Source of the DNA: an uncultured Pseudomonadota bacterium
Lineage (GTDB): Bacteria; Babelota; Babeliae; Babelales; UBA12411
Length of the DNA: 64,000 nt
Direction of reading: 5' to 3'
Assembly (NCBI GenBank): GCA_964491895.1
Contig: CAZBHK010000007.1
Coordinates: 258-64,257 of the forward strand
In this document: piece after piece, positions 1 through 64,000 of the stretch
How positions within the stretch are numbered: position 1 is the stretch's first letter
Layout: the number at the start of each line of letters is the position of its first letter
Position numbers and translations under genes: made by a program
The notes under the pieces: generated by a model
Told to the model about the DNA's origin: nothing
Databases searched by the model: none
What the model saw: only the letters and a program-made list of their open reading frames with translations

Positions 1-1
1 A

Positions 2-1123
2 GATGTTAGCCTTACTATATCTAATGAATCAACAGTATTTTTAGCTGATGTGACTACGGAGCTCAAAATTACAGATTCGATATTTATTTATGGACGTAAT
101 AATGTTATTGATGTTATTAGAGATTTAACTATATCAGGATTTATGTTTTTTTTTAATGAGAGTGAATTAACCTTTAATTTTAATGATAAGCATGATAGCC
201 CAACTATTTTTTTAGATAACAATCTTACTCTTTCTCCAGATAGCAGGTTAGTGTTTCAGGGATCAGGTAATGTTGAACTTAAAAATGGGGTATCTATAGC
301 TTTACAAAATGGAGGAACACTTGTTTTTAAGGATGATACGATAGCTTTAATAGAAATAGGTGGTACCGCTACAATAAAAGGTATAGGAAAAGTAGCTCTT
401 CAACAAGGTGGAACAATCAATGTTCGAGGAGATACACATTTGATTTTAGGTGATGATATTACAGATAGTCTTAATATTTTAGTTGACAATGCCCTTATTA
501 AAATATCAGGTCAAGATGCTTTACTTTCACTTCAAAAAGCATCAGCGGTATTAAGCTTTGATGAGGGAGGTGTTTTATTAATACAAAATTATGGAATATT
601 CGAAGTTAATGCTCTAAATGGTGTTGCATCTCCAGGAGAAGTTACTAGTTGGGTATGGACAGAAGATAGCGTTTTTGATCTTGATGAAAATGGTCTGTTA
701 TTAATAGGGAATAATCTTTCTGGTAGTGGCTTTAATTGGATTAATACTGATGCAAAAATAATTGAGGATGTTGCTCCGTCTAAAAATGGACTTATCAGGT
801 TATTAGGATCTAATCCAGTATTTGAGGGTGTGATGCCTAACAAGGGTTCTGTTGTTATAGATGGAAGAGCTAGTGATTTGGTTGGAGAATTATTGCAAAG
901 ATCTACATTACAAGATCCTCCAGCTATATTGAATCAAAGTACTTTATTTCTTGACTTAGATGGTACTTATAAGATAAGACTGACAAATGGACAAATTACA
1001 ACTCTTAGAGCTGGAGATATAGTTACTTTAGATCAAAATGGAAGAGTATATGGCAATAATGGGGGAAGCACGTTTACGATTGCTCCAGGTATTATTGGTT
1101 CAGTTATTACTAGGACAGAATAA
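2..1123 (+). CDS. C-terminal ~370 aa of a giant beta-helical surface-protein paralog (module gene A'); the 5' end lies left of the window
   Basis: The frame is open from position 2 (DVSLTISNESTVFLADVTTELKITDS), so the track's GTG start at 50 is internal. It aligns by eye with the last ~375 aa of ORF 4046..9901 (LKITDSI.I.GR.NVIDV, SELTF.FNDK.D.P, DSRLVF, G.FEVN.LN.VA..G, .RL.NGQI..L..GDI.T). Confidence 0.8.
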   Translation, partial: DVSLTISNESTVFLADVTTELKITDSIFIYGRNNVIDVIRDLTISGFMFFFNESELTFNFNDKHDSPTIFLDNNLTLSPDSRLVFQGSGNVELKNGVSIALQNGGTLVFKDDTIALIEIGGTATIKGIGKVALQQGGTINVRGDTHLILGDDITDSLNILVDNALIKISGQDALLSLQKASAVLSFDEGGVLLIQNYGIFEVNALNGVASPGEVTSWVWTEDSVFDLDENGLLLIGNNLSGSGFNWINTDAKIIEDVAPSKNGLIRLLGSNPVFEGVMPNKGSVVIDGRASDLVGELLQRSTLQDPPAILNQSTLFLDLDGTYKIRLTNGQITTLRAGDIVTLDQNGRVYGNNGGSTFTIAPGIIGSVITRTE

Positions 1124-1137
1124 GTCTAGGATATAAA

Positions 1138-2295
1138 ATGGAGAAAAAAGAAAATAAAATAATATATTTTTTAGTAATATTATTTTTGACTACAACATCT
1201 AATATTTTTTCTATTACTATTCATAATAATCAAGAGAAAAACTTCTTTCAATCAATAGATAATAGAATTTCAAAATTTTGGAATAAAAAAGTTATACCTA
1301 TAAGAATACTTGATGGATATATAACAGCACAACCGAGTTTATTTAATATTATTCAAGAAAAATTTAATAGATTGGTTTCTAATATAAATAATTTGGATAT
1401 ATCAGATGTTAATAAAGAATATTCTGCACAAGAATCAGGAGGTATATTTACTAAGCTTGGACAGAATTTAAAAATAAAGATTTTAGAAATTTGGAATTAT
1501 GAGCCACTTATTTTATTAACTGTTCTTGAGGGTCCTATAACATCAGAACCATCTATATTCGAAGGTTTTAAAATACCTAGCTTTAATGATAGTGGAAGTG
1601 TGTTGCATATTCTTCAAGGAGTAGGTAAAGAGGCACTTACGAATGAGTTGTCAGAGGAAAAGAGCTTTTTTGCTAAAGGAAAGCAGTATATTGCAGAAAT
1701 ATTAAAAAAGTTTTTATCACCTGAGCCTGATACAATAGCCTTGTATGTTACAAGAGAGAGAGAAAAATTCCAAAAAGAGATGGAAAAGTATCTTCAATAT
1801 GATGACTTAGAAAGTAAGTTAGAAACTTTTGAAAATCATCTTAAAGATTTTAATCAAAATATTGAACAGGACAAACAGGAGTTATTGGTAAGAACAAAAC
1901 ATATTAAAAAGTTAAAACATAATGATAGTTTGAAAAAAGGCTTAGCAACAAAGATTGATAAGATGGCATCAAAGATGGTTTTTGTGGATAAGGATTTACA
2001 AGATAGGTATGAAAAACTTTATTCTGAGTTTAATAATACAGTAGAGAAAAGACTTTCATCTACTCAGGACTCGATGAAAAATGAGATAGATAATAAATTT
2101 AAACAGCTAGAGAAAAAATTAACTAAGAAAGAAAATTCTGAGGATTATAATCTTAGTAGAAAGGAGATTTCTTATTTGATAAGAGAGTCTGTAAAAAGAC
2201 ATATGTACCTTTCAAAAGAAAGAGTTGGTAAGCAACGTAAGTATGATGCCAATGAAGTTGTTGAAATAATACAAAAAATGCTTTTAAATAAATAA
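1138..2295 (+). CDS. Anchored or secreted coiled-coil protein (module gene B')
   Basis: N-terminal hydrophobic segment IIYFLVILFLTTTSNIF and a K/E/Q-rich helical C-terminal half. The tail VKRHMYLSKERVGKQRKYD resembles VRRQMYVPRPAKRQYS of ORF 9898..10779. AGGA lies upstream of the ATG, 14 nt after the A' stop. Confidence 0.6.
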   Translation: MEKKENKIIYFLVILFLTTTSNIFSITIHNNQEKNFFQSIDNRISKFWNKKVIPIRILDGYITAQPSLFNIIQEKFNRLVSNINNLDISDVNKEYSAQESGGIFTKLGQNLKIKILEIWNYEPLILLTVLEGPITSEPSIFEGFKIPSFNDSGSVLHILQGVGKEALTNELSEEKSFFAKGKQYIAEILKKFLSPEPDTIALYVTREREKFQKEMEKYLQYDDLESKLETFENHLKDFNQNIEQDKQELLVRTKHIKKLKHNDSLKKGLATKIDKMASKMVFVDKDLQDRYEKLYSEFNNTVEKRLSSTQDSMKNEIDNKFKQLEKKLTKKENSEDYNLSRKEISYLIRESVKRHMYLSKERVGKQRKYDANEVVEIIQKMLLNK

Positions 2296-2296
2296 G

Positions 2297-3865
2297 ATGT
2301 TTAATAAATTAAAGTTAATTATAAGTTTTATTATTGTAAGTTCATTTTCTCCAAATGTTGCGGATCTTTTAGTTGAGCCTATAGAGGACGTGAATAAAGA
2401 TGGCAAGTTGGATATGATAGATATTATTCCTAAGCTTGCAACAAAGAGGCAGTTTAAGTTTGCTCGTGAATTAGAGAATCAGGTTAAGAAAGAAGTGGAA
2501 TGGCAAAATCGAAGAATGCATCGTGAAGCACTTCGAGATAAGGTTTATGATAGAGTTCGTCTACGTAAAGGCCGTGAAATTAATACTGATGATCTAATAT
2601 ACAAGATTCCTTCTTGGCCGTTTAGTTCTATTTACTATGCAGAAAAAGATTTATTTGAGATAAGTTTGAAGGCTAATGATTCAACAAAAGCATTTAATTC
2701 ATCAGGTGGTTCTCAAGATATATCTAAGTTAGTTTTTGGACAAAAAAGTATTAAGTTACAAGATATTTTACTTGTTTCTAAATTACTGAGGTCGGGTGTT
2801 TTACAATCTTTAACATCAAATCCTAATAATACTGGTCATTATTATTATATTTTGGCGAATCAGCCTATAGAGTTTGATGCCTCAATTAACAGCCAAAGGG
2901 CAACGGTAAGCTATGCAAGACATTTTAGGAATGGCGATATTTCATTTGGTTTAGAAGTTCCCATAGTGCGTAGAGAAAATAAACTTAAGTTAATTTCTTC
3001 AATTTCTTCTACTGATAGAAATAGTTTACAAAATAAAACACCGTATTTCTTTGCAAAATATGCAGATTTAGAAGAATTTTTTTCTGCTATTTTAGGTGCT
3101 AGTCATATATCATTTAATAAACATGATCGAGAGGTTGGCTTAGGTGATATATCTACCTTTATAAACTTTGAAATTAATTCTAAGAATTTTGAACGTTTTA
3201 TTATTGGCGCAAAATTACTTTTTCCTACAGCTAATGATAGGGAAGTGGATGTTTTATGGCATCCAGATTTGGGGAATGGAGGTTTTATAGAATGTTCAAT
3301 ATTTGCTGGTCTTTTGCTGGACTATAATAAATATTTTAATCCTTATGTCTTTGTAAATATTACAGGTGTTATTCCTGCAAAAGTCTCTCGTCGTGTTCCT
3401 ATTAAGAAGGAATATGATGGAGGAGATCCTAATTCTAACGTTGGAGATTTTTTAATACTTGGTGATACGGAAGTTCAATATAAGGCAACAACATTTTCTG
3501 AGTTTGATACATCTGTTCGTAGGTTTCCTAGTGTTGTAAAAAGTATAAAGATACATAAGGGCCCACAATTTTATTGTAAGTTGGGTAACGTCTTTGAAGA
3601 GGTATTGTTTAAGCATGGTTTTTTAGATACTTTCTATGACGTTAGATTAAAAGCTTCTGATTATGTAGGTTCTTATAAGGATAGTTCTATTAATCCTGCA
3701 GTGTTAAAGGAAAATACCTTTGAAATAGACCATCGTTTTGGTTTTAATTACGATTATCAGTTTAGTGGTAGGCAGAGGATTACAACTGGGTTTGCTATGT
3801 CTATAGCTGGTAGGAATACACCACAAACTTTTGAGGGTAATATAGCCTTTAGTACAGAGTTCTAA
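2297..3865 (+). CDS. Outer-membrane beta-barrel-like protein (module gene C')
   Basis: Signal-like N-terminus (LKLIISFIIVSSFSPNVA), a charged helical stretch, then alternating-polarity sequence ending ...EGNIAFSTEF with a terminal Phe, as in OMP C-terminal signatures. Clear paralog of ORF 10805..12400 (roughly 60% identical in the stretch I aligned by eye). Starts 1 nt after the B' stop. Confidence 0.6.
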   Translation: MFNKLKLIISFIIVSSFSPNVADLLVEPIEDVNKDGKLDMIDIIPKLATKRQFKFARELENQVKKEVEWQNRRMHREALRDKVYDRVRLRKGREINTDDLIYKIPSWPFSSIYYAEKDLFEISLKANDSTKAFNSSGGSQDISKLVFGQKSIKLQDILLVSKLLRSGVLQSLTSNPNNTGHYYYILANQPIEFDASINSQRATVSYARHFRNGDISFGLEVPIVRRENKLKLISSISSTDRNSLQNKTPYFFAKYADLEEFFSAILGASHISFNKHDREVGLGDISTFINFEINSKNFERFIIGAKLLFPTANDREVDVLWHPDLGNGGFIECSIFAGLLLDYNKYFNPYVFVNITGVIPAKVSRRVPIKKEYDGGDPNSNVGDFLILGDTEVQYKATTFSEFDTSVRRFPSVVKSIKIHKGPQFYCKLGNVFEEVLFKHGFLDTFYDVRLKASDYVGSYKDSSINPAVLKENTFEIDHRFGFNYDYQFSGRQRITTGFAMSIAGRNTPQTFEGNIAFSTEF

Positions 3866-4045
3866 AGATAAAATTCTCAGTATTTGACTTCAAATTTATT
3901 TAAATGTCAAAATCTATTCCAAATTCAGATTGGAGATTTATGCGTATACTAACGCATTTAATATTTTGTTTAATGTTATTTTCTAATGTAGTAAAAAGTT
4001 CAGAAGACCAGAGGATAATATAGATACGTATAAATATAAGGAAGT

Positions 4046-7000
4046 ATGGTCGTGAATCGGTTAAATTTACGTATTTTTTTAATTATTCTTTTTTTTTCTA
4101 CTAATTTGAATCCTCTTACTGTTGGTTCAGATACAGCAGTTTCGCGTTTATATTCGACACCAGTATTTCTTTCTGGGGATACTTTAAATAATATTGTAGG
4201 ATTTACTAAGTTAGAATCAGGGTTTAGTTTAGAAACTTCGGATGTTACTTGTACATTTGATGCATTTTTCCCAGTTTCAGGTTCCATATTATTAAATAGT
4301 GGATCACTATTTTTAAAACATGATTTAGTTTTATCTAATACAAGTTCAATAGTTTCTCTTGGATCTATACTAGGAAATAATAGGTCTATACAATTTCCTT
4401 CAGCGTTTACTGGATCAGATTTTGGTTCAGGTGGTTCAATTACTGCAGGTATTGTGCAATTAGCTTCCTCTGTAGTAGATGCTACTGTAAATGTTCAGAT
4501 TATTGATTGGGATCCGACTGGGTCATATTTGGCTGTAGGTATGCCAAATTCGGCAAGTGACCAGGAACTTCGGGTTTATTATTATAATTCAATAGATAAT
4601 TCACTTACGTTAACCTTTGTATATCCTCTTGGTGCTACAACTAATATTAATGCTCTTAAATGGTATCCGAAGTATACATCCCTTACGACAACAACTTCGC
4701 CGGCATTAGCTGTAGCAAAAAATAGTACTGATACAGATACTAATGCTGTAAGTATTTTTCAAGTAAGGCAAGCACCTGGTTTTTTAGGATTGGTAAGAAC
4801 AACAGCAATCGTAGCTGGTAGCAATCAGACATCCATTACATGGTCTAATAGTGGTAATTATCTAATATATGGACAGAATAATGCTAATGAAATTCAGGCA
4901 TATTCATATGTACCATCAACTGGTGTTGCTACTGCACTTGGTGCAGCAGTTTCTCCATTCAGTGTTACAAGATTAGTGAGTAAAAGAGCTATATCATTTA
5001 GTCCTGGAGATGATTATTTTGCAGTTGCAACTAACAGTGCTCTTAGTAGCCCACATATGGATATATATGCATTTTCTGCGGCAGGTATTGGAGCGGTTAT
5101 AATTGATAATGGTACAGCGCCTCTTATTGATGCAAATGCTAATTCTATTTATTCATTGGATTGGTCACCTACTGGTAGTTATATAGCGGTAGGTTTTGGT
5201 GGTGGTGCTATTCCTCATTTAGCAATTTATAAATTTGCACCTACTCCAACATTAACTCAGGTTGCAACCAATAGTGATGCAGCTGGCACTACTGTAGAAT
5301 GTGTTAATTGGACAAGTGATGGTAATAGACTATTAACTACTAACGGTCTCAATCAAATACGTATTTTTTCTTGGGATAAAGGAGCAGAGGCTTTATCTGT
5401 TGTAAATGGTAAAAGTTTGCCGACATTAAGTACAGCATCTTGTTGGCAAAGATTTGGTCTTAATAAATTTGGAATAGCCTTGAATACACCTGGAACAGTA
5501 CGTATATATGGTTTTGATCAGCAAGCGGTATTCCAAGACGTATCTTTATTCTTTAGAAATGATATAGATTTTAATAAAAATATTGATATTTTGGGTAATG
5601 TTTATATTAATATGTTAGGTAATCAGTTTTCTATAAGTTCTGGTGGTAAGTTTACTATTTATCCTAATAGTACTCTTTATTTTGATAGTTCTGCTATTAA
5701 TTTAAATGTTCATGAGCCTTTTGTATTAATAGATAATACTTCTCAATTAGCATTACATAATGCAACTATTTTACTTGAGTCTGATATTGTTTTTAATAAT
5801 GGTGGTATAAGTATTTCCCAAGGTGATACTTATATTGAGGGAGCTCATACCTTTTCATATAACAGTGTATATAGTTCTACTATAGATAGTTTTTCATCAT
5901 TAAGTTTAGTTAACGGTGTTACTTTATGTATAGGAGATTCTGCTGATGGTTCTTTATTAAAAATAGGATCACCATTAGAGTTTGTTGATAATACTTCTGA
6001 ACTAATATTACAAGAATCAACGCTTTTTATTACAGATACTGGTTTACATCTTTTAAAAGGTAAAATGAGGATAGATCAAAATGTTGTTTTGGATATAGCG
6101 AATACACAAACAACATTTGGGTTAATTATAGGTGATGGTACTACCGCTAATGATTTTGAAATATATTTGAGTCTTGCAGCGTCTAAACTTCAGTTGGAGA
6201 ATGGTGCTCTAATATACAAAAATAACAGTAATTCTAGAGTGAGTTATCATAGTAATGGAGTGATATATTTACAGGATGGATCTTTATTATATTTAGATCG
6301 ACCATTAGAATTATTAAACGGTATATTAAGATATGATAATGTTACTTCATTAAGTGTGCCTACATTATCTAATTCATATTTCACTGTTGATAATATTATA
6401 GGTAATTATAGTGGTAATCATAAGAATATAGAATATAATTTAACTGGCACTATTAAAGATTTACAAAATTTTGTATTAGATACAAATGATATCTTTTCTA
6501 TTAATCAAGGAATCTTGACTGATGTAATTGTAACAGTCTCTAGAGGTAATAATATTTTTAATGGTTTATCCAAGTATGAAGGTTTGCTTTCTTTAGTTGA
6601 TTATAATAGTACTGTTACCTGGGTTAATTTAGTTTTATCTCATAATGATATTACCTTGAATGGTGGTAAATTAATAATTGGTTCAAATTTAATGTTTGAA
6701 GAAATGTCGTCATTGAGAACTTCGGGTACAGTAGTGATACAAGAATACATTTTATGTTTAAGTTCGATTGAACATACCGAAGATGCAAATTTATATATTG
6801 ATTCTTCTTCTGGAATTATATGTTTACAAAGTAATATTACTTTAGATAATAGTTGGACGGTTAGTGGCAATCTTCGTATTCATGGTAATGGTTATAATAT
6901 ATTGTTTGATACATCAGGAGAGTTTGTTGTTGAACGAGGATCTACTCTGGAACTTCAGGATGTACATATAGACTCACTTTTTGATAGTAAATTACGTTGT

Positions 7001-9901
7001 ATGGATAGTGCTGGTACTATTAAAATAAATAATACTATTTTAGATATTAGTGCACCATATACATTTGCTCAAGGAAAATTAGTATTTAAAGGAGATTCAT
7101 TTTTAAAAGGTAAAACAACATTTTCTTATGAGTCTAATCAATCTAGTGTTATTGAAGATGGAAATCTTACAATTGACAAAAATCTTATAGCCTCAATAGG
7201 TAGATCTGGTAATCAGACTTCTAATGAGCCGTTATTATTTACAAATAATACGTCTATATTGACTTTGGATGGTGCTACATTACAGGTTACAACTTCTGGT
7301 ATGCAATTAACTAAAGGAGAGTTGCATTTAAGGCGAAATGCTATTTTAGATATACAGTCTACTCAGACAACATTTGGATTAATTATTGGTGATGGTACTG
7401 CATCTAATGATTGTAATATTGATATTGATTTTGTGACAATAAAAAATGGAGCATTTACATATAAGAATACAGTTGATAACTATATAAATTTTGATACAAG
7501 TGTTTCTAGATTATATTTTTTAACTCCAGCTACATTTAATATAGAAAAACCTTTGCTGTTGACTGATGGCGAGTTGAAAATTTCAACATTTGATCTTATT
7601 AACGTTTATGATGCTGGAAATTTTACTGTTCAAAATTTATTACAAACTATTGAAAATAATAATATAAAAATGATTGGTTCATTTACATTAGGAGCATCAG
7701 GTTTAGATTTAAGTAGTACGGACTTCTTTAGAAATTTAGAAGGAGTCTTTAACCTTGGTCCACTAAATATTAATGAAACAGGAGCGGTCATTTCAGGTTA
7801 TGGTGGAACAATAAATTCTGATATTATTTTTTTAAATAATACTATAAGTGCAACAATAAGTACTGGGCTTTCTACTTTTTTGTTAGGTAATATTATTTTA
7901 AATGGTGGTAAGACTTTCTTATCGAACAATGTTACTTTTGGTCAAGATTTTAATTTTACAGGTTCTGGTACAATTGATTCAGCTTGTTATAAAGTTGATT
8001 TTGGTCGAACTGATTTAACATTTACAGATTCTTTAATTTGGATTAATGGTTCCTTAGATATTAATAGTAACTTAACATTAGCTACATCAATTACATTTTA
8101 TGGCACTACAAAAATCACTGGTAATGGCCATATTTTAGACTTTGCACCAGGTGGTGGTATTTATATAGCACCAGGAGGACATTTAATTTTAACAGAACTA
8201 TCTATTCATAATTTAGGAATTACTACAGATAATTTATCTATGTTAGGAGTTGATAGTCAGATACATATGTCAAATGTGTTTGTCAATCTTTCTAATAACT
8301 ATACAACTACTATAGGTGGTATCATAATAGAGGGACCAACTATTTTTGGGTTGAAAAATTATAATTGGACTTTTGATTTAAGCGCTTCTGTATCAATAAA
8401 AGGTGTTACTTTATGGATAGATTCAATTGGAGAGAGTAACCGTGGTACATTATTATTTGGATCACCATTACTAAATTATCTTACATTTATTAATAGTGGT
8501 ACATATAAAGAAGTTGCTGATGCAAGATCGTTTGATCTTTCCCTAAGTAATAGCCAGACAATTCTTACTATTACCGATAACATTAACTATAATAGTCAAG
8601 CTATTGTAACAATAGCTGGAGATATCTTAATACCTGTAGATTTATCAGATGCTTCTGGAGTAATTATTCTTGATCATGAACGGGGAGTTAATTTTAATGT
8701 GCATCCTGCATTGTCCTTACACCTTACATTATCAGATGCTTCAGAAGTTTTATCTAAGGATCTTGATACTAGTTTGAAGATTACGGACTCTATCCAAATT
8801 AAAGGAAGGGATAATGTAATAGATGTTTCTCAAACTTTTACTCTTCTTGGAAGTTTATTATTTGAGCCTAATAGCGAACTTACTTTTAGATTTAATGATA
8901 AGGGTGATCGACCTAGGGTGTATTTATCCAATAGTATTACAATTTCTGCGGATTCTCGGCTTGTGTTTAAGAATATAGGCGAGTTCTTAGTTAAGGATGG
9001 AGAATCTATATCATTTGAGGGAGGGTTAGTTAATCTGTCTGAACTTTCTGTTGAAGATAGAGCTTATTTTCATATAGAAGAAAATCTTACTGATACGGCA
9101 GTAGTGACTTTCAAGGGAACGTTACCTTCTGGTGATGGTAGAATTAGCATGCTAAATGGTGGTACTATAGAGATTGAAGATTCTCGACATCTTATTATAG
9201 GTAATGCTGTTACGGATAACTTTGATATTGTGGCGTCTGACAATGGATTACTTAAGGTAGCTGGTATGGCGGCGCGTATTTCTTTACAGTTAGCTACTAT
9301 GAGGTTGATATTTGAGTTGGGTGGTACTCTTTTAGTGCGAGATGGTGGAGTTTTTGAAGTTAACTCATTAAATGATGTTGCTGCTGCTGGTAATATTGGA
9401 ACCTGGTTATTTAATGATAATGGAGTATTAGATATAGGTGAGAATGGTATATTCTCCTTGGGTGAAAATATATCTGCTAATAGCTTTAATTTTAAGGCTA
9501 TTGGTGGGATAATAAATACGAGTCCAAGTATCTTATTGAATGGTAAAGTTGGTCTTTTATCTGAGACAGCATTTATTGGGATGATTTCTCATAGACCGTT
9601 TGAACTTACAAGTGTTTCTGCCATAGAATTAGTTTCTGGATTATTACAGAGAGCATTATTACAGGACATACAATCTACTCAGGCAAATTTGAGTGTAAGT
9701 GTCTTATTTATTGACTCTTTAGGGGTACATAAGGTAAGACTAAATAATGGTCAGATTGCTAGTTTAGACTCTGGAGATATTATTACTAGGGATGATTCTA
9801 CGACAGGTATAGTTTATGGAATAGGTGCTGGTGAATCTTCATTTGCAATACAACCAAGAAGTGATTTGACGGAGCCTATATTTTACAGGTATAGAAAATG
9901 A
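4046..9901 (+). CDS. Giant (1951 aa) secreted protein: signal peptide, WD40-like beta-propeller, repetitive beta-helix-like region, conserved C-terminal domain (module gene A)
   Basis: Uninterrupted 5.9-kb ORF with AAGGAAG before the ATG and a hydrophobic N-terminus (LRIFLIILFFSTNL). Seven WD-like blades (IDWDPTGSYLAVG, LKWYPKY, ITWSNSGNYLIYG, ISFSPGDDYFAVA, LDWSPTGSYIAVG, VNWTSDGNRLLTT, ..GTVRIYGF). Many NGG(T/K/I)-type and N/T/S-rich turns typical of passenger-like beta-helices. Confidence 0.85.
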   Translation: MVVNRLNLRIFLIILFFSTNLNPLTVGSDTAVSRLYSTPVFLSGDTLNNIVGFTKLESGFSLETSDVTCTFDAFFPVSGSILLNSGSLFLKHDLVLSNTSSIVSLGSILGNNRSIQFPSAFTGSDFGSGGSITAGIVQLASSVVDATVNVQIIDWDPTGSYLAVGMPNSASDQELRVYYYNSIDNSLTLTFVYPLGATTNINALKWYPKYTSLTTTTSPALAVAKNSTDTDTNAVSIFQVRQAPGFLGLVRTTAIVAGSNQTSITWSNSGNYLIYGQNNANEIQAYSYVPSTGVATALGAAVSPFSVTRLVSKRAISFSPGDDYFAVATNSALSSPHMDIYAFSAAGIGAVIIDNGTAPLIDANANSIYSLDWSPTGSYIAVGFGGGAIPHLAIYKFAPTPTLTQVATNSDAAGTTVECVNWTSDGNRLLTTNGLNQIRIFSWDKGAEALSVVNGKSLPTLSTASCWQRFGLNKFGIALNTPGTVRIYGFDQQAVFQDVSLFFRNDIDFNKNIDILGNVYINMLGNQFSISSGGKFTIYPNSTLYFDSSAINLNVHEPFVLIDNTSQLALHNATILLESDIVFNNGGISISQGDTYIEGAHTFSYNSVYSSTIDSFSSLSLVNGVTLCIGDSADGSLLKIGSPLEFVDNTSELILQESTLFITDTGLHLLKGKMRIDQNVVLDIANTQTTFGLIIGDGTTANDFEIYLSLAASKLQLENGALIYKNNSNSRVSYHSNGVIYLQDGSLLYLDRPLELLNGILRYDNVTSLSVPTLSNSYFTVDNIIGNYSGNHKNIEYNLTGTIKDLQNFVLDTNDIFSINQGILTDVIVTVSRGNNIFNGLSKYEGLLSLVDYNSTVTWVNLVLSHNDITLNGGKLIIGSNLMFEEMSSLRTSGTVVIQEYILCLSSIEHTEDANLYIDSSSGIICLQSNITLDNSWTVSGNLRIHGNGYNILFDTSGEFVVERGSTLELQDVHIDSLFDSKLRCMDSAGTIKINNTILDISAPYTFAQGKLVFKGDSFLKGKTTFSYESNQSSVIEDGNLTIDKNLIASIGRSGNQTSNEPLLFTNNTSILTLDGATLQVTTSGMQLTKGELHLRRNAILDIQSTQTTFGLIIGDGTASNDCNIDIDFVTIKNGAFTYKNTVDNYINFDTSVSRLYFLTPATFNIEKPLLLTDGELKISTFDLINVYDAGNFTVQNLLQTIENNNIKMIGSFTLGASGLDLSSTDFFRNLEGVFNLGPLNINETGAVISGYGGTINSDIIFLNNTISATISTGLSTFLLGNIILNGGKTFLSNNVTFGQDFNFTGSGTIDSACYKVDFGRTDLTFTDSLIWINGSLDINSNLTLATSITFYGTTKITGNGHILDFAPGGGIYIAPGGHLILTELSIHNLGITTDNLSMLGVDSQIHMSNVFVNLSNNYTTTIGGIIIEGPTIFGLKNYNWTFDLSASVSIKGVTLWIDSIGESNRGTLLFGSPLLNYLTFINSGTYKEVADARSFDLSLSNSQTILTITDNINYNSQAIVTIAGDILIPVDLSDASGVIILDHERGVNFNVHPALSLHLTLSDASEVLSKDLDTSLKITDSIQIKGRDNVIDVSQTFTLLGSLLFEPNSELTFRFNDKGDRPRVYLSNSITISADSRLVFKNIGEFLVKDGESISFEGGLVNLSELSVEDRAYFHIEENLTDTAVVTFKGTLPSGDGRISMLNGGTIEIEDSRHLIIGNAVTDNFDIVASDNGLLKVAGMAARISLQLATMRLIFELGGTLLVRDGGVFEVNSLNDVAAAGNIGTWLFNDNGVLDIGENGIFSLGENISANSFNFKAIGGIINTSPSILLNGKVGLLSETAFIGMISHRPFELTSVSAIELVSGLLQRALLQDIQSTQANLSVSVLFIDSLGVHKVRLNNGQIASLDSGDIITRDDSTTGIVYGIGAGESSFAIQPRSDLTEPIFYRYRK
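5582..6871 (+). repeat. Internal long repeat unit 1 (~425 aa) within the giant ORF
   Basis: IDILGNVYINMLGNQFSISSGG.., GDTYIEGAHTFSYNS.., VTLCIGDSADGSLLKIGSPLEFVDNTSELILQESTLFITDTGLHLLKGKMRIDQNVVLDIANTQTTFGLIIGDGTTANDF align with unit 2. Boundaries are approximate. Confidence 0.6.
6872..8110 (+). repeat. Internal long repeat unit 2 within the giant ORF
   Basis: LRIHGNGYNILFDTSGEF.., GDSFLKGKTTFSYES.., PLLFTNNTSILTLDGATLQVTTSGMQLTKGELHLRRNAILDIQSTQTTFGLIIGDGTASNDC parallel unit 1. Boundaries are approximate. Confidence 0.6.
8111..8510 (+). repeat. Partial third repeat unit within the giant ORF
   Basis: KITGNGHILDFAPGGGIYIAPGGHLIL.., GPTIFGLKNYNWTFD.., VTLWIDSIGESNRGTLLFGSPLLNYLTFINSGT match the first third of units 1 and 2. 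Confidence 0.5.
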
Positions 9902-10779
9902 GGGCTGAAATGAAGGGTTTAATATTTGCTATTTTGTTACCTATGTATGTTTGTGCAGATACAAATTTAATTTCTAAAAAGAATTTTAATGAAGAGTCTT
10001 TTGACGAAGATGATTTACAACAAAAAATTCAATCAAGACTTAAAGACGTTCAATATATGAAATCTGAGCTTCAGCTAAAAAAAACAGCAACTGACACTGA
10101 TCCTGGTGTAATGTTTAAAGTTGGAAGATTGTTTATTAGCATTAAATCACAGTTATATAAAATGTATGTAAAATTTCAAACTGCTGTAGAGAACAGGCTT
10201 AGTGTTCAAGAAGAACTTTCTAAACTTCAACAAGACAAGTTACTGAGAGTAGAAAAGACGTTAGAAAGCTTAAATCAAAATCTTCACGATACTGAAGAAC
10301 GTGTTCTTTCTAAGGTTGCTAATGCTACACAAATAGGTTCTATTCAGGATGAGCTTTCTGAAAAAGTGAAAAACGAAATCGTACAGTTAAAAAAAGACGT
10401 AGAGAAAGAAAAAGAAGAATTAGTTTCAAAAGTTGTTGGACATTCTTCATCATCTGTTAAGTTACTTGAAGATCAAATTTCTAAAGTTAAAGAAGAAGTT
10501 AGTAAGGAAAATTTGGATAAGAGATTTGAGGCTATGCTTTCTAATGTGATTTCTGCAACACAAGAAATGGTAAAGAAAGAAGTGGCAAGAAGTTTGGCTG
10601 GTGTATTGAATAAAAAATCATTACCAGAAGTGAGTCCTTCTGTTAAGGCAGATAATGGAAAGGGCGGCATATCAGAACTTATACAAAAGGAAGTAAGACG
10701 ACAAATGTATGTGCCTAGACCCGCTAAGCGACAGTACTCAGTTAGAAGAGATTACGTTGACGAAGAAGATTTAGATTAA
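9898..10779 (+). CDS. Anchored or secreted coiled-coil protein (module gene B)
   Basis: The ATG overlaps the stop of the giant ORF (ATGA). Hydrophobic N-terminus MKGLIFAILLPMYVCA, E/K/L-rich heptad-like sequence, and a C-terminal tail related to ORF 1138..2295. Confidence 0.65.
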   Translation: MRAEMKGLIFAILLPMYVCADTNLISKKNFNEESFDEDDLQQKIQSRLKDVQYMKSELQLKKTATDTDPGVMFKVGRLFISIKSQLYKMYVKFQTAVENRLSVQEELSKLQQDKLLRVEKTLESLNQNLHDTEERVLSKVANATQIGSIQDELSEKVKNEIVQLKKDVEKEKEELVSKVVGHSSSSVKLLEDQISKVKEEVSKENLDKRFEAMLSNVISATQEMVKKEVARSLAGVLNKKSLPEVSPSVKADNGKGGISELIQKEVRRQMYVPRPAKRQYSVRRDYVDEEDLD

Positions 10780-10804
10780 CGCCACATGGTTAAAATTTGA
10801 GTGG

Positions 10805-12400
10805 TTGAATGTGTATAAAATATTCCTTGTTTTCCTATTATTAACAAGCTTCTTTGTACAGGCAAATGCTGAAGTTACTCCAGAGCTTCAACGTAAAATT
10901 AGAAAAGAGATAGAAGCTCAACAGCGCTTGCAGTACAAGGAGAAGGTAAAACAAAAAAATCTAGCTGAAAAAATCAAATCTAAAGTCAAACAAGAGATCA
11001 AATGGCAAAATTATAAGATCCAGCGTCAAGCTAAAAAAGATCAGCTTGCTGGTAGGGTCCGTATGCATAGCCCTTCACGATTTGATCATGAAGATTTTAT
11101 CTATAAAATTCCAACATGGCCATTTAATTCAGTTTTCTATGCTGAGAATGACCTGTGTGAGTTGAATCTTAAGGTTAATGGTGCTTCAAGAGCGTTTGAC
11201 TCTTCAGGATCATCAAGAGATATTTCTAGATTAGTTTTTGGAGAAAAGGATTTAGTGCTTCAAGATATCTTATTAGCTTCCAAATTGCTTAAGGCTGGTA
11301 AAATACAAGCTAATTCTGCCAAGTTAGTGGGACCACCACCTGTTACCGCTTCTCGTTATCATTATTATTATATTTTGGCTGACCAACCAATAGTTTTTGA
11401 TGCATCTACCAGTAGTCAGAGATTAGACTTAAATTATGCCAGACATTTTAGAGATGGTGATATTTCTTTTGGGCTAGTAATCCCTGTTATACGTAAAGAG
11501 AATAATATTAGACTGGAATCTGGTATTTCTTCGGTTATACGTAGTCAGTTAGAAGCTGTAAGTCCTAGATTTGCTGATAGGTTTGGTACACTGCAAGATT
11601 TATTACAGGAAATTTTAGGTGCAAGTGGTATTTCATTTAATAAAAAGGATAGAGAAGTAGGGATAGGCGATGTCCAGGTCTTTGCTAACTTGGAAATTCC
11701 TAGCGAATATTTTGAACGGTTTGTTACAGGATTCAAGGTTTCTATTCCAACAGCCAATGGCAGGAAGACTGATAAACTTTGGGATCCTGAGCTAGGCAAT
11801 GGTGGGTTTTTAGAGATGTCCTTGTTTATGGGTTTACTTAAGAGCTTTAATAAGTATTTTAATCCTCATATGTATTTAGAGCTTACTGGCGCTATTCCAG
11901 CAACTGTTAATAGACGTGTACCTATTAAGAAGGAGTATGATGGAGTTTTACCTGCTAGTGGTGTTCCTATAGGAGATTTTTTGCTTTTAGGTCAGGCTGA
12001 GATTCAGTATCTAGGCGGTACTACTTTTAGTGAGTTTGATACTCAGGTAAGGAATTTTCCTATTACTGTTAAGGGTGTAAAAATACGTAGGGGGCCTCAA
12101 ATTAATCTTAGAATAGGTAACATTATAGAAGAGGTCTATTCACGTAAGGGATTCTTAGAGCTTTTTTATGACCTTAGGTTAAAGGGTGCAGATTATCTGA
12201 GCTTGGGTAGAAGCTGGGATGGTTACGATCCTTCTATATTAACTGACAATACTTTTGAATCTGAGCATCGCTTGGGATTTAGCTATGATTATCAATTTTC
12301 AGGAAGACAAAGGGTCAATATTGGTTTTCTCGCAGGTATTACCGGTAGAAATACTCCTCAGGTTTTAGAGGGTAATATAGCATATAGCTTAGAGTTTTAG
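10805..12400 (+). CDS. Outer-membrane beta-barrel-like protein (module gene C)
   Basis: Signal peptide (KIFLVFLLLTSFFVQANA/EV) and a charged helix (KQEIKWQNYKIQRQAKKDQ). Paralogous to ORF 2297..3865 along its whole length and ends EGNIAYSLEF. The start may be TTG 10805 or GTG 10811. Confidence 0.65.
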   Translation: MNVYKIFLVFLLLTSFFVQANAEVTPELQRKIRKEIEAQQRLQYKEKVKQKNLAEKIKSKVKQEIKWQNYKIQRQAKKDQLAGRVRMHSPSRFDHEDFIYKIPTWPFNSVFYAENDLCELNLKVNGASRAFDSSGSSRDISRLVFGEKDLVLQDILLASKLLKAGKIQANSAKLVGPPPVTASRYHYYYILADQPIVFDASTSSQRLDLNYARHFRDGDISFGLVIPVIRKENNIRLESGISSVIRSQLEAVSPRFADRFGTLQDLLQEILGASGISFNKKDREVGIGDVQVFANLEIPSEYFERFVTGFKVSIPTANGRKTDKLWDPELGNGGFLEMSLFMGLLKSFNKYFNPHMYLELTGAIPATVNRRVPIKKEYDGVLPASGVPIGDFLLLGQAEIQYLGGTTFSEFDTQVRNFPITVKGVKIRRGPQINLRIGNIIEEVYSRKGFLELFYDLRLKGADYLSLGRSWDGYDPSILTDNTFESEHRLGFSYDYQFSGRQRVNIGFLAGITGRNTPQVLEGNIAYSLEF

Positions 12401-12494
12401 CTGGTTTTAGATGTCTTGAGTGGTTGCAATGTTTTCTTGCATTGTTATACTCCAATTATTTACTAAATGTCTAAAATTAGCTTTGCAGGTTGTT

Positions 12495-13916
12495 ATGTAT
12501 TTATCTAAATTTTCAAGAATATTTCTTTTAATCTTTTTTGTGTCAGTTGATGTTGTATTTGGTGAAATTGATGAAACGCAGGCAGCTGATGTTGTGGACT
12601 TTTTAAATAGGTCGACAAGAACACGTAGAGGTACAAAATTTCAGCGTTTTATTGATAAGGCTAATTTATCTGAAACACTTTCTAGTCTCAGGAATAAAAC
12701 ACAGAAGTTTTATGAAGAGAATGAATTAGCTGATATTGAAGCAGGTATATTAAAGGCTGAAAATCCTATAGATAAAGAAAAATTAGAAAAAAATCATAAT
12801 TGGGTTTATTACAAACAAAGAAGAGAACTTGAAAACGCTTTGGATACTGCTTTATTGTCAGGATCAGCGAATCCATGGACAGATGCTTTTGTAGTGGGAA
12901 TGATAGCTTCTCAACCTAAAATTTATGAAGCGCTTCAGGACGAGGGTGTTTTTGATGCACTAAAGAATGAAAATGATGGAGCTGTTGCTGAAGCTGCCAA
13001 AAAGGTAGGGATAGGTTTGCTAGCAGTTTCTGCTGAATCTGTAGGCAAGACAGTTAATAATATAGTCTCACAGAACTTTGGTAGTCCGTTGGAAAGAATA
13101 GCAAGGGTTATATTTGGTAGTATTGGTAATTTTTCTAGAAAGATTTGGACCAAGTCGGTCAAGATCTATTATGGTGTTCAAGGCGAGCCGTTTGCCCATC
13201 AAGAGGTTAAAGATTTTGGCATAATTGTTGATACTATGCTTGAGGATTATAAAGAAACCTGTAATAAGGCTGTTAATAATATGAGTAATCGAGAACGTAT
13301 TAATAGGAAGAAGAATCTTGATGACGCAGAAGAAGTTCTAGAAAAAATAGATGAAATAGTCTTCGAAATAACTAAGTCTCATGTTAAAAAATCAATGGAT
13401 ATTTCTATATTAGGAGATTCTAAGACTACTATATTAGAGAAAATATTTGAGGCTTATGATAAGGATTTTATCCCTAAAGAATTAGAGGGTGTTAAGACCT
13501 TTGCTGAGTTGATTAATGTAATACAGATGGACTCTGACTGGAAGGATGAGCGTGAGCATTCCTTAAATAGTATAGTTGGTCTAGTTGACTACTTTAATAT
13601 TAGAATGGCTTACTATTCTAAGGATAAAAGTTCTATGGAGTTTCGTTATGCATCTATGATCAGAGAGCGTTTATTAGAGTTTGCATCTATGATATCTCTT
13701 GCTACTTCTGATAAATATTTTGGTAGTGAGCAAGCTCAAAGACGTCTTAGACGAATAAGAAGTGGTTTGGCTAAAAATTTTGAGAATCTATTAAAGTATA
13801 TTCCTAATCTTGAGTTCGCTGGTGAAGAGAAGAAGGTAGAAGCTAAGAAAAAACGTACACGACCATCTTTTGGTGAATATGAAGAAGAAGATTATGGATT
13901 TAATAGGTTGATGTAA
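12495..13916 (+). CDS. Secreted, largely helical protein of unknown function (cluster gene D)
   Basis: The ATG at 12495 gives MYLSKFSRIFLLIFFVSVDVVFG/E, a signal-peptide-like N-terminus. The track's upstream GTG extension (12420) lacks one. Acidic/basic tail KKRTRPSFGEYEEEDYGF. No motif I recognise. Confidence 0.6.
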   Translation: MYLSKFSRIFLLIFFVSVDVVFGEIDETQAADVVDFLNRSTRTRRGTKFQRFIDKANLSETLSSLRNKTQKFYEENELADIEAGILKAENPIDKEKLEKNHNWVYYKQRRELENALDTALLSGSANPWTDAFVVGMIASQPKIYEALQDEGVFDALKNENDGAVAEAAKKVGIGLLAVSAESVGKTVNNIVSQNFGSPLERIARVIFGSIGNFSRKIWTKSVKIYYGVQGEPFAHQEVKDFGIIVDTMLEDYKETCNKAVNNMSNRERINRKKNLDDAEEVLEKIDEIVFEITKSHVKKSMDISILGDSKTTILEKIFEAYDKDFIPKELEGVKTFAELINVIQMDSDWKDEREHSLNSIVGLVDYFNIRMAYYSKDKSSMEFRYASMIRERLLEFASMISLATSDKYFGSEQAQRRLRRIRSGLAKNFENLLKYIPNLEFAGEEKKVEAKKKRTRPSFGEYEEEDYGFNRLM

Positions 13917-14740
13917 TGTATCATAAACTTGTATTGATTTTATTATTATCGTCTAGTTTTTTAAGTGCTAATCTTAATGAGATTAATGTTGAACATGTGC
14001 AGAAACACAAAGAGTATTATCTAAAGCAAGCTCGTAATCTAAAATATTTCAAGGTAACTGCTTGCGTATCTGCTACTGCAATAATATCTGCTATTATAAT
14101 AAAAATGTTATATAGCACTAAGCAGCCGATTGTTAAGTCTATTATAGATCCAAAGTTAAAAGAAACTTTATTTGCTGAGTTGGTACAAAAAGAACTTGAG
14201 AAAAAGAATAGAACATCAATAGAGGCATTTACTGCTTTTTTTAAACGCAATATTATATCGGGCTTGAGTTTGACTGCAACAAGTCTTGTTTTGGGTTTTG
14301 GAGATGAAGTTAAGGGCTCTTTATTTATTAGAATTAAGCAATTTTTAAAATATAAAATTGACCCAGTAATATTTAATGAAGCTCAAGTTTTTGATAACAC
14401 ATATAGTTTACATTTATACTTAACTGATTTTGTAGAACAGGCAAATACTGAGATAGATAAAGCTCATCATAGGGAACAGATAGTGTTAGGCTATGGCTTG
14501 CTTTTAGAAACAGTTGAACGATTCATGGCTGCTTTGTGTCTACAGGCACAAGCTTCTCAGGAGAAATGGCTTCTTAATTCGGAAAATAAGCTTTTTAAGG
14601 CTATGAGCTCATTAAAATTTAAAGTTGAACAAATACTTGATAATGAAAATCCTAATATTAAAGAGGTAGAGGTTGCTTTAAATCATTTAGTACATTGTCT
14701 TGGTATGGTTGCTAAAAATTGTGAGGCTCAAATTGTATGA
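13916..14740 (+). CDS. Membrane protein of unknown function (cluster gene E)
   Basis: The start overlaps the gene D stop by 1 nt (TAATG). Signal-like N-terminus LVLILLLSSSFLSA plus hydrophobic segments VTACVSATAIISAIIIKMLY and IISGLSLTATSLVLGF. Confidence 0.6.
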   Translation: MYHKLVLILLLSSSFLSANLNEINVEHVQKHKEYYLKQARNLKYFKVTACVSATAIISAIIIKMLYSTKQPIVKSIIDPKLKETLFAELVQKELEKKNRTSIEAFTAFFKRNIISGLSLTATSLVLGFGDEVKGSLFIRIKQFLKYKIDPVIFNEAQVFDNTYSLHLYLTDFVEQANTEIDKAHHREQIVLGYGLLLETVERFMAALCLQAQASQEKWLLNSENKLFKAMSSLKFKVEQILDNENPNIKEVEVALNHLVHCLGMVAKNCEAQIV

Positions 14741-15602
14741 ATTTTTTTTAATAGTTGCCTTTTCTATAGTAAGTAGTATTTATGCTTGTTCATGGTGTAA
14801 AGATGTTGGTTTAGATTCTTTATCAATCAAGCTTGATGGAATAGTAGAAAAACCAGTAGGTTCATTTAAAGATTTACTTGAACAGTTAGGTAATTATGAT
14901 TCTGGGACTTTTAAGGCATTCATGGATAATAACTGTGAGGATTCGGCTTTATCTATTACTCAAGAGCAAATCAAAACACATCCTGAGTTAGGTGAAGTTT
15001 TTTATAAGCTTTATCTAGCAAAATATTTTCCGAGAGCTCTTGTTATTACAGACCATTTTACTGAGATGTGTCCTATAGCAATAGAGGCAGCGCTTAATGA
15101 GATTATAATCATTATTACAAATGAGCCGTGGTTTTATTTCAAAAATAAACCAGACAAGTTCTTTCTGGATGAATACTGGGAAATTATTCTTGAACAATAT
15201 AAAACAATAAGTTGTTTTTTAGAAAGAGCATTGATTGACCCAATAACTAATAAAGTTTTCTTAAAAGATTCTGGTGGACTTATATTTATTGGAGAGGATC
15301 AACTAAGTAATTTTGAGTTTACTTCTAATAATAATGGTATTCCATTAACGCGATATTGGGCTCAAAATGGTATAGATAGTTTTTTTAAATTTCATGCTCA
15401 GCATTGTGATTTTATAATAAAAATATTTAATGAAGCTATTCAAAATCAAGATTATAAAAAAGCATTTTCATATTATTTAAAGCTTAGAGATGCTGTCCCA
15501 AAGTTACAAAATTCGCAATACGAAATTTTGTATCAAGAAAAACTTGAAGATGATAAGTGGTTACTAGAAGAGCTTCGTAAGCAACAAGGTTATAATGTTT
15601 AA
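14733..15602 (+). CDS. Possible lipoprotein or secreted helical protein (cluster gene F); start uncertain
   Basis: ORF open from 14700. TTG 14733 gives MYEFFLIVAFSIVSSIYAC.., a signal with Cys, and overlaps the gene E stop (14738-14740). No recognisable catalytic motif. Confidence 0.5.
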   Translation: MYEFFLIVAFSIVSSIYACSWCKDVGLDSLSIKLDGIVEKPVGSFKDLLEQLGNYDSGTFKAFMDNNCEDSALSITQEQIKTHPELGEVFYKLYLAKYFPRALVITDHFTEMCPIAIEAALNEIIIIITNEPWFYFKNKPDKFFLDEYWEIILEQYKTISCFLERALIDPITNKVFLKDSGGLIFIGEDQLSNFEFTSNNNGIPLTRYWAQNGIDSFFKFHAQHCDFIIKIFNEAIQNQDYKKAFSYYLKLRDAVPKLQNSQYEILYQEKLEDDKWLLEELRKQQGYNV

Positions 15603-18600
15603 AAAAGTTTTTTTATTATTTACTGTTGCTTCTTGTCTTGCTTCAGAGTTTAAAGATCTAAATAGCTTTATAAAAAGTAGTATAGATCATTATGACTTTA
15701 AGGTAGAGGGTAGATATACACATGAATATCATCCATTTATTCTAGATAAGACTATCAATAGTTTATATCAGCTTAAGGATAGGCTTACAGTAGAAGGATT
15801 AGATCTTCAAGGACATTTAGTTGTAACTGGTTATGAAGGAGAGGCTATCCCTTCATATTATACCGATTATAACAAGGCAAAGATTAATGATGAGATGAGC
15901 TCAAAAAGTAAGGCTGGTATCTCTATTAGACCACATAATTATTTTGGGTTAATGACAGGATTTTTATTCAGAGACCTTAATTTACTTTCTACTAAATGGC
16001 TCAAGAATACGTCTGTGGTGTTTGAACATGTATGTCCAGAAAATGTTGAAATTTTAAATCTGAATGAAATTTTTCAAAGACATGCCTTTCGAGATTCTTT
16101 AGATTTTATGAATGATTATCAGGTATCGATAGAGAAGAAATTAAAAAAAGAAGATTGGAAGGGCATTTATTCAGAATTAATTAACTATTGGGATGCCTTG
16201 TATAAAAGTGAGATTACTATTATGGGTGATCAGGTCGCAGCTACACAGGATATTTTATTTTCAATAGATTACGGTAAATATCTTCTCAAATCTAATTTGC
16301 CTATGATTAAGTTTTATTGTGGTGCGGATATAACATATCCAATTGAAGAATCTATGAAGCAGGGTAAAGCGGCTACTATTAATGCACAGACCTTTGTTAA
16401 AAAGTTGGCACTAACTTTAAAACCAATAGATAGTAAAAAAACAGTTTATGTTTTTAATAGTTTTGTTGATGGTGTAGGCAAGAGTACAATGCTTGGCAAT
16501 ATTAAGAACTGGATGCAGTATGGATCTAAAATAGAAGATTATAAGCGTGTTGATAATTCTTCTTCTCAATGGGCAGAAGTCTTTCAGTTTAGTGATAGTG
16601 TATATATAGCTGATCTTCCAGCTCAAATGAGTCATTTTACATATAAGCCTGATGGACTTGTTTATGTAGAGTTTTCTTCAGAAAAAAATAAGGGCGATAC
16701 CGAGGATATTAAGAAACTTAAAACTTTTATTCTTAATAATAAAGAACAGATTTATAACAAATTTAATAAACTTTTTGATGAAATTTTAAAGATTTATAAG
16801 GAGAATGGACCTTTTGAAAAATCTTTAAATAATCAGAATATGCCAGATAGAGCATTTATTAAAAACTTGATCCTGTTAAATAAAATAGATTCTCCATGGG
16901 TTGCTTTTGAGTATGAAGGTGAAAAATATTTATTTAATTATGACATTCCTTCAGAAATTCGTATTCTGCGTACAATAGCTGGAGCATCTTCTTATGGATT
17001 GAAAAATATAGAATCAGAACAAATGTTGTTTTTTGAGGGAATACGATTTCCAGTAGCCTATCAAAGTTTTTTAGATGACCTTGTAGCTAAATTAAAAAAA
17101 GAAAATATTGAAAAAGTAGTGTTTGTAGATTTCTTAAGTATGTATCCACGTTCATCTAGGGAAAATATTCGTATAAATTACTTAGTACAGCAGATGGCTC
17201 TTCTTGATAGTAAGTTTGAAACTAAGAAATCCCTTTATAAGAACTTTATAAGTCCTGCAGAGCTTTATAGTGATATCTTGAATAAGAAGATGCGCACTAC
17301 TATGTTAAATGGTTTTGAACTTGAAATTATTACTAGATACCTATTATATAAATTTTTGGAAAAACGACCAAGTAATAATTTAGAAGGGTTAAGTATTTTT
17401 GATTTAACCATTTTACTTGATAAAGGGTTAAAGAATTTTAAAAAGAATAAGAAATTTTATAATTTTTTACATGATTTATCAAATGAAAAGTTTATGTTTG
17501 AAGAGGAAACTTTGAAAAAAGTTTTTGGGTTAAAAAAAGAGTTTGTTAATATTCAGCAATTTTCTTTTGATCTAGCAAAAACTTTTTCAGATATAATGCA
17601 GTTATACTTTACTGAGTATTTTAAGAATGATCGTCTTAATAAGCTTTGGGATGGATTAGAGGAAGAGGTTTCTGCTGTGCAGTTTCCACAGTATTCACTT
17701 GGATTTGTTAAGGAAGAAAGAAATATTTTATCCCTTAATAGTGGTACTAATCTTTGGGTACATTTTGATTTTCCAATTGATTATCATCAAAGTAATTTTT
17801 TAGCACCATTTTTTCAAACATTGCGTGCTAACTGGTATGCTTCTTTAGCTAATTTGCTTTTTTTACATGAAAAATATTCCGTGCCTCCAATGGTTTTAAA
17901 ATATGGAAAACTTTATTCAAATAGTTTGGAGTTTGATAGGATTTATTTAGGCCAAAAAGTACTTCCTGAGTGGATCGGTAACAGACAGAAAAAAATAACA
18001 ATGTTTAACTTGAGCACTTTTAGTAACCAACAGTGGGGAGAGTTTAACTCAAAACCATATCTTTTAGATTGGGATAATGGATATCCTACTAATTATGGAA
18101 TGTTTGCCTTTGGTCTTCCAAAAATTAAGCAAAAATCAACAATGGAATTTTTTGTAAAATTTTCTCCGATTGCTAGCATTATTACTGAGTATCAGAAAAA
18201 GAATGGTCTTCAATCTGTATTGCCTACATCACAATTGTATTTAGAGCTTAAAAAAAATTCTAATTGGTATGATGAATATAAGCGATTGTATCAACAAGCA
18301 AGACAGAATGGTTATTATGATCCTTCAAAAACCTTTAATACTGTAAGGCATACTGGAGAAGTTAAAAATATTTATCTTGGTACACAGAAAATGAAAACAG
18401 GTGCGGCATTATTTGTAAGAATGATTGCAACCTTGGAAATGATAGTTAAGGATGCAGATTCAGATATTGTTGTACGTAAAGGAAATAAGCAAGACTTTGT
18501 GGCAGCATTACATCTTATAGAAAAAATTACTTTACCTAGATACTTCGGAATAATATTTGAAGAACCACTATTTGATGATTATACTAAAGTGGAACCAGTT

Positions 18601-18639
18601 ATTCATTGGAGTGAATTTGATACTTACCTATATACATAA
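15595..18639 (+). CDS. 1014-aa putative lipoprotein or anchored protein with a nucleoside/nucleotide-kinase-like P-loop (cluster gene G)
   Basis: The ATG overlaps the gene F stop by 8 nt. N-terminus MFKKVFLLFTVASC carries a lipobox-like VASC. Single P-loop NSFVDGVGKSTMLGN resembles the (E/D)G.(D/I)G.GKST loop of dTMP/deoxynucleoside kinases. The rest is unrecognised. Confidence 0.7.
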   Translation: MFKKVFLLFTVASCLASEFKDLNSFIKSSIDHYDFKVEGRYTHEYHPFILDKTINSLYQLKDRLTVEGLDLQGHLVVTGYEGEAIPSYYTDYNKAKINDEMSSKSKAGISIRPHNYFGLMTGFLFRDLNLLSTKWLKNTSVVFEHVCPENVEILNLNEIFQRHAFRDSLDFMNDYQVSIEKKLKKEDWKGIYSELINYWDALYKSEITIMGDQVAATQDILFSIDYGKYLLKSNLPMIKFYCGADITYPIEESMKQGKAATINAQTFVKKLALTLKPIDSKKTVYVFNSFVDGVGKSTMLGNIKNWMQYGSKIEDYKRVDNSSSQWAEVFQFSDSVYIADLPAQMSHFTYKPDGLVYVEFSSEKNKGDTEDIKKLKTFILNNKEQIYNKFNKLFDEILKIYKENGPFEKSLNNQNMPDRAFIKNLILLNKIDSPWVAFEYEGEKYLFNYDIPSEIRILRTIAGASSYGLKNIESEQMLFFEGIRFPVAYQSFLDDLVAKLKKENIEKVVFVDFLSMYPRSSRENIRINYLVQQMALLDSKFETKKSLYKNFISPAELYSDILNKKMRTTMLNGFELEIITRYLLYKFLEKRPSNNLEGLSIFDLTILLDKGLKNFKKNKKFYNFLHDLSNEKFMFEEETLKKVFGLKKEFVNIQQFSFDLAKTFSDIMQLYFTEYFKNDRLNKLWDGLEEEVSAVQFPQYSLGFVKEERNILSLNSGTNLWVHFDFPIDYHQSNFLAPFFQTLRANWYASLANLLFLHEKYSVPPMVLKYGKLYSNSLEFDRIYLGQKVLPEWIGNRQKKITMFNLSTFSNQQWGEFNSKPYLLDWDNGYPTNYGMFAFGLPKIKQKSTMEFFVKFSPIASIITEYQKKNGLQSVLPTSQLYLELKKNSNWYDEYKRLYQQARQNGYYDPSKTFNTVRHTGEVKNIYLGTQKMKTGAALFVRMIATLEMIVKDADSDIVVRKGNKQDFVAALHLIEKITLPRYFGIIFEEPLFDDYTKVEPVIHWSEFDTYLYT

Positions 18640-18995
18640 TATATTAAGAAATTTTTCATTATTTCGAGCTCTTTTAAATTAAATAATTTATTGGGTAACT
18701 TTGCTTTTTTAGCATTGAACGCTTTATCCAAATCATTTAAAGTGAACTCTGGATTAGAAAAAAGACCTAACCCTTTTATACAAAAGATAATAGGCATCTC
18801 ATTACATTGTTTCTTAGGATGCTTAATGTTAAATTGTTCAATTAATACAAGAACTTTTTCTCTTAATTCTTCTTGTGTAGGACTTTGTATTGGGCTTTGT
18901 TCTTTAAATTCCTCTTGAAAAAACCATTCTAGCTCGTCGTTAATTGCATTTAATGTTGATAAAGAGAATAATATTATTAATAATAAATTTTTCAT
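18624..18995 (-). CDS. Small secreted protein, unknown function
   Basis: MKNLLLIILFSLSTLNA signal peptide. Convergent with gene G, with a 16-nt 3' overlap. Confidence 0.5.
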   Translation of the reverse strand: MKNLLLIILFSLSTLNAINDELEWFFQEEFKEQSPIQSPTQEELREKVLVLIEQFNIKHPKKQCNEMPIIFCIKGLGLFSNPEFTLNDLDKAFNAKKAKLPNKLFNLKELEIMKNFLIYYVYR

Positions 18996-19150
18996 TTCTG
19001 TGCGTATTTAATTAAAGGTTCTATTGATGAATTTAAAGTTATTTAAATAATAAATTACTTTTCTATATAGCAATATGTACTGTTTTTAACAAAAATGCAA
19101 CTTTCTGGTATTTTAGATAATATTTTTTAATAAAAATAATTTTGAGAGCT

Positions 19151-21718
19151 ATGATGCAAAGTGAGAATTTAACACCATTAATGAAACAATATTTTAATAT
19201 TCGTAATCAGTATCCGGATACATTATTATTTTTTCAAGTGGGTGATTTTTATGAATTATTTTTTGATGATGCAAGGACTGCGTCATCATTTTTAGCTATA
19301 GCTTTAACAAAGCGAGGGAAATCTAATGGTGAAGATGTTCCACTATGTGGGATCCCTGTACATGCATTAACTCATTATCTTACAAAACTTGTTAAGGGTG
19401 GATTTAAGGTAGCAATATGTGATCAGCTTTCTGAACCTAAACCTGGAACTGTTGTAGAAAGAGCTGTAACAAGGGTGTTTACACCAGGTACGCTAACTGA
19501 CCCACAAATGTTGGATGAAAAATCTGCATCATATATTTTGAGCTTTGCTCAAGTGGAAAATGAATGGGCACTTGTATTTGCTGAGCTACTTACAGGGCAG
19601 ATTTTTGCCACTGTAATTCAAAAAGATTCTTATCGGATTTTGGAGTCTGAACTTTCTAGGTTTTTTCCAGATGAAGTGATAGTTACAGAAGAAGAATTAT
19701 TTTTCAAAAAGAAGGGTTATTGGACCTCTAAGTATTCATCAGTTGAGGATACTTATACACAGTGGTTAGAGCAATTTGACTCAGCTGTTGTAAATAAAAT
19801 TAAGAATACTGTTCTTAATAGTGCTTTGCAGTTATTACATAGTTACTTAACTCGTACAAAATATTTTTTACATCCATTTAATAACATACAGTTTTATCAG
19901 TCTGATGATTATCTTTATCTAGACGCATCTACACAAAGAAACCTAGAAATAGTTGTTAATAATCAGGATGGTAGTAGAAAAAATAGTTTGCTTTCTATAG
20001 TTGATTGTGCAAAGACTTCTATGGGCTCTCGAACTATTAAAAAATGGCTTACCAGGCCATTATTACAAAAGAAGATGATTATTCAACGACAAGAGGTTGT
20101 TAAAGCAATTAAAGATAATGTTGAGGTTATGCAAAAGTTATCTGGATTATTAAGTAATCTTGCCGACTTAGAAAGAATTGTTGGTAGAATTGCATTACAA
20201 AAAGCTTCTATTCAGGATTATGTTGCGCTAAAACAATCTCTAAACATTATTCCGCTTATTAAGGCTGTTATAGTACATAAACAAGAGTTTGATTTAATTA
20301 AAAGACTTTTGAGTAAATTATTTGATTATTCTGTGTTAGTTGAATACTTACATGCTAGTTTAGAAGAAGATTTTTCTAGTGGATTGATTATTAAAAGGGG
20401 CTTTGATCATAATCTGGATAGAATTCGTGCTCTTGTTGGAAATTCACAAAAAGAGCTACTTAAGCTTGAAGAAGAAGAGATTCGTAAAACAGGTATTAAC
20501 AGTTTAAAGATACGCTACAATAATATTACTGGTTATATGATTGAGATAACTAAGACACATTTGGATAAAATTCCAGAGCATTATAAACGTATTCAGAGCT
20601 TAAGTAATAAAGAACGGTTTATTATAAAAGAGTTACTTGAACTGCAAAATGAAATATTACAAGCACAAAAACAAATACAGTCTTTAGAGAATGAAATCTT
20701 TCAACAGGTTAAGGCTGAGGTATATAAAAAACTTTCTGCATTACGTCATTCCGCTAATGCATTGGCTTATTTGGATGCATTGTATGGCTTTGCTGTTGTA
20801 GCATATGAAAATAATTACAAGTTACCAGTCTTTAATGATAATGGTGATATTTTGATTAAAGAGGGCCGACATCCTGTTATTGAATCTAAGATAAGCAGTT
20901 TCATTCCTAATGATACTTTTCTTAATAAACAGGAATCATTATGGATTATTACTGGTCCGAATATGGGTGGTAAGTCAACTTATTTAAGGCAGGTTGCTCT
21001 AATGTGTATCTTGGCACAATGTGGTAGTCTTGTACCTGCAAATGAAGCTAGTTTGCCTATTATTGATAGAATTTTTACGCGTATAGGTAGTGGTGATAAT
21101 TTAGCAGAAGGGAAAAGTACTTTTTTAGTAGAGATGGAAGAAACCTCTCTAATATGTACTCAAGCTACAAAAAATAGTTTGGTTATTTTAGATGAAGTAG
21201 GTAGAGGAACATCTACATTTGATGGTTTGGCTATAGCTCAAGCAGTCATAGAGTATATATATGATAGTATAGGAGCCAAGTGTCTTTTTGCTACACATTA
21301 TCATGAACTTACAAATTTGAAAGAACATTTTTCTGCCATTGTAAATTATCATATGCTTTGTAAGAAGACTGATAATGGAATTATATTTTTACATAAAATA
21401 GAAAAGGGTGTTTCATTAGGAAGCTTTGGAATTGATGTTGCTAAGTTAGCAGAGATGCCTGCTTTGTTAATTAATAGAGCACGAGATATTTTGTATTCTT
21501 TAGAAAATATCTCACGGTTTCGTGATAAGGATTTATATAAGCATGAGAATAGATCTATAAATAGTGACATTTTAGCTGACAAAGTTATTACTCTTGAAAA
21601 TGAATTAGTAAAAAAAGAAAAACTTTTTATAAAAATACGTGAAATCAATCTTGATGATCTTACTCCTAGAAAAGCACTTGAACTATTATGGGATTTGAAA
21701 AAGACTATTTCTTCTTAG
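19151..21718 (+). CDS. mutS: DNA mismatch repair protein MutS
   Basis: TPLMKQYF..K...PD.LLFFQVGDFYELFFDDA mismatch-binding N-terminus, Walker A GPNMGGKSTYLRQ, and STFLVEMEE / DEVGRGTSTFDG motifs. ATG 19151 is preferred over the track's TTG 19142. Confidence 0.95.
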   Translation: MMQSENLTPLMKQYFNIRNQYPDTLLFFQVGDFYELFFDDARTASSFLAIALTKRGKSNGEDVPLCGIPVHALTHYLTKLVKGGFKVAICDQLSEPKPGTVVERAVTRVFTPGTLTDPQMLDEKSASYILSFAQVENEWALVFAELLTGQIFATVIQKDSYRILESELSRFFPDEVIVTEEELFFKKKGYWTSKYSSVEDTYTQWLEQFDSAVVNKIKNTVLNSALQLLHSYLTRTKYFLHPFNNIQFYQSDDYLYLDASTQRNLEIVVNNQDGSRKNSLLSIVDCAKTSMGSRTIKKWLTRPLLQKKMIIQRQEVVKAIKDNVEVMQKLSGLLSNLADLERIVGRIALQKASIQDYVALKQSLNIIPLIKAVIVHKQEFDLIKRLLSKLFDYSVLVEYLHASLEEDFSSGLIIKRGFDHNLDRIRALVGNSQKELLKLEEEEIRKTGINSLKIRYNNITGYMIEITKTHLDKIPEHYKRIQSLSNKERFIIKELLELQNEILQAQKQIQSLENEIFQQVKAEVYKKLSALRHSANALAYLDALYGFAVVAYENNYKLPVFNDNGDILIKEGRHPVIESKISSFIPNDTFLNKQESLWIITGPNMGGKSTYLRQVALMCILAQCGSLVPANEASLPIIDRIFTRIGSGDNLAEGKSTFLVEMEETSLICTQATKNSLVILDEVGRGTSTFDGLAIAQAVIEYIYDSIGAKCLFATHYHELTNLKEHFSAIVNYHMLCKKTDNGIIFLHKIEKGVSLGSFGIDVAKLAEMPALLINRARDILYSLENISRFRDKDLYKHENRSINSDILADKVITLENELVKKEKLFIKIREINLDDLTPRKALELLWDLKKTISS

Positions 21719-21962
21719 TTTTTAAGTAATTGATTATATCATTACTTTCATACATTTTAGTATTACCATCAACTAGAAATGGTACTTGTCTTTTACCACC
21801 AAGTTTTATAAGCCTATCCATATTGTCTTTTGCATCAACTATTGTTACTTGATTTTCTATATTCAGTTTTTTAATTTCGTCTTTAACTTTAACACAATAG
21901 GGACACCATTCCGTTACAAATAATTCCATCATCATTAGTATTGATAAATATTTTTTTATCAT
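21705..21962 (-). CDS. Glutaredoxin / NrdH-like small redoxin
   Basis: ELFVTEWCPYCVKVKDEI.. carries a CPYC active site, and RQVPFLVDG matches the Grx fold motif. The track's longer N-terminal extension runs into the divergent ankyrin gene, so the start was trimmed to ATG 21962 (an internal MMM at about 21935 is also possible). Confidence 0.8.
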   Translation of the reverse strand: MIKKYLSILMMMELFVTEWCPYCVKVKDEIKKLNIENQVTIVDAKDNMDRLIKLGGKRQVPFLVDGNTKMYESNDIINYLKTKKK

Positions 21963-22011
21963 ATAATTTACCCTTTCTTTATCATTATATTTAACAAGTA
22001 AAGGGATTTTT

Positions 22012-22371
22012 ATGAAATATTTAAAATTAATTCTTTTAAATATTATTTTGATGTCGTCAGTTTTTGCTGTTGATAAAGCAAGTCTAGTAGGTAATACACC
22101 CCTACACAAAGCAGTTCAGGAACAGGATACAAAAGCTGTTGCTACATTATTGAAAGATGGAGCATTAGTTGATAAAAGAAATTATTTTTGTCAGACATCG
22201 CTATATATAGCTACCAAGCTAGGTAATACTGATATTGCTGCTCAACTACTTAAGGCCGATGCAAGGATTAATGCATTAAATTGCTTACGTGAAACACCAT
22301 TACATATAGCGGTTAGAGCACAGCAATTAAAGATGATTGTATTTTTGCTTAGTGAGGGTGCTGATTGGTAA
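22012..22371 (+). CDS. Secreted ankyrin-repeat protein (ends inside a repeat)
   Basis: Signal peptide LKLILLNIILMSSVFA, then ANK repeats (GNTPLHKAVQEQDTKAVATLLKDGALVD, QTSLYIATKLGNTDIAAQLLKADARIN, RETPLHIAVRAQQLKMIVFLLSEGADW*). Confidence 0.8.
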   Translation: MKYLKLILLNIILMSSVFAVDKASLVGNTPLHKAVQEQDTKAVATLLKDGALVDKRNYFCQTSLYIATKLGNTDIAAQLLKADARINALNCLRETPLHIAVRAQQLKMIVFLLSEGADW

Positions 22372-22557
22372 GCTAGAAACTTGAAGGGCGATACTCCGGT
22401 TGATTATGCCTTTAACAAATTTCCGCGGAATTCTCCATCCAAAATCTCTTAGATTTGGGTGGCGATGGATAGCGGATAGACCGTAGGTCTAAAAATATTT
22501 TTATAAAGCTTATTCTTTTGATACTATGGTAATAGGTTTTCAAAGGGAGAGTAAGAT

Positions 22558-23769
22558 ATGCTCAAGGCGTATAAGTACAGAATATATCCTAATGCAATTC
22601 AGAGGCAGAAATTTGCCGAACATTTTGGTTGTGTTAGATGGGTATACAACTGGGCTCTTACTAGAAGACAATCACATTACAAAGAAACTGGCTTAACTTT
22701 ATCTAGGATAGAACTTCAAAATGAGTTAGTTTCTCTTAAAAAAGAAATAAGCTGGTTGAAAGAAGTGAATAGTCAGTCACTTCTAGCCTCATTGATCAAT
22801 TTTGATACTGCATACAAAAACTTTTTCAAAAGACAGACTCAGTTTCCAAGATTCAAAAGTAAATATCATGGAAGACAGTCATATCAATGCCCACAGCATG
22901 TAAAAGTAGATCTTGATAAGAATTTTGTTAACCTTCCTAAAATCAAACGTATTAAAATTGAATTACATAGAAAATTCTCTGGTGAGATTAAAACTTGTAC
23001 AGTAAGTAAAACTCCGACAGATAAGTATTTTATTAGTGTATTAGTAGATACAAATGTGTTAACGCCTGTATCTTCTCCTATAGAAGGAGATAAAACACTA
23101 GGTATAGACCTTGGCATAAAAGATTTTGTAATAACTAGCTCAGGTGATAAAGAACCAAACCATAAATATCTTTATAAGAATCAAAAGCGATTGAAATCTG
23201 CACAAAGAAAATTTTTCAAGAAGATTAAAGGTTCAGCTAACAGAGCTAAAGCTAGAAAAAAGGTAGCAAAAATATATGAAAAACTAACAAGTCAACGTCA
23301 AGATAGAGCACATCAGATCTCAGCAAAATTAGTATACAAGAACCACGATACTAGTTTTGCAATAGAAGATCTAAATGTGCAAGGAATGATGAAAAATCAC
23401 AAACTTGCTAAATCTATTGGTGATTGTGGATGGCATTTTTTTACAAAAACACTACAGTATAAATCACAATGGTCAGGTAAGAATGTGATAATGATTGATC
23501 GCTGGTTTCCATCCTCTAAGACTTGTTCCCAATGTGGCAAGATCAAGGAAAAACTATCTTTATCAACACGTACTTACGAATGTGAGTATTGTGGTGCTAT
23601 TATAGATAGGGATATAAATGCGGCAATCAATATAAAGAAAGTTGCGTTATTGCAAATAGGGCCGGGACGGTCCGAATATAAGCCTGTGGACCATGCTATG
23701 GCGGGGACTGCTATTAGTAGTAGTCTAGTTATCCATGGAGAGAAGCAGGAAGCCCACACCATAGCATAG
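22558..23769 (+). CDS. tnpB: TnpB (OrfB) RNA-guided nuclease-like transposon protein
   Basis: N-terminal KAYKYRIYPN..Q...F...FGC.RWVYNW, RuvC-like GIDLGIKDF and AIEDLNVQGM, a zinc finger CSQCG...YECEYCG, and DRDINAAINI. Confidence 0.9.
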   Translation: MLKAYKYRIYPNAIQRQKFAEHFGCVRWVYNWALTRRQSHYKETGLTLSRIELQNELVSLKKEISWLKEVNSQSLLASLINFDTAYKNFFKRQTQFPRFKSKYHGRQSYQCPQHVKVDLDKNFVNLPKIKRIKIELHRKFSGEIKTCTVSKTPTDKYFISVLVDTNVLTPVSSPIEGDKTLGIDLGIKDFVITSSGDKEPNHKYLYKNQKRLKSAQRKFFKKIKGSANRAKARKKVAKIYEKLTSQRQDRAHQISAKLVYKNHDTSFAIEDLNVQGMMKNHKLAKSIGDCGWHFFTKTLQYKSQWSGKNVIMIDRWFPSSKTCSQCGKIKEKLSLSTRTYECEYCGAIIDRDINAAINIKKVALLQIGPGRSEYKPVDHAMAGTAISSSLVIHGEKQEAHTIA

Positions 23770-23785
23770 CTTGGTGGTCGGTAGT
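23600..23785 (+). ncRNA. Possible TnpB-associated omega/right-end RNA scaffold (position inferred, not demonstrated)
   Basis: In characterised TnpB elements the guide RNA scaffold overlaps the 3' end of tnpB and ends at the IS right end. This stretch is distinctly GC-richer than its surroundings (gggccgggacggtccg.., caccatagcatagcttggtg hairpin). Confidence 0.3.
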
Positions 23786-24787
23786 TCACTCCCACTCCAG
23801 TGAGCCGGCGGATTGATATTCTGTAACTCGAGTTTCGAAAAAGTTTTTTTCTTTAGAAAGGTCTGTGGATTGTGACATCCATGGGAACGGATTTTCCTTA
23901 TTATAAACTTTAGGTAGATCTATACGTTCAAGCCTTCTATCTGCTATGTGTTGTACATAATCTATAAATTGTTGGGAGTTGATACCAAGCATTCCCTTAG
24001 GGCATGCATCGTAAGCATAAGCTTCTTCTAGCATTACTGATTCTTTAATTAGATTAGAGATGTCTTTTTGGAATTTATATGTCCATGCTTCTGGATATTC
24101 TTTTTTGATCGTGTTGATTAAATCACATCCAAATGCAAGGTGTATACTTTCATCACGCATAATATATTCAAATTGTTCCCCAATACCCACCATCTTATTT
24201 TGTCGCTTAAGCGCTAGCATCATTGCAAAACCTGCATAGAAGAATATTCCTTCCATTATTACGTAGTAACCTATTAAGTCATGAAGGAATTTTTGGATAT
24301 CTTCAATTGTCTTGATATCAAAGGTTGGGTTTAATATAGAGGTTGTTAATGAGATAACGAAATCATCTTTTTTTTTAATTGTTTCAATAGTGTTATACAT
24401 GTTATAAATTTCATCAGGATTGAGCCCTAAGGAATCACAACAGTATATAAAGGTATCAGTATGAACAGCTTCTTCAAAGGCTTGTCTTAATAAATATTGT
24501 CTTGCTTCAGGGTTGGTTACATGTCTATATACTGCAAGAACAAGATTGTTTGCAGTAAGTGATTCTGCTGTGGAAAAGAAACCCAGATTCCATAGTATAA
24601 GTCTTCGTTCTGTTGTACTAAGTTCATTAGGGGCCTTCCATTGTTCGACATCCTTTTGCATGGATACTTCTTCAGGTGTCCATGTATTAGCAATACCATC
24701 TTTATAATGTTGTCTAGCCCAATGATAGGTCATTGGCAAGATTTTGTTTGGGTCTGTTGTACCGTTATTTAATATTGATTTTTTCAT
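23786..24787 (-). CDS. nrdB: Ribonucleotide reductase small subunit, class Ic-like (R2c)
   Basis: Ferritin-like R2 motifs FFSTAESL, EEAVHTDTF, MEGIFFYAGFA, RDESIHL, and the C-terminal NFFETRVTEYQ. ATG 24787 (AGGAAA upstream, 10 nt after the nrdA stop) is preferred over 24814. Confidence 0.92.
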   Translation of the reverse strand: MKKSILNNGTTDPNKILPMTYHWARQHYKDGIANTWTPEEVSMQKDVEQWKAPNELSTTERRLILWNLGFFSTAESLTANNLVLAVYRHVTNPEARQYLLRQAFEEAVHTDTFIYCCDSLGLNPDEIYNMYNTIETIKKKDDFVISLTTSILNPTFDIKTIEDIQKFLHDLIGYYVIMEGIFFYAGFAMMLALKRQNKMVGIGEQFEYIMRDESIHLAFGCDLINTIKKEYPEAWTYKFQKDISNLIKESVMLEEAYAYDACPKGMLGINSQQFIDYVQHIADRRLERIDLPKVYNKENPFPWMSQSTDLSKEKNFFETRVTEYQSAGSLEWE

Positions 24788-24797
24788 TATATTTCCT

Positions 24798-27242
24798 TTA
24801 TTGACAAGATTCACAGCTTTGATCGTTTATGTTACAGGATGTGGTTGAATTATTACGTTTTTGAGTAAATCCAAATTTTTTTGCATCTAAGGTAGATTTT
24901 TCTATTTGGCTGGCTCCAAGTGTGCGTAAGTAATAGGTTGATTTGAGTCCCAGTTTCCATGCAGTTAGATAAATTGTGTTAAGTTTTTGTCCTGATACAC
25001 CTTTTAGGAATACGTTGTGTGATTGGCTTTGATCTATCCATTTACCACGTTCTGCAGTAAGCTTTAATAACCATTCTGGATCTATATCAAATGCTTCTTT
25101 GTATTTAGCTCTGATATTTTGTGGAATAGTTTGAATCTTTTCAATGTTACCGTCATGGAATTTAATTTGATCAAGCATGTCTTGGTTCCATAAATTTAAT
25201 TTTTTTAGATCATTAACTAGATAATTATTAATTATTGTAAATTCACCACTCATATTTGATTTAACATAGATATTTTTATAAATAGGCTCTATGCATGGTA
25301 AACATCCAGAAATGTTTGATATTGTTGCTGTTGGTGCGATGGCCATGGTATTAGAGTTACGCATACCATATTGCTTTACATGATCTCGAACCTTTTGCCA
25401 GTTTAAGGTTTCATTTTTAGTAACATTTGTTGATAGACCACGTTCTTCTTCTAGTAATGTTATTGTATCTATTGGAAAAATATTTTTATTCCATTTAGAT
25501 CCTTTATAACTTAGATAGGCACCACGTTCTTTAGCGAGTTTAGAAGATGCTAATATTGCATGATAAGAGAAGAATTCAGTGATCTCGTTAGCAAAGACTA
25601 GAGCTTCTTGAGAATCGAAATTGATATTGAGTTTGAAAAGTGCATCTTGGAAGCCCATCATGCCTAATCCGACAGGTCTATGTTTTAAGTTTGAGTTTTC
25701 ACCTTCTTTTGTAGGATAGAAGTTGATGTCTATAATATTGTCTAACATTCGCATAGCAGTCTGTATGGTTTTGGTTATTTTATTTTTATTTATTTCACCG
25801 TTATTAATATGTTTTTCGAGGTTTATTGAACCTAAGTTACATACGGCTGTTTCTTCTGATGATGTATTAAGTGAGATCTCTGTACAAAGGTTAGAGCTAT
25901 GAATAACACCGACGTGATCTTGTGGTGAGCGTATGTTAAATGCATCTTTGAAGGTTAACCATGGGTGTCCGGTTTCAAATAATCGTGTTAACATTTTTTT
26001 CCAAAGCTCTTTTGCTGGTATTACTTTATACAATGTAATTTCCCCAGTTTGAGTAAATGCTTCGTATTCTTCATAGCGTTTCTCAAATTTTTTTCCGTAA
26101 AGATCGTGGAGGTCTGGTACTTCATTGGGTGTGAATAGGGTCCACTCTTTATTTTCTAGTACACGTTTCATAAAGAGATCAGGGATCCAGTGTGCTGTAT
26201 TAATATCATGGGTTCTGCGACGTTCATCGCCAGTATTTTTCTTTAAGTCTAAAAAGTCTTCTATTTCTAGGTGCCAGGTCTCTAGATATACAACCGTTGC
26301 GCCTCTTCTACTACCACTTCTGCTTATTGCGACTGTTACATCGTTAGTAATTTTTAAGAAAGGAACAAGTCCTTGGCTACCAATATTAACAGTTTTAATT
26401 AATGAGCCTGTTGATCTGATATTTGTCCAGTCATTAGCAACACCACCAGACCATTTAGACATTTGTGCATTATCACCAATGCATTTAAAAATATGGAAGA
26501 GATCATCTTTCACAGTGGTAAGGTAACAAGAGCTTAGTTGAGGACGTATAAGTCCTGCATGAAGTAATGTAGGTGTTGAAGGCACAAAAGCCATTGAAGA
26601 GATAAGGTTATAAAATTCAATGGCTTTCTCTTCTTTATTTTTTTCTAGTAGTGAAATGCCCATGGCAATACGCATCCAAAATGCTTGAGGTGTTTCAAAT
26701 CTAATGCCATTATTTTTTAAAAAGTATTTTTCATAAAGTGTTTGTAAGCCTATATAATTGAAAATTTTATCTTTGGAGATATCTATAGCTGAGGCCATGT
26801 AGTTTAGGTTAAAATCTAATAATCGTTTATCAATAAAGTTCATTTCGACAAGCTTATAAATATTGTTAATAAAGCTTTTTTTATAAAGCTCATTTCTAGT
26901 ATCTTTAGTTGTTGAAGAGTTGAGCACTTCTTTATAGATTTTTTGTAGTAAAAAAGTAGTGGCGACATGATCATATTCTGGATCTTGTTCAATAAGTGGT
27001 ACTGTAGAAAGAATGAGAGCCTTTTCTATGTCTATTGTTTCTATACCTTCATGTATATTTTTAAAAAGTTCTTTGATTATTGTGGTTTCACTAAGATTAT
27101 AGTTTTTACATGCCCTAGTAATATTGATACGTATCTTATCTAAATCAAAGCTTGTTAGCGTACCATTACGTTTTTTAATTGAGTTTATTACTGGTAGATT
27201 TACAATATTTTGAGTTATTATTGGTCTGATTACTTTTTCCAT
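24798..27242 (-). CDS. nrdA: Ribonucleotide reductase large subunit (class I) with N-terminal ATP-cone
   Basis: ATP-cone-like KKRNGTLTSFDLDKIRINI, active-site NLCTEI, PTATIS, YYLR, and the C-terminal redox pair CESCQ. ATG 27242 with AAGGGA upstream is preferred over TTG 27263. Confidence 0.95.
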   Translation of the reverse strand: MEKVIRPIITQNIVNLPVINSIKKRNGTLTSFDLDKIRINITRACKNYNLSETTIIKELFKNIHEGIETIDIEKALILSTVPLIEQDPEYDHVATTFLLQKIYKEVLNSSTTKDTRNELYKKSFINNIYKLVEMNFIDKRLLDFNLNYMASAIDISKDKIFNYIGLQTLYEKYFLKNNGIRFETPQAFWMRIAMGISLLEKNKEEKAIEFYNLISSMAFVPSTPTLLHAGLIRPQLSSCYLTTVKDDLFHIFKCIGDNAQMSKWSGGVANDWTNIRSTGSLIKTVNIGSQGLVPFLKITNDVTVAISRSGSRRGATVVYLETWHLEIEDFLDLKKNTGDERRRTHDINTAHWIPDLFMKRVLENKEWTLFTPNEVPDLHDLYGKKFEKRYEEYEAFTQTGEITLYKVIPAKELWKKMLTRLFETGHPWLTFKDAFNIRSPQDHVGVIHSSNLCTEISLNTSSEETAVCNLGSINLEKHINNGEINKNKITKTIQTAMRMLDNIIDINFYPTKEGENSNLKHRPVGLGMMGFQDALFKLNINFDSQEALVFANEITEFFSYHAILASSKLAKERGAYLSYKGSKWNKNIFPIDTITLLEEERGLSTNVTKNETLNWQKVRDHVKQYGMRNSNTMAIAPTATISNISGCLPCIEPIYKNIYVKSNMSGEFTIINNYLVNDLKKLNLWNQDMLDQIKFHDGNIEKIQTIPQNIRAKYKEAFDIDPEWLLKLTAERGKWIDQSQSHNVFLKGVSGQKLNTIYLTAWKLGLKSTYYLRTLGASQIEKSTLDAKKFGFTQKRNNSTTSCNINDQSCESCQ

Positions 27243-27478
27243 TTTATCCCTTTCAAATTCCAATTTTTGAGGCTTATGTTTAACTTTAGTTGATCACTTT
27301 AAAACCTACAATGATTAAAGCTGTTTATATTTTATTTAAAAAACTATTTAGTATTTAATGGTTCTCTTGTATATGAAATTAATAATAGTAATTTTAATAA
27401 ATGCTTCCAAAACTATTATTTGTAAAATAGCAGAAGGCATCTTTGTATGAAAAAATTATTTTTAGGGATATAAAATAG

Positions 27479-27516
27479 AAAAAGGTGCTAAATTTTTAAA
27501 TTTAACACCTTTTAAA
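27479..27516 (-). terminator. Rho-independent-type terminator downstream of the hydrolase gene
   Basis: aaaaggtg...cacctttt stem with a nested palindrome taaattt/aaattta. A T-run follows on the minus strand. It lies between the hydrolase stop (27590) and the nrdA start. Confidence 0.5.
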
Positions 27517-27589
27517 ATAGAATTTGTTTGTACTTAAAGAAATAGTCTGTATTTCTAACTATATATTCAAAAAATGTTCAAAGAGTGAA

Positions 27590-28657
27590 TTAATTTATTG
27601 TAGAGTCATATTTTAATAAGTTAAAATATGTCAAAAATTTTATAAATGCTTCTCGGTATTGAAATGGTACTGATGTATGAATACGTACATGTTTTCCAAA
27701 TTCAGATTTTAAGAACATTTTTGGACAGGTTGCTTCTTTATAAATACTGATCCCCATTTCTATAGGAGAGAATTTGTCGTGTGTTGAATGCTCTACAAGA
27801 CATGGAATAGTAATATTTTTTATAAGTTCTATAGGCTTTAAATCAAAAAGATTACCCTTAAATTGTTTAGCATGTAAGTTTTGTGCCCACTTACTTCTAA
27901 CTATAATCCACTGTATTATATTGAGATCTGGATCTTGAGCAGCTTTTTCTATAAGGTATTCAAATTTAGTAAATGGTGAGTTTAAAACTATGGCATCAGG
28001 TATATTATAACCATATTTTTGTGCCATATTGATAGCATGAAGGCACATTGCTCCACCCATACAAAAACCTACAAGTACAATGGGTTTATTATTATCTTTT
28101 TTAATAAAGTCGATAATAGCTAAAATATCTTTGTATGCATTAGTTCCAAATACTCGACCCATTGTGCCACTGCTATGTCCAAAGCCTCTCCAGTCAAAAG
28201 TAAATATATTAAATTCTGGAAACAATGCAGCAAATGGGGTGCCCCATTCTTTTAATGGGGTTGCTTGTTCAAAAAAGCCTGTAACGTAAATAATGTTTAC
28301 GGGAGCATTAGGTCTTTTGAAATATAAGGATGAGATCAATAAATTATCTTCAGTTTTTATGAAGAGTTCTTGTGCTCCTATTTGCTTTGCTCTTTCTCTT
28401 GTTATATATCGTTTATTATTTCCAGTAAGTTGTGGTTTTTGATTAAATAGTAATTTTGTAAAACGATCAAAAAAGCCTTCTTGAGGAGTGTATTCGTAAA
28501 AAAATGGCTTTATTTTATTGTACCAAACCTTGTCCTCTGGAACTTTATGCGTTATGTATATGTCTGGAGCGAATGATTTTTCTTGATACTTATATAAATT
28601 ACCAAAAATATTTTCTACTAGTATAGTGGTTATTAATAAAAATTTATAAATTTTCAT
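27590..28657 (-). CDS. Secreted dienelactone-hydrolase-type alpha/beta hydrolase (Cys nucleophile)
   Basis: Signal peptide MKIYKFLLITTILVENIFG, FDWRGFGHSSG, and a nucleophile elbow VGFCMGGAM (G-F-C-M-G-G, as in the DLH GYCLGG). The ATG 28657 overlaps the upstream gene's TGA (ATGA). Confidence 0.65.
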   Translation of the reverse strand: MKIYKFLLITTILVENIFGNLYKYQEKSFAPDIYITHKVPEDKVWYNKIKPFFYEYTPQEGFFDRFTKLLFNQKPQLTGNNKRYITRERAKQIGAQELFIKTEDNLLISSLYFKRPNAPVNIIYVTGFFEQATPLKEWGTPFAALFPEFNIFTFDWRGFGHSSGTMGRVFGTNAYKDILAIIDFIKKDNNKPIVLVGFCMGGAMCLHAINMAQKYGYNIPDAIVLNSPFTKFEYLIEKAAQDPDLNIIQWIIVRSKWAQNLHAKQFKGNLFDLKPIELIKNITIPCLVEHSTHDKFSPIEMGISIYKEATCPKMFLKSEFGKHVRIHTSVPFQYREAFIKFLTYFNLLKYDSTIN

Positions 28658-30468
28658 GACTCGCAACAGTTATATATTAAATCTAAAATTAATTTCTTAT
28701 TTTCTAAGATAGTGTGTTTAGTTAAGCCCGCAAGTAATTCTGCCTTTTTTCTAGTGTAATAAAAATTTATAGTATTGCAAAAATATGCATTTGCAGGATC
28801 AAAATCTTTTGAATAATTTTCATTTTTTTTAAGTGGGATATAAACAATAGTTGGACATCCTTCTTTTTTAAAAATATTTATATTTTTTATATTTGTATAA
28901 TCAATATCAGGTATTTTAAAACCATATTTATATACTAAATCTTCAGCAATTTTTAAGTTTTTTGCAACAGAATTTATTTCTTGTTTGTTATCTAGAATAA
29001 AAATAATATCAATTTTTCTTTCTGGTTTAAGCATCGAGATTAGTGGAATATTAGATACATATCCACCATCCACTAATTCTAAAGTTTTTTTATCTTTAAT
29101 TGGTGAATTTTCTATATTATAGGAAAAATTAGCTACTTTGGCAGGTGAAAATTTCTTAGTTGATGAATGTGTTTTTTCAGTAAGCTTGGCTACACTATTA
29201 TATAGATAGGAATTCTCAGGCATATTTTCTTTAATATATTTTAATATATCATTAATGCTGGCAGAAAAAGATGAACCAAGAATGCCCATTAAGAATCCAA
29301 GACTAATTTCAGGAACTATGTTTTTTGATTCTCCAGAATCAAAATCTCTGCCTAATGCCCAGTTAGGTATATAGCTATTTAAATAGTCACTACCGATTTC
29401 ATATGGTGATATTTCTAATAATTCATATTTTTGATTAGCTCTAAATGCTGCATTAAATATAGGATATGGAAACTCAATCAGGTTATCTTTTATCATAATG
29501 TCAGAAATTACAGTTGAGAACTGTTGAGAATCTCTATGTTTGAGTAATTTATCAGTTAGCAACGTTCCATAGTAATCTATGACATTGAATGGTTGTTTAT
29601 AAAGAATCTTTTGTTGAAGAAGATTCCCTATTTTTATAGATGCATTTTTACTAGGTATCCAAAATTTATCTTCTCCATATGAAAGAAACTTTTCTTTAAA
29701 GCTATTAAAATCTTTGCCAGAAGCTAGCCATGAAATGACAGTCCAGGATGATCCAGATATTGCATTATAATATAATACATTATCCAAAAGATTCATTTCA
29801 TTAAAGCCATCAAGTAAGCCTAATGCAGCGAACATAGCTCTAAAGCCGCCACCACTAGCACAGATAGCTATACGTGGAGTTTTATTTATTGGTTTTTGGA
29901 AAAGTTCTTCTAAATTATTTTTTATGTTGGATAGGCGCTTATTTATAAATTCTTCTTCAGATTGAGAGAGTTCAGTATTATTTCGAACTTTTGCTATATT
30001 TTTTTTAAAATTATTTTGTAATAAAAATTTTTTTTTAAGGAATAATTTCCTTTTGTGGAGCTTCCATTCCAATGGATTGAATTTTGTTAAAATATTCTTT
30101 TTATAACCAAAGTAAATATCGGTATTAAAAAATCTTTTAGGCTTTATTGATAACAGATCATTTAAGCATTCTTGTTTAAAAAGAGTATCTTTTATTTCTC
30201 CAATAATGATTTTCTGATTTGGAGAGTATGTGTATTCTAGTTGATATGCAATATTTAATGGTAGTTTTATTATTTCTCCATTTAATTGAATATTATTATC
30301 CTTAACTTCATAGACTCCAGCAAAAAGAGCATCTCCTGTCTTATTATATAGCTTTATCCTTGATAGTTTAGATGGGGATCCATACATCTTGATATTAGAG
30401 GTTAGGAGCCCTAATCCTATAATTAAGTAAAAAGATTTTATCTTGTTAAATAAGTTTTTAATTTTCAT
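28654..30468 (-). CDS. Secreted cPLA2 / phospholipase-B-type (PLAc-like) lipase
   Basis: Hydrophobic N-terminus FYLIIGLGLLTS. ICASGGGFRAMFAALG (oxyanion GGGFR), YNAISGSSWT (G.SGS nucleophile) and ELVDGGYVSNIP (Asp) mirror the cPLA2 motifs SGGGFRAM / GLSGSTW / D.G. Confidence 0.7.
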   Translation of the reverse strand: MKIKNLFNKIKSFYLIIGLGLLTSNIKMYGSPSKLSRIKLYNKTGDALFAGVYEVKDNNIQLNGEIIKLPLNIAYQLEYTYSPNQKIIIGEIKDTLFKQECLNDLLSIKPKRFFNTDIYFGYKKNILTKFNPLEWKLHKRKLFLKKKFLLQNNFKKNIAKVRNNTELSQSEEEFINKRLSNIKNNLEELFQKPINKTPRIAICASGGGFRAMFAALGLLDGFNEMNLLDNVLYYNAISGSSWTVISWLASGKDFNSFKEKFLSYGEDKFWIPSKNASIKIGNLLQQKILYKQPFNVIDYYGTLLTDKLLKHRDSQQFSTVISDIMIKDNLIEFPYPIFNAAFRANQKYELLEISPYEIGSDYLNSYIPNWALGRDFDSGESKNIVPEISLGFLMGILGSSFSASINDILKYIKENMPENSYLYNSVAKLTEKTHSSTKKFSPAKVANFSYNIENSPIKDKKTLELVDGGYVSNIPLISMLKPERKIDIIFILDNKQEINSVAKNLKIAEDLVYKYGFKIPDIDYTNIKNINIFKKEGCPTIVYIPLKKNENYSKDFDPANAYFCNTINFYYTRKKAELLAGLTKHTILENKKLILDLIYNCCES

Positions 30469-30533
30469 GAATCTTTCATTTTATTGATTTCTTAATATTA
30501 ACATAACTATTATAATAAAAAAATGGGGTATTG

Positions 30534-30926
30534 ATGATGTATATTATAGTGTTATGCCTCATAGGCATTGCTGTTTCTTTATATTCTTATTACGTTGAAT
30601 TTAGGCTTAAAAAAGTTCAGAATTATAGACCATTTTGTGATATATCAAATAGTGCGTCTTGTTCAAAACCTTTTAAAAGTGGTTATTCTCATTTGTTTTA
30701 TATACCTAACTCCATTATGGGTATTCTTTTTTATATAGTGATCATAGGTTTTGCCCACTTGAATTACCTTGAAATGGTATTACGCTTAGCCATTCTTGGG
30801 GCATTAGTTACCATAATCTTGGGCTATATTTTATTCTTTAAGATAAGGTCTTTTTGTCTATTATGTGTGTCTATATATATGATTAATATTTTGATTTTAA
30901 TTTTAGTTTTGAAAAAGGTATATTGA
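30534..30926 (+). CDS. VKOR-family (vitamin K epoxide reductase-like) thiol oxidoreductase
   Basis: Four hydrophobic helices, a loop Cys pair CDISNSASC, and CLLC (CxxC) at the start of the last helix. Confidence 0.7.
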   Translation: MMYIIVLCLIGIAVSLYSYYVEFRLKKVQNYRPFCDISNSASCSKPFKSGYSHLFYIPNSIMGILFYIVIIGFAHLNYLEMVLRLAILGALVTIILGYILFFKIRSFCLLCVSIYMINILILILVLKKVY

Positions 30927-31360
30927 TGAGTATCTTTTATTTGTTATTAACTCCCTATGCATTAACCAATAAAGCTCTTGTAGGTTTACGTATTGTTTTA
31001 GGTATAATGACGGTTCTGCATGGACTGCCAAAGATTTTTGGAGGGAAGCCTAAGTGGAAATTTTTGGGTTCTACCATGCAAAATTTAGGTATTTATTTTG
31101 CACCGGTTATGTGGGGCTTTATAGCAGCGAGTACGGAGTTCTTTGGTGGTATACTTCTTGTTTTAGGTTTGGGAACTAGAATCGTAAGTTTATTATTAGT
31201 ATTTATGATGTTTGTTGCCATGATATTTCATCTTAAAAGAAAAGATTTATTTAATGTATATTCATATTCCCTTGCCTTGTTTATTATTTTTGTATGGTTT
31301 TTTATAGTAGGTAGTGGACGTTTTTCATTGGATTACTATTTTTTTAGTATGTTATTCTAA
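30926..31360 (+). CDS. DoxX-family membrane protein
   Basis: GLRIVLGIMTVLHGLPKIFG and FAPVMWGFIAASTEFFGGILLVLGLGTR are typical of DoxX. The ATG overlaps the VKOR stop (TGATG). Confidence 0.65.
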   Translation: MSIFYLLLTPYALTNKALVGLRIVLGIMTVLHGLPKIFGGKPKWKFLGSTMQNLGIYFAPVMWGFIAASTEFFGGILLVLGLGTRIVSLLLVFMMFVAMIFHLKRKDLFNVYSYSLALFIIFVWFFIVGSGRFSLDYYFFSMLF

Positions 31361-31391
31361 AAATTGCTTATCTTAATTATTTGATTTTTAA

Positions 31392-31468
31392 TGGTGTGCC
31401 CGACAGGATTCGAACCTGTGACCTACGGATTAGAAATCCGTTGCTCTATCCAACTGAGCTACGGGCAC
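31392..31468 (-). tRNA. tRNA-Arg (anticodon UCU), CCA encoded
   Basis: Reverse complement gtgcccgtagctcagttggatagagcaacggatttctaatccgtaggtcacaggttcgaatcctgtcgggcacacca folds as a cloverleaf. Anticodon stem acgga/tccgt, loop tt-TCT-aa. Confidence 0.9.
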
Positions 31469-31471
31469 ATA

Positions 31472-31547
31472 TGGTCGGGGTGGCCAGACTCGAACTGGCG
31501 ACCCCTCGCTCCCAAAGCGAGTGCGCTACCAACTGCGCCACACCCCG
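31472..31547 (-). tRNA. tRNA-Pro (anticodon UGG), CCA encoded
   Basis: Reverse complement cggggtgtggcgcagttggtagcgcactcgctttgggagcgaggggtcgccagttcgagtctggccaccccgacca. Anticodon stem ctcgc/gcgag, loop tt-TGG-ga. Confidence 0.9.
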
Positions 31548-31604
31548 AATAAGATTTCTAAAGAGTTTATATAATACTTAGACTTGAGTAAATATATATT
31601 TTTA

Positions 31605-31681
31605 TGGGGTGAACGACGGGTCTCGAACCCGCGACCCTCAGAACCACAATCTGATGCTCTACCAACTGAGCTACGTCCACC
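31605..31681 (-). tRNA. tRNA-His (anticodon GUG) with encoded G-1, CCA encoded
   Basis: Reverse complement g-gtggacgtagctcagttggtagagcatcagattgtggttctgagggtcgcgggttcgagacccgtcgttcacccca. Anticodon stem tcaga/tctga, loop tt-GTG-gt. An extra 5' G lies opposite discriminator C. Confidence 0.88.
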
Positions 31682-31723
31682 ATGTTAAAGATAATTATAA
31701 TGGTTTTAATGGAAATTAAAAGC

Positions 31724-33343
31724 TTAGTTGATTTTTTTTATTCCCACGGTGTCATCAGTTAATAAGCTCTTGTGTAGGAAGGCTAGTGCTTTTTCTCTTG
31801 TTTCTACTTTAGCTGGAGAGTGTTTTTTAGCCATAGAGATCAAGCTGATCATGCTGGCTGCCTTCTGGATATGAATATCCTTCAAAATATTATTTTTGAA
31901 TTTGGATTCCCAGTTTTCATCTTCTTTTTTGGCTTCAACCTTAGGTTCATCTTTTTGTGAAAGACCTTTGAGTGCTTCTTCGCGTTTGATATGATATTTT
32001 AAAGAGCTTTCATTGCCAATAAACTCTTCCATAAGTTTTAATTCTTGTTCAGGCACTATTCTTGGCTTGATAGCAAAATCAGGTTTGATACCAGTAGCTT
32101 GTATAGATACCTTGCCTGGAAGATCATATAGCATAGTAGTGAGTTTTAAGGCACAACCATTAGATATTGGTATGACTTCTTGTACGGAGCCTTTACCAAA
32201 GGTCGTTGCTCCTAGAAGGAAGACCATAGGTCTGCTATTTAGTTTTTCATCTTTTGTTGAGGCATAATATTTTAAACATCCAGCTAAAATTTCAGCAGCA
32301 GAAGCTGTAAAGTTGTCTATTAATAGGAATATAGGCATATCATTTTTAATAATAGGATTGGTAGTAGTTTTGTATTCTGCTATAGTCTTGCCATCCTTAT
32401 TTCTGGTTGATACAACAAGAGATCCTTTTTTTAAAAATAAACCAGCGGTTCCTACTACTGAGTCTAATATACCACCAGAGTTTTTACGTAGATCTAAGAT
32501 CATACCTTTGCAGTTTTTATTTACCTTATTGAACTGTTCCATAATATTTTGTGTGGCGTTTTCGGTAAATAAACGTAGACCTAAATAGAGAATATTTTGG
32601 TCTTCAAAGTAGTAAGAGGTAGCTACTTGGTTTTTTATCATTTCACGTTTAACATCGAATTCTAAGAGCTTGTTATCACGAATAACTTTTAGTTTAACAA
32701 TAGAGTTCACAACACCGCGTAATTTATTAACAACGTCATCAGAAGACATGCCGCGTAACTTTTCACCATTTATTGCAATAATTTTATCAGCTGTTTGTAT
32801 GCCGGCCTTATATGAAGGACCATCTGCTATTGCCTCTGTTACTACTAGTTCATCAGCATTGGTTGCCTTGCTCATGACTGTTATCCCGATACCGGAGAAC
32901 TCTCCAGAAGTAGTAGCTCTAGTTTCATCAAAGCTTTTTCTACTAAAAAATGCTGAGTGGGCATCAACATATGGGACTGCTGCAGTAAGCGCTTCTTCTA
33001 TAAACTTTCTAAAGTTTACGTTTCTAAAGCCTTTACGTTCTATGAGGTCTATAACTTCGGCCAACATTCTTAGACTAGAATAAAAATCATCTGGAGAGAC
33101 TACTTCATTTTTTTCTGTTTTTATATTAGATACTAGTTTTGTGGCAAAGCTTTGTTCTTTAGTAAGGTTTGCGATAATATTTGTGTTTTTCTTAGCTGGT
33201 ATGTGTTTTGCAATTGAATTTTTTTTTAACTTGTTTAAGTTAGGAATTGCTTGCGTTTCAGACATTAGTAGTGGTGTGTTAAAAAAACTTCCCGCTTCTA
33301 TGAGTGAGAAAGACAAGCAAAATACAGTAATAAATTTTTTCAC
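31724..33343 (-). CDS. ctpA: Carboxy-terminal processing (tail-specific, S41) protease with PDZ domain
   Basis: Signal peptide, PDZ FSGIGITV / GPSYKAGIQTADKIIAING, DLRKNSGG, catalytic NFTASAAEI and TFGKGSVQ. Confidence 0.88.
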   Translation of the reverse strand: MKKFITVFCLSFSLIEAGSFFNTPLLMSETQAIPNLNKLKKNSIAKHIPAKKNTNIIANLTKEQSFATKLVSNIKTEKNEVVSPDDFYSSLRMLAEVIDLIERKGFRNVNFRKFIEEALTAAVPYVDAHSAFFSRKSFDETRATTSGEFSGIGITVMSKATNADELVVTEAIADGPSYKAGIQTADKIIAINGEKLRGMSSDDVVNKLRGVVNSIVKLKVIRDNKLLEFDVKREMIKNQVATSYYFEDQNILYLGLRLFTENATQNIMEQFNKVNKNCKGMILDLRKNSGGILDSVVGTAGLFLKKGSLVVSTRNKDGKTIAEYKTTTNPIIKNDMPIFLLIDNFTASAAEILAGCLKYYASTKDEKLNSRPMVFLLGATTFGKGSVQEVIPISNGCALKLTTMLYDLPGKVSIQATGIKPDFAIKPRIVPEQELKLMEEFIGNESSLKYHIKREEALKGLSQKDEPKVEAKKEDENWESKFKNNILKDIHIQKAASMISLISMAKKHSPAKVETREKALAFLHKSLLTDDTVGIKKIN

Positions 33344-33501
33344 GGAGATACCTTTTATTATAAGTTGTTAAACTAGCATCACCATCAAGAGTTTTTCAAT
33401 AATATGTGTAAAGTTGTTTTTAAACTTACCAAAAAAATGTGCAGATTAAAAAGATTAAATAATTTTTACTACTAAAGACGGTTAAATAAGTTGAGTATAT
33501 T

Positions 33502-34389
33502 ATGGTTGTAAGTACCTTTGATAGAACACTAGAACAGCAGGTTGTGATAGTTACTGGTCTTTCAGGCTCTGGTAAAAATGTTGTTATGAGGGCTTTAGAA
33601 GATCTTGGTTTTTATTGCGTAGATAATCTTCCTGTACCATTAGTTTCCCCATTTTTAAAATTTGCTTTTCAATCACAAGGTTCATTATTAAAAGTAGCCT
33701 TAGTGATAGATGTTAGAGGAAAGCGGTTTCTACAAAACTTTATTCGAGAAATAGAGCAGATACGTCTTGAAGAAAAAGAATATTTTTTTAAGATTATTTT
33801 TCTAGATTCTAGTGATGAAACACTTATTAAAAGGTTTCAAGAAACAAGACGTGCCCATCCATTAGCTAAGGGAATTTCTGTTAGTGATGCTATAAGGATG
33901 GAGAAAGAACTTTTGGAACCTGTTAAACAGCAAGCTGATATTATATTAAATACTGATAATTTTAATATTCATGAGCTTAGAAAATGGGTACAAGAATCTT
34001 TTTCTGATTCAAGTAGCAGGAAAATTTTTGTTAACTTAATATCTTTTGGCTTTAAGTATGGGATTCCCGTAGAAAGTAACATGATTTGTGATGTAAGGTT
34101 TCTTCCTAATCCATATTTTATTCCAGCTCTTAAATCTTTGGATGGTCGAACAAAAGAAATACAAGAATATCTTTTTAAACAACAGTCTGTTTCTTCGTAT
34201 TGGGACAAGATTAAGGATTTTTTAACATATTCTATTAAAAAATATTACGATGAAGGTCACTCATTTGTTAATGTAGCCATAGGATGTACTGGCGGACGGC
34301 ATAGGTCAGTAAGTCTTATAGAGAGACTGAGTAAAGAGACCGTTGATAATACCATTTTTCTAGTACATCATCGTGATATAGATAAATAG
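33502..34389 (+). CDS. rapZ: RNase adapter / nucleotide-binding protein RapZ (YvcJ family)
   Basis: VVIVTGLSGSGKNVVMRALEDLGFYCVDNLP, DVRFLPNPY, and CTGGRHRSV at the C-terminus. Confidence 0.9.
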   Translation: MVVSTFDRTLEQQVVIVTGLSGSGKNVVMRALEDLGFYCVDNLPVPLVSPFLKFAFQSQGSLLKVALVIDVRGKRFLQNFIREIEQIRLEEKEYFFKIIFLDSSDETLIKRFQETRRAHPLAKGISVSDAIRMEKELLEPVKQQADIILNTDNFNIHELRKWVQESFSDSSSRKIFVNLISFGFKYGIPVESNMICDVRFLPNPYFIPALKSLDGRTKEIQEYLFKQQSVSSYWDKIKDFLTYSIKKYYDEGHSFVNVAIGCTGGRHRSVSLIERLSKETVDNTIFLVHHRDIDK

Positions 34390-34413
34390 GTTTTTAAAAA
34401 CTTGGGGGAGTGG

Positions 34414-34689
34414 ATGGACGACAAGTTTATATTAAAGTTATTTATGGGTTTAGTTGTTTTAGGCTATAGTTCTTTTTTGATTTGGGGTAAGCAAGGAGTC
34501 AAATCATACTTAATTTTAAAACAGGACATTAATAAAGAAATCCTTTTATTAAGTAAGCTAGACACTAAACTAGTATCTTTAAAACAGCAGATTGATAAGT
34601 GGGAAAATGATAAGTTTTTACTAGAAAAAGAACTTAGGCAAGAATTGTTATTAGGATTACCACAAGAAACCGTGTATATTATTAATTAA
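34414..34689 (+). CDS. FtsB/DivIC-like septum formation initiator
   Basis: Single N-terminal TM (LKLFMGLVVLGYSSFLIWG) followed by a leucine-zipper-like coiled coil (LKQDINKEILLLSKLDTKLVSLKQQIDKWEND). ATG 34414 is preferred over TTG 34402. Confidence 0.6.
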   Translation: MDDKFILKLFMGLVVLGYSSFLIWGKQGVKSYLILKQDINKEILLLSKLDTKLVSLKQQIDKWENDKFLLEKELRQELLLGLPQETVYIIN

Positions 34690-34708
34690 AAAAACTTGAG
34701 AAACCTTT

Positions 34709-36184
34709 ATGAATCATAATATAGAACCAGTTTTAACTGAACATGAACTTAGAATTGCAAAGTTGAAGCTTATTAAAGATTTAAATATAGATCCATGGCC
34801 TGAATATAAGAAGGTAGACGCAACATGCGATCAAGTTATTAAAGAGTTTTCTGAGGATAATCTTAAAGAATATGCTATTGCGGGTCGTATTATTACGTTT
34901 AGAGAGCATGGTAAAACTATATTTGCTAATATCTTGGATCGTTCTGGTCAAATACAAATCTATCTTCGTCAGGATGACTTAGGTAAAGATTTTGATTTAT
35001 ACAAAAGTATCTTGGATTTGGGTGACATTATATGGTGTCAGGGTATAGTTTTTAAGACTAAGACTGGTCAGATTACCATTAAGGTTAAAAAGCTTGCTTT
35101 GTTAAGTAAGTGTTTGCATCCATTGCCTGAAAAATATCATGGCCTTGCAGATATTGAGCAGCGTTATCGACAACGTTATTTGGACTTGATAAGTAATCCT
35201 AAAAGTTTGGAAAAATTTAAAAGACGCTCAACTATAGTTAAGTATGTTAGGGATTTTTTAACTGAACATGATTTTATAGAAGTTGAGACTCCTATGCTAC
35301 ATCCAATTCCTGGTGGTGCAGCAGCTAAACCGTTTGTAACCCATCATAATGCATATGACATGGATTTATTTTTACGTATAGCACCAGAGCTTTACTTAAA
35401 ACGGCTAGTTGTTGGTGGACTTGAAAGAGTTTTTGAAATTAATAGAAACTTTAGAAATGAAGGTGTTTCTACAAGACATAATCCAGAGTTCACAATGCTG
35501 GAATTTTATATGGCACATGCTGATTATCAAAAGGGTATGGATTTAACAGAGGCTCTTATATCAACTGTTATTAATAAGATTTTTGATACAACTGAACTAC
35601 CATATAAGGATGGTATTATAAATTTAAAAACACCATTTAAGCGACTTTCTGTGTTTGATTCATTAATACAAATAGGTGGTTGTTCAAAAGAAGAATTAGA
35701 TAAAGATGAAATTAACAACTTGTTGAAGAAACATCATGTTACCTTGCTAACCAAAGAACCTAGCTATGGTGAGAAGTTATGGCTATTATTTGAAAAACTT
35801 GTAGAAGAGAAACTTTCTGATCCTATATTTATAACAGGACATCCAATAGAAGTTTCTCCATTAGCAAAGCGTGATATCAATGATCCGTTTACTGTAGCAC
35901 GTTTCGAACTTTTTGTAGGTGGTATGGAATTAGCTAACGGGTTTACTGAGCTTAATGATCCATTTGATCAAGCAGATCGATTTCATCAACAGGTTGCAGC
36001 AAGTAAGCTAGGCTATGATGAAGCACATCAGTTTGATGCAGATTTTATTAGAGCTTTGGAGTATGGATTGCCTCCAACCGTGGGTGTAGGTATAGGTATA
36101 GATCGCTTAGTAATGCTTTTAACTGATACACCATCTATTAAGGATGTGATTTTATTTCCTACAATGAAATCCAGAAATGAGTAA
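34709..36184 (+). CDS. lysS: Lysyl-tRNA synthetase, class II
   Basis: OB-fold N-terminus (GRIITFREHGKTIFANILD), motif 2 FRNEGVSTRHNPEFTMLEFY, motif 3 GIGIGIDRLVMLLT. Confidence 0.95.
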   Translation: MNHNIEPVLTEHELRIAKLKLIKDLNIDPWPEYKKVDATCDQVIKEFSEDNLKEYAIAGRIITFREHGKTIFANILDRSGQIQIYLRQDDLGKDFDLYKSILDLGDIIWCQGIVFKTKTGQITIKVKKLALLSKCLHPLPEKYHGLADIEQRYRQRYLDLISNPKSLEKFKRRSTIVKYVRDFLTEHDFIEVETPMLHPIPGGAAAKPFVTHHNAYDMDLFLRIAPELYLKRLVVGGLERVFEINRNFRNEGVSTRHNPEFTMLEFYMAHADYQKGMDLTEALISTVINKIFDTTELPYKDGIINLKTPFKRLSVFDSLIQIGGCSKEELDKDEINNLLKKHHVTLLTKEPSYGEKLWLLFEKLVEEKLSDPIFITGHPIEVSPLAKRDINDPFTVARFELFVGGMELANGFTELNDPFDQADRFHQQVAASKLGYDEAHQFDADFIRALEYGLPPTVGVGIGIDRLVMLLTDTPSIKDVILFPTMKSRNE

Positions 36185-37907
36185 TGATAACTTTATTAAA
36201 GGTCATAAATATTTATTACGTACAAAGCCATCAAATGATGTTAAAGTTTTAGAGTTAGCAGAAAGACATAATCTTTCTATTCCTATATCTCAGGTTCTTT
36301 ATAACAGGGGTTATGAGGATGACGAAGCAATAAGAAAATTTTTATTTAGTTCTGATGAAGATGTACCTAAAGGATCTTTATTAAAGGATGCTGAGCGTGC
36401 TATTGATCGTATCTTAATAGCTATATCTAAGAAAGAAAAAATTCTTATTTTTGGTGATTATGATGTTGATGGCATTAGTTCTTCCTCTTTAATGCTTGTA
36501 TGTCTATTGCCATTAGGTGCAAATATTAATTTTTTTCTACCTAACAGAAAAGATGGGTATGGTCTTTCTACAACGGCTGTTAAAAAAGCTGCGTTTAGTG
36601 GTTATAAGTTAATTATTACTGTAGATAATGGAATAACTGCTTTTCAAGCTGCAGAAGAAGCAATAAAGTTTGGCATAGATCTTATTATAACTGATCATCA
36701 TAGACCGCATGAGCTTCTTCCTAGAGCTTATGCTATTGTTAATCCATATCAACCAAACTGTGACTATCCTAATAAGTTTCTTCCAGGTGTTGGTGTAGCG
36801 TTTAAGTTAATGAGTTTACTTTATGAGAATAAAAATCTTGAGTTGCCTGAGAAGGCATATGAACTTTTAATGCTTGGGACCATAGCCGATGTTATGCCTC
36901 TTGTGGGTGAAAATCGTTATTGGGTACGTTATGGGTTGAGTAAAATTAATAAAGCGCAAAGCTATGCTATGCATGTTTTAACTCAAAATTCTAAGTTATC
37001 TAGGGAACGACTTTCATCTTTAGATATTGGCTTTGGTGTAGCACCTCAACTTAATGCTTTAGGTCGGTTGTCAGATCCTAGAGATGGTGTAAAATTTTTA
37101 ATTAGTTCTAATCATGACGATGTTGATAGGGTAGGTAAAGTTTTACTAGAAATGAATGAAGCGCGTAAGCGTATAGAACGGCAAATTTATGATGACATAT
37201 TAAATGCTATAGAAATTAAGAAGATTGATCTTGAGAAAGAAAATGTCATTGTTGCAGCCGGTTCTGGTTGGCCATCTGGCGTTGTCGGGTTAATAGCTGG
37301 ACGTCTTATGCAAAACTATGGTAAGCCTGCTATTATTTTACATGTTGGTAAAGATGGTATTTTGAAGGGCTCGTGTAGATCTATAAAAGAGTTTGATATG
37401 TTTAATGCCCTACAAGAGAATAAAGATTTATTAATTTCTTTTGGTGGCCATTCATTTGCGGCAGGTCTTGCATTAAAACAGGAAAATCTTTTTATATTAA
37501 AGAGCAACTTAGAACAAAAGATCTCAAAAGAGCTTACTGCGTTTGATCTCATACAGAAAATAGATATAGATGCGACATTATCTCTTACTGATATGACAAA
37601 AAAATTTGTTTCTGATCTTGAACAACTTGAACCTTTTGGAAATCAAAATCCATTACCTAATTTTTTGATTAAAAATGTAACTATCTTGGATCAACCAAGA
37701 TTACTTAAAGATAAGCACGTAAAGCTTTCAGTTTTCTCTGATGGGATTATAAAGCCTGTTATTTTTTTTAATAGACCTGAACTATATTCAGTTCTTGAGC
37801 AGCTAGGTGAAAAAAGCTTTCATATTGCTGGTAATATTTCTAAAAATGAGTGGAATGGTATTAGTTCTGTTGAATTAACTGGTCAGGACATAGTTATAGG
37901 GAGCTGA
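36177..37907 (+). CDS. recJ: Single-stranded-DNA-specific exonuclease RecJ
   Basis: DHH motifs IFGDYDVDGISS, ITVDNGI, IITDHH and GTIADVMPL, plus the DHHA1 segment GGHSFAAG. Overlaps the lysS stop by 8 nt. Confidence 0.92.
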   Translation: MSNDNFIKGHKYLLRTKPSNDVKVLELAERHNLSIPISQVLYNRGYEDDEAIRKFLFSSDEDVPKGSLLKDAERAIDRILIAISKKEKILIFGDYDVDGISSSSLMLVCLLPLGANINFFLPNRKDGYGLSTTAVKKAAFSGYKLIITVDNGITAFQAAEEAIKFGIDLIITDHHRPHELLPRAYAIVNPYQPNCDYPNKFLPGVGVAFKLMSLLYENKNLELPEKAYELLMLGTIADVMPLVGENRYWVRYGLSKINKAQSYAMHVLTQNSKLSRERLSSLDIGFGVAPQLNALGRLSDPRDGVKFLISSNHDDVDRVGKVLLEMNEARKRIERQIYDDILNAIEIKKIDLEKENVIVAAGSGWPSGVVGLIAGRLMQNYGKPAIILHVGKDGILKGSCRSIKEFDMFNALQENKDLLISFGGHSFAAGLALKQENLFILKSNLEQKISKELTAFDLIQKIDIDATLSLTDMTKKFVSDLEQLEPFGNQNPLPNFLIKNVTILDQPRLLKDKHVKLSVFSDGIIKPVIFFNRPELYSVLEQLGEKSFHIAGNISKNEWNGISSVELTGQDIVIGS

Positions 37908-37934
37908 AAATTTCAGGATTTACAGGTAAAAAGG

Positions 37935-38276
37935 CTATTTAAGCTTTAGACAAGGCCCTACGTAATTAAATCCTTTTTCTTTCCATTCCTTAGTTCCACC
38001 TTCATATAGATAGAGGCGTTTAAAGCCTAAAGCTAAGAGGATTTCATAGGCCTTAGTACTTGTATTACATTCATTGGATGTACAGTAGACTATGATTTCT
38101 CTAGATTTATCCCAGTCAGAGGCTATATTTTTTAGTTGTTCTAAGGGACTATTAATAGATCCCTTGATATGACAGTCCTTATATAAGTCCTCAGAAACTA
38201 CATTAACTACTGTAACATTAAGACCGTGTTCTATTTTATCTTTGAGTTCTTCAGCAGTGATTTTTATAATGGTCAT
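37935..38276 (-). CDS. Rhodanese-domain sulfurtransferase-like protein
   Basis: Single rhodanese-type fold pattern (HIKGSINSP, IIVYCTSNECNTSTKAYEIL, GGTKEWKEKG) with an active-site Cys loop. Confidence 0.7.
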   Translation of the reverse strand: MTIIKITAEELKDKIEHGLNVTVVNVVSEDLYKDCHIKGSINSPLEQLKNIASDWDKSREIIVYCTSNECNTSTKAYEILLALGFKRLYLYEGGTKEWKEKGFNYVGPCLKLK

Positions 38277-38368
38277 TTTCCCCCCACAAAAATTTGATCT
38301 TGGTATTATTAAAAATATGTTTTATGATTGCTTATTGTCAAGAAAGAGAATCTTGTAGGATAGTTATT

Positions 38369-39016
38369 ATGATTATAACGATCGATGGTCCTTCAGCTAG
38401 TGGAAAAAGTACGGTAGCTAAGGCATTGGCTAAAAAACTTGGTTTTTATTATTTATATACTGGTCTTCTTTATAGGGCTGTAGCATACATTTTTTTTGTT
38501 AAGCTTAAAAAAACTGAAGCAGATCTAGTTAATGCTGATTTTAATTTCATTAAAAATATTACTTATAAATATATGGATAATCAACCTGTAATTTTGGTTG
38601 CTAATAAGAACATTACAAATGAGCTTTTTGCTTCAACTCTAGCTAAAGGTGCTTCTGTGATCTCAGCGGATCCTCATGTTAGAGAAGGATTGCTTGAATT
38701 ACAAAGAATGATTGCAAGAAAGTATGATATAGTCGCTGATGGTAGAGATTGTGGGTCTACTGTTTTCCCAGATGCTAAGTATAAGTTTTTTTTAACTGCG
38801 TCAATAGATATTAGGGCTAAGCGTGCGTTCTTTGATGTAGCAAGAAAGAATACTGATACATTGGAAGATGTGAAAAAATCATTGGAAGAGCGGGATAAAC
38901 GAGATAAAGAACGTAAAGTGTCACCACTAGTCATTCCTAAGGATGCGATTATAATAGATAATTCTAACCTTGATATTAGGCAGACATTAGAAAAATTTCT
39001 AAGCTATATTAAATAA
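38369..39016 (+). CDS. cmk: Cytidylate kinase
   Basis: MIITIDGPSASGKSTVAK..LG..YL.TG.LYRA, GRD.GS.VFPDA..K.FL.AS...RA.RR. The track's 25-codon N-terminal extension was rejected. Confidence 0.9.
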   Translation: MIITIDGPSASGKSTVAKALAKKLGFYYLYTGLLYRAVAYIFFVKLKKTEADLVNADFNFIKNITYKYMDNQPVILVANKNITNELFASTLAKGASVISADPHVREGLLELQRMIARKYDIVADGRDCGSTVFPDAKYKFFLTASIDIRAKRAFFDVARKNTDTLEDVKKSLEERDKRDKERKVSPLVIPKDAIIIDNSNLDIRQTLEKFLSYIK

Positions 39017-39029
39017 GCAAAGGCATGTT

Positions 39030-40727
39030 ATGGTAGATGAATTATATGCGATTCGACATTCAGCAGCTCATATATTAGCGCAGGCAGTATTAGAATTATT
39101 TCCTGATACTCAAATCACTATAGGGCCTGTAACAGAGAATGGATTCTTTTATGATTTTTTACCTAAAACTAACTTTAAAGAAGAAGATCTTTTTCGCATA
39201 GAAGAAAAGATGCGAGAGATAGTAAAAAAAGACTATAAAATAGAGGGTAAGCAGTACTCTAAGGCTGAAGCTCGTAAAATTTATAAGGATAATCCATTTA
39301 AGTTAGAGATAATTGATGGCTTAAAGGACGATACTGTTGGTATATATACACAGGGTAAGTTTTCTGATTTATGTAAAGGTGGTCATACTATATCTACCGG
39401 TGGTGTTAAATATTTTAAACTTTTGAGTATTTCTGGAGCTTATTGGAGAGCCGATCGTTCAGGAATTGCCTTGCAAAGGATTACAGGAGTTGCCTTTGAA
39501 ACCAAGGAAGATTTAGACAAATATCTTCAACGATTGGAAGACTCAAAGCTTTATGATCATAGACGTCTTGGTAAACAATTAGATTTATTTTCATTTCATG
39601 ATGAATCTCCAGGTTGTGCTTTTTTTCATTCTAAGGGAACTAAGGTTTATAATAAACTGATTCAATATTCACGTAAGCTTCATAAAGATTATTTGGAGAT
39701 TAAGACTCCACTTATTATGAATGAGCAGCTTTGGAAGACTTCAGGGCACTATGATAACTATAAAGATAATATGTATTTTACAGCAGTTGATGATGAACAA
39801 TATTGTATACGTCCAATGAACTGCCCAGGAACAATGCTTTTATATAAAGAAAAACCTCATTCTTATAGAGAGTTACCACTAAGGTTGTTTGAGTATGGCC
39901 TAGTTCATAGGTATGAACTTTCTGGTGCATTGCATGGGTTATTTAGGGTACGTTCATTTACCATAGATGACTCACATATTTATTGCACATTGGATCAGAT
40001 AGAAAAAGAAGTTTTAAATATATTAAAGCTAGCACATACTATTTATAAAAAGTTTAGCTTTGAAAAGATTTATGTATCTCTTTCAACACGACCAAAAAAA
40101 TCTATGGGAACTGATAATGTTTGGGATCAGTCTACAGCTGCTCTTAAATCAGCATTGGATTCATCAGGTTTAGAATATGATATTCATGAAGGAGATGGTG
40201 CGTTTTATGGTCCTAAGATTGATCTTCAGGTTGAGGATTTTATGGAACGTAGATGGCAGTGTGGAACTATTCAGTTGGATTTTCTACAGCCTAAGAACTT
40301 TGATTTAGAATACATCGATTCTGATCAATCTCGTAAACAACCTGTAATAATCCATCGTGCCATATATGGATCCGTAGAACGGTTCTTTGGTGTGATATTA
40401 GAGCATTTTAAGGGTAAGCTTCCATTCTGGTTGTCTCCTGAACAGATAAGAATTTTGATTATAACGGATGCTCAGAAAGAGTATGCAACTACTATACTTA
40501 ATAAGCTATCTGAGGATGGTATAGAAGTTACTTTGGATGACTCTGGTGATCAAATAAGTGCACAGATAAGAAAAGCTCAAGTTGATCAGGTGCCATGGAT
40601 GTTGGTAATTGGTCAAAAGGAACAGACACAAAATACTGTTACATTACGCTATAATGATGGTAAACAGGAGTTTGGTCTAAAGCTTGAGGATGTTATAGCT
40701 AAGGTAAGGCAGCTTATCGAGATTTAA
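39030..40727 (+). CDS. thrS: Threonyl-tRNA synthetase lacking the N-terminal TGS domain
   Basis: Starts directly at the editing/SAD region HSAAHILAQAV. Class II motifs RPMNCPG, HRYELSGALHGLFRVRSFTIDDSHIY and QCGTIQLDF, plus an anticodon-binding C-terminus. Confidence 0.92.
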   Translation: MVDELYAIRHSAAHILAQAVLELFPDTQITIGPVTENGFFYDFLPKTNFKEEDLFRIEEKMREIVKKDYKIEGKQYSKAEARKIYKDNPFKLEIIDGLKDDTVGIYTQGKFSDLCKGGHTISTGGVKYFKLLSISGAYWRADRSGIALQRITGVAFETKEDLDKYLQRLEDSKLYDHRRLGKQLDLFSFHDESPGCAFFHSKGTKVYNKLIQYSRKLHKDYLEIKTPLIMNEQLWKTSGHYDNYKDNMYFTAVDDEQYCIRPMNCPGTMLLYKEKPHSYRELPLRLFEYGLVHRYELSGALHGLFRVRSFTIDDSHIYCTLDQIEKEVLNILKLAHTIYKKFSFEKIYVSLSTRPKKSMGTDNVWDQSTAALKSALDSSGLEYDIHEGDGAFYGPKIDLQVEDFMERRWQCGTIQLDFLQPKNFDLEYIDSDQSRKQPVIIHRAIYGSVERFFGVILEHFKGKLPFWLSPEQIRILIITDAQKEYATTILNKLSEDGIEVTLDDSGDQISAQIRKAQVDQVPWMLVIGQKEQTQNTVTLRYNDGKQEFGLKLEDVIAKVRQLIEI

Positions 40728-40733
40728 TAACCC

Positions 40734-40960
40734 TTACTTGTTTACAGTGTTTTTTATTGGGCATTTGCTGCAAAATGGTGAGACAGGTGTACAGATATTT
40801 TGCCCTAGTCGTACAAGTAGGCTATTCCATTCTATCCAGTATTGCTTAGGTAATATTTTCTGAAGAGTAAATTCTGCTTCTTCTGGTGTTTTGGTTTTAA
40901 TTAACCCCAGCCGATTAGAGATTCTGTGTACATGTATGTCTACGCAAATTGCAGGTATGC
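40734..40960 (-). pseudogene. nth: Endonuclease III (nth) remnant: C-terminal ~75 codons only, with a frameshifted Fe-S motif
   Basis: My minus-strand translation is [75 protein letters not shown]. This matches the Nth pattern ..AVDTH..RV.NR.G... and C-x6-C-x2-C. There is no start codon and no N-terminal HhH half. Confidence 0.75.
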
Positions 40961-40961
40961 C

Positions 40962-41016
40962 AAGAAAAGGGTTTTTACCATTTATAATTCACATAAATGG
41001 TAAAAACCCTTTTCTT
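40962..41016. repeat. Perfect 23-bp inverted repeat (hairpin) with a 9-nt spacer
   Basis: aagaaaagggtttttaccattta (40962-40984), taattcaca, taaatggtaaaaacccttttctt (40994-41016). The arms are exact reverse complements. Confidence 0.9.
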
Positions 41017-41060
41017 ATTTTAAGTAAAAGATAAATTAAATGATTATTTATTAACTTAAC

Positions 41061-41198
41061 CTATTTATGGCTATTAATAAAATCATCTGGCCATTCGTAA
41101 GGTTTATAAAAGCAAGGTGCAGTCATTAAATTTAATCTTAAAAACTCTCTTCTTGGGAAGTTTTTTAAGATTAAATTTAAATGCTTTAAGTTTGCCAT
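41061..41198 (-). CDS. Unlisted small ORF (45 aa), unknown function
   Basis: ggagtattaaaATG, i.e. GGAG 7 nt upstream. Translation MANLKHLNLILKNFPRREFLRLNLMTAPCFYKPYEWPDDFINSHK*. Below the track's length cut-off. Confidence 0.4.
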   Translation of the reverse strand: MANLKHLNLILKNFPRREFLRLNLMTAPCFYKPYEWPDDFINSHK

Positions 41199-41362
41199 TT
41201 TAATACTCCTACAAAGCATTTAAATTCTTTGTTAAAATAAAAAAAGTTTCTATTATATTTCACAAATATAATAGAAACTTTTAATTATATAAAATAGTTA
41301 AAATAAATAATAAATTATTTCGGGTTTTTTAAAGTTTTGAACCTTTTTATAATTTGTTTTTA

Positions 41363-41503
41363 TTACTTAGTTGTACCTGTACCTTTTGGCTGTTCTACAT
41401 CAAAAGGATCTTTATGGCAAGGTATAAGTGTTAAGGTTAAGGCTAATAATCCAGTTACAAACAAAGTTTTTAATAGATGATTAACTCTTTTTAGTATAGT
41501 CAT
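41363..41503 (-). CDS. Unlisted small ORF (46 aa), signal-peptide or lipoprotein-like
   Basis: aaaggagtataaaATG, a strong SD. Translation MTILKRVNHLLKTLFVTGLLALTLTLIPCHKDPFDVEQPKGTGTTK*, with a hydrophobic core followed by Cys. Confidence 0.5.
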   Translation of the reverse strand: MTILKRVNHLLKTLFVTGLLALTLTLIPCHKDPFDVEQPKGTGTTK

Positions 41504-41713
41504 TTTATACTCCTTTGATTTTATTTTACTCAATAAACTCACTTAAGTTTATATTTCAAATTGTAATACATAAAATACAATATCAAAAATAATGTTAGAT
41601 TAAAAAAAAATTAAAATCAAGATGTTTTAGCGGTTGCTTTTTTATTATTAAAGGGTTAAGGTTTATAGTAGCAGTTTATTACAAATAATTAATTATATTT
41701 ACTAGCAGATTTT

Positions 41714-44455
41714 ATGATTATTTTTGACTTTTTGATAAATGCAATACAATCAAAGGTGGTTCATGCCTATTTATCAATTTTTATTCAATTTGTATGTTTT
41801 GTTACTAAATTAGTCTTATTATATTACTTATATAGTAGGGAAAATCTTAAAAAAAGAGGTTTTTTGTTTTTAGTTATATTGCTTTTAACAGGAGCTTATA
41901 CGGATTTAGCTTATATTGTTAGAAGGTTTTATGGTTTTCCATTTTATTTTATTCCAGAGTTTATTAAAAATTTCATTTTGTGGCTTGTTAATATAGCTAC
42001 AGATATTCATTTTTATATTCTATTACTTTTTTTTAGAGATTTTTCATCAAGGCCTATTTATTCAAGATTTTTAAAAATTATTTTTCCTATAGCTGTGGCT
42101 TTTTTTGGATATTTTTTGTATAGAGCTTTTTATTTTTTTTGTACTCAGAATATAGAATATATAGATACTGATTGGATGATTGTAAAATGGCATACTATAT
42201 ATTATTTATCATTAGGCTTTATTGCGGTTTGGCTGTTATATCGTAATTATAAAATTGAGAAATTGAAGCTTTTAAAATATCATATATTAACTTTAGGAAT
42301 CTATTTTATGATTCCATATTTAATTGTTCGTATTTTAGATTCTCATTTTGTTTCTCCTACTGTTAATCTAAACACCGTTATTATTTTTTCTGTAATGTTA
42401 ACATTTATGTTGTACTATTGTTTAAAAAGACTTATGAATTTTCGTTTTTTAAATATACGTAAGCATGTAGAGGCTAGTGCATCAGAGAAGTTTGATTTTT
42501 TGGGCGATTTTATGAGTGTTATAAATAGTTTAGCTGTAGTTTCAAAGGCAGGCGAACTTATACCGATAACAAAAAAATTTTTTAATAAAGCTTTCCATAT
42601 TCCAGAAGATAAAGTTCATTTATTTTTACGTGGTTCATTAATAGATGAAGGTAAGGAATATTGTATTGAGCAAGATAGTTATAGAAAATTATTTATAGAT
42701 AAAACCTTCAGTTCAAATACAGAAAATATAGAGTTAGTAAATTATGTTTATCAAAACAAGATTCTTATTAAGGACGAGGAAGAATTTAGTTATTTTTATG
42801 AGGTAAGTAATCATCTTATTCCAGAAGTAAATTTTAAAAATGGTATTAATTTTTTACATAATATTAAGGCAGAGATTTTTGTTCCCATATACAAAGACAA
42901 AAAGATGATAGGTTCTATTGTTATAGATTTTAAATCTAGAGAAAATAAGTTGTTTACCAACGTAGAACGTGATGAAATGTTAATATATGCAGATTATTTG
43001 AGTAGTATTATCTATTTAATGACGCATGTAAGCTTGGATAAAGTTTTAGAAAATGAACGATTTGCTCAAAAAAGAGCTTATAGTAGTACTCAAAGACTTA
43101 CTATATTTAGAAAAACTCTTTCTAATTTTGTTGATACTAAGTCAAATAAAATTGGAATTCTTACTTATAAAAATAAAAAATTTAATTATATAAATCAGGA
43201 TGCAAAGGATTTATTAAGGATAGATCTTAATAAAGATAAGGGTCTTGATATTACCTCTAACATTGTTAAGGTGGTAACTGAAGCAGCTACTTTTTTTGTT
43301 CCGGCTAAAAAATTTGTTACTGGAATTAAAGGTGAATCATTTGTTATTTCTGCTTTTCCTAATTTGGAAAAAAATAATACAGTAGTTACAATTTCGAGTC
43401 CTAATATTGCAGATTTTATGCAAGAAAAAATTGTGAACCTTAAAGATCAATCTAAATGGGAATACGCCTTAGCTTTAATGACGACAGAGGAAGGTGCGCT
43501 TATTGAAAAATTAATACCAGCAGATACTCCAACCTTTCTAAATTGTAAAATTTCATTCTTAGAAAGTATTATTACAAGTAAAAATATTCTTTTGGAGATC
43601 TCGGTTGAAGAAGACGCATTAGCATTTGCCCATGTCGCACATAAATTAAATAGTAGATCTATATTTGAAGAGTTTATTGTTGATAGAATAATTGAACCCG
43701 AGGAATTAGGTCATAAATTATTCGGTATTAATCCTATCTTGAAAAACTTAGATGAAGATTATCACGGATTATTAGAAAAATTACATAAAAAAGGCACTTT
43801 GCTTATTCAAAATATTCATTTATTAAGCTTAGAATTACAGAAAAAGTTATTGGTCTTTATTTCAACAGGAAAGTTTAGTCGGATGAAGAGTGATGAGTTG
43901 ATGGAGTCTGATATTATTCTTATATGCTCAAGTAATCAAAATCTTTTAGATTTAGTTCAAAAAGGTTCATTGCTAAAGGATTTATATATAGAATTACGTA
44001 AAAATTCAGTGTGGCTACCCGCTCTTACAACTGTTTCAGAAGATGAATTTTTAATCTTAGCAGAGGGACTTAGAAAACAGATTGTTTTTTCCAAACTTTA
44101 TCAGAATCTTTTAACTTTTAATGAAGCAGATAAGCACAAACTTTTTATAAGCGGTTGTGTTTCTTTACATGAATTAAGAGCAAAGATTAAAAATATTATT
44201 ATTAAAAAAACTCAACGACATTCATTGAATAACAGTAATGTTATAGATCCTGCATATACGATCTCAGACTTGGATTTAGTTGAAGCAGCTAGATTAGGTA
44301 AGCATGCTCTCAAGAATCCTAAAACATTAAGTATGCTTATGACAAAATTTAAAAATTCTCAAAGTAAGGTTGCTTTATTTCTAGGTGTTAACAGATCTTC
44401 AGTAAGTAGGCGTTGTACTCAGTACGGTATAGATGATGTTTTAGAAGAAAAGTGA
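41714..44455 (+). CDS. Membrane-bound regulator with a degenerate sigma54-activator (NtrC-type AAA+) domain and a C-terminal Fis-type HTH
   Basis: About 7 N-terminal hydrophobic helices and a central GAF-like region (AEIFVPIYKDKKMIGSIVID). The AAA+ core aligns with bEBPs (GTLLIQNIHLLSLELQKKLLVFISTGKFSRMKSDE...IILICSSNQNL..LVQKGSLLKDLYIELR...VWLPAL). HTH is VALFLGVNRSSVSRRCTQYGI. Confidence 0.7.
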   Translation: MIIFDFLINAIQSKVVHAYLSIFIQFVCFVTKLVLLYYLYSRENLKKRGFLFLVILLLTGAYTDLAYIVRRFYGFPFYFIPEFIKNFILWLVNIATDIHFYILLLFFRDFSSRPIYSRFLKIIFPIAVAFFGYFLYRAFYFFCTQNIEYIDTDWMIVKWHTIYYLSLGFIAVWLLYRNYKIEKLKLLKYHILTLGIYFMIPYLIVRILDSHFVSPTVNLNTVIIFSVMLTFMLYYCLKRLMNFRFLNIRKHVEASASEKFDFLGDFMSVINSLAVVSKAGELIPITKKFFNKAFHIPEDKVHLFLRGSLIDEGKEYCIEQDSYRKLFIDKTFSSNTENIELVNYVYQNKILIKDEEEFSYFYEVSNHLIPEVNFKNGINFLHNIKAEIFVPIYKDKKMIGSIVIDFKSRENKLFTNVERDEMLIYADYLSSIIYLMTHVSLDKVLENERFAQKRAYSSTQRLTIFRKTLSNFVDTKSNKIGILTYKNKKFNYINQDAKDLLRIDLNKDKGLDITSNIVKVVTEAATFFVPAKKFVTGIKGESFVISAFPNLEKNNTVVTISSPNIADFMQEKIVNLKDQSKWEYALALMTTEEGALIEKLIPADTPTFLNCKISFLESIITSKNILLEISVEEDALAFAHVAHKLNSRSIFEEFIVDRIIEPEELGHKLFGINPILKNLDEDYHGLLEKLHKKGTLLIQNIHLLSLELQKKLLVFISTGKFSRMKSDELMESDIILICSSNQNLLDLVQKGSLLKDLYIELRKNSVWLPALTTVSEDEFLILAEGLRKQIVFSKLYQNLLTFNEADKHKLFISGCVSLHELRAKIKNIIIKKTQRHSLNNSNVIDPAYTISDLDLVEAARLGKHALKNPKTLSMLMTKFKNSQSKVALFLGVNRSSVSRRCTQYGIDDVLEEK

Positions 44456-44512
44456 ATAAATTATTTAGATTATTATTACTCCCTGATACAATCTTATTGA
44501 AGGAGAGTAATA

Positions 44513-45445
44513 ATGATAGATTTTGATCTTTTGAAAAAAAAACTTACTGAGTGGTTAAGTTTTATGGAAATTGAAAAGAATGTTTCTATTCATACCATTA
44601 AATCATATAAAAATGATAGTTCACAACTTGTTAATTTTTGGGATAAGATACATCAAGAGAAAGAGCCTTTAACTTTTGATAGAGTCGTAGAACGTTATGT
44701 TCTATCTCTTTTTTATAAAAAAATTTCTAAAGCTACATTGGCTAGAAAGCTATCTTGTCTGCGTTCATTTGCTCATTATTTACGTGGGCAGGGTATTAAT
44801 TTAAATATTAATGCTAAGTCTCCACGAATTGAACGTAAGTTACCTATCATATTATCTGTAGATGAAATTACATATCTTCTAGATCAGGTTAAGCCTAAAG
44901 ATTTATTTTCTAAGTATCCATACAGGGATAAGGCTCTATTTGAGCTATTGTATGCCACAGGCGCACGTTGTTCTGAGATTGTGAATATAAGAATAAAGGA
45001 CATAGATTTTATTAATAAGAATATTCGTGTTTTGGGTAAAGGTAGGCGGGATAGGTTTGTTCTTTTTGGTAATAAGTCTTCTGATGCTTTAGTGCAATAC
45101 ATAGAGAAAGAACGGCCATATCTAGCAAAGTTTAAAAATATAGAATATTTATTTTTAAACTGTAATGGAACTCAACTTACTTCAAGATCTGTACAACGAA
45201 TTTTTGAAATGTTTAGAAAGTTTTTAAAGATTGATAGAAAACTTACTCCACATAAATTACGTCATTCTTTTGCTACACATTTACTTAATCAAGGTGTAGA
45301 CCTTAGAATAATCAAAGAACTTTTAGGTCATAAAACTCTTGCTACGACAGAGATATACACACATGTTTCTTCTGCCGAGTTGGCAAAGATGTGTGATGAA
45401 AAACATCCACTTAGTACAAATGAGAATTTAAAAAAGTCTTCTTAA
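44513..45445 (+). CDS. XerC/XerD-family tyrosine site-specific recombinase
   Basis: SAM-like N-terminal domain, ATGARCSEI (catalytic Arg), HKLRHSFATHLL, LGH..L.TTEIYTHV (catalytic Tyr). Confidence 0.88.
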   Translation: MIDFDLLKKKLTEWLSFMEIEKNVSIHTIKSYKNDSSQLVNFWDKIHQEKEPLTFDRVVERYVLSLFYKKISKATLARKLSCLRSFAHYLRGQGINLNINAKSPRIERKLPIILSVDEITYLLDQVKPKDLFSKYPYRDKALFELLYATGARCSEIVNIRIKDIDFINKNIRVLGKGRRDRFVLFGNKSSDALVQYIEKERPYLAKFKNIEYLFLNCNGTQLTSRSVQRIFEMFRKFLKIDRKLTPHKLRHSFATHLLNQGVDLRIIKELLGHKTLATTEIYTHVSSAELAKMCDEKHPLSTNENLKKSS

Positions 45446-46269
45446 AAGAGTCGATTATTAAAAGGCGTGTATAATTCAATAGCCCGTTGTAAAGAGTTGT
45501 TTTTCCTAAGAGTCCACCAGTCTTTGATAAATTTATCCATGGTTGGATGAACTAAGGATAAATGTCCGTATTTTATATATAATTGATTCTGTGCCTTTTT
45601 TAGAATTTTTTTGGTTTGACTATCAGACATATTATTTTTCAGTTCTCTTTCTAATATAAAAAGAGCACAAAACATACCAGTTCTATCTACTCCAGCCTTA
45701 CAATTAGCCTTGATCGAAATCTCATTACCAAAATTATCCTTTGTTGAAGCATTTGGATCTAATACGTATTTGCATGGATTTTTTTCTAAATCATAACCAT
45801 TGTTAATAACTGCTTTAGGGTTATGTATAATAGCTAACATAATAAGCAGTTCATGCATAGGTGGAAGGCTATTTTCACTAGTTTTTGCACATACAAAAGT
45901 TGCTCCTGTTTCTTGAGCAGCTCTTTTTTGTTCTCTATACCAGCTTGCTTCTGGATGTATCCCTCGTAGCCCTATTACAATACGTATGTTTTTTGATCTG
46001 ATAAGATCTTTTTCTTGTTTATATGTTAGTTGTTTTGAACGGTAGAGATTATGGCCAGGAACTTTGTGAATATTATTTAGGAAAGTATTAAATATTTGAG
46101 TACTGCTGGTAATGCTGTTATCAAGAGCTTTATTGATAGGTTTAACAAAATTTCTATTTATAAGTTTTTTTGTCTTTTGTAAAATTCTAGATGGTTTTGG
46201 ATAAATGTTTTCATTTAGTCCAATTAGCATCATTATTATTGTAAGTGATCTTGCCAGCCTGTAATTCAT
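45442..46269 (-). CDS. Secreted CX5R (protein-tyrosine / dual-specificity / phosphoinositide-type) phosphatase-like protein
   Basis: Hydrophobic N-terminus LARSLTIIMMLIGL and a P-loop signature NCKAGVDRTGMF (C-x5-R-T). The stop overlaps the xer stop convergently by 4 nt. Confidence 0.6.
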   Translation of the reverse strand: MNYRLARSLTIIMMLIGLNENIYPKPSRILQKTKKLINRNFVKPINKALDNSITSSTQIFNTFLNNIHKVPGHNLYRSKQLTYKQEKDLIRSKNIRIVIGLRGIHPEASWYREQKRAAQETGATFVCAKTSENSLPPMHELLIMLAIIHNPKAVINNGYDLEKNPCKYVLDPNASTKDNFGNEISIKANCKAGVDRTGMFCALFILERELKNNMSDSQTKKILKKAQNQLYIKYGHLSLVHPTMDKFIKDWWTLRKNNSLQRAIELYTPFNNRLF

Positions 46270-46345
46270 TAAATATAAACCTCCAAGAAAATCCCTAAAT
46301 TATATACTTTTAAGTCTATAATGACTTGAATTTTTGGTCAAAAGG

Positions 46346-46768
46346 TTAGCTCTTTAAAGAATCTATTTCTTTTAATGTTTTTAAAAAATTTATAATAATG
46401 TTATATAGGAAAATGCCTTTGAATCTATTTGTTAAGATAATAGTCTTGGCCATTTTTGTATTTAGGCCTTTTTCATTGAGTTTTTCTATCAAGGCTATTG
46501 ATATACCATAAAGTATAGCTATAGCATCATTGCTGGTTTTAGAAATTGTTGCAAGATTTTGGAAGATTATAAAGACTGGCTTATCTAGATAAGTTTTTAA
46601 GTCATCATTATTTATTAGAAGGCTTTGTATAAAATAAACCCATTCTTCATTTTCGGCTTTTGAGATAAATATGCCAGGTTCGTTTGTTGGTGGTACTATT
46701 GTTGAAGCATTGATACTTTTAGAAAATAATATGATAGTTAATATTGAAATTTTAATTAAATTATTCAT
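46346..46768 (-). CDS. Small secreted protein, unknown function
   Basis: Signal peptide MNNLIKISILTIILFSKSINA. No recognisable motif. Confidence 0.45.
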   Translation of the reverse strand: MNNLIKISILTIILFSKSINASTIVPPTNEPGIFISKAENEEWVYFIQSLLINNDDLKTYLDKPVFIIFQNLATISKTSNDAIAILYGISIALIEKLNEKGLNTKMAKTIILTNRFKGIFLYNIIINFLKTLKEIDSLKS

Positions 46769-46877
46769 TGTTTATTCCTTTATATTAAATATGAAATTGC
46801 AATGTGCCTTATACGGTATTGTAATATTGATATTTATAGAATAATGATTATTCTTTTTATGAGGTCTTTTATTTTTC

Positions 46878-48578
46878 ATGAACAATAATTTTGAATTTTA
46901 TTATAATAAAAAAATTTTTAAAATTTTTCTTTTTTTTATTCTTTTTATTTTGATCATTATTATTAGATTATTTTATTTACAAATTTTTCAAAAAGATACT
47001 TTTTATTCTAAGGGTGAACGTAATTTTTTAAGAATGGAAATTTTAGAATCACCTAGAGGTAATGTACTTGATTGTAATGGTCATTTACTTGCTACTAATG
47101 GACCATTATTAGATCTTTATTGGGAAGGTAATAGTTTTCTTGATTTTGATGAAGAGTTAGCACATAAAATTTTATCAATTTTGAAGATTAATGAAACAAA
47201 ATTATTAGATCTACGTATAGCAGAACGATTTTCACGTAGAGTTATTGTTAAAGAGAATTTATCATTTGAAGAGTTATGTAGAATCAGTGAGCAGTGTTCA
47301 CATGCTGCAAAGTTGGTAGTAGTTAATCATTTTAAGCGAACTTATCCATATAATAATCTTGCATCGCATGTTTTGGGATATCTTGGCCGTCCAGAGAAAA
47401 GAAAGATGGTAGGTTGTTATGGTCTTGAAAAAATTTTACAAGAAACGTTGGAAGGTGAAAAAGGATATGTTTTACACGTTATAAATTCTACTGGTAAACG
47501 TTTAGAACAACGAGAATCTAAACAAGCTAAGTCTGGTGAAAATATAACTCTTACGTTGGATAGGGACATGCAATTAATAGCTGATTCTCTTTTCGACGAA
47601 AATCAAGCTGGTGTTTTTATAGTTATGGATCCTGAGGATGGAGCTATAAAGACGCTTGCTTCATATCCTAACTTTAATCCTAATTTTTTTGTAGAGGATG
47701 TTTTAGAAAAAGATTTTGAAGAGCTTTCTAGTAAGCGTAGTCCATTTCTAAATAGAGCGATTTCTGCTTTATATCCTCCTGCTTCAGTTTTTAAATTGAT
47801 TACTTATACAGCTGGACTTAGTGAAGGGATTATAAGTACAAATTCTGAATTCTATTGTGGTGGATTTACAACTTTCGGAGAAAGAAAATATAATTGTTTA
47901 AAGCATACAGGGCATGGTATTTTAGCTTGTAGGGATGCTATTGCTTATTCTTGTAATATTCCATGTTATGATATTGCAAAACAGATTAGTATAGATAAAG
48001 TAGCAGATTATGCAGCACGTTTTGGTTTAGGCATTAAAACTGGATTTATGATTGAGGATAAGAATGGTCTTGTGCCTTCATCTGTATGGAAACGACAGGT
48101 TAAGCATGAGCGCTGGCATAGGGGTGAGACTTTATCTGTCTGTATAGGACAAGGTTCTCTGCTTGTAACTCCTATGCAAATAGCTAGAATGATATCTAGT
48201 ATTTATACAGGTTATTTAGTGAAACCTAGAATTTTATTAGAAGAGCCAATTGAAAAGAAACCGTTACAGGTTTCAGGGCATTTTTTAACCTTTTTAAAAA
48301 GTGCTATGAAATCTGCTATAGAGATAGGTTCTGCAAGAAGATTAAAAACATTAAAAAATTTCTCTATATATGCAAAAACAGGAACAGCGCAAACAGCAAG
48401 TTTGAAAATGGAGCAATTAGAACATGGTTGGTTTACATGCTACTTTTCTTATAAAAATCAAAAGCCATTAGTGATTGTTTGTTTATTAGAACAGGTTGGA
48501 ACAGCATTGCCACCACTTTTAATGACAAAAAGATTTTTACAAGCGTATGCCTCCCTTAGAAGTGAAAATGAAAAATAA
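46878..48578 (+). CDS. mrdA: Penicillin-binding protein 2 (elongasome transpeptidase)
   Basis: N-terminal TM anchor, then SVFK (SxxK), YSCN (SxN) and KTGTAQ (KTG) motifs in order. Confidence 0.88.
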   Translation: MNNNFEFYYNKKIFKIFLFFILFILIIIIRLFYLQIFQKDTFYSKGERNFLRMEILESPRGNVLDCNGHLLATNGPLLDLYWEGNSFLDFDEELAHKILSILKINETKLLDLRIAERFSRRVIVKENLSFEELCRISEQCSHAAKLVVVNHFKRTYPYNNLASHVLGYLGRPEKRKMVGCYGLEKILQETLEGEKGYVLHVINSTGKRLEQRESKQAKSGENITLTLDRDMQLIADSLFDENQAGVFIVMDPEDGAIKTLASYPNFNPNFFVEDVLEKDFEELSSKRSPFLNRAISALYPPASVFKLITYTAGLSEGIISTNSEFYCGGFTTFGERKYNCLKHTGHGILACRDAIAYSCNIPCYDIAKQISIDKVADYAARFGLGIKTGFMIEDKNGLVPSSVWKRQVKHERWHRGETLSVCIGQGSLLVTPMQIARMISSIYTGYLVKPRILLEEPIEKKPLQVSGHFLTFLKSAMKSAIEIGSARRLKTLKNFSIYAKTGTAQTASLKMEQLEHGWFTCYFSYKNQKPLVIVCLLEQVGTALPPLLMTKRFLQAYASLRSENEK

Positions 48579-49056
48579 AGCAATTTTTTTAGATCGAGAT
48601 GGAACTCTTATAAAAGATGTTGGATATCTTTCTAAAATAGAACAAATTATACTTATTCCAGAGATGATTAAGGCTCTTAAGTTGTTGCAACCTAAATATG
48701 ATTTATTTGTTATTACAAATCAGTCAGGTGTTGCTAGGGGTTATTTTGATGAATCATTTGTTCAAAAAACGCATCTTATATTACAAAATCTTCTTCGTAG
48801 GGAGGGCATTAATATAAAAGCTTTTTATTATTGCCCTCATCATCCAGAATATGGCAGTATTGATTGTAATTGTAGAAAACCTAATCCCGGAATGATTTTG
48901 AAGGCAGCAGATGATTTTAATATTGATTTAGCTTCATCTGTTATAATAGGCGATAAAGACATAGATGTCTTAACTGGTATTAACGCAGGATGTAAAGGGT
49001 TTTTAGTTAAAGATTTTTTGGATAATATTATAGAAAAATTGGTAGAAAAGGATTGA
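48568..49056 (+). CDS. gmhB: D,D-heptose 1,7-bisphosphate phosphatase (HAD IIIA, GmhB-like)
   Basis: AIFLDRDGTLI, TNQSGVARGY, the Zn-loop C.HHP......C.CRKPNPGM, and GDKDIDV. ATG 48568 is preferred and overlaps the mrdA 3' end. Confidence 0.8.
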   Translation: MKNKAIFLDRDGTLIKDVGYLSKIEQIILIPEMIKALKLLQPKYDLFVITNQSGVARGYFDESFVQKTHLILQNLLRREGINIKAFYYCPHHPEYGSIDCNCRKPNPGMILKAADDFNIDLASSVIIGDKDIDVLTGINAGCKGFLVKDFLDNIIEKLVEKD

Positions 49057-50126
49057 TTGTGATAGAACAAGAAAAATTTCAAGGTAATATCTTGTTGTTT
49101 TATTCTTATGACATAGGTAATGATGTTGACTTTGATTTAATAAGAAAAAAAGGCTTAGTTAAAGAACGCCTAGTTGCTCTTTCTCCATATTTTAAAAATT
49201 ATAATATTCCATTTTCCTTCGAAATGCCTGAAAGTGAAGATGAATTAGGTACAGAGTGCATAGGTAGTAAAATTTATAGGTTTGGTGTTTTATCTTTTTG
49301 TTATAAAATTTCTTTTGAAGATAGTTTTGATGGTCTAAAGTCTTCATTAATTCAAGTTTATGATACATATAGAAAAAAAAGTGATATTAACGCTAAGTTT
49401 ATTTTTGATAAAATATTATCTTCCATAGAAAAACCAACCTTTTATCACATAAAAAATTCATACTTTGTTGTTAACGTTGTCCCTCCAAAATTTAAAATAA
49501 GTCCGAATGTTTTTAGAGAACGCTATGGCGATACTATCGCTTCTCTTTTACGTTTAGAGACAACTAGGCTCTCAGATTATCAACGCGAAGAGATTTTTTC
49601 TGCAACGACAGGTTACTCAGGAGAAGACTTTTTGATTATCGATAGCGAAGCCTCGTTTATGTATGACGATGACTATCAAGAACTCTTAGACTTTTTTGAA
49701 CTTGCTACTATTAAGCAACTACAACTTCAATATTTTGATCTCATTCTTGATAAGAAGTTAGAATATTTTTATTCACGGCCATATAATGTACCATTGCTTG
49801 CATATGTACCATTGCTTTCTGGTCGTACAGAATTGCCAGAACAGCAGTTAGCTCGTTTACGTGTTGATATATCTGTGATAACAGAACGTCTTGAATCTAG
49901 TATTAATCTTGCTGGTGATGCTTATTTCTCGCACGTATACTCAATGTTAGAAAAAAAATTATTCTTGCCAGAATGGAAACGTGCCATAGATGGTAAATTG
50001 GAGATTATTAGGGATCTTTATACTGTCTATCAACATAGGTTAGAGACTATACATGCAGAGATGCTAGAGGTTGTTATCATATTGTTGATTGCATTAGAAA
50101 TAATCTTAGCATTAGTAAAATCATAA
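49053..50126 (+). CDS. Conserved hypothetical protein with a single C-terminal TM helix (possibly DUF155/RMD1-like)
   Basis: Soluble ~320-aa domain followed by HAEMLEVVIILLIALEIILALV at the extreme C-terminus. The family assignment is from memory of the DUF155 architecture only. Confidence 0.45.
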   Translation: MIVIEQEKFQGNILLFYSYDIGNDVDFDLIRKKGLVKERLVALSPYFKNYNIPFSFEMPESEDELGTECIGSKIYRFGVLSFCYKISFEDSFDGLKSSLIQVYDTYRKKSDINAKFIFDKILSSIEKPTFYHIKNSYFVVNVVPPKFKISPNVFRERYGDTIASLLRLETTRLSDYQREEIFSATTGYSGEDFLIIDSEASFMYDDDYQELLDFFELATIKQLQLQYFDLILDKKLEYFYSRPYNVPLLAYVPLLSGRTELPEQQLARLRVDISVITERLESSINLAGDAYFSHVYSMLEKKLFLPEWKRAIDGKLEIIRDLYTVYQHRLETIHAEMLEVVIILLIALEIILALVKS

Positions 50127-50134
50127 GGCTTATA

Positions 50135-50479
50135 ATGTTATTAATTAATGATAAAATATCAGTAGAAGAACTTAGAAAAATGGCTTCAAGGATGTTTGGT
50201 CGTTTGGTAAAAGCTGTTGTTGATATTGATAAAGAAATTATGCTTGTTGATGCTGATTTGCATTCTGATGAAGAATTAGAACTTATAGAGCTAGGATCTA
50301 AGCAAAAAAGTTTGTGGGGTATTAATTTATATCCAGATATTTATGGACAGGAAAATTGGATAGAGTTTGATTCTATGATTAATCTTAGGCCATCTTGGAG
50401 TAATATGACTAGAGGTGTTGATGATCCTGCTATACAATCTCGTATAAGAATTATAGTTACAAGGTTGGTAAAATCATGA
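50135..50479 (+). CDS. Conserved hypothetical small protein
   Basis: Clean 114-aa ORF (..VDADLHSDEELELIELGSKQKSLWGINLYP...WIEFDSMINLRP). No function recognised. Confidence 0.5.
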   Translation: MLLINDKISVEELRKMASRMFGRLVKAVVDIDKEIMLVDADLHSDEELELIELGSKQKSLWGINLYPDIYGQENWIEFDSMINLRPSWSNMTRGVDDPAIQSRIRIIVTRLVKS

Positions 50480-50811
50480 TTATACATAAAGAACTTGCTG
50501 CAGGTAGATGGTTTGAGTTATCGCTTATTGAGCAGCTTGCAAATATAGGTAGTGATATTATTAGAACTATAGAGTGGAAAAAAAAGGGTGATCCTGAGAA
50601 AAGTTATCAGGCATTTGTACGTGCTCTTGAATTAATAGACCTAACCATTGCAGATCCTAAAAACAAAGGTCGGCTCAAAGAAGTAGTTCGTAGTAGGGAA
50701 GCCTTAGTGGATCATTTTGTTTATGATAATATATACAAAACTACTGATGAGATCTGGTATAATTATTTTTATCAATTTAATTATGCCGCAGCCATGCAAA
50801 GAGGGCGTTAA
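50476..50811 (+). CDS. Conserved hypothetical small protein, translationally coupled to the previous ORF
   Basis: ATGA start/stop overlap with 50135..50479. 111 aa (GRWFELSLIEQLANIGSDIIRTIEW..). Confidence 0.5.
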   Translation: MIIHKELAAGRWFELSLIEQLANIGSDIIRTIEWKKKGDPEKSYQAFVRALELIDLTIADPKNKGRLKEVVRSREALVDHFVYDNIYKTTDEIWYNYFYQFNYAAAMQRGR

Positions 50812-50821
50812 GCTTTTCTTT

Positions 50822-64000: not shown

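Follow-up and report, generated by a model that had tools for sequence, protein, structure and literature searches.

On balance, we lean towards reading the beginning of the 64,000-nt stretch of DNA analysed here (hereafter the window) as two units: a Dependentiae-specific two-partner export or anchoring module, FapF-like and split-autotransporter-like, present as A'-B'-C' and again as A-B-C, and a second unit, D-E-F-G. The first would probably represent an undescribed route for giant proteins onto the cell surface. The host organism is a groundwater Dependentiae (TM6)/Babeliales bacterium, a parasite, and the named homologues of C and of G bear Dependentiae/Babeliales names only. The features of the first unit are as follows.

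2..1123, + strand: A', last 373 aa of a giant protein of the A type, carrying the conserved A C-terminal domain
1138..2295, + strand: B', 385 aa, exported, charged, probably helical, hydrophobic segment at residues 8-29
2297..3865, + strand: C', 522-aa predicted outer-membrane barrel protein, paralogue of C, ending ...AFSTEF
3866..4045, + strand: intergenic C'/A gap separating both modules; an AAGGAAG ribosome-binding site precedes the A start codon
3884-3913, + strand: promoter-like site, consensus match only
3940-3957, + strand: terminator-like hairpin, consensus match only
4046..9901, + strand: A, 1951 aa, signal peptide, acidic (net charge -80), 9 Cys
9898..10779, + strand: B, 293 aa, exported, charged; IQKEVRRQM is its C-terminal motif and its tail is acidic
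10805..12400, + strand: C, 531-aa predicted outer-membrane protein built like FapF; GTG 10811 is a possible alternative start

All ten ORFs of the cluster are on the + strand, at coordinates that agree with the initial annotation, and the junctions it described proved exact when read from the sequence. A and B overlap as ATGA, D and E as TAATG, B' and C' are 1 nt apart, and F and G overlap by 8 nt. The E/F overlap is also 8 nt, provided that F begins at TTG 14733; TTG or GTG codons in the same frame, at 14700, 14709 and 14721, could also serve as its start. A hydrophobic signal is present at the N-terminus of every protein in the cluster but A', which lacks that end. The truncation of A' corresponds to the contig end, ~320 nt upstream of window position 1, and the window edge is thus not its sole cause. 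The C'/A spacing is 180 nt, and C and D are 94 nt apart. Together with this C/D spacing, the promoter- and terminator-like sites of the C'/A gap make a single transcript of ten genes unlikely; such sites occur over the scanned region at the rate of shuffled sequences, and have little weight.

The repetition of A'-B'-C' (2..3865) as A-B-C (4046..12400), noticed in the initial annotation, reflects true paralogous modules. The A' fragment matches residues 1558-1937 of A with 41% identity (E 7e-73), and C' matches C over its full length with 51% identity (E 0.0). Between B' and B, the BLASTP match is marginal (E 0.002), and a weak C-terminal motif is in common. As judged from sequence comparison, A and C were duplicated as one unit. 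The A and C copies of the window are each nearer to those of a related locus, L002, than to A' and C'.

A is a giant secreted protein, whose start at 4046 is backed by a Shine-Dalgarno sequence, a signal peptide, and homology from residue ~2-12 on. Three regions were distinguished.

4466..5455, + strand: A residues ~141-470, WD40-like beta-propeller (Pfam Beta-prop_THOC3, E 4.2e-10)
5546..8473, + strand: A residues ~501-1476, internally repeated modules, presumed beta-solenoid
8726..9898, + strand: A C-terminal domain, residues 1561-1951, ~390 aa, family-conserved, no Cys

The propeller region also matches Pfam ANAPC4_WD40 (E 8.5e-7, above that family's cut-off). In the repeated region, self-BLAST aligns residues 501-785 with 925-1199 and residues 868-1064 with 1282-1476 (30-37% identity, E 1e-28 and 7e-23, respectively). 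For the C-terminal domain, PDB and Pfam yield no more than weak matches to beta-solenoids. By tblastn, it is found directly upstream of C in 14 related loci; in the remaining loci it is more diverged, and only A-type repeats are detected there upstream of C. A-type proteins are acidic throughout. Two further upstream A-like ORFs, in L002 and L024, are devoid of the C-terminal domain, so that this domain is not a universal export signal for A-like proteins.

In line with the initial annotation, C is a predicted outer-membrane beta-barrel (AlphaFold2 pLDDT 87.7, pTM 0.79). The model displays, in order, a signal peptide, a charged helix (residues 26-81), a disordered segment (82-105), the barrel and a terminal Phe.

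10880..11047, + strand: long charged helix of C (residues 26-81), predicted to lie in the periplasm; the low-confidence linker 82-105 comes next
11150..12397, + strand: beta-barrel body of C (residues 116-531, AlphaFold2 model), ending in Phe
11747..11809, + strand: loop at C residues 315-335 with PT[AG]...W.PELGNGGF, better conserved than any other part of the family (76 cluster representatives)

Positions P315, W326, G331 and G334 are near-invariant among the 76 cluster representatives, and the charged helix contains VKQEIKWQN, similar to the motif of B. DSSP counts about 14 strand segments on the model, not 12. When the model was submitted to Foldseek, FapF came first (E 3.5e-13, TMt 0.71-0.77), followed by the COG4313 channel 4rl8 (E 3e-11, TMt 0.73-0.75) and then by autotransporter beta-domains (E 4e-7 to 2e-5); FadL/TodX were far poorer (TM ~0.3). 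C therefore does have a recognisable relative in domain order and fold, contrary to what was first thought. At the sequence level, C has no significant match to FapF, COG4313 or any PDB chain, so the fold match to FapF may partly reflect generic barrel geometry. Among Pfam families, only PF13557 (that of COG4313) recurs in searches with C relatives, 4/76 and 1/35 members matching, all below the cut-off (best E 0.0044). None of the four longest C relatives inspected is fused to an A-like passenger; long C proteins have charged or S/T-rich extensions.

B does not belong to every copy of the module: it is found in about half of the related loci. In loci where it is missing, C bears instead a K/E/R-rich N-terminal extension of 100-330 aa, some possibly longer. 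The B family is nevertheless real by its sequence signature, a C-terminal motif I.xEVxxQ[LMI] present in 9/11 B-position proteins versus 0.9% of shuffles, with the variant IRESVKRHM in B'. B is charged and probably helical; for the coiled coil described in the initial annotation, a crude test of heptad periodicity gave no strong signal.

The A-C pairing, in turn, is kept across Dependentiae. Wherever a related locus has a usable upstream flank, the gene just before C is an A-like ORF, and this adjacency spans very divergent lineages (C 25-58% identical). Modules are multi-copy per genome, as in the window, and in L012 and L020, which belong to the same MAG.

How do these features compare with known systems? 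In the functional-amyloid (Fap) system of Pseudomonas, FapF serves as outer-membrane transporter (PDB 5O65/5O67/5O68); it is built of a coiled coil that forms a trimer, then a linker, a plug and a barrel whose last residue is F406 (PMC5557850). It shares with C the order signal peptide, N-terminal helical region, disordered linker, barrel and C-terminal Phe; a conserved motif, PT[AG] in C and PTG in FapF, lies at a loop base in both, and recalls the PTG of COG4313 too; and in both cases the substrate would be a separate protein of the same gene cluster. The two differ in sequence (~10% identity) and in barrel region (~415 aa in C, ~320 aa in FapF), C having large conserved insertions such as residues 132-197. 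The partner here is a solenoid/propeller protein of 1000-2000 aa, whereas that of Fap is a small amyloid subunit. As A is no Fap substrate and FapA-E relatives are absent, likeness to FapF does not make C part of a known system; a C39 protease is absent as well. COG4313/PF13557 (Phenol_MetA_deg) outer-membrane channels, e.g. Pput2725 (PDB 4RL8), import hydrophobic compounds; unlike C, they have no giant partner protein, and C adds an N-terminal helix and linker.

Resemblance to type Va autotransporters, including chlamydial Pmp, lies in the 12-strand-class barrels of BrkA, NalP, EspP and Hbp, similar to C, in the acidic, repeat-rich, probably beta-solenoid A with its conserved C-terminal part beside the barrel gene, and in the multi-copy, polymorphic nature of the families. 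Here, however, passenger and barrel are separate genes, and the Pfam search gave no PF03797 or Pmp-repeat match. Two-partner secretion (type Vb, TpsA/TpsB) likewise sets the gene of a big exoprotein beside that of its dedicated outer-membrane transporter, but C is no Omp85/POTRA protein (BamA and FhaC are absent from the Foldseek matches), A has no TPS domain, the order here is passenger then barrel, and the conserved candidate for recognition is C-terminal. In agreement with the initial annotation, sequence and Foldseek searches detected no T1SS, TPS/Omp85, classical autotransporter or T9SS.

The idea of a split autotransporter is thus the best supported, in that the nearest structures to C are the FapF secretion pore, its COG4313 relative and then autotransporter beta-domains; the mechanism proposed for it, like the fibres and the stalk role that the initial annotation gave to A and B, is conjectural. 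Under this preferred reading, Sec would carry A across the inner membrane, and A would be held unfolded in the periplasm, where the charged helix of C, plus B where present, may capture it. The C helix and flexible linker are predicted periplasmic, and B would be an accessory exported helical protein in some lineages. The conserved C-terminal domain of A may recognise, or dock on, C, and A would then pass as a thread through its cognate barrel or be anchored there. The driving force could come from the solenoid folding vectorially once it is outside, as for autotransporters and FapF substrates.

Among the points against this reading, narrow barrels do not usually take a folded beta-propeller as passenger, and COG4313, which ranks behind FapF as closest structural relative of C, is an importer. 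The missing C-A fusions, the lack of sequence matches, the strand count of about 14, the A-like ORFs devoid of the C-terminal domain and the absence of D-G from the 10-kb flanks of C in about half of the loci also weigh against it.

A second reading, which we consider unlikely, is that C takes up hydrophobic molecules (e.g. host lipids or fatty acids) as a channel of the COG4313/FadL type, with A an independent surface or secreted host-interaction protein, neighbour by descent. It would account for COG4313 as second-best structural match, with FadL/TodX next, for PF13557 as sole recurrent Pfam match, and for the PT[AG] motif that C has in common with the lateral gate proposed for COG4313. A parasite of energy and lipids would need host lipids, and Dependentiae rely heavily on host metabolites (PMC6561590). 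Yet a universal A-C adjacency wherever the flank is usable, co-duplication, and several copies per genome are unusual for a nutrient channel, and the N-terminal charged helix and linker are a feature of FapF, not reported for the COG4313 channel (PMC5557850).

Less likely still, C may be an anchor and not a pore. A would then surface by another route (e.g. T2SS with GspD, or vesicles) and be tethered via C, B and the C helix making the tie to periplasm or peptidoglycan. Dependentiae do encode a type II system, with gspD in two copies (PMC4776705), the propeller of A would not easily pass a narrow barrel, and the charged extensions on C, which reach 330 aa or more, resemble periplasm-spanning tethers. 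The fold class of C, that of known translocators, speaks against an anchor.

Downstream of C are the genes of the second unit.

12495..13916, + strand: D, exported and helical, 473 aa, opens the D-E-F-G operon
13916..14740, + strand: E, 274 aa, signal peptide and second hydrophobic segment 44-68
14733..15602, + strand: F, ~290-300 aa, exported, start uncertain (14700-14733)
15595..18639, + strand: G, 1014 aa, signal peptide, best-conserved gene of the region
16459..16488, + strand: G residues 289-298, SFVDGVGKST, Walker-A-like loop between predicted strand 283-289 and helix 294-309

D has no match in PDB, and F none in Pfam or PDB; F carries CSWC near its N-terminus and invariant aromatic residues. 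G has no Pfam domain, and its model (AlphaFold2 pLDDT 85.2, pTM 0.86) found nothing below E 0.5 by Foldseek in PDB and BFVD (viral). Its SFVDGVGKST loop is invariant in 35/35 aligned homologues, S297 being occasionally T.

The four genes are kept together in L002, L025, L026 and L027, and at least F-G is kept in L004, L009 and L010. In L004, L009, L010 and L026 the operon is divergently transcribed from A-B-C. The single ten-gene cluster of the initial annotation therefore resolves into two or three units, D-E-F-G being independent and separable in the comparative data. By gene order and sequence, the four exported proteins D, E, F and G are encoded by an operon of their own, conserved phylum-wide, which lies next to A-B-C in about half of the loci.

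We give little credence to all ten genes forming one machine, with D-E-F-G the periplasmic/inner-membrane part of A-type export and G an exported NTPase powering it: G is within 10 kb of C in 9 arrangements, same-strand and divergent, window included, D, E, F and G have export signals, and the Walker-A-like loop sits in a strand-loop-helix context, but L025 and L027 have D-E-F-G with no A-B-C in the neighbourhood, 8 loci with 10-kb flanks (about half of loci) have A-B-C with no D-G nearby, the G fold matches no P-loop NTPase in PDB, and its sequence matches to P-loop families are stray and insignificant. We know of no exported P-loop ATPase that drives secretion. Periplasmic ATP is conceivable, since energy parasites import host ATP across the envelope (PMC6561590).

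D-E-F-G may, as a common helper, assist the biogenesis of the envelope or of surface proteins. G itself has at least 324 homologues (~40% identity over the full length), the named ones all from Dependentiae.

Ten open reading frames, all on the same strand, fill the first 18.6 kb of the window, at the coordinates of the initial annotation. They form two paralogous modules, each with a giant secreted repeat protein, an exported charged protein and a predicted outer-membrane barrel, and four genes for further exported proteins:

2..1123, + strand, A', repeat protein of the upstream module
1138..2295, + strand, B', charged protein of the upstream module
2297..3865, + strand, C', predicted barrel of the upstream module
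4046..9901, + strand, A, repeat protein of the downstream module
9898..10779, + strand, B, charged protein of the downstream module
10805..12400, + strand, C, predicted barrel of the downstream module
12495..13916, + strand, D, exported protein
13916..14740, + strand, E, exported protein
14700/14733..15602, + strand, F, exported protein with alternative start codons
15595..18639, + strand, G, exported protein of 1014 aa

The GC content of the region is about 30%. A and B overlap as ATGA, B' and C' are 1 nt apart, D and E overlap as TAATG, and 8-nt overlaps are found between F and G and, provided F begins at the TTG at 14733, between E and F. Gaps of 180 nt and 94 nt separate C' from A and C from D, respectively; the former contains a promoter-like site and a terminator-like hairpin, both consensus matches only. 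As the groundwater metagenome contig (66-68 kb) begins only ~320 nt upstream of window position 1, A' is truncated by the assembly. In the public gene call, A begins at 4454 (1815 aa) and a 95-aa ORF is annotated on the opposite strand over 4000-4287. For A, the evidence favours 4046 as the start, with an AAGGAAG ribosome-binding site, a signal peptide and homology to relatives from residue 2-12; the minus-strand ORF is probably spurious. The next gene after G is mutS, from 19142. A 123-aa ORF (18624-18995, minus strand) lies between the two, and a 156-aa ORF is found at the same place in L002, a related locus of another Dependentiae contig.

The tandem duplication noticed in the initial annotation was confirmed by alignment: A' matches the C-terminal 380 residues of A (41% identity, E 7e-73), and C' matches C end to end (51% identity). 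The BLASTP match between B' and B is bare (E 0.002). A C-terminal motif, I.xEVxxQ[LMI], is nevertheless found in 9 of the 11 proteins that related loci encode in the place of B, versus 0.9% of shuffled sequences, and close variants occur in B' and in one other B-position protein. Judged by sequence, B' and B are one fast-evolving family, defined by this motif. The downstream A and C are both nearer to their L002 orthologues (51% and 58%) than to their upstream paralogues A' and C', which indicates that the duplication is old and that the module was copied as a unit. More than one module per genome is found here, in L002, and in L012 and L020, which belong to one MAG.

Synteny was analyzed in 27 further loci, collected by exact-protein look-ups and by a scan of species-representative genomes. 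The A-C order of the window is conserved: an A-like ORF is found directly upstream of C in every locus with a usable upstream flank. The C-terminal domain of A was detected by tblastn upstream of C in 14 loci, and the other C loci have A-type repeats upstream, with a more diverged C-terminus. A profile of this domain gave zero matches in a set of 5.8 billion proteins, which is not to be read as absence, given the 14 tblastn loci, and which is probably due to a swamped word prefilter. About half of the loci have B as a gene of its own. Those devoid of one have a longer C ORF (552-812 aa; up to 1094 aa among cluster representatives), bearing a K/E/R-rich or S/T-rich N-terminal extension. The A-C pair is thus the core of the module, and B is accessory.

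C has 53 close relatives, and 459 cluster representatives by profile search (clusters at 50% identity). No Pfam domain is present in these relatives, and those with names are all Dependentiae, Babeliales or TM6. An AlphaFold2 model built on a 35-sequence alignment (pLDDT 87.7, pTM 0.79) consists of a signal peptide, a long helix (26-81), a linker of low confidence (82-105) and, over 116-531, a beta-barrel that ends in an invariant Phe. DSSP gives about 14 strand segments on this model, and conserved helices at 141-163 are a candidate plug only. The model was compared with the PDB using Foldseek:

Structural matches of the C model in the PDB
FapF, all crystal forms: E 3.5e-13, probability 1.0, target-normalised TM 0.71-0.77
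COG4313 channel 4RL8: E 3e-11, target-normalised TM 0.73-0.75
FadL/TodX: E ~1e-7, target-normalised TM ~0.3 (poor)
Autotransporter beta-domains BrkA, NalP, Hbp and EspP: E 4e-7 to 2e-5, TM 0.43-0.55

The best match, FapF, is the outer-membrane transporter of the Pseudomonas functional-amyloid (Fap) system. Its N-terminal coiled coil is trimeric and is followed by 40 residues of disordered linker, a helical plug and a barrel of 12 strands with a terminal Phe; the structure nearest to FapF is COG4313, and the FapF barrel is autotransporter-like (PMC5557850). The predicted domain order of C, i.e. N-terminal helical part, linker, barrel and terminal Phe, is that described for FapF, and the modelled barrel superposes on the transmembrane domain of FapF. 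Conservation within the C family is highest in a loop (residues 315-335) with PT[AG] and W.PELGNGGF, of which PT[AG] is reminiscent of the PTG motifs conserved in FapF and COG4313. A crude heptad test, set against the N-terminal coiled-coil feature of FapF, gave no signal. At the sequence level, C has no homology to FapF, and PDB searches with C and with the C-family profile gave no match at E<=10. The interpretation of the initial annotation is partly supported: it had regarded the parts as unfamiliar, which no longer applies to C, while its split-autotransporter logic is upheld by the succession of FapF, COG4313 and autotransporter beta-domains among the matches.

Since 4RL8 is the second-best match, C might be a COG4313/FadL-like importer, and A an unrelated neighbour. 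The modelled barrel does resemble Pput2725, the COG4313 channel of 4RL8, yet scores for the corresponding family, PF13557, stay below the gathering cut-off. PF13557 is the sole Pfam family to recur among matches of C relatives (4 of 76 and 1 of 35, hence 5 of the 111 scanned), its gathering score is reached by none of these 111 (best E 0.0044), and the C of the window has no match. We hold an importer to be unlikely.

A is a 1951-aa acidic protein (net charge -80), with the following parts:

signal peptide, N-terminal
residues ~141-470, WD40-like propeller (Pfam)
residues 501-785 resembling 925-1199, and 868-1064 resembling 1282-1476, internally repeated modules
C-terminal domain of ~390 aa, without cysteine

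Profile searches with the C-terminal domain gave weak matches to beta-solenoid proteins and nothing else, so that a beta-solenoid fold is plausible for A. Across relatives, both ends are conserved and the middle is variable. At the N-terminus, the conserved part is a short motif that immediately follows the signal peptide, h-x-F-[GS]-[SN]-[RKQ]-[DN]-S (A residues 24-33, window 4115-4144; e.g. GVTFGSRDSTINV, TISFSRQDSKFRL), common to the A-like ORFs of L004, L009, L010, L013, L014, L018 and L020-L022; it is a candidate sorting or first-strand element. The C-terminal domain closes with a small conserved element, STxFxDxDGxxKxRxKNG...TGxVYG. In L002 (1354-8903) and L024 (1-6905), three consecutive ORFs replace the single A, which shows gene fission or fusion among passengers. 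They carry, in order, repeats, WD40, and repeats with the C-terminal domain (the last one only), and each of the first two begins with the N-terminal ~120 residues of A.

For B, a heptad Fourier analysis gave no clear signal of a coiled coil. Its motif site is at residues 262-270 (window 10681-10707), and the motif is also found in the N-terminal helix of some C proteins (at least 7 of 76, versus 0.4% of shuffles): VKQEIKWQN at residues 61-69 of C (10985-11011), and VKKEVEWQN in C'. This may reflect a common origin of B and the C helix, or a binding partner of both.

Given the fold and architecture predicted for C, its strict synteny with A, the co-duplication and the export signals on all parts, we lean towards A-(B)-C being a module for export or anchoring that is specific to its partner. 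In this reading C would be an outer-membrane translocator of the FapF class, and A its acidic passenger, exported by Sec and unfolded. A periplasmic capture element would be formed by the charged C helix, and by B where present; the conserved C-terminal domain of A would recognise or dock on C; and folding of the solenoid outside the cell would provide the driving force. That A passes through C is inferred, as are the parts played by B and the helix and the energetics. Were C an anchor, A would be exported by another route, an arrangement that we consider improbable.

By analogy, the A-C module would act most like the FapF system and autotransporters, being a member of neither. Pfam and NCBIfam scans of the neighbours of C (A, B and D-G) revealed no FapB, FapC or FapE amyloid subunit and no FapD protease; over all ten proteins, the only match was the WD40-like propeller of A. 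Searches of the PDB, by sequence or by profile, returned nothing significant for C and its family, G and its family, A, the A C-terminal domain, D or F. A classical type Va autotransporter, which joins a passenger and a 12-strand barrel in one polypeptide, is rejected, as A and C are encoded by distinct ORFs at every locus and PF03797 has no match; among the four longest C relatives (989-1094 aa), no A-like passenger is fused to C, the extensions being K/E/R- or S/T-rich. Two-partner secretion is characterized by an Omp85-type 16-strand barrel with POTRA domains and by a TPS domain at the N-terminus of the exoprotein. It was discarded, since POTRA, ShlB and Haemagg_act have no Pfam match and no Omp85 is found among the structural matches of C. 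Hallmarks of T1SS are an ABC transporter and MFP nearby and RTX repeats, and that of T9SS is a C-terminal sorting domain; both systems were rejected, their defining features having no Pfam or NCBIfam match in A-G or in the other window ORFs scanned. The A-C system was not found described in the literature on Dependentiae autotransporters, giant proteins or outer membrane, or on FapF-like proteins. What is new, going by the models, is a FapF/autotransporter-class barrel in a two-gene, multi-copy pairing with giant passengers, in Dependentiae only.

The single ten-gene cluster of the initial annotation, and with it the reading as one operon, is split by comparative synteny: D-E-F-G is a unit separate from A-B-C. 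The four genes, of which the D, E and F families were confirmed by alignments (11-49% identity), have the same arrangement and comparable sizes in L002, L025, L026 and L027; in L004, L009 and L010 at least F and G are present, on the opposite strand, the locus ending inside G. They lie 3' of C, in the same orientation, in the window, L002, L011, L019 and L021, and are divergent from A-B-C in L004, L009, L010 and L026. L025 and L027 have no A-B-C within 10 kb, and 8 C loci with 10-kb flanks have no G. Adjacency being frequent and in differing arrangements, a link between the two units is suggested, not proven. That all ten genes form one machine, powered by G, is very unlikely in view of L025, L027 and the C loci devoid of G. 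Near the D-E-F-G-mutS region of L026, a TM6 protein of more than 3769 aa (18420-23030, minus strand) has faint WD40/propeller matches, and may be a further giant A-like protein with no adjoining C barrel.

Export signals are present on D, E, F and G, with an extra hydrophobic segment in E. D and F have no match in the PDB, nor F in Pfam. G is the best-conserved gene of the region. Its relatives number at least 324 and are ~40% identical to it across all 1000 residues; those with names are Dependentiae only, and no relative has a Pfam domain. Most of 35 aligned homologues begin with a typical Sec signal peptide; it is absent in four or five, whose called start is probably truncated. SFVDGVGKST (residues 289-298, window 16459-16488) is essentially invariant among these 35 and conserved throughout the phylum, and its DGVGKST loop lies between a predicted strand (283-289) and a predicted helix (294-309), as in Walker A. 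P-loop NTPases are characterized by a Walker A GxxxxGK[ST] in such a strand-loop-helix, a Walker B and a fold of their own. Other invariant motifs are hhhhD (336-340) and YPRSSRENIRINY (517-529). Structure searches, which the initial annotation had proposed for all families, placed C, a predicted barrel with FapF as best match, and failed to place G: its model (pLDDT 85.2, pTM 0.86) matches nothing below E 0.5 in the PDB and BFVD, and no P-loop protein. Protein-kinase-like matches recurred in Foldseek, but at a strength too low to be usable (probability <=0.33). The G-family profile found nothing in the PDB, and in Pfam only stray P-loop-type matches (CbiA in 2 of 35, AAA_18, IPT).

P-loop proteins are unusual outside the cytoplasm; for an exported Walker-A-like protein, one conceivable rationale is that an energy parasite has host ATP in its periplasm. 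Least probable of all, to the point of speculation, is that both units form a new, Dependentiae-only envelope machine, in which FapF-like barrels would export giant surface proteins with the help of a periplasmic complex whose largest subunit, G, would be an exported P-loop NTPase of novel fold, run on host-derived periplasmic ATP. If true, an outer-membrane secretion step would be driven by nucleotide hydrolysis outside the cytoplasm. D-E-F-G, and G above all, is further from anything known than A-B-C; as a phylum-wide exported set, with a confident predicted fold for G unlike anything solved, it is a clear target for discovery, both structural and functional.

Dependentiae are widespread intracellular parasites of protists, of whose surface almost nothing is known. 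Some 44% of the proteins of the only well-studied isolate have export signals, and most of those are orphans (PMC6561590). The present models give a first structural handle on a multi-copy family pair, giant A proteins and C barrels, which is probably a main route for the display of host-interaction proteins by these bacteria. Should C export A, barrels of the FapF type would be no amyloid-specific curiosity of Proteobacteria: they would make up an ancient and general class of protein translocators, each specific to its partner, and 'type V-like' logic would have a third form next to those of autotransporters and TpsB. The finding, which rests on predictions from an uncultured lineage, should surprise secretion-system specialists.

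The remaining window is ordinary chromosome, with mutS, ribonucleotide reductase, tRNA synthetases, recJ and an IS605 tnpB. Three of its ORFs were singled out:

22558-23769, + strand, OrfB/TnpB of the IS605 family (OrfB_IS605, Cas12f1-like TNB and HTH domains), adjoining the ribonucleotide reductase genes
28654-30468, minus strand, 604-aa protein with a PLA2_B lysophospholipase catalytic domain (E 9e-32)
41714-44455, + strand, 913-aa protein with a partial sigma-54 interaction (AAA+) domain, in its C-terminal third only

From its domains, the first product is a mobile element or a relative of RNA-guided nucleases. The PLA2_B domain type is mostly eukaryotic, and the 604-aa protein is a possible candidate for a host-membrane effector of the parasite.

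What the first reader, a model, noticed from the sequence alone, without database searches (positions are those of the whole stretch)
4046..9901. 1951-aa protein fusing a seven-bladed WD40-like propeller to a repetitive beta-helix-like fibre
Residues ~150-490 (nt ~4498-5520) contain seven blades with eukaryote-style WD signatures: W(D/S)PTGSYLAVG, WSNSGNYLIYG, FSPGDDYFAVA, WTSDGNRLLTT, each ending in a hydrophobic (I/V)Y.(F/Y) strand. These are followed by ~1000 aa built from two and a third copies of a ~425-aa unit (starts ~5582, ~6872, ~8111). Each unit opens with a (I/L)..GNG..(I/L).F motif and contains the near-identical block QTTFGLIIGDGT(T/A). A propeller at the tip of a passenger-like helix, behind a signal peptide, is an unusual architecture. 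It suggests a ligand- or host-binding head on a stalk whose length evolves by unit duplication.
Basis: seen in the sequence. Interest (0 to 1): 0.7.

Follow-up and report, generated by a model that had tools for sequence, protein, structure and literature searches.

The report
Propeller-bearing beta-solenoid fibre with membrane partner
This gene, from an uncultured intracellular-parasite bacterium of the phylum Dependentiae (TM6), encodes a long, rod-like exported protein with a seven-bladed propeller near one end; it belongs to a very large unannotated protein family, and its tail domain always sits beside a probable outer-membrane partner gene that may export or anchor it.

Summary
ORF 4046-9901 encodes 1951 aa:
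- a signal peptide;
- a ~100-aa cap;
- a seven-bladed WD40-type propeller (28 strands, aa 136-503);
- two full copies and one partial copy of a ~425-aa unit (27% identical, E=1e-32);

AlphaFold models are confident (pLDDT 86.7 and 81.8). Outside the propeller they are all short-strand beta-solenoid. Their only weak PDB resemblances are right-handed beta-helix proteins.

The unit defines a large family with no Pfam or NCBIfam model: 2333 representative proteins, and every named one is from Dependentiae/TM6. Members carry 1-7 units, and units within one protein are up to 95% identical. About a fifth of the best-scoring members carry the propeller, always at the cap/unit-1 junction.

The new result concerns the rarer ct domain. 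It is always found next to a conserved ~530-aa secreted protein that ends in ...(E/D)F, which looks like an outer-membrane barrel signal. A coiled-coil gene usually lies between them. I saw ten such cassettes, two in this window.

Best reading: a surface fibre or adhesin, exported or anchored through this partner. It resembles type V secretion functionally but fails every membership test for it. The function is inferred, not shown.

The parts
4046..9901 (+). Whole gene, 1951 aa. The true start is the ATG at 4046; a public gene call of the identical protein (P0001) starts at GTG codon 137 and so loses the signal peptide and the cap.
   Evidence: The N-terminal 125 aa are conserved in P0002, P0003 and P0004. 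A purine-rich AAGGAAG lies at 4038-4044.
4046..4123 (+). Sec-type signal peptide (aa 1-26, MVVNRLNLRIFLIILFFSTNLNPLTV). There is no lipobox cysteine.
   Evidence: Read from the sequence. It is conserved in position in homologues. 111 of 149 family members pass a strict, crude signal-peptide rule.
4118..4435 (+). N-terminal cap (aa 25-130), homologous to the last quarter of a repeat unit (unit HMM positions ~312-390). It opens with the family motif GSDTAVS.
   Evidence: In the model it forms short strands with pLDDT 81-96.
4451..5554 (+). Seven-bladed WD40-type beta-propeller (aa 136-503; 28 strands), inserted between the cap and unit 1.
   Evidence: It is absent from P0004 and from 122 of the 150 family members at exactly this junction.
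5573..6889 (+). Repeat unit 1 (aa 510-948). It is beta-solenoid, with ~23-aa coils at its start and longer hairpins later.
   Evidence: pLDDT mostly above 90.
6848..8125 (+). Repeat unit 2 (aa 935-1360).
8111..8473 (+). Partial unit 3 (aa 1356-1476; first ~105-120 positions of the unit). A block conserved in the propeller-bearing subfamily follows it (TTIGGIxVxGPTxFGLKNYNWTFD...).
8519..8635 (+). Low-confidence segment (aa 1492-1530; pLDDT 25-36) between the stalk and the C-terminal domain. It may be a flexible hinge.
8711..9898 (+). C-terminal 'ct' domain (aa 1556-1951). It is all-beta and solenoid-like with one conserved helix (aa ~1859-1866), and it ends in a conserved ...VYG.N.G..F.I motif. 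Among the top 150 family members it occurs only in P0034, P0049 and P0112 (besides P0001, which is the target itself), and in further loci found by neighbourhood searches.
9898..10779 (+). 293-aa signal-anchored coiled-coil protein. Its start overlaps the target's stop codon (ATGA), which suggests translational coupling.
   Evidence: A coiled-coil gene sits in the same position in loci L009-L012.
10805..12400 (+). 531-aa secreted protein ending ...NIAYSLEF. It is the candidate outer-membrane beta-barrel partner.
   Evidence: Homologues lie next to ct-bearing genes in L006/L013, L007, L009-L012, L014 and L016.
2..1123 (+). C-terminal end of an upstream paralogue, cut by the window edge. It carries the same ct domain (41% identity to target aa 1558-1937, E=4e-71).
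1138..2295 (+). 385-aa signal-anchored coiled-coil protein of the upstream cassette.
2297..3865 (+). 522-aa paralogue of the candidate outer-membrane partner (51% identical to 10805-12400). It ends ...NIAFSTEF.

Best explanation
The gene encodes a Sec-exported, rod-like surface fibre of a Dependentiae (TM6) bacterium. Dependentiae are obligate intracellular parasites of protists.

Shown:
- The chain is a beta-solenoid made of a cap, 2 1/3 copies of a ~425-aa super-repeat, and a solenoid-like C-terminal domain (ct).
- A seven-bladed WD40-type propeller is looped out at the cap/unit-1 junction, near the N-terminal end.
- The protein belongs to a large, modular, phylum-restricted family in which unit number, propeller and ct are independently present or absent.
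- The ct domain is consistently encoded next to a conserved ~530-aa secreted protein with a C-terminal ...(E/D)F end, usually with a coiled-coil protein between them. In this window the three genes are packed as an operon.

Inferred:
- After Sec export, the ct domain docks onto, or is threaded by, the partner protein, which I take to be an outer-membrane beta-barrel. The coiled-coil protein would act as a periplasmic accessory.
- The rod would then be displayed with its C-terminus at the membrane, and the propeller ~30 nm away as the distal binding head for a host or prey surface ligand. The ~30 nm is my rough estimate: about 1470 solenoid residues at ~23 aa and 4.8 A per coil.
- Functionally this resembles type V secretion and two-partner adhesins and the chlamydial Pmp family, but it is built from unrelated parts.
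For: Architecture:
- Pfam propeller hits.
- Internal repeat E=1e-32.
- AF2 models with pLDDT 86.7 and 81.8, all-beta, 28 propeller strands.
- Foldseek: WD40 propellers at E=4e-11. For the propeller-free model the only resemblances are right-handed beta-helix proteins: RsaA, Ag43, TibA, pertactin, EspP, Fap2, PL6 lyases and tailspikes.

Family:
- 2333 representative proteins at E<=1e-3.
- Modular architectures.
- All named members are Dependentiae/TM6 hypothetical proteins.
- Members lie in tandem arrays.
- Units within one protein are up to 95% identical.

Export:
- A signal peptide is conserved across the family.

Partner:
- Every partner-like gene seen is adjacent to, or within two genes of, a ct-bearing gene. 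This holds for the window (twice), L006/L013, L007, L009, L010, L011, L012, L014 and L016.
- It holds whether the search starts from the partner (then 97) or from ct (then 116), and down to 26% ct identity.
- Family members without ct (the loci of P0002, P0003 and P0004) have no such gene in their flanks.
- All partner homologues have a signal peptide and end in an alternating hydrophobic strand plus terminal Phe. This is the classical outer-membrane-protein C-terminal signature (established knowledge: Struyve et al. 1991).
- The target's stop codon overlaps the coiled-coil gene's start, and the partner gene follows 25 nt later.
Against: - No experiment and no localisation data exist.
It matches no Pfam, NCBIfam or PDB outer-membrane family. 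A crude amphipathic-strand count was not significant (5 against 2.1 +/- 1.5).
Solenoid handedness, stacking of the cap on unit 1, and the propeller's orientation are therefore unverified.
- The solenoid has no significant structural neighbour (best PDB E=0.012).
- Most family members lack ct and the partner, so they must reach their destination by another route. This weakens the idea that the partner is needed for export rather than for anchoring.
- Outer-membrane biogenesis in Babeliales is reported as degenerate (PMC4776705).
- WD40 proteins of Dependentiae have been proposed to be secreted host effectors (PMC4378268).
Confidence: 0.55

Rival explanations
1. It is a secreted soluble effector. 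The protein is released and acts inside or on the host cell, where the WD40 propeller mimics eukaryotic scaffold proteins and the solenoid is only a spacer. The neighbouring genes would be a release machinery or unrelated.
For: - Pfam's best matches are eukaryotic propeller families.
- The literature on Babela and TM6 proposes that signal-peptide-bearing WD40, ankyrin and similar proteins manipulate the host (PMC4378268; PMC4776705).
- 44% of C. destructans proteins have signal peptides (PMC6561590).
Against: - About 1500 aa of rigid solenoid, with a unit count varying from 1 to 7, is typical of extracellular fibres rather than cytosolic effectors.
- 122 of the 150 family members have no propeller at all, so the propeller cannot be the family's core function.
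- No known translocation system into the host cytosol is linked to the gene.
- ct is tightly coupled to a protein with an outer-membrane-type C-terminus.
Confidence: 0.2
2. It is a structural surface coat (S-layer-like). The family forms a self-associating protein layer on an envelope that lacks LPS, and the propeller and ct domains mediate lattice or anchoring contacts rather than host binding.
For: - The top PDB hit of the solenoid model is the Caulobacter S-layer protein RsaA, followed by the self-associating autotransporter Ag43.
- The family is very large and abundant, with many paralogues per genome.
- Babeliales lack LPS synthesis (PMC4776705; PMC6561590).
Against: - The RsaA match is not significant (E=0.012, probability 0.30, TM 0.14-0.17).
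- The strong diversity of paralogues and of lengths argues against a single lattice-forming subunit.
- No calcium-binding RTX motifs are present.
Confidence: 0.12
3. It is a beta-helix enzyme: a polysaccharide lyase or hydrolase, like tailspikes or PL6 lyases, that degrades host glycans, with the propeller as a carbohydrate-binding or second catalytic module.
For: Weak Foldseek hits to PL6 alginate lyases, AlgG, PL3 pectate lyase and phage tailspikes. A neighbour gene in L007 has a faint Pectate_lyase_5 hit.
Against: - None of these hits is significant.
- There are no Pfam or NCBIfam enzyme matches even at E<=1-10.
- The invariant unit positions are almost all Gly, Leu or Phe, which is structural. 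Only one invariant Asp (D194 of the unit) is present.
- Repeating a 425-aa unit up to seven times is not how beta-helix enzymes are built.
Confidence: 0.07
4. It is an artefact: the long repetitive ORF is an assembly or annotation error.
For: The sequence comes from a metagenome assembly, and the public gene call used a different start.
Against: - There are no long DNA repeats.
- The units are only 27% identical.
- An identical protein lies on an independent 66-kb contig.
- Collinear homologues occur in many samples.
Confidence: 0.01

Closest known systems
Classical (type Va) autotransporter adhesins, e.g. Ag43, pertactin, TibA, EspP
   Same: N-terminal Sec signal and a long beta-helical extracellular rod. 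These are among the best, though weak, structural neighbours of the solenoid model. Both depend on an outer-membrane barrel for display; for this protein that dependence is inferred.
   Different: No C-terminal 12-strand barrel domain lies in the same chain (no Pfam hit; ct models as solenoid-like). The putative barrel is a separate gene. The solenoid is organised in ~425-aa super-repeats, and a propeller is inserted in it.
Two-partner secretion (type Vb): TpsA exoproteins such as FHA with TpsB/Omp85 transporters
   Same: A beta-helical exoprotein and its outer-membrane partner are encoded side by side. Several cargo paralogues can lie next to one partner (L006/L013, L016).
   Different: There is no N-terminal TPS domain. 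The partner shows no POTRA or ShlB-type Omp85 signature. The module that co-occurs with the partner is C-terminal. An additional coiled-coil component is present.
Chlamydial polymorphic membrane proteins (Pmps)
   Same: A large paralogous family of beta-helical, signal-peptide-bearing proteins in an obligate intracellular bacterium. Pmps are adhesins (PMC8326573, PMC10715098).
   Different: GGA(I/L/V) and FxxN motifs are not enriched (1 and 15 against chance values of 0.26 and 8.7). There is no Chlam_PMP or autotransporter Pfam hit, and no sequence similarity.
WD40 / seven-bladed beta-propellers (Tup1, Ciao1, WDR5; bacterial 5yzv)
   Same: Seven four-stranded blades, with Foldseek E down to 4e-11 and TM (normalised by target) up to 0.81. 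One Pfam WD40-clan model scores above its cut-off.
   Different: Sequence identity is only 10-18%. The blades lack the canonical GH...WD dipeptides and instead read W(S/D)P(T/D)G.Y(L/I)A(V)G ... (I/V)Y.F. The domain is exported and embedded in a solenoid, not cytosolic.
Caulobacter S-layer protein RsaA; type I-secreted RTX adhesins
   Same: Long beta-helical surface proteins. RsaA is the top, non-significant, PDB hit. Secretion and anchoring information is C-terminal in those systems.
   Different: Those proteins have no Sec signal peptide, carry RTX GGxGxD repeats (0 here), and use an ABC transporter with a membrane-fusion protein and TolC. None of these is next to this gene.

Membership tests
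WD40-type seven-bladed beta-propeller superfamily | Seven blades, each a four-stranded antiparallel sheet, closing into a ring | tested here: met
   28 strands at aa 136-503 in a confident model. The top 50 Foldseek PDB hits are all seven-bladed propellers, mostly WD40, with E from 4e-11.
WD40-type seven-bladed beta-propeller superfamily | Sequence match to a WD40-clan profile above its curated threshold | tested here: met
   PF12894 ANAPC4_WD40 scores 29.6 bits against a cut-off of 22.9. PF00400 WD40 scores 25.4 against 27 (just below). The THOC3 propeller model gives E=4e-10 but lies far below its family-specific cut-off.
Type Va autotransporter | C-terminal 12-stranded beta-barrel translocator domain in the same polypeptide (Pfam Autotransporter PF03797) | tested here: not met
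   No Pfam or NCBIfam hit at E<=1. The C-terminal 400 aa model as short-strand solenoid plus one helix.
Type Va autotransporter | Sec signal peptide plus beta-helical passenger | tested here: met
   Signal peptide. The solenoid models have only beta-helix proteins as neighbours, though weakly.
Two-partner secretion (type Vb) | N-terminal TPS domain (PF05860) in the exoprotein | tested here: not met
   No Pfam hit. The N-terminal cap is a piece of the family's own repeat unit.
Two-partner secretion (type Vb) | Omp85-type TpsB partner with POTRA domains | tested here: not met
   The 522- and 531-aa partners have no Pfam, NCBIfam or PDB sequence match. Their fold was not modelled.
Two-partner secretion (type Vb) | Conserved adjacency of exoprotein and outer-membrane partner genes | tested here: met
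   Ten cassettes in at least nine contigs. This is an analogy, not homology.
Chlamydial Pmp family | Multiple GGA(I/L/V) and FxxN tetrapeptides; Chlam_PMP repeats | tested here: not met
   GGA[ILV] occurs once (chance 0.26). FxxN occurs 15 times (chance 8.7, shuffle maximum 17). No Pfam hit.
RTX / type I-secreted adhesins | GGxGxD nonapeptide repeats, no Sec signal, adjacent ABC transporter and membrane-fusion protein genes | tested here: not met
   0 RTX motifs. A Sec signal is present. The neighbours carry no ABC or MFP domains.
Outer-membrane beta-barrel proteins (for the 531-aa partner) | Signal peptide and a C-terminal beta-signal ending in an aromatic residue | tested here: met
   All 8 homologues whose ends were printed finish in an alternating hydrophobic strand plus (E/D)F.
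Outer-membrane beta-barrel proteins (for the 531-aa partner) | A closed transmembrane beta-barrel fold | tested here: inconclusive
   A crude amphipathic-strand count gave 5 windows against 2.1 +/- 1.5 in shuffles.
New Dependentiae repeat-unit family (defined here) | At least one ~425-aa unit matching the profile built from alignment A2, preceded by the GS(D/E)T.VS cap | tested here: met
   Units at aa 510-948 and 935-1360 (E=1e-154 to 1e-159 against my unit HMM), and cap at aa 26-130. 2333 relatives found.

The most novel reading that the evidence does not exclude
The ct domain, the signal-anchored coiled-coil protein and the ~530-aa ...EF-terminated protein together form a previously undescribed outer-membrane export or anchoring pathway specific to Dependentiae. 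It would be a 'split' system that works like type V secretion but recognises its cargo through a C-terminal docking domain and is built from components unrelated to Omp85/TpsB or autotransporter barrels. It would display a large, fast-evolving repertoire of modular solenoid fibres used to attach to protist hosts.
Probability: 0.3. Interest if true: 0.8.

Novelty: new variant of a known kind. Interest (0 to 1): 0.62.

Why it matters
Dependentiae (TM6) are a widespread phylum of obligate parasites of protists, and almost nothing is known about how they attach to or enter their hosts.

- This gene exposes a very large family (at least 2333 clusters at 50% identity) that has no Pfam or NCBIfam model and that genome annotations label only as 'hypothetical protein'.
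- The family's modular logic is now readable: cap, n units, an optional propeller, and an optional docking domain.
- A three-gene cassette gives a concrete, testable candidate for how these fibres reach or stay on the cell surface in a lineage with a degenerate outer membrane.
- If confirmed, it would add a new family of adhesin-like surface proteins and possibly a new outer-membrane partner system. It would also provide profiles for annotating thousands of proteins in metagenomes.

Tried and rejected
- The search for homologous proteins with the unit alignment and with a 32-protein family alignment returned almost nothing useful. The word pre-filter was swamped by low-complexity and WD40 candidates. 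The exhaustive HMMER search was what revealed the family.
- The search for related loci on genome contigs failed with the unit alignment because it had no conserved 7-10-column stretch. With the full-length partner alignment it chose patterns in the unconserved N-terminus and found nothing. It worked only with the trimmed four-sequence alignment.
- Sequence searches of PDB gave nothing usable: the whole protein, the unit profile and the partner profile.
- NCBIfam found nothing for the target, and only sub-threshold hits far below the curated cut-offs for its neighbours.
- My first alignment for structure job 2 (A7) scattered the ct fragments along the query and was discarded. I rebuilt it with collinear rows.
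- A crude amphipathic-strand test for a barrel in the partner was inconclusive.
- Readings considered and rejected: classical autotransporter, TpsA, Pmp, RTX adhesin (each fails a defining feature; see the membership table) and assembly artefact.
- Literature searches found no description of this family in Dependentiae papers.
Full report
**1. The observation**

The window is AT-rich (about 31% G+C). It holds an ORF at 4046..9901 (+) of 1951 aa. Pfam recognises only WD40/propeller models, over aa 149-457: THOC3 propeller E=4e-10, and ANAPC4_WD40 29.6 bits against a curated cut-off of 22.9. NCBIfam recognises nothing.

A segment-against-segment BLASTP confirms the internal repeat. Residues 525-941 match 947-1353 at 27% identity over 432 aa (E=1e-32). 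Residues 525-644 match 1361-1475 at 31% (E=4e-4). HMM-defined boundaries are 510-948, 935-1360 and 1356-1476.

At the DNA level there is no tandem repeat and no direct repeat longer than 28 nt. The duplication is therefore ancient and cannot be an assembly artefact.

The N-terminus has the n/h/c layout of a Sec signal peptide. Together with the following ~100 aa it is conserved in all close homologues. The ATG at 4046 is thus the true start. A public gene call of the identical protein (P0001) starts at GTG codon 137 and loses this part.

**2. Structure**

An AlphaFold2 model of aa 1-960, built on a 62-sequence alignment, has mean pLDDT 86.7 and pTM 0.72.
- It contains 28 strands between aa 136 and 503, which is seven four-stranded blades.
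- Its best PDB neighbours are seven-bladed WD40 propellers: Tup1 at E=4e-11, and Ciao1 with TM up to 0.81 normalised by target. A bacterial WD40 (5yzv) and bacterial lactonase-type propellers score almost as well, so 'eukaryote-style' is not established.
- The rest of the model (aa 25-117 and 507-960) is made of short strands. At the start of the unit these recur about every 23 residues, three per turn, which is the pattern of a beta-solenoid.

A second model covers aa 930-1951 (15-row alignment, pLDDT 81.8).
- It is again all-beta.
- It has a disordered stretch at aa 1492-1530.
- The C-terminal domain is well predicted (aa ~1532-1939; pLDDT mostly 75-96).

This propeller-free model has no significant structural neighbour. 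Every weak PDB hit is nevertheless a right-handed beta-helix protein: RsaA (E=0.012), PL6 alginate lyases, Ag43, TibA, HK620 tailspike, EspC/EspP, pertactin and Fap2. Against viral models the weak hits are mostly phage fibres, neck appendages and pectate-lyase-like proteins, along with giant-virus collagen-like proteins.

I could not read the coordinates. Handedness and the packing of the cap against unit 1 are therefore unverified.

**3. The family**

I built a profile from eight aligned units (A2) and searched it exhaustively. It found 2333 representative proteins (50%-identity clusters) at E<=1e-3, and 1077 at E<=1e-30. Every member that carries a name is a 'hypothetical protein' of Candidatus Dependentiae, candidate division TM6 or Candidatus Babeliales.

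I mapped my own domain HMMs onto the best 150. This gives a simple grammar:
- a signal peptide;
- a cap, which is itself the last quarter of a unit and starts with GS(D/E)T.VS;
- n full units;
- a C-terminal half unit.

Among members without a propeller, n ranged from 1 to 7, in 34, 54, 25, 9, 2, 1 and 1 proteins respectively.

28 of the 150 carry the propeller, always between the cap and unit 1. In P0004 and the other propeller-less members the cap runs directly into unit 1. The propeller is therefore an insertion at a solenoid junction, not the chain's tip.

Units within one protein are up to 95% identical (P0024) or 74% (P0008). The mean between proteins is 29%. Length does evolve by unit duplication in the family. 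In the target, however, the two units are old, and the two-unit state is shared by 19 of the 28 propeller-bearing members.

Family genes often lie in tandem arrays.

**4. The C-terminal domain and its partners**

Residues 1556-1951 ('ct') are not a half unit. This domain recurs in the truncated ORF at the window start (41% identity, E=4e-71). Among the top 150 it recurs only in P0034, P0049 and P0112, apart from P0001, which is the target itself.

The window holds two parallel cassettes:
- ...1123 (ct) / 1138-2295 (coiled coil) / 2297-3865 (522 aa);
- target / 9898-10779 (coiled coil) / 10805-12400 (531 aa).

The 522- and 531-aa proteins are 51% identical. The target's stop codon overlaps the next gene's start (ATGA), and the third gene follows after 25 nt.

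Homologues of the 522/531-aa protein lie beside ct-bearing genes elsewhere:
- P0112 locus, L006: 36-37% identity, E=1e-83 to 1e-91;
- P0049 locus, L007: 38% identity, E=1e-101.

Searching species-representative genomes for this protein gave four loci (L009-L012). In each, a ct-bearing family member lies upstream on the same strand, separated by a signal-anchored coiled-coil gene.

Searching metagenomes in the other direction, starting from ct, gave two further independent cassettes (L014, L016) at only 26-28% ct identity.

Loci of family members without ct (P0002, P0003, P0004) show no such gene.

All partner homologues have a signal peptide. Those whose C-termini I examined end in an alternating hydrophobic strand plus (E/D)F, which is the classical C-terminal signature of outer-membrane barrel proteins. 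They match no Pfam, NCBIfam or PDB family.

**5. Interpretation**

Shown:
- the domain architecture;
- the fold class;
- the size, modularity and taxonomic restriction of the family;
- the conserved ct / coiled-coil / partner neighbourhood.

Inferred: the protein is exported by Sec. Its ct domain engages the partner, a probable outer-membrane barrel, for translocation and/or anchoring. The rod (roughly 30 nm by my estimate) then presents the propeller as a distal binding head towards the protist host.

This works like type V secretion and adhesins and like the chlamydial Pmps. Every membership test for those families fails:
- no autotransporter barrel, TPS domain or POTRA;
- no Pmp motifs and no RTX motifs.

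Rivals are listed with their weights: a secreted intracellular effector, as proposed in general terms for Dependentiae WD40 proteins (PMC4378268, PMC4776705); an S-layer-like coat; a beta-helix enzyme; and an artefact.

**6. Novelty**

I found no description of this family or cassette in the papers searched, and no curated model covers it. I rate it a new variant of a known kind: a beta-helical surface fibre with a dedicated membrane partner.

The most novel reading still open is that the cassette is a new outer-membrane export or anchoring pathway (probability about 0.3).

Noticed in passing
window 15595-18639 (+): A 1014-aa protein with no Pfam family and with a Walker-A-like GVGKST motif. 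It is conserved near the ct/partner cassette in two other genomes (L012: 40% identity, same relative position; L011: 46%). It may be a further component of the system, or it may only reflect conserved gene order.
   Followed up: partly
window 12420-15602 (+): Three further consecutive ORFs (498, 274 and 300 aa) with N-terminal hydrophobic segments and no family match. The 300-aa one has weak relatives near the cassettes in L011 and L012.
   Followed up: partly
window 22558-23769 (+) and 52898-53338 (-): An IS605-family OrfB/TnpB-like gene (OrfB_IS605 plus the Cas12f1-like TNB domain). A 146-aa fragment elsewhere in the window is 40% identical to its N-terminus.
   Followed up: no
window 28654-30468 (-): A 604-aa protein with a PLA2_B lysophospholipase catalytic domain (E=9e-32). 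As far as I recall this is a mainly eukaryotic enzyme type, so it is a possible host-membrane effector.
   Followed up: no
window 41714-44455 (+): A 913-aa protein whose only Pfam match is a partial Sigma54_activat AAA+ domain (aa 668-763). The remaining ~800 aa are unassigned.
   Followed up: no
window 31395-31680, 52766-52920, 54365-54438 (all -): Six tRNA genes in three groups.
   Followed up: no
L009 and L010 (GTDB genome contigs CAYVQB010000032.1, CAZFDQ010000055.1): Two MAGs titled 'uncultured Pseudomonadota bacterium' carry the complete cassette of ct-bearing fibre, coiled-coil gene and partner, with 43-45% identity to the window's partner protein. Either the label is a placeholder or mis-binning, or the cassette exists outside Dependentiae.
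   Followed up: no
P0005, P0006, P0007, P0157; L008 398-7114; L014 1-5130 and 13324-17040: Related proteins combine a half unit with long runs of the same WSPDG.YLAVG-type blades (two or more propellers, up to 4361 aa). The blade type and the solenoid unit are thus recombined in several other architectures.
   Followed up: partly
L016 7692-9242: A 517-aa protein that consists of little more than a ct domain, directly upstream of a partner homologue. This minimal pair would be the easiest experimental test of the ct-partner interaction.
   Followed up: no

Follow-up and report, generated by a model that had tools for sequence, protein, structure and literature searches.

The window analyzed here is a stretch of 64,000 nucleotides from the 864-kb genome (97.6% complete) of a member of the Babeliales/Dependentiae. 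Two consecutive modules near its start each encode a large beta-helical protein (A), an exported coiled-coil protein (B), and an outer-membrane barrel (C). The features of this region are as follows.

2..1123, + strand: A', a paralog of A carrying a second copy of the C-terminal domain (41% identity to A, E 7e-73)
1138..2295, + strand: B1, exported coiled-coil protein of 385 aa in the first module, assigned from sequence
2297..3865, + strand: C1, barrel protein of 522 aa, paralog of C2 (51% identity over the full length)
4046..9901, + strand: A, 1951 aa, with a signal peptide, a WD40 propeller (residues ~150-460), two and one-third beta-helix units of ~425 aa, and the C-terminal domain
8702..9898, + strand: C-terminal domain of A, residues ~1553-1951, placed by the AF2 model, the paralog alignment, and family profile matches; it consists of a beta-helix (8702-9616), a short conserved helix with a low-confidence loop (9617-9700), and a ~65-aa beta cap (9701-9889)
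9899-9901, + strand: stop codon of A
9898..10779, + strand: B2, exported coiled-coil protein of 293 aa, assigned from sequence
10805..12400, + strand: C2, 531 aa, with a signal peptide, a helix (residues 26-81), a conserved WPF motif, and an outer-membrane beta-barrel ending in Phe
12420..18639, + strand: D-G, four genes without a recognizable family (no Pfam or NCBIfam match)

The stop codon of A overlaps the start codon of B2 in the sequence ATGA. Among the 10 genes of the cluster, the only Pfam or NCBIfam matches are of the WD40 type and lie in the N-terminal part of A; B2 matches no family in either collection. Rfam returned nothing for positions 1-20000 of the window, and scans for promoters and terminators gave chance-level results only. 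Genes D-G recur beside A-B-C modules in other Babeliales (loci L028, L031/32, L036, L037, L039, L040, and L041), lying in some cases downstream on the same strand and in others upstream in divergent orientation. They may or may not belong to the A-B-C system.

The original prediction, that the C-terminal end of A aligns with the partial paralog at the start of the window, was confirmed by BLASTP. Residues 2-362 of the frame at 2..1123 align with residues 1558-1937 of A (60% positives), and the alignment contains all six of the quoted blocks (LKITDSI, GR.NVIDV, SELTF.FNDK, DSRLVF, G.FEVN.LN.VA, and RL.NGQI..L..GDI.T). HMM envelopes place the start of the domain at residue ~1542-1553 (nucleotide ~8670-8702), about 25-35 residues upstream of the position first proposed. 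The N-terminal 402 residues of A' were found at the end of contig C1, where they are 37% identical to residues 13-370 of a canonical A protein, and the end of contig C1 overlaps the start of contig C7 inside a 42-nt tandem repeat. A' is thus partial because of a break in the assembly and not for a biological reason. A third copy of the domain is found on contig C1 of the same genome (G000:C1:159770-160945). The further claim that B is much more diverged than C between the two modules also holds, since B1 and B2 are barely alignable (best E 0.002) and C1 and C2 align over their full length.

The AlphaFold2 model of the domain (mcf2d2a286bce; pLDDT 91.2, pTM 0.89) is a beta-helix of ~10 rungs followed by a short helix and the beta cap. 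Residues 1-305 are all-beta, with ~30 short strands, and, as judged from strand content and fold matches, have the form of a beta-helical passenger. The best PDB matches found with Foldseek are the autotransporter passengers TibA (E 8e-5) and Ag43. These matches are weak, and the TM-scores of 0.18-0.23 indicate a generic beta-helix. The domain has no Pfam or NCBIfam match, including any known adhesin family; for the copy in the window no family was found at E ≤ 0.01, and a single match to DUF2807 (E 0.0088) was obtained for one of 17 family members. No meaningful match came from searching PDB sequences with profiles of the domain and C. Scanning the domain with Pfam and NCBIfam did not bring up the models for the C-terminal sorting domain of T9SS (TIGR04183 and PF18962, beta-sandwiches of ~80-100 aa). 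Foldseek against viral structures gave no match at E ≤ 0.001, so nothing points to descent from a phage tailspike. The domain was also considered as a further copy of the internal ~425-aa unit of A. The internal units are 27% identical to one another (E 5e-32), whereas their similarity to the domain is marginal in BLASTP (24% over 298 aa, E 0.07). The family profile nevertheless gives weak matches to upstream regions (iE down to 2e-6), and the domain may be a distant, specialized version of the internal unit, though distinct from it at the sequence level.

A profile of the domain identified 219 proteins (clusters) among 1.84 billion representatives and, as judged from these matches, the family is restricted to the phylum Dependentiae. 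Word-indexed searches with the domain recovered only itself or one relative. Pattern-based scans located four genome loci and one metagenome locus that duplicates L025. The domain reaches the C-terminus of the protein in 122 of the 150 best representatives of the 219 matches; a median of one residue follows the domain envelope. The consensus of the tail is [DN]-G-x-R-x-COOH, and about half of the copies carry such an ending. One diverged A protein that was missed by the HMM still has the domain (hhalign, 99.8%).

It had been proposed that giant proteins of otherwise variable makeup share the domain as a conserved cassette, and this was not borne out. For canonical A proteins of ~1240 aa the mean pairwise identity is 0.408 for the N-terminal 850 residues vs 0.405 for the domain, and family-wide, 96% of pairs have homologous N-terminal regions. 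The domain is the retained part of a remodeled protein. Minimal proteins of 455-572 aa, which are mostly signal peptide and domain, are still paired with C. Most of the invariant positions of the domain are Gly, Asn, or residues of the hydrophobic core, and among the 17 that are invariant or nearly so, 10 are Gly or Asn residues located at turns of the beta-helix. This pattern is that expected for maintenance of the fold, and no conserved recognition patch is evident.

The profile was used, as the original prediction had suggested, to count how often the domain is followed by a B-C pair. The outcome was positive. C follows each of the three copies present in this genome; a separate B intervenes in two cases, and in the third the B-like coiled coil is fused to C. 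A separate B occurs only where C is short. In 50 related genomes, a homolog of C lies 150-3500 nt downstream on the same strand for 62 of 78 copies, and C is present in 49 of the 50 genomes. Of the other 16 copies, one pair is cut by a contig end, ~7 could not be judged, and ~7 are true orphans with no C within 5-6 kb. Four of seven orphans lack the terminal cap. There is no clean correlation between cap loss and orphan status, because many paired copies also match the profile only partially. The distance matrices of the A domain and C are correlated (r 0.90). When partners were swapped within genomes the mean r fell to 0.49, and the observed value was reached in only 23 of 4996 swaps; linkage alone would also be expected to make neighboring genes diverge together. 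The domain is nearly always found just upstream of a FapF-like barrel, and so it is probably the element that links each A protein to a dedicated channel for export or anchoring.

The identification of C as FapF-like is structural only, since C has no Pfam match. The AF2 model of C2 (pLDDT 90.4) contains the long N-terminal helix, a linker, and a barrel, which is the combination of coiled coil and barrel seen in FapF. Foldseek aligned C2 with FapF (5o65, 5o67, and 5o68) at E 2.5e-12, with TM-scores of 0.70-0.77 normalized to FapF, and nearly as well with COG4313 (4rl8, E 2.6e-11) and FadL/TodX (E ~1e-7). Autotransporter beta-domains resemble C2 more weakly than FapF does, and BamA falls far below FapF and COG4313. 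We know of no long N-terminal coiled coil in either FadL or COG4313. FapF itself exports polypeptides through a gated channel and carries a coiled coil on its periplasmic side (PMC5557850). BamA is encoded in this genome. The autotransporter barrel PF03797 was not found in it, and the same search detected this family in control genomes.

We consider it an even chance that the A proteins are Sec-exported beta-solenoid surface proteins specific to the Dependentiae, each with its own FapF-like barrel, and that the domain is their C-terminal module next to the membrane. On this reading it would serve for targeting, and as a folding nucleus or docking site, in a system resembling a split autotransporter. 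In such a system, A, B, and C would each cross the inner membrane by Sec, and C would be placed in the outer membrane by BamA. Unfolded A would be captured by the coiled-coil platform of B/C in the periplasm, supplied either by a separate B or by the fused segment of C. The domain would then be recognized by C as its translocator, and once outside it would fold first into the capped ~10-rung beta-helix. This fold would nucleate folding of the remaining fiber in the C-to-N direction, keep the fiber docked on the barrel, or both. The domain would do the work that falls to the autochaperone or stable core in type Va passengers, here with passenger and barrel encoded by separate genes. Autochaperone and stable-core domains at the C-terminus of passengers are known to nucleate vectorial folding (PMC8151025). 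More tentatively, A-(B)-C might constitute an undescribed outer-membrane export pathway of the Dependentiae, in which a FapF-type barrel equipped with a coiled coil exports large beta-helical adhesins made as separate polypeptides. The capped domain and its [DN]GxRx tail would act as a signal in cis, directing A to the matching barrel and starting its folding once outside the cell.

As in the type Va proteins pertactin, Ag43, TibA, and Hbp, the domain is the C-terminal beta-helical segment of a long beta-solenoid, associated with a barrel of the ~12-stranded autotransporter/FapF kind, and like the autochaperone or stable core it is retained where other parts of the passenger vary. However, passenger and barrel are separate genes in A-C, and A ends 0-16 residues past the domain, without a linker helix into the pore or a C-terminal 12-stranded PF03797 beta-domain. 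The domain matches no autotransporter, pertactin, or passenger model in Pfam, and it closes with the ~65-aa beta cap and the [DN]GxRx tail. The Fap system of Pseudomonas (FapF, PDB 5O65; PMC5557850) shares with C the linker and long coiled coil before the barrel, and its substrate is likewise Sec-exported, beta-solenoid-forming, and encoded in the same operon. In contrast, the A cargo is a globular beta-helix of 450-2900 aa with a conserved C-terminal domain, whereas Fap subunits are small amyloid repeat proteins; FapB/FapC repeats and equivalents of FapA, FapD, and FapE are not recognizable among the 10 cluster genes with Pfam or NCBIfam, and the barrel region of C, without a Pfam match, is ~415 aa vs ~320 in FapF. 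Two-partner secretion (type Vb, TpsA/TpsB) likewise has the gene for a large beta-helical exoprotein next to that of a dedicated outer-membrane transporter, and a conserved beta-helix domain of ~300 aa marks the cargo. That domain is N-terminal, whereas the domain of A is C-terminal, and Pfam on A gives WD40 only and no TPS domain. C is not a 16-stranded Omp85/POTRA transporter (no Pfam match; best folds FapF and COG4313). The chlamydial Pmps (PMC10715098) are multicopy beta-helical surface proteins of an obligate intracellular bacterium; their "middle" beta-helix near the barrel is conserved and their distal parts are variable. Each Pmp, however, is a type Va autotransporter made as a single chain and containing GGA(I,L,V)/FxxN repeats. 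No Pmp model of Pfam matches the domain, and PF03797 was not found in the genome.

A surface receptor may dock on an uptake channel, as TbpB does on TbpA and SusD on SusC. By analogy, C could import host lipids or hydrophobic nutrients captured by A, and the domain would be only a docking foot and not a secretion signal. The near-equal matches of C to COG4313 and FadL/TodX and the tight one-to-one pairing of the A and C genes are compatible with this role, as is the extreme auxotrophy of the Dependentiae, which import nutrients from the host (PMC6561590). We regard it as unlikely, because A would need another route across the outer membrane in a genome where no classical type V barrel was found, and because the coiled coil, at the N-terminus of C or as a separate B, is a hallmark of FapF (PMC5557850). 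The several modules per genome, with very different tips on their A proteins, also look more like a family of adhesins.

If the domain were instead a conserved stalk, structural or adhesive, kept for its own role outside the cell, such as host binding or the self-association known from Ag43 and TibA, the linkage with C would reflect only operon inheritance. Self-associating passengers are indeed its best structural matches, the positions conserved in it are mostly those that maintain the fold, it is no more conserved than the N-terminal region, and some copies are orphans. This proposal leaves unexplained the extreme C-terminal position and conserved terminal motif, the private barrel kept by minimal domain-only proteins, and the loss or replacement of N-terminal parts but never of the domain, and we find it improbable. 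We think it very unlikely that A stays in the periplasm as an envelope-spanning scaffold, with the domain attached to the inner face of the barrel together with the coiled coils of B and C. In favor of a scaffold, all three proteins have Sec signals, the long helices predicted for B and the N-terminus of C would be periplasmic, and passage of A across the outer membrane is our inference. Against this, surface proteins typically show what is seen in A: a beta-solenoid of 800-2900 aa, a tip of the WD40 type, and diversified paralogs, and the FapF-type and autotransporter-type barrels matched by C are polypeptide exporters (PMC5557850).

Members of the Dependentiae are widespread and live as obligate parasites of protists; signal peptides are present on about half of their proteins (PMC6561590). 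In the literature found, there is no description of the pairing of this domain with a barrel, nor of an outer-membrane secretion route for large surface proteins in this phylum. If the domain is the coupling element, it would define the set of cargos of a new export or anchoring pathway, with a sequence rule for finding them: the domain lies strictly at the C-terminus, and its last residues are often [DN]GxRx. A3-C3 (517 + 689 aa) would then be a minimal two-gene module, and the FapF/autotransporter barrel architecture would be used for more than amyloid export. Should the reading as a split autotransporter prove true, it would establish a new type V/FapF-like subclass and provide a first handle on how these parasites of protists display host-interaction proteins.

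The tail of A, a large exported beta-helix protein, was found to align with the reading frame at 2..1123 as originally noted; the alignment covers A residues 1558-1937 (41% identity, E = 7e-73) and includes every sequence block quoted for it. Using profile envelopes, the start of this C-terminal domain was placed at residues ~1542-1553, slightly upstream of the first estimate. The first 12.4 kb of the window hold two modules on the same strand, in which an A-type gene is followed by genes for an exported coiled-coil protein (B) and a FapF-like outer-membrane barrel (C). The greater divergence of B than of C between the modules was also borne out, with barrels C1 and C2 being 51% identical and B1 and B2 hardly alignable.

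Features of the two modules (same strand) and the genes that follow
2..1123, A′, module 1
1138..2295, B1, module 1
2297..3865, barrel C1, module 1
4046..9901, A (1951 aa), module 2
9898..10779, B2, module 2
10805..12400, barrel C2, module 2
12420..18639, D-G, four genes after module 2
19142-21718, mutS, 3′ of D-G

The TGA stop codon of A (9899-9901) overlaps the first ATG of B2 (9898-9900) as ATGA, an arrangement consistent with translational coupling; a second ATG occurs at 9910. No ORF of at least 100 residues was found on the strand opposite the domain region of A, and Rfam gave no match in window positions 1-20000. The products of D-G (~370-500, ~270-320, ~260-310, and ~1000-1040 aa) gave no family match, and G carries an export signal and the Walker-A motif DGVGKST. 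These four genes adjoin A-(B)-C modules in at least eight other Babeliales contigs, in some cases downstream on the same strand and in others upstream in divergent orientation, and may be part of the same envelope system. An intact IS605-family TnpB (OrfB_IS605, Cas12f-like TNB domain, HTH domain) is encoded at 22558-23769 with no TnpA nearby.

The genome (G000; 864 kb, ~31% GC, 97.6% complete, 9 contigs) contains a third copy of the domain at 159770-160945 of contig C1. It lies in A3, a 517-residue protein in which a signal peptide and NIxYNSQ repeats precede the domain; 9 nt further on comes C3, a barrel protein of 689 residues with a long coiled coil at its N-terminus. The end of contig C1 encodes the first 402 residues of an A-type protein and overlaps the start of contig C7, of which the window covers positions 258-64257, within a 42-nt (14-aa) tandem repeat. 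The partial state of A′ is thus an assembly artifact: the repeat caused the assembly break, contigs C1 and C7 are therefore adjacent, and the genome has three tandem modules in which each of the three domain copies is followed by a C gene. The repeat occupies positions 1-152 of contig C7 (L002), just upstream of the window, where 3.6 copies are present, and the end of contig C1 (~164,920-164,976). It encodes NIxYNSQxILTNxD, which is found in the variable hinge of A′ directly before the domain and also in A3.

Small signal-peptide ORFs of 231 and 228 aa are located just upstream of A3 and A′ (contig C1:158634-159386 and 163006-163689, respectively). Both match the internal beta-helix unit of A, and the former also aligns with canonical A residues ~420-530; they are either pieces of A genes that have been split or small secreted beta-helix proteins in their own right. 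Just past the 3′ end of the window, on the minus strand, contig C7:64877-67996 encodes a large protein, cut by the contig end, with many WD40-like blades flanking one A-type beta-helix unit. No C-terminal domain was detected in it at E ≤ 0.01, and a genome-wide search for C found no further homolog elsewhere on contig C7.

The domain had been described as a conserved cassette on otherwise variable proteins. This description did not hold, since the N-terminal regions are also homologous and are equally conserved in canonical members. Pairwise comparison of 74 full-length representatives showed homology between the N-terminal regions in 96% of pairs, at 0.20 bits per residue, the value for the domain being 0.22. 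Eight canonical members of ~1150-1380 aa share a mean pairwise identity of 0.408 over residues 30-850 and 0.405 over the domain; conservation is poor only at ~750-850, directly before the domain. The three paralogs in G000 are remodeled versions of the canonical protein: A′ retains canonical residues 13-370 and the domain, A3 retains the domain alone, and A carries an added WD40 propeller and additional units. Only the C-terminal domain is retained in every case. Gly or Asn occupies 10 of the 17 positions in it that are invariant or nearly so, and core hydrophobics occupy 4. Its conservation therefore looks structural, and no obvious recognition patch was apparent in the 17-sequence alignment.

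In a search of 1.84 billion cluster representatives with a three-sequence profile, 219 proteins passed E ≤ 1e-3, and 64 of these also passed E ≤ 1e-30. Among the best 150 matches the host proteins range from 99-aa fragments to 2942 aa; 122 of them match through to the profile end, with a median of 1 residue (maximum 16) left before the protein terminates. The terminal motif is [DN]-G-x-R-x in ~55%. Homologs of the window proteins bear the names Candidatus Babeliales, Dependentiae, or TM6, and all 200 phylum relatives sampled belong to the same order as G000. The domain is also present on GenBank records CAZFDQ010000055 (L024) and CAZBMD010000009 (L026), titled "uncultured Pseudomonadota bacterium"; the latter contig (G076:C9) shares its GTDB order with G000, and the public label of these MAG records is probably wrong.

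After fragments were merged, 78 copies of the domain were found in 50 of the 201 phylum genomes sampled. The C profile matched in 67 of the 201, including 49 of the 50 that carry the domain. A C homolog lies 150-3500 nt downstream on the same strand for 62 of the 78 copies. One further copy is paired with a C gene cut by the contig start, and one is a duplicate within a 4841-aa ORF, the final copy in that ORF being paired; about seven lie at contig ends, where pairing cannot be judged, and about seven have no C within 5-6 kb. The pairing count is an underestimate, because the HMM missed the domain in a 1428-aa A protein directly upstream of a 634-aa C (L036); profile comparison recovered this copy (99.8%, E = 1.7e-30), which ends in ...PNGTRS. 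On independent contigs from NCBI, ENA, JGI, and Logan the genes run A-B-C, or A-C where no intervening B gene was called, and even proteins of 455-572 aa with little beyond a signal peptide and the domain retain a C partner. What the data establish is confined to the anatomy of the modules and the linkage of their genes.

The distance matrices for the domain and C are correlated with r = 0.90 (20 modules, 12 genomes). When C partners were swapped within genomes only, the mean r was 0.49, and the observed value was reached in 23 of 4996 swaps. Each pair has thus been passed on, and has diverged, as a unit from a time before these genera split. This co-divergence is compatible with cognate specificity, but plain linkage would give the same result. 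In four orphans with no C gene within reach (L026; L046, G149:C4; L052, G044:C11; L050, G071:C1), the profile match ends at ~300-320 of 384, before the terminal cap. Partial matches also occur in many paired copies, and no clean rule relates cap loss to orphan status.

The AlphaFold2 model of the domain, built on the 17-sequence alignment (pLDDT 91.2, pTM 0.89), contains a beta-helix of ~30 short strands (residues 1-305), a conserved short helix (307-314), a low-confidence loop (~315-333), and a small seven-stranded beta domain (334-396) that we interpret as a C-terminal cap. A Foldseek search of the PDB returned generic beta-helices only, the best being the autotransporter passengers TibA (E = 8e-5) and Ag43 (E = 1.7e-3) with low TM-scores, and the viral library gave nothing at E ≤ 0.001. 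Neither the window copy nor any of the 17 members gave a match in Pfam, NCBIfam, or PDB sequence searches, apart from one DUF2807 hit (E = 0.0088) in a single member. The domain is an undescribed family with a common fold.

The model of C2, built with 52 sequences (pLDDT 90.4), shows a signal peptide, a helix (26-81), a poorly ordered linker, a conserved Y-K-x-P-x-W-P-F motif, and a barrel with a terminal Phe. Its best PDB matches are FapF chains (E = 2.5e-12, TM 0.70-0.77 normalized to FapF), followed by the COG4313 channel 4rl8 (E = 2.6e-11), FadL/TodX (E ~ 1e-7), and, at E ~ 3e-6 or weaker, autotransporter beta-domains. FapF, a trimeric and plug-gated exporter of polypeptides with 12 strands, needs its periplasmic coiled coil for secretion, and its likeness to type Va barrels was stressed by its authors (PMC5557850). 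B genes occur solely in modules with a short C (525-579 aa). A and C are separated by 555-1369 nt where C has 525-552 aa, and module G016_a (C of 579 aa) has a 2552-nt gap with an 855-aa ORF in it; all nine modules in which C measures 585-726 aa lack a B gene, A and C there being at most 30 nt apart or overlapping. The very divergent B proteins share a C-terminal motif, I-x3-I-[KR]-x-E-V-[KR]-[KR]-Q-[LMI] (window B genes 9898-10779 and 1138-2295), and a similar motif is present in the N-terminal helix of short C proteins (10805-11100 and 2297-2600). The confinement of B to modules with short C therefore suggests that B is a split-off coiled-coil extension of C.

In function the A-(B)-C system would come closest to a mixture of type Va, type Vb, and Fap secretion, and it belongs to none of them. 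The fused PF03797 barrel of type Va is absent. Type Vb cargo has an N-terminal TPS domain and an Omp85 transporter, whereas the conserved cargo domain here is C-terminal and C is not an Omp85 protein. Neither the amyloid subunits nor the accessory genes of Fap are present, the domain lacks a T9SS-type CTD, and no Pmp model matched. One BamA and no recognizable autotransporter barrel were found in G000, and our literature search found no publication describing such a system.

We give about an even chance to a split cargo/barrel system in which the domain engages C, folds first, and nucleates C-to-N folding and/or docks the fiber. Sec would carry A, B, and C over the inner membrane, BamA would insert C, and unfolded A would be held by the B/C coiled-coil platform. 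The domain would then engage the barrel, emerge, and fold first into a capped beta-helix, from which it could nucleate C-to-N folding of the fiber and/or keep it docked. Autochaperone or stable-core segments of type Va passengers have been assigned that nucleating role (PMC8151025), although cargo and barrel are separate polypeptides here. Export by way of C is our inference, as are docking and the direction of folding. The resemblance of C to COG4313 and FadL would also suit a receptor paired with an uptake channel, which we regard as unlikely. That the domain is a stalk kept because it has a separate extracellular function seems slightly less likely still, and a periplasmic scaffold is improbable. 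For the split cargo/barrel system, recognition or anchoring is a candidate role of the domain; the domain and its coupling to C are themselves real and previously undescribed.
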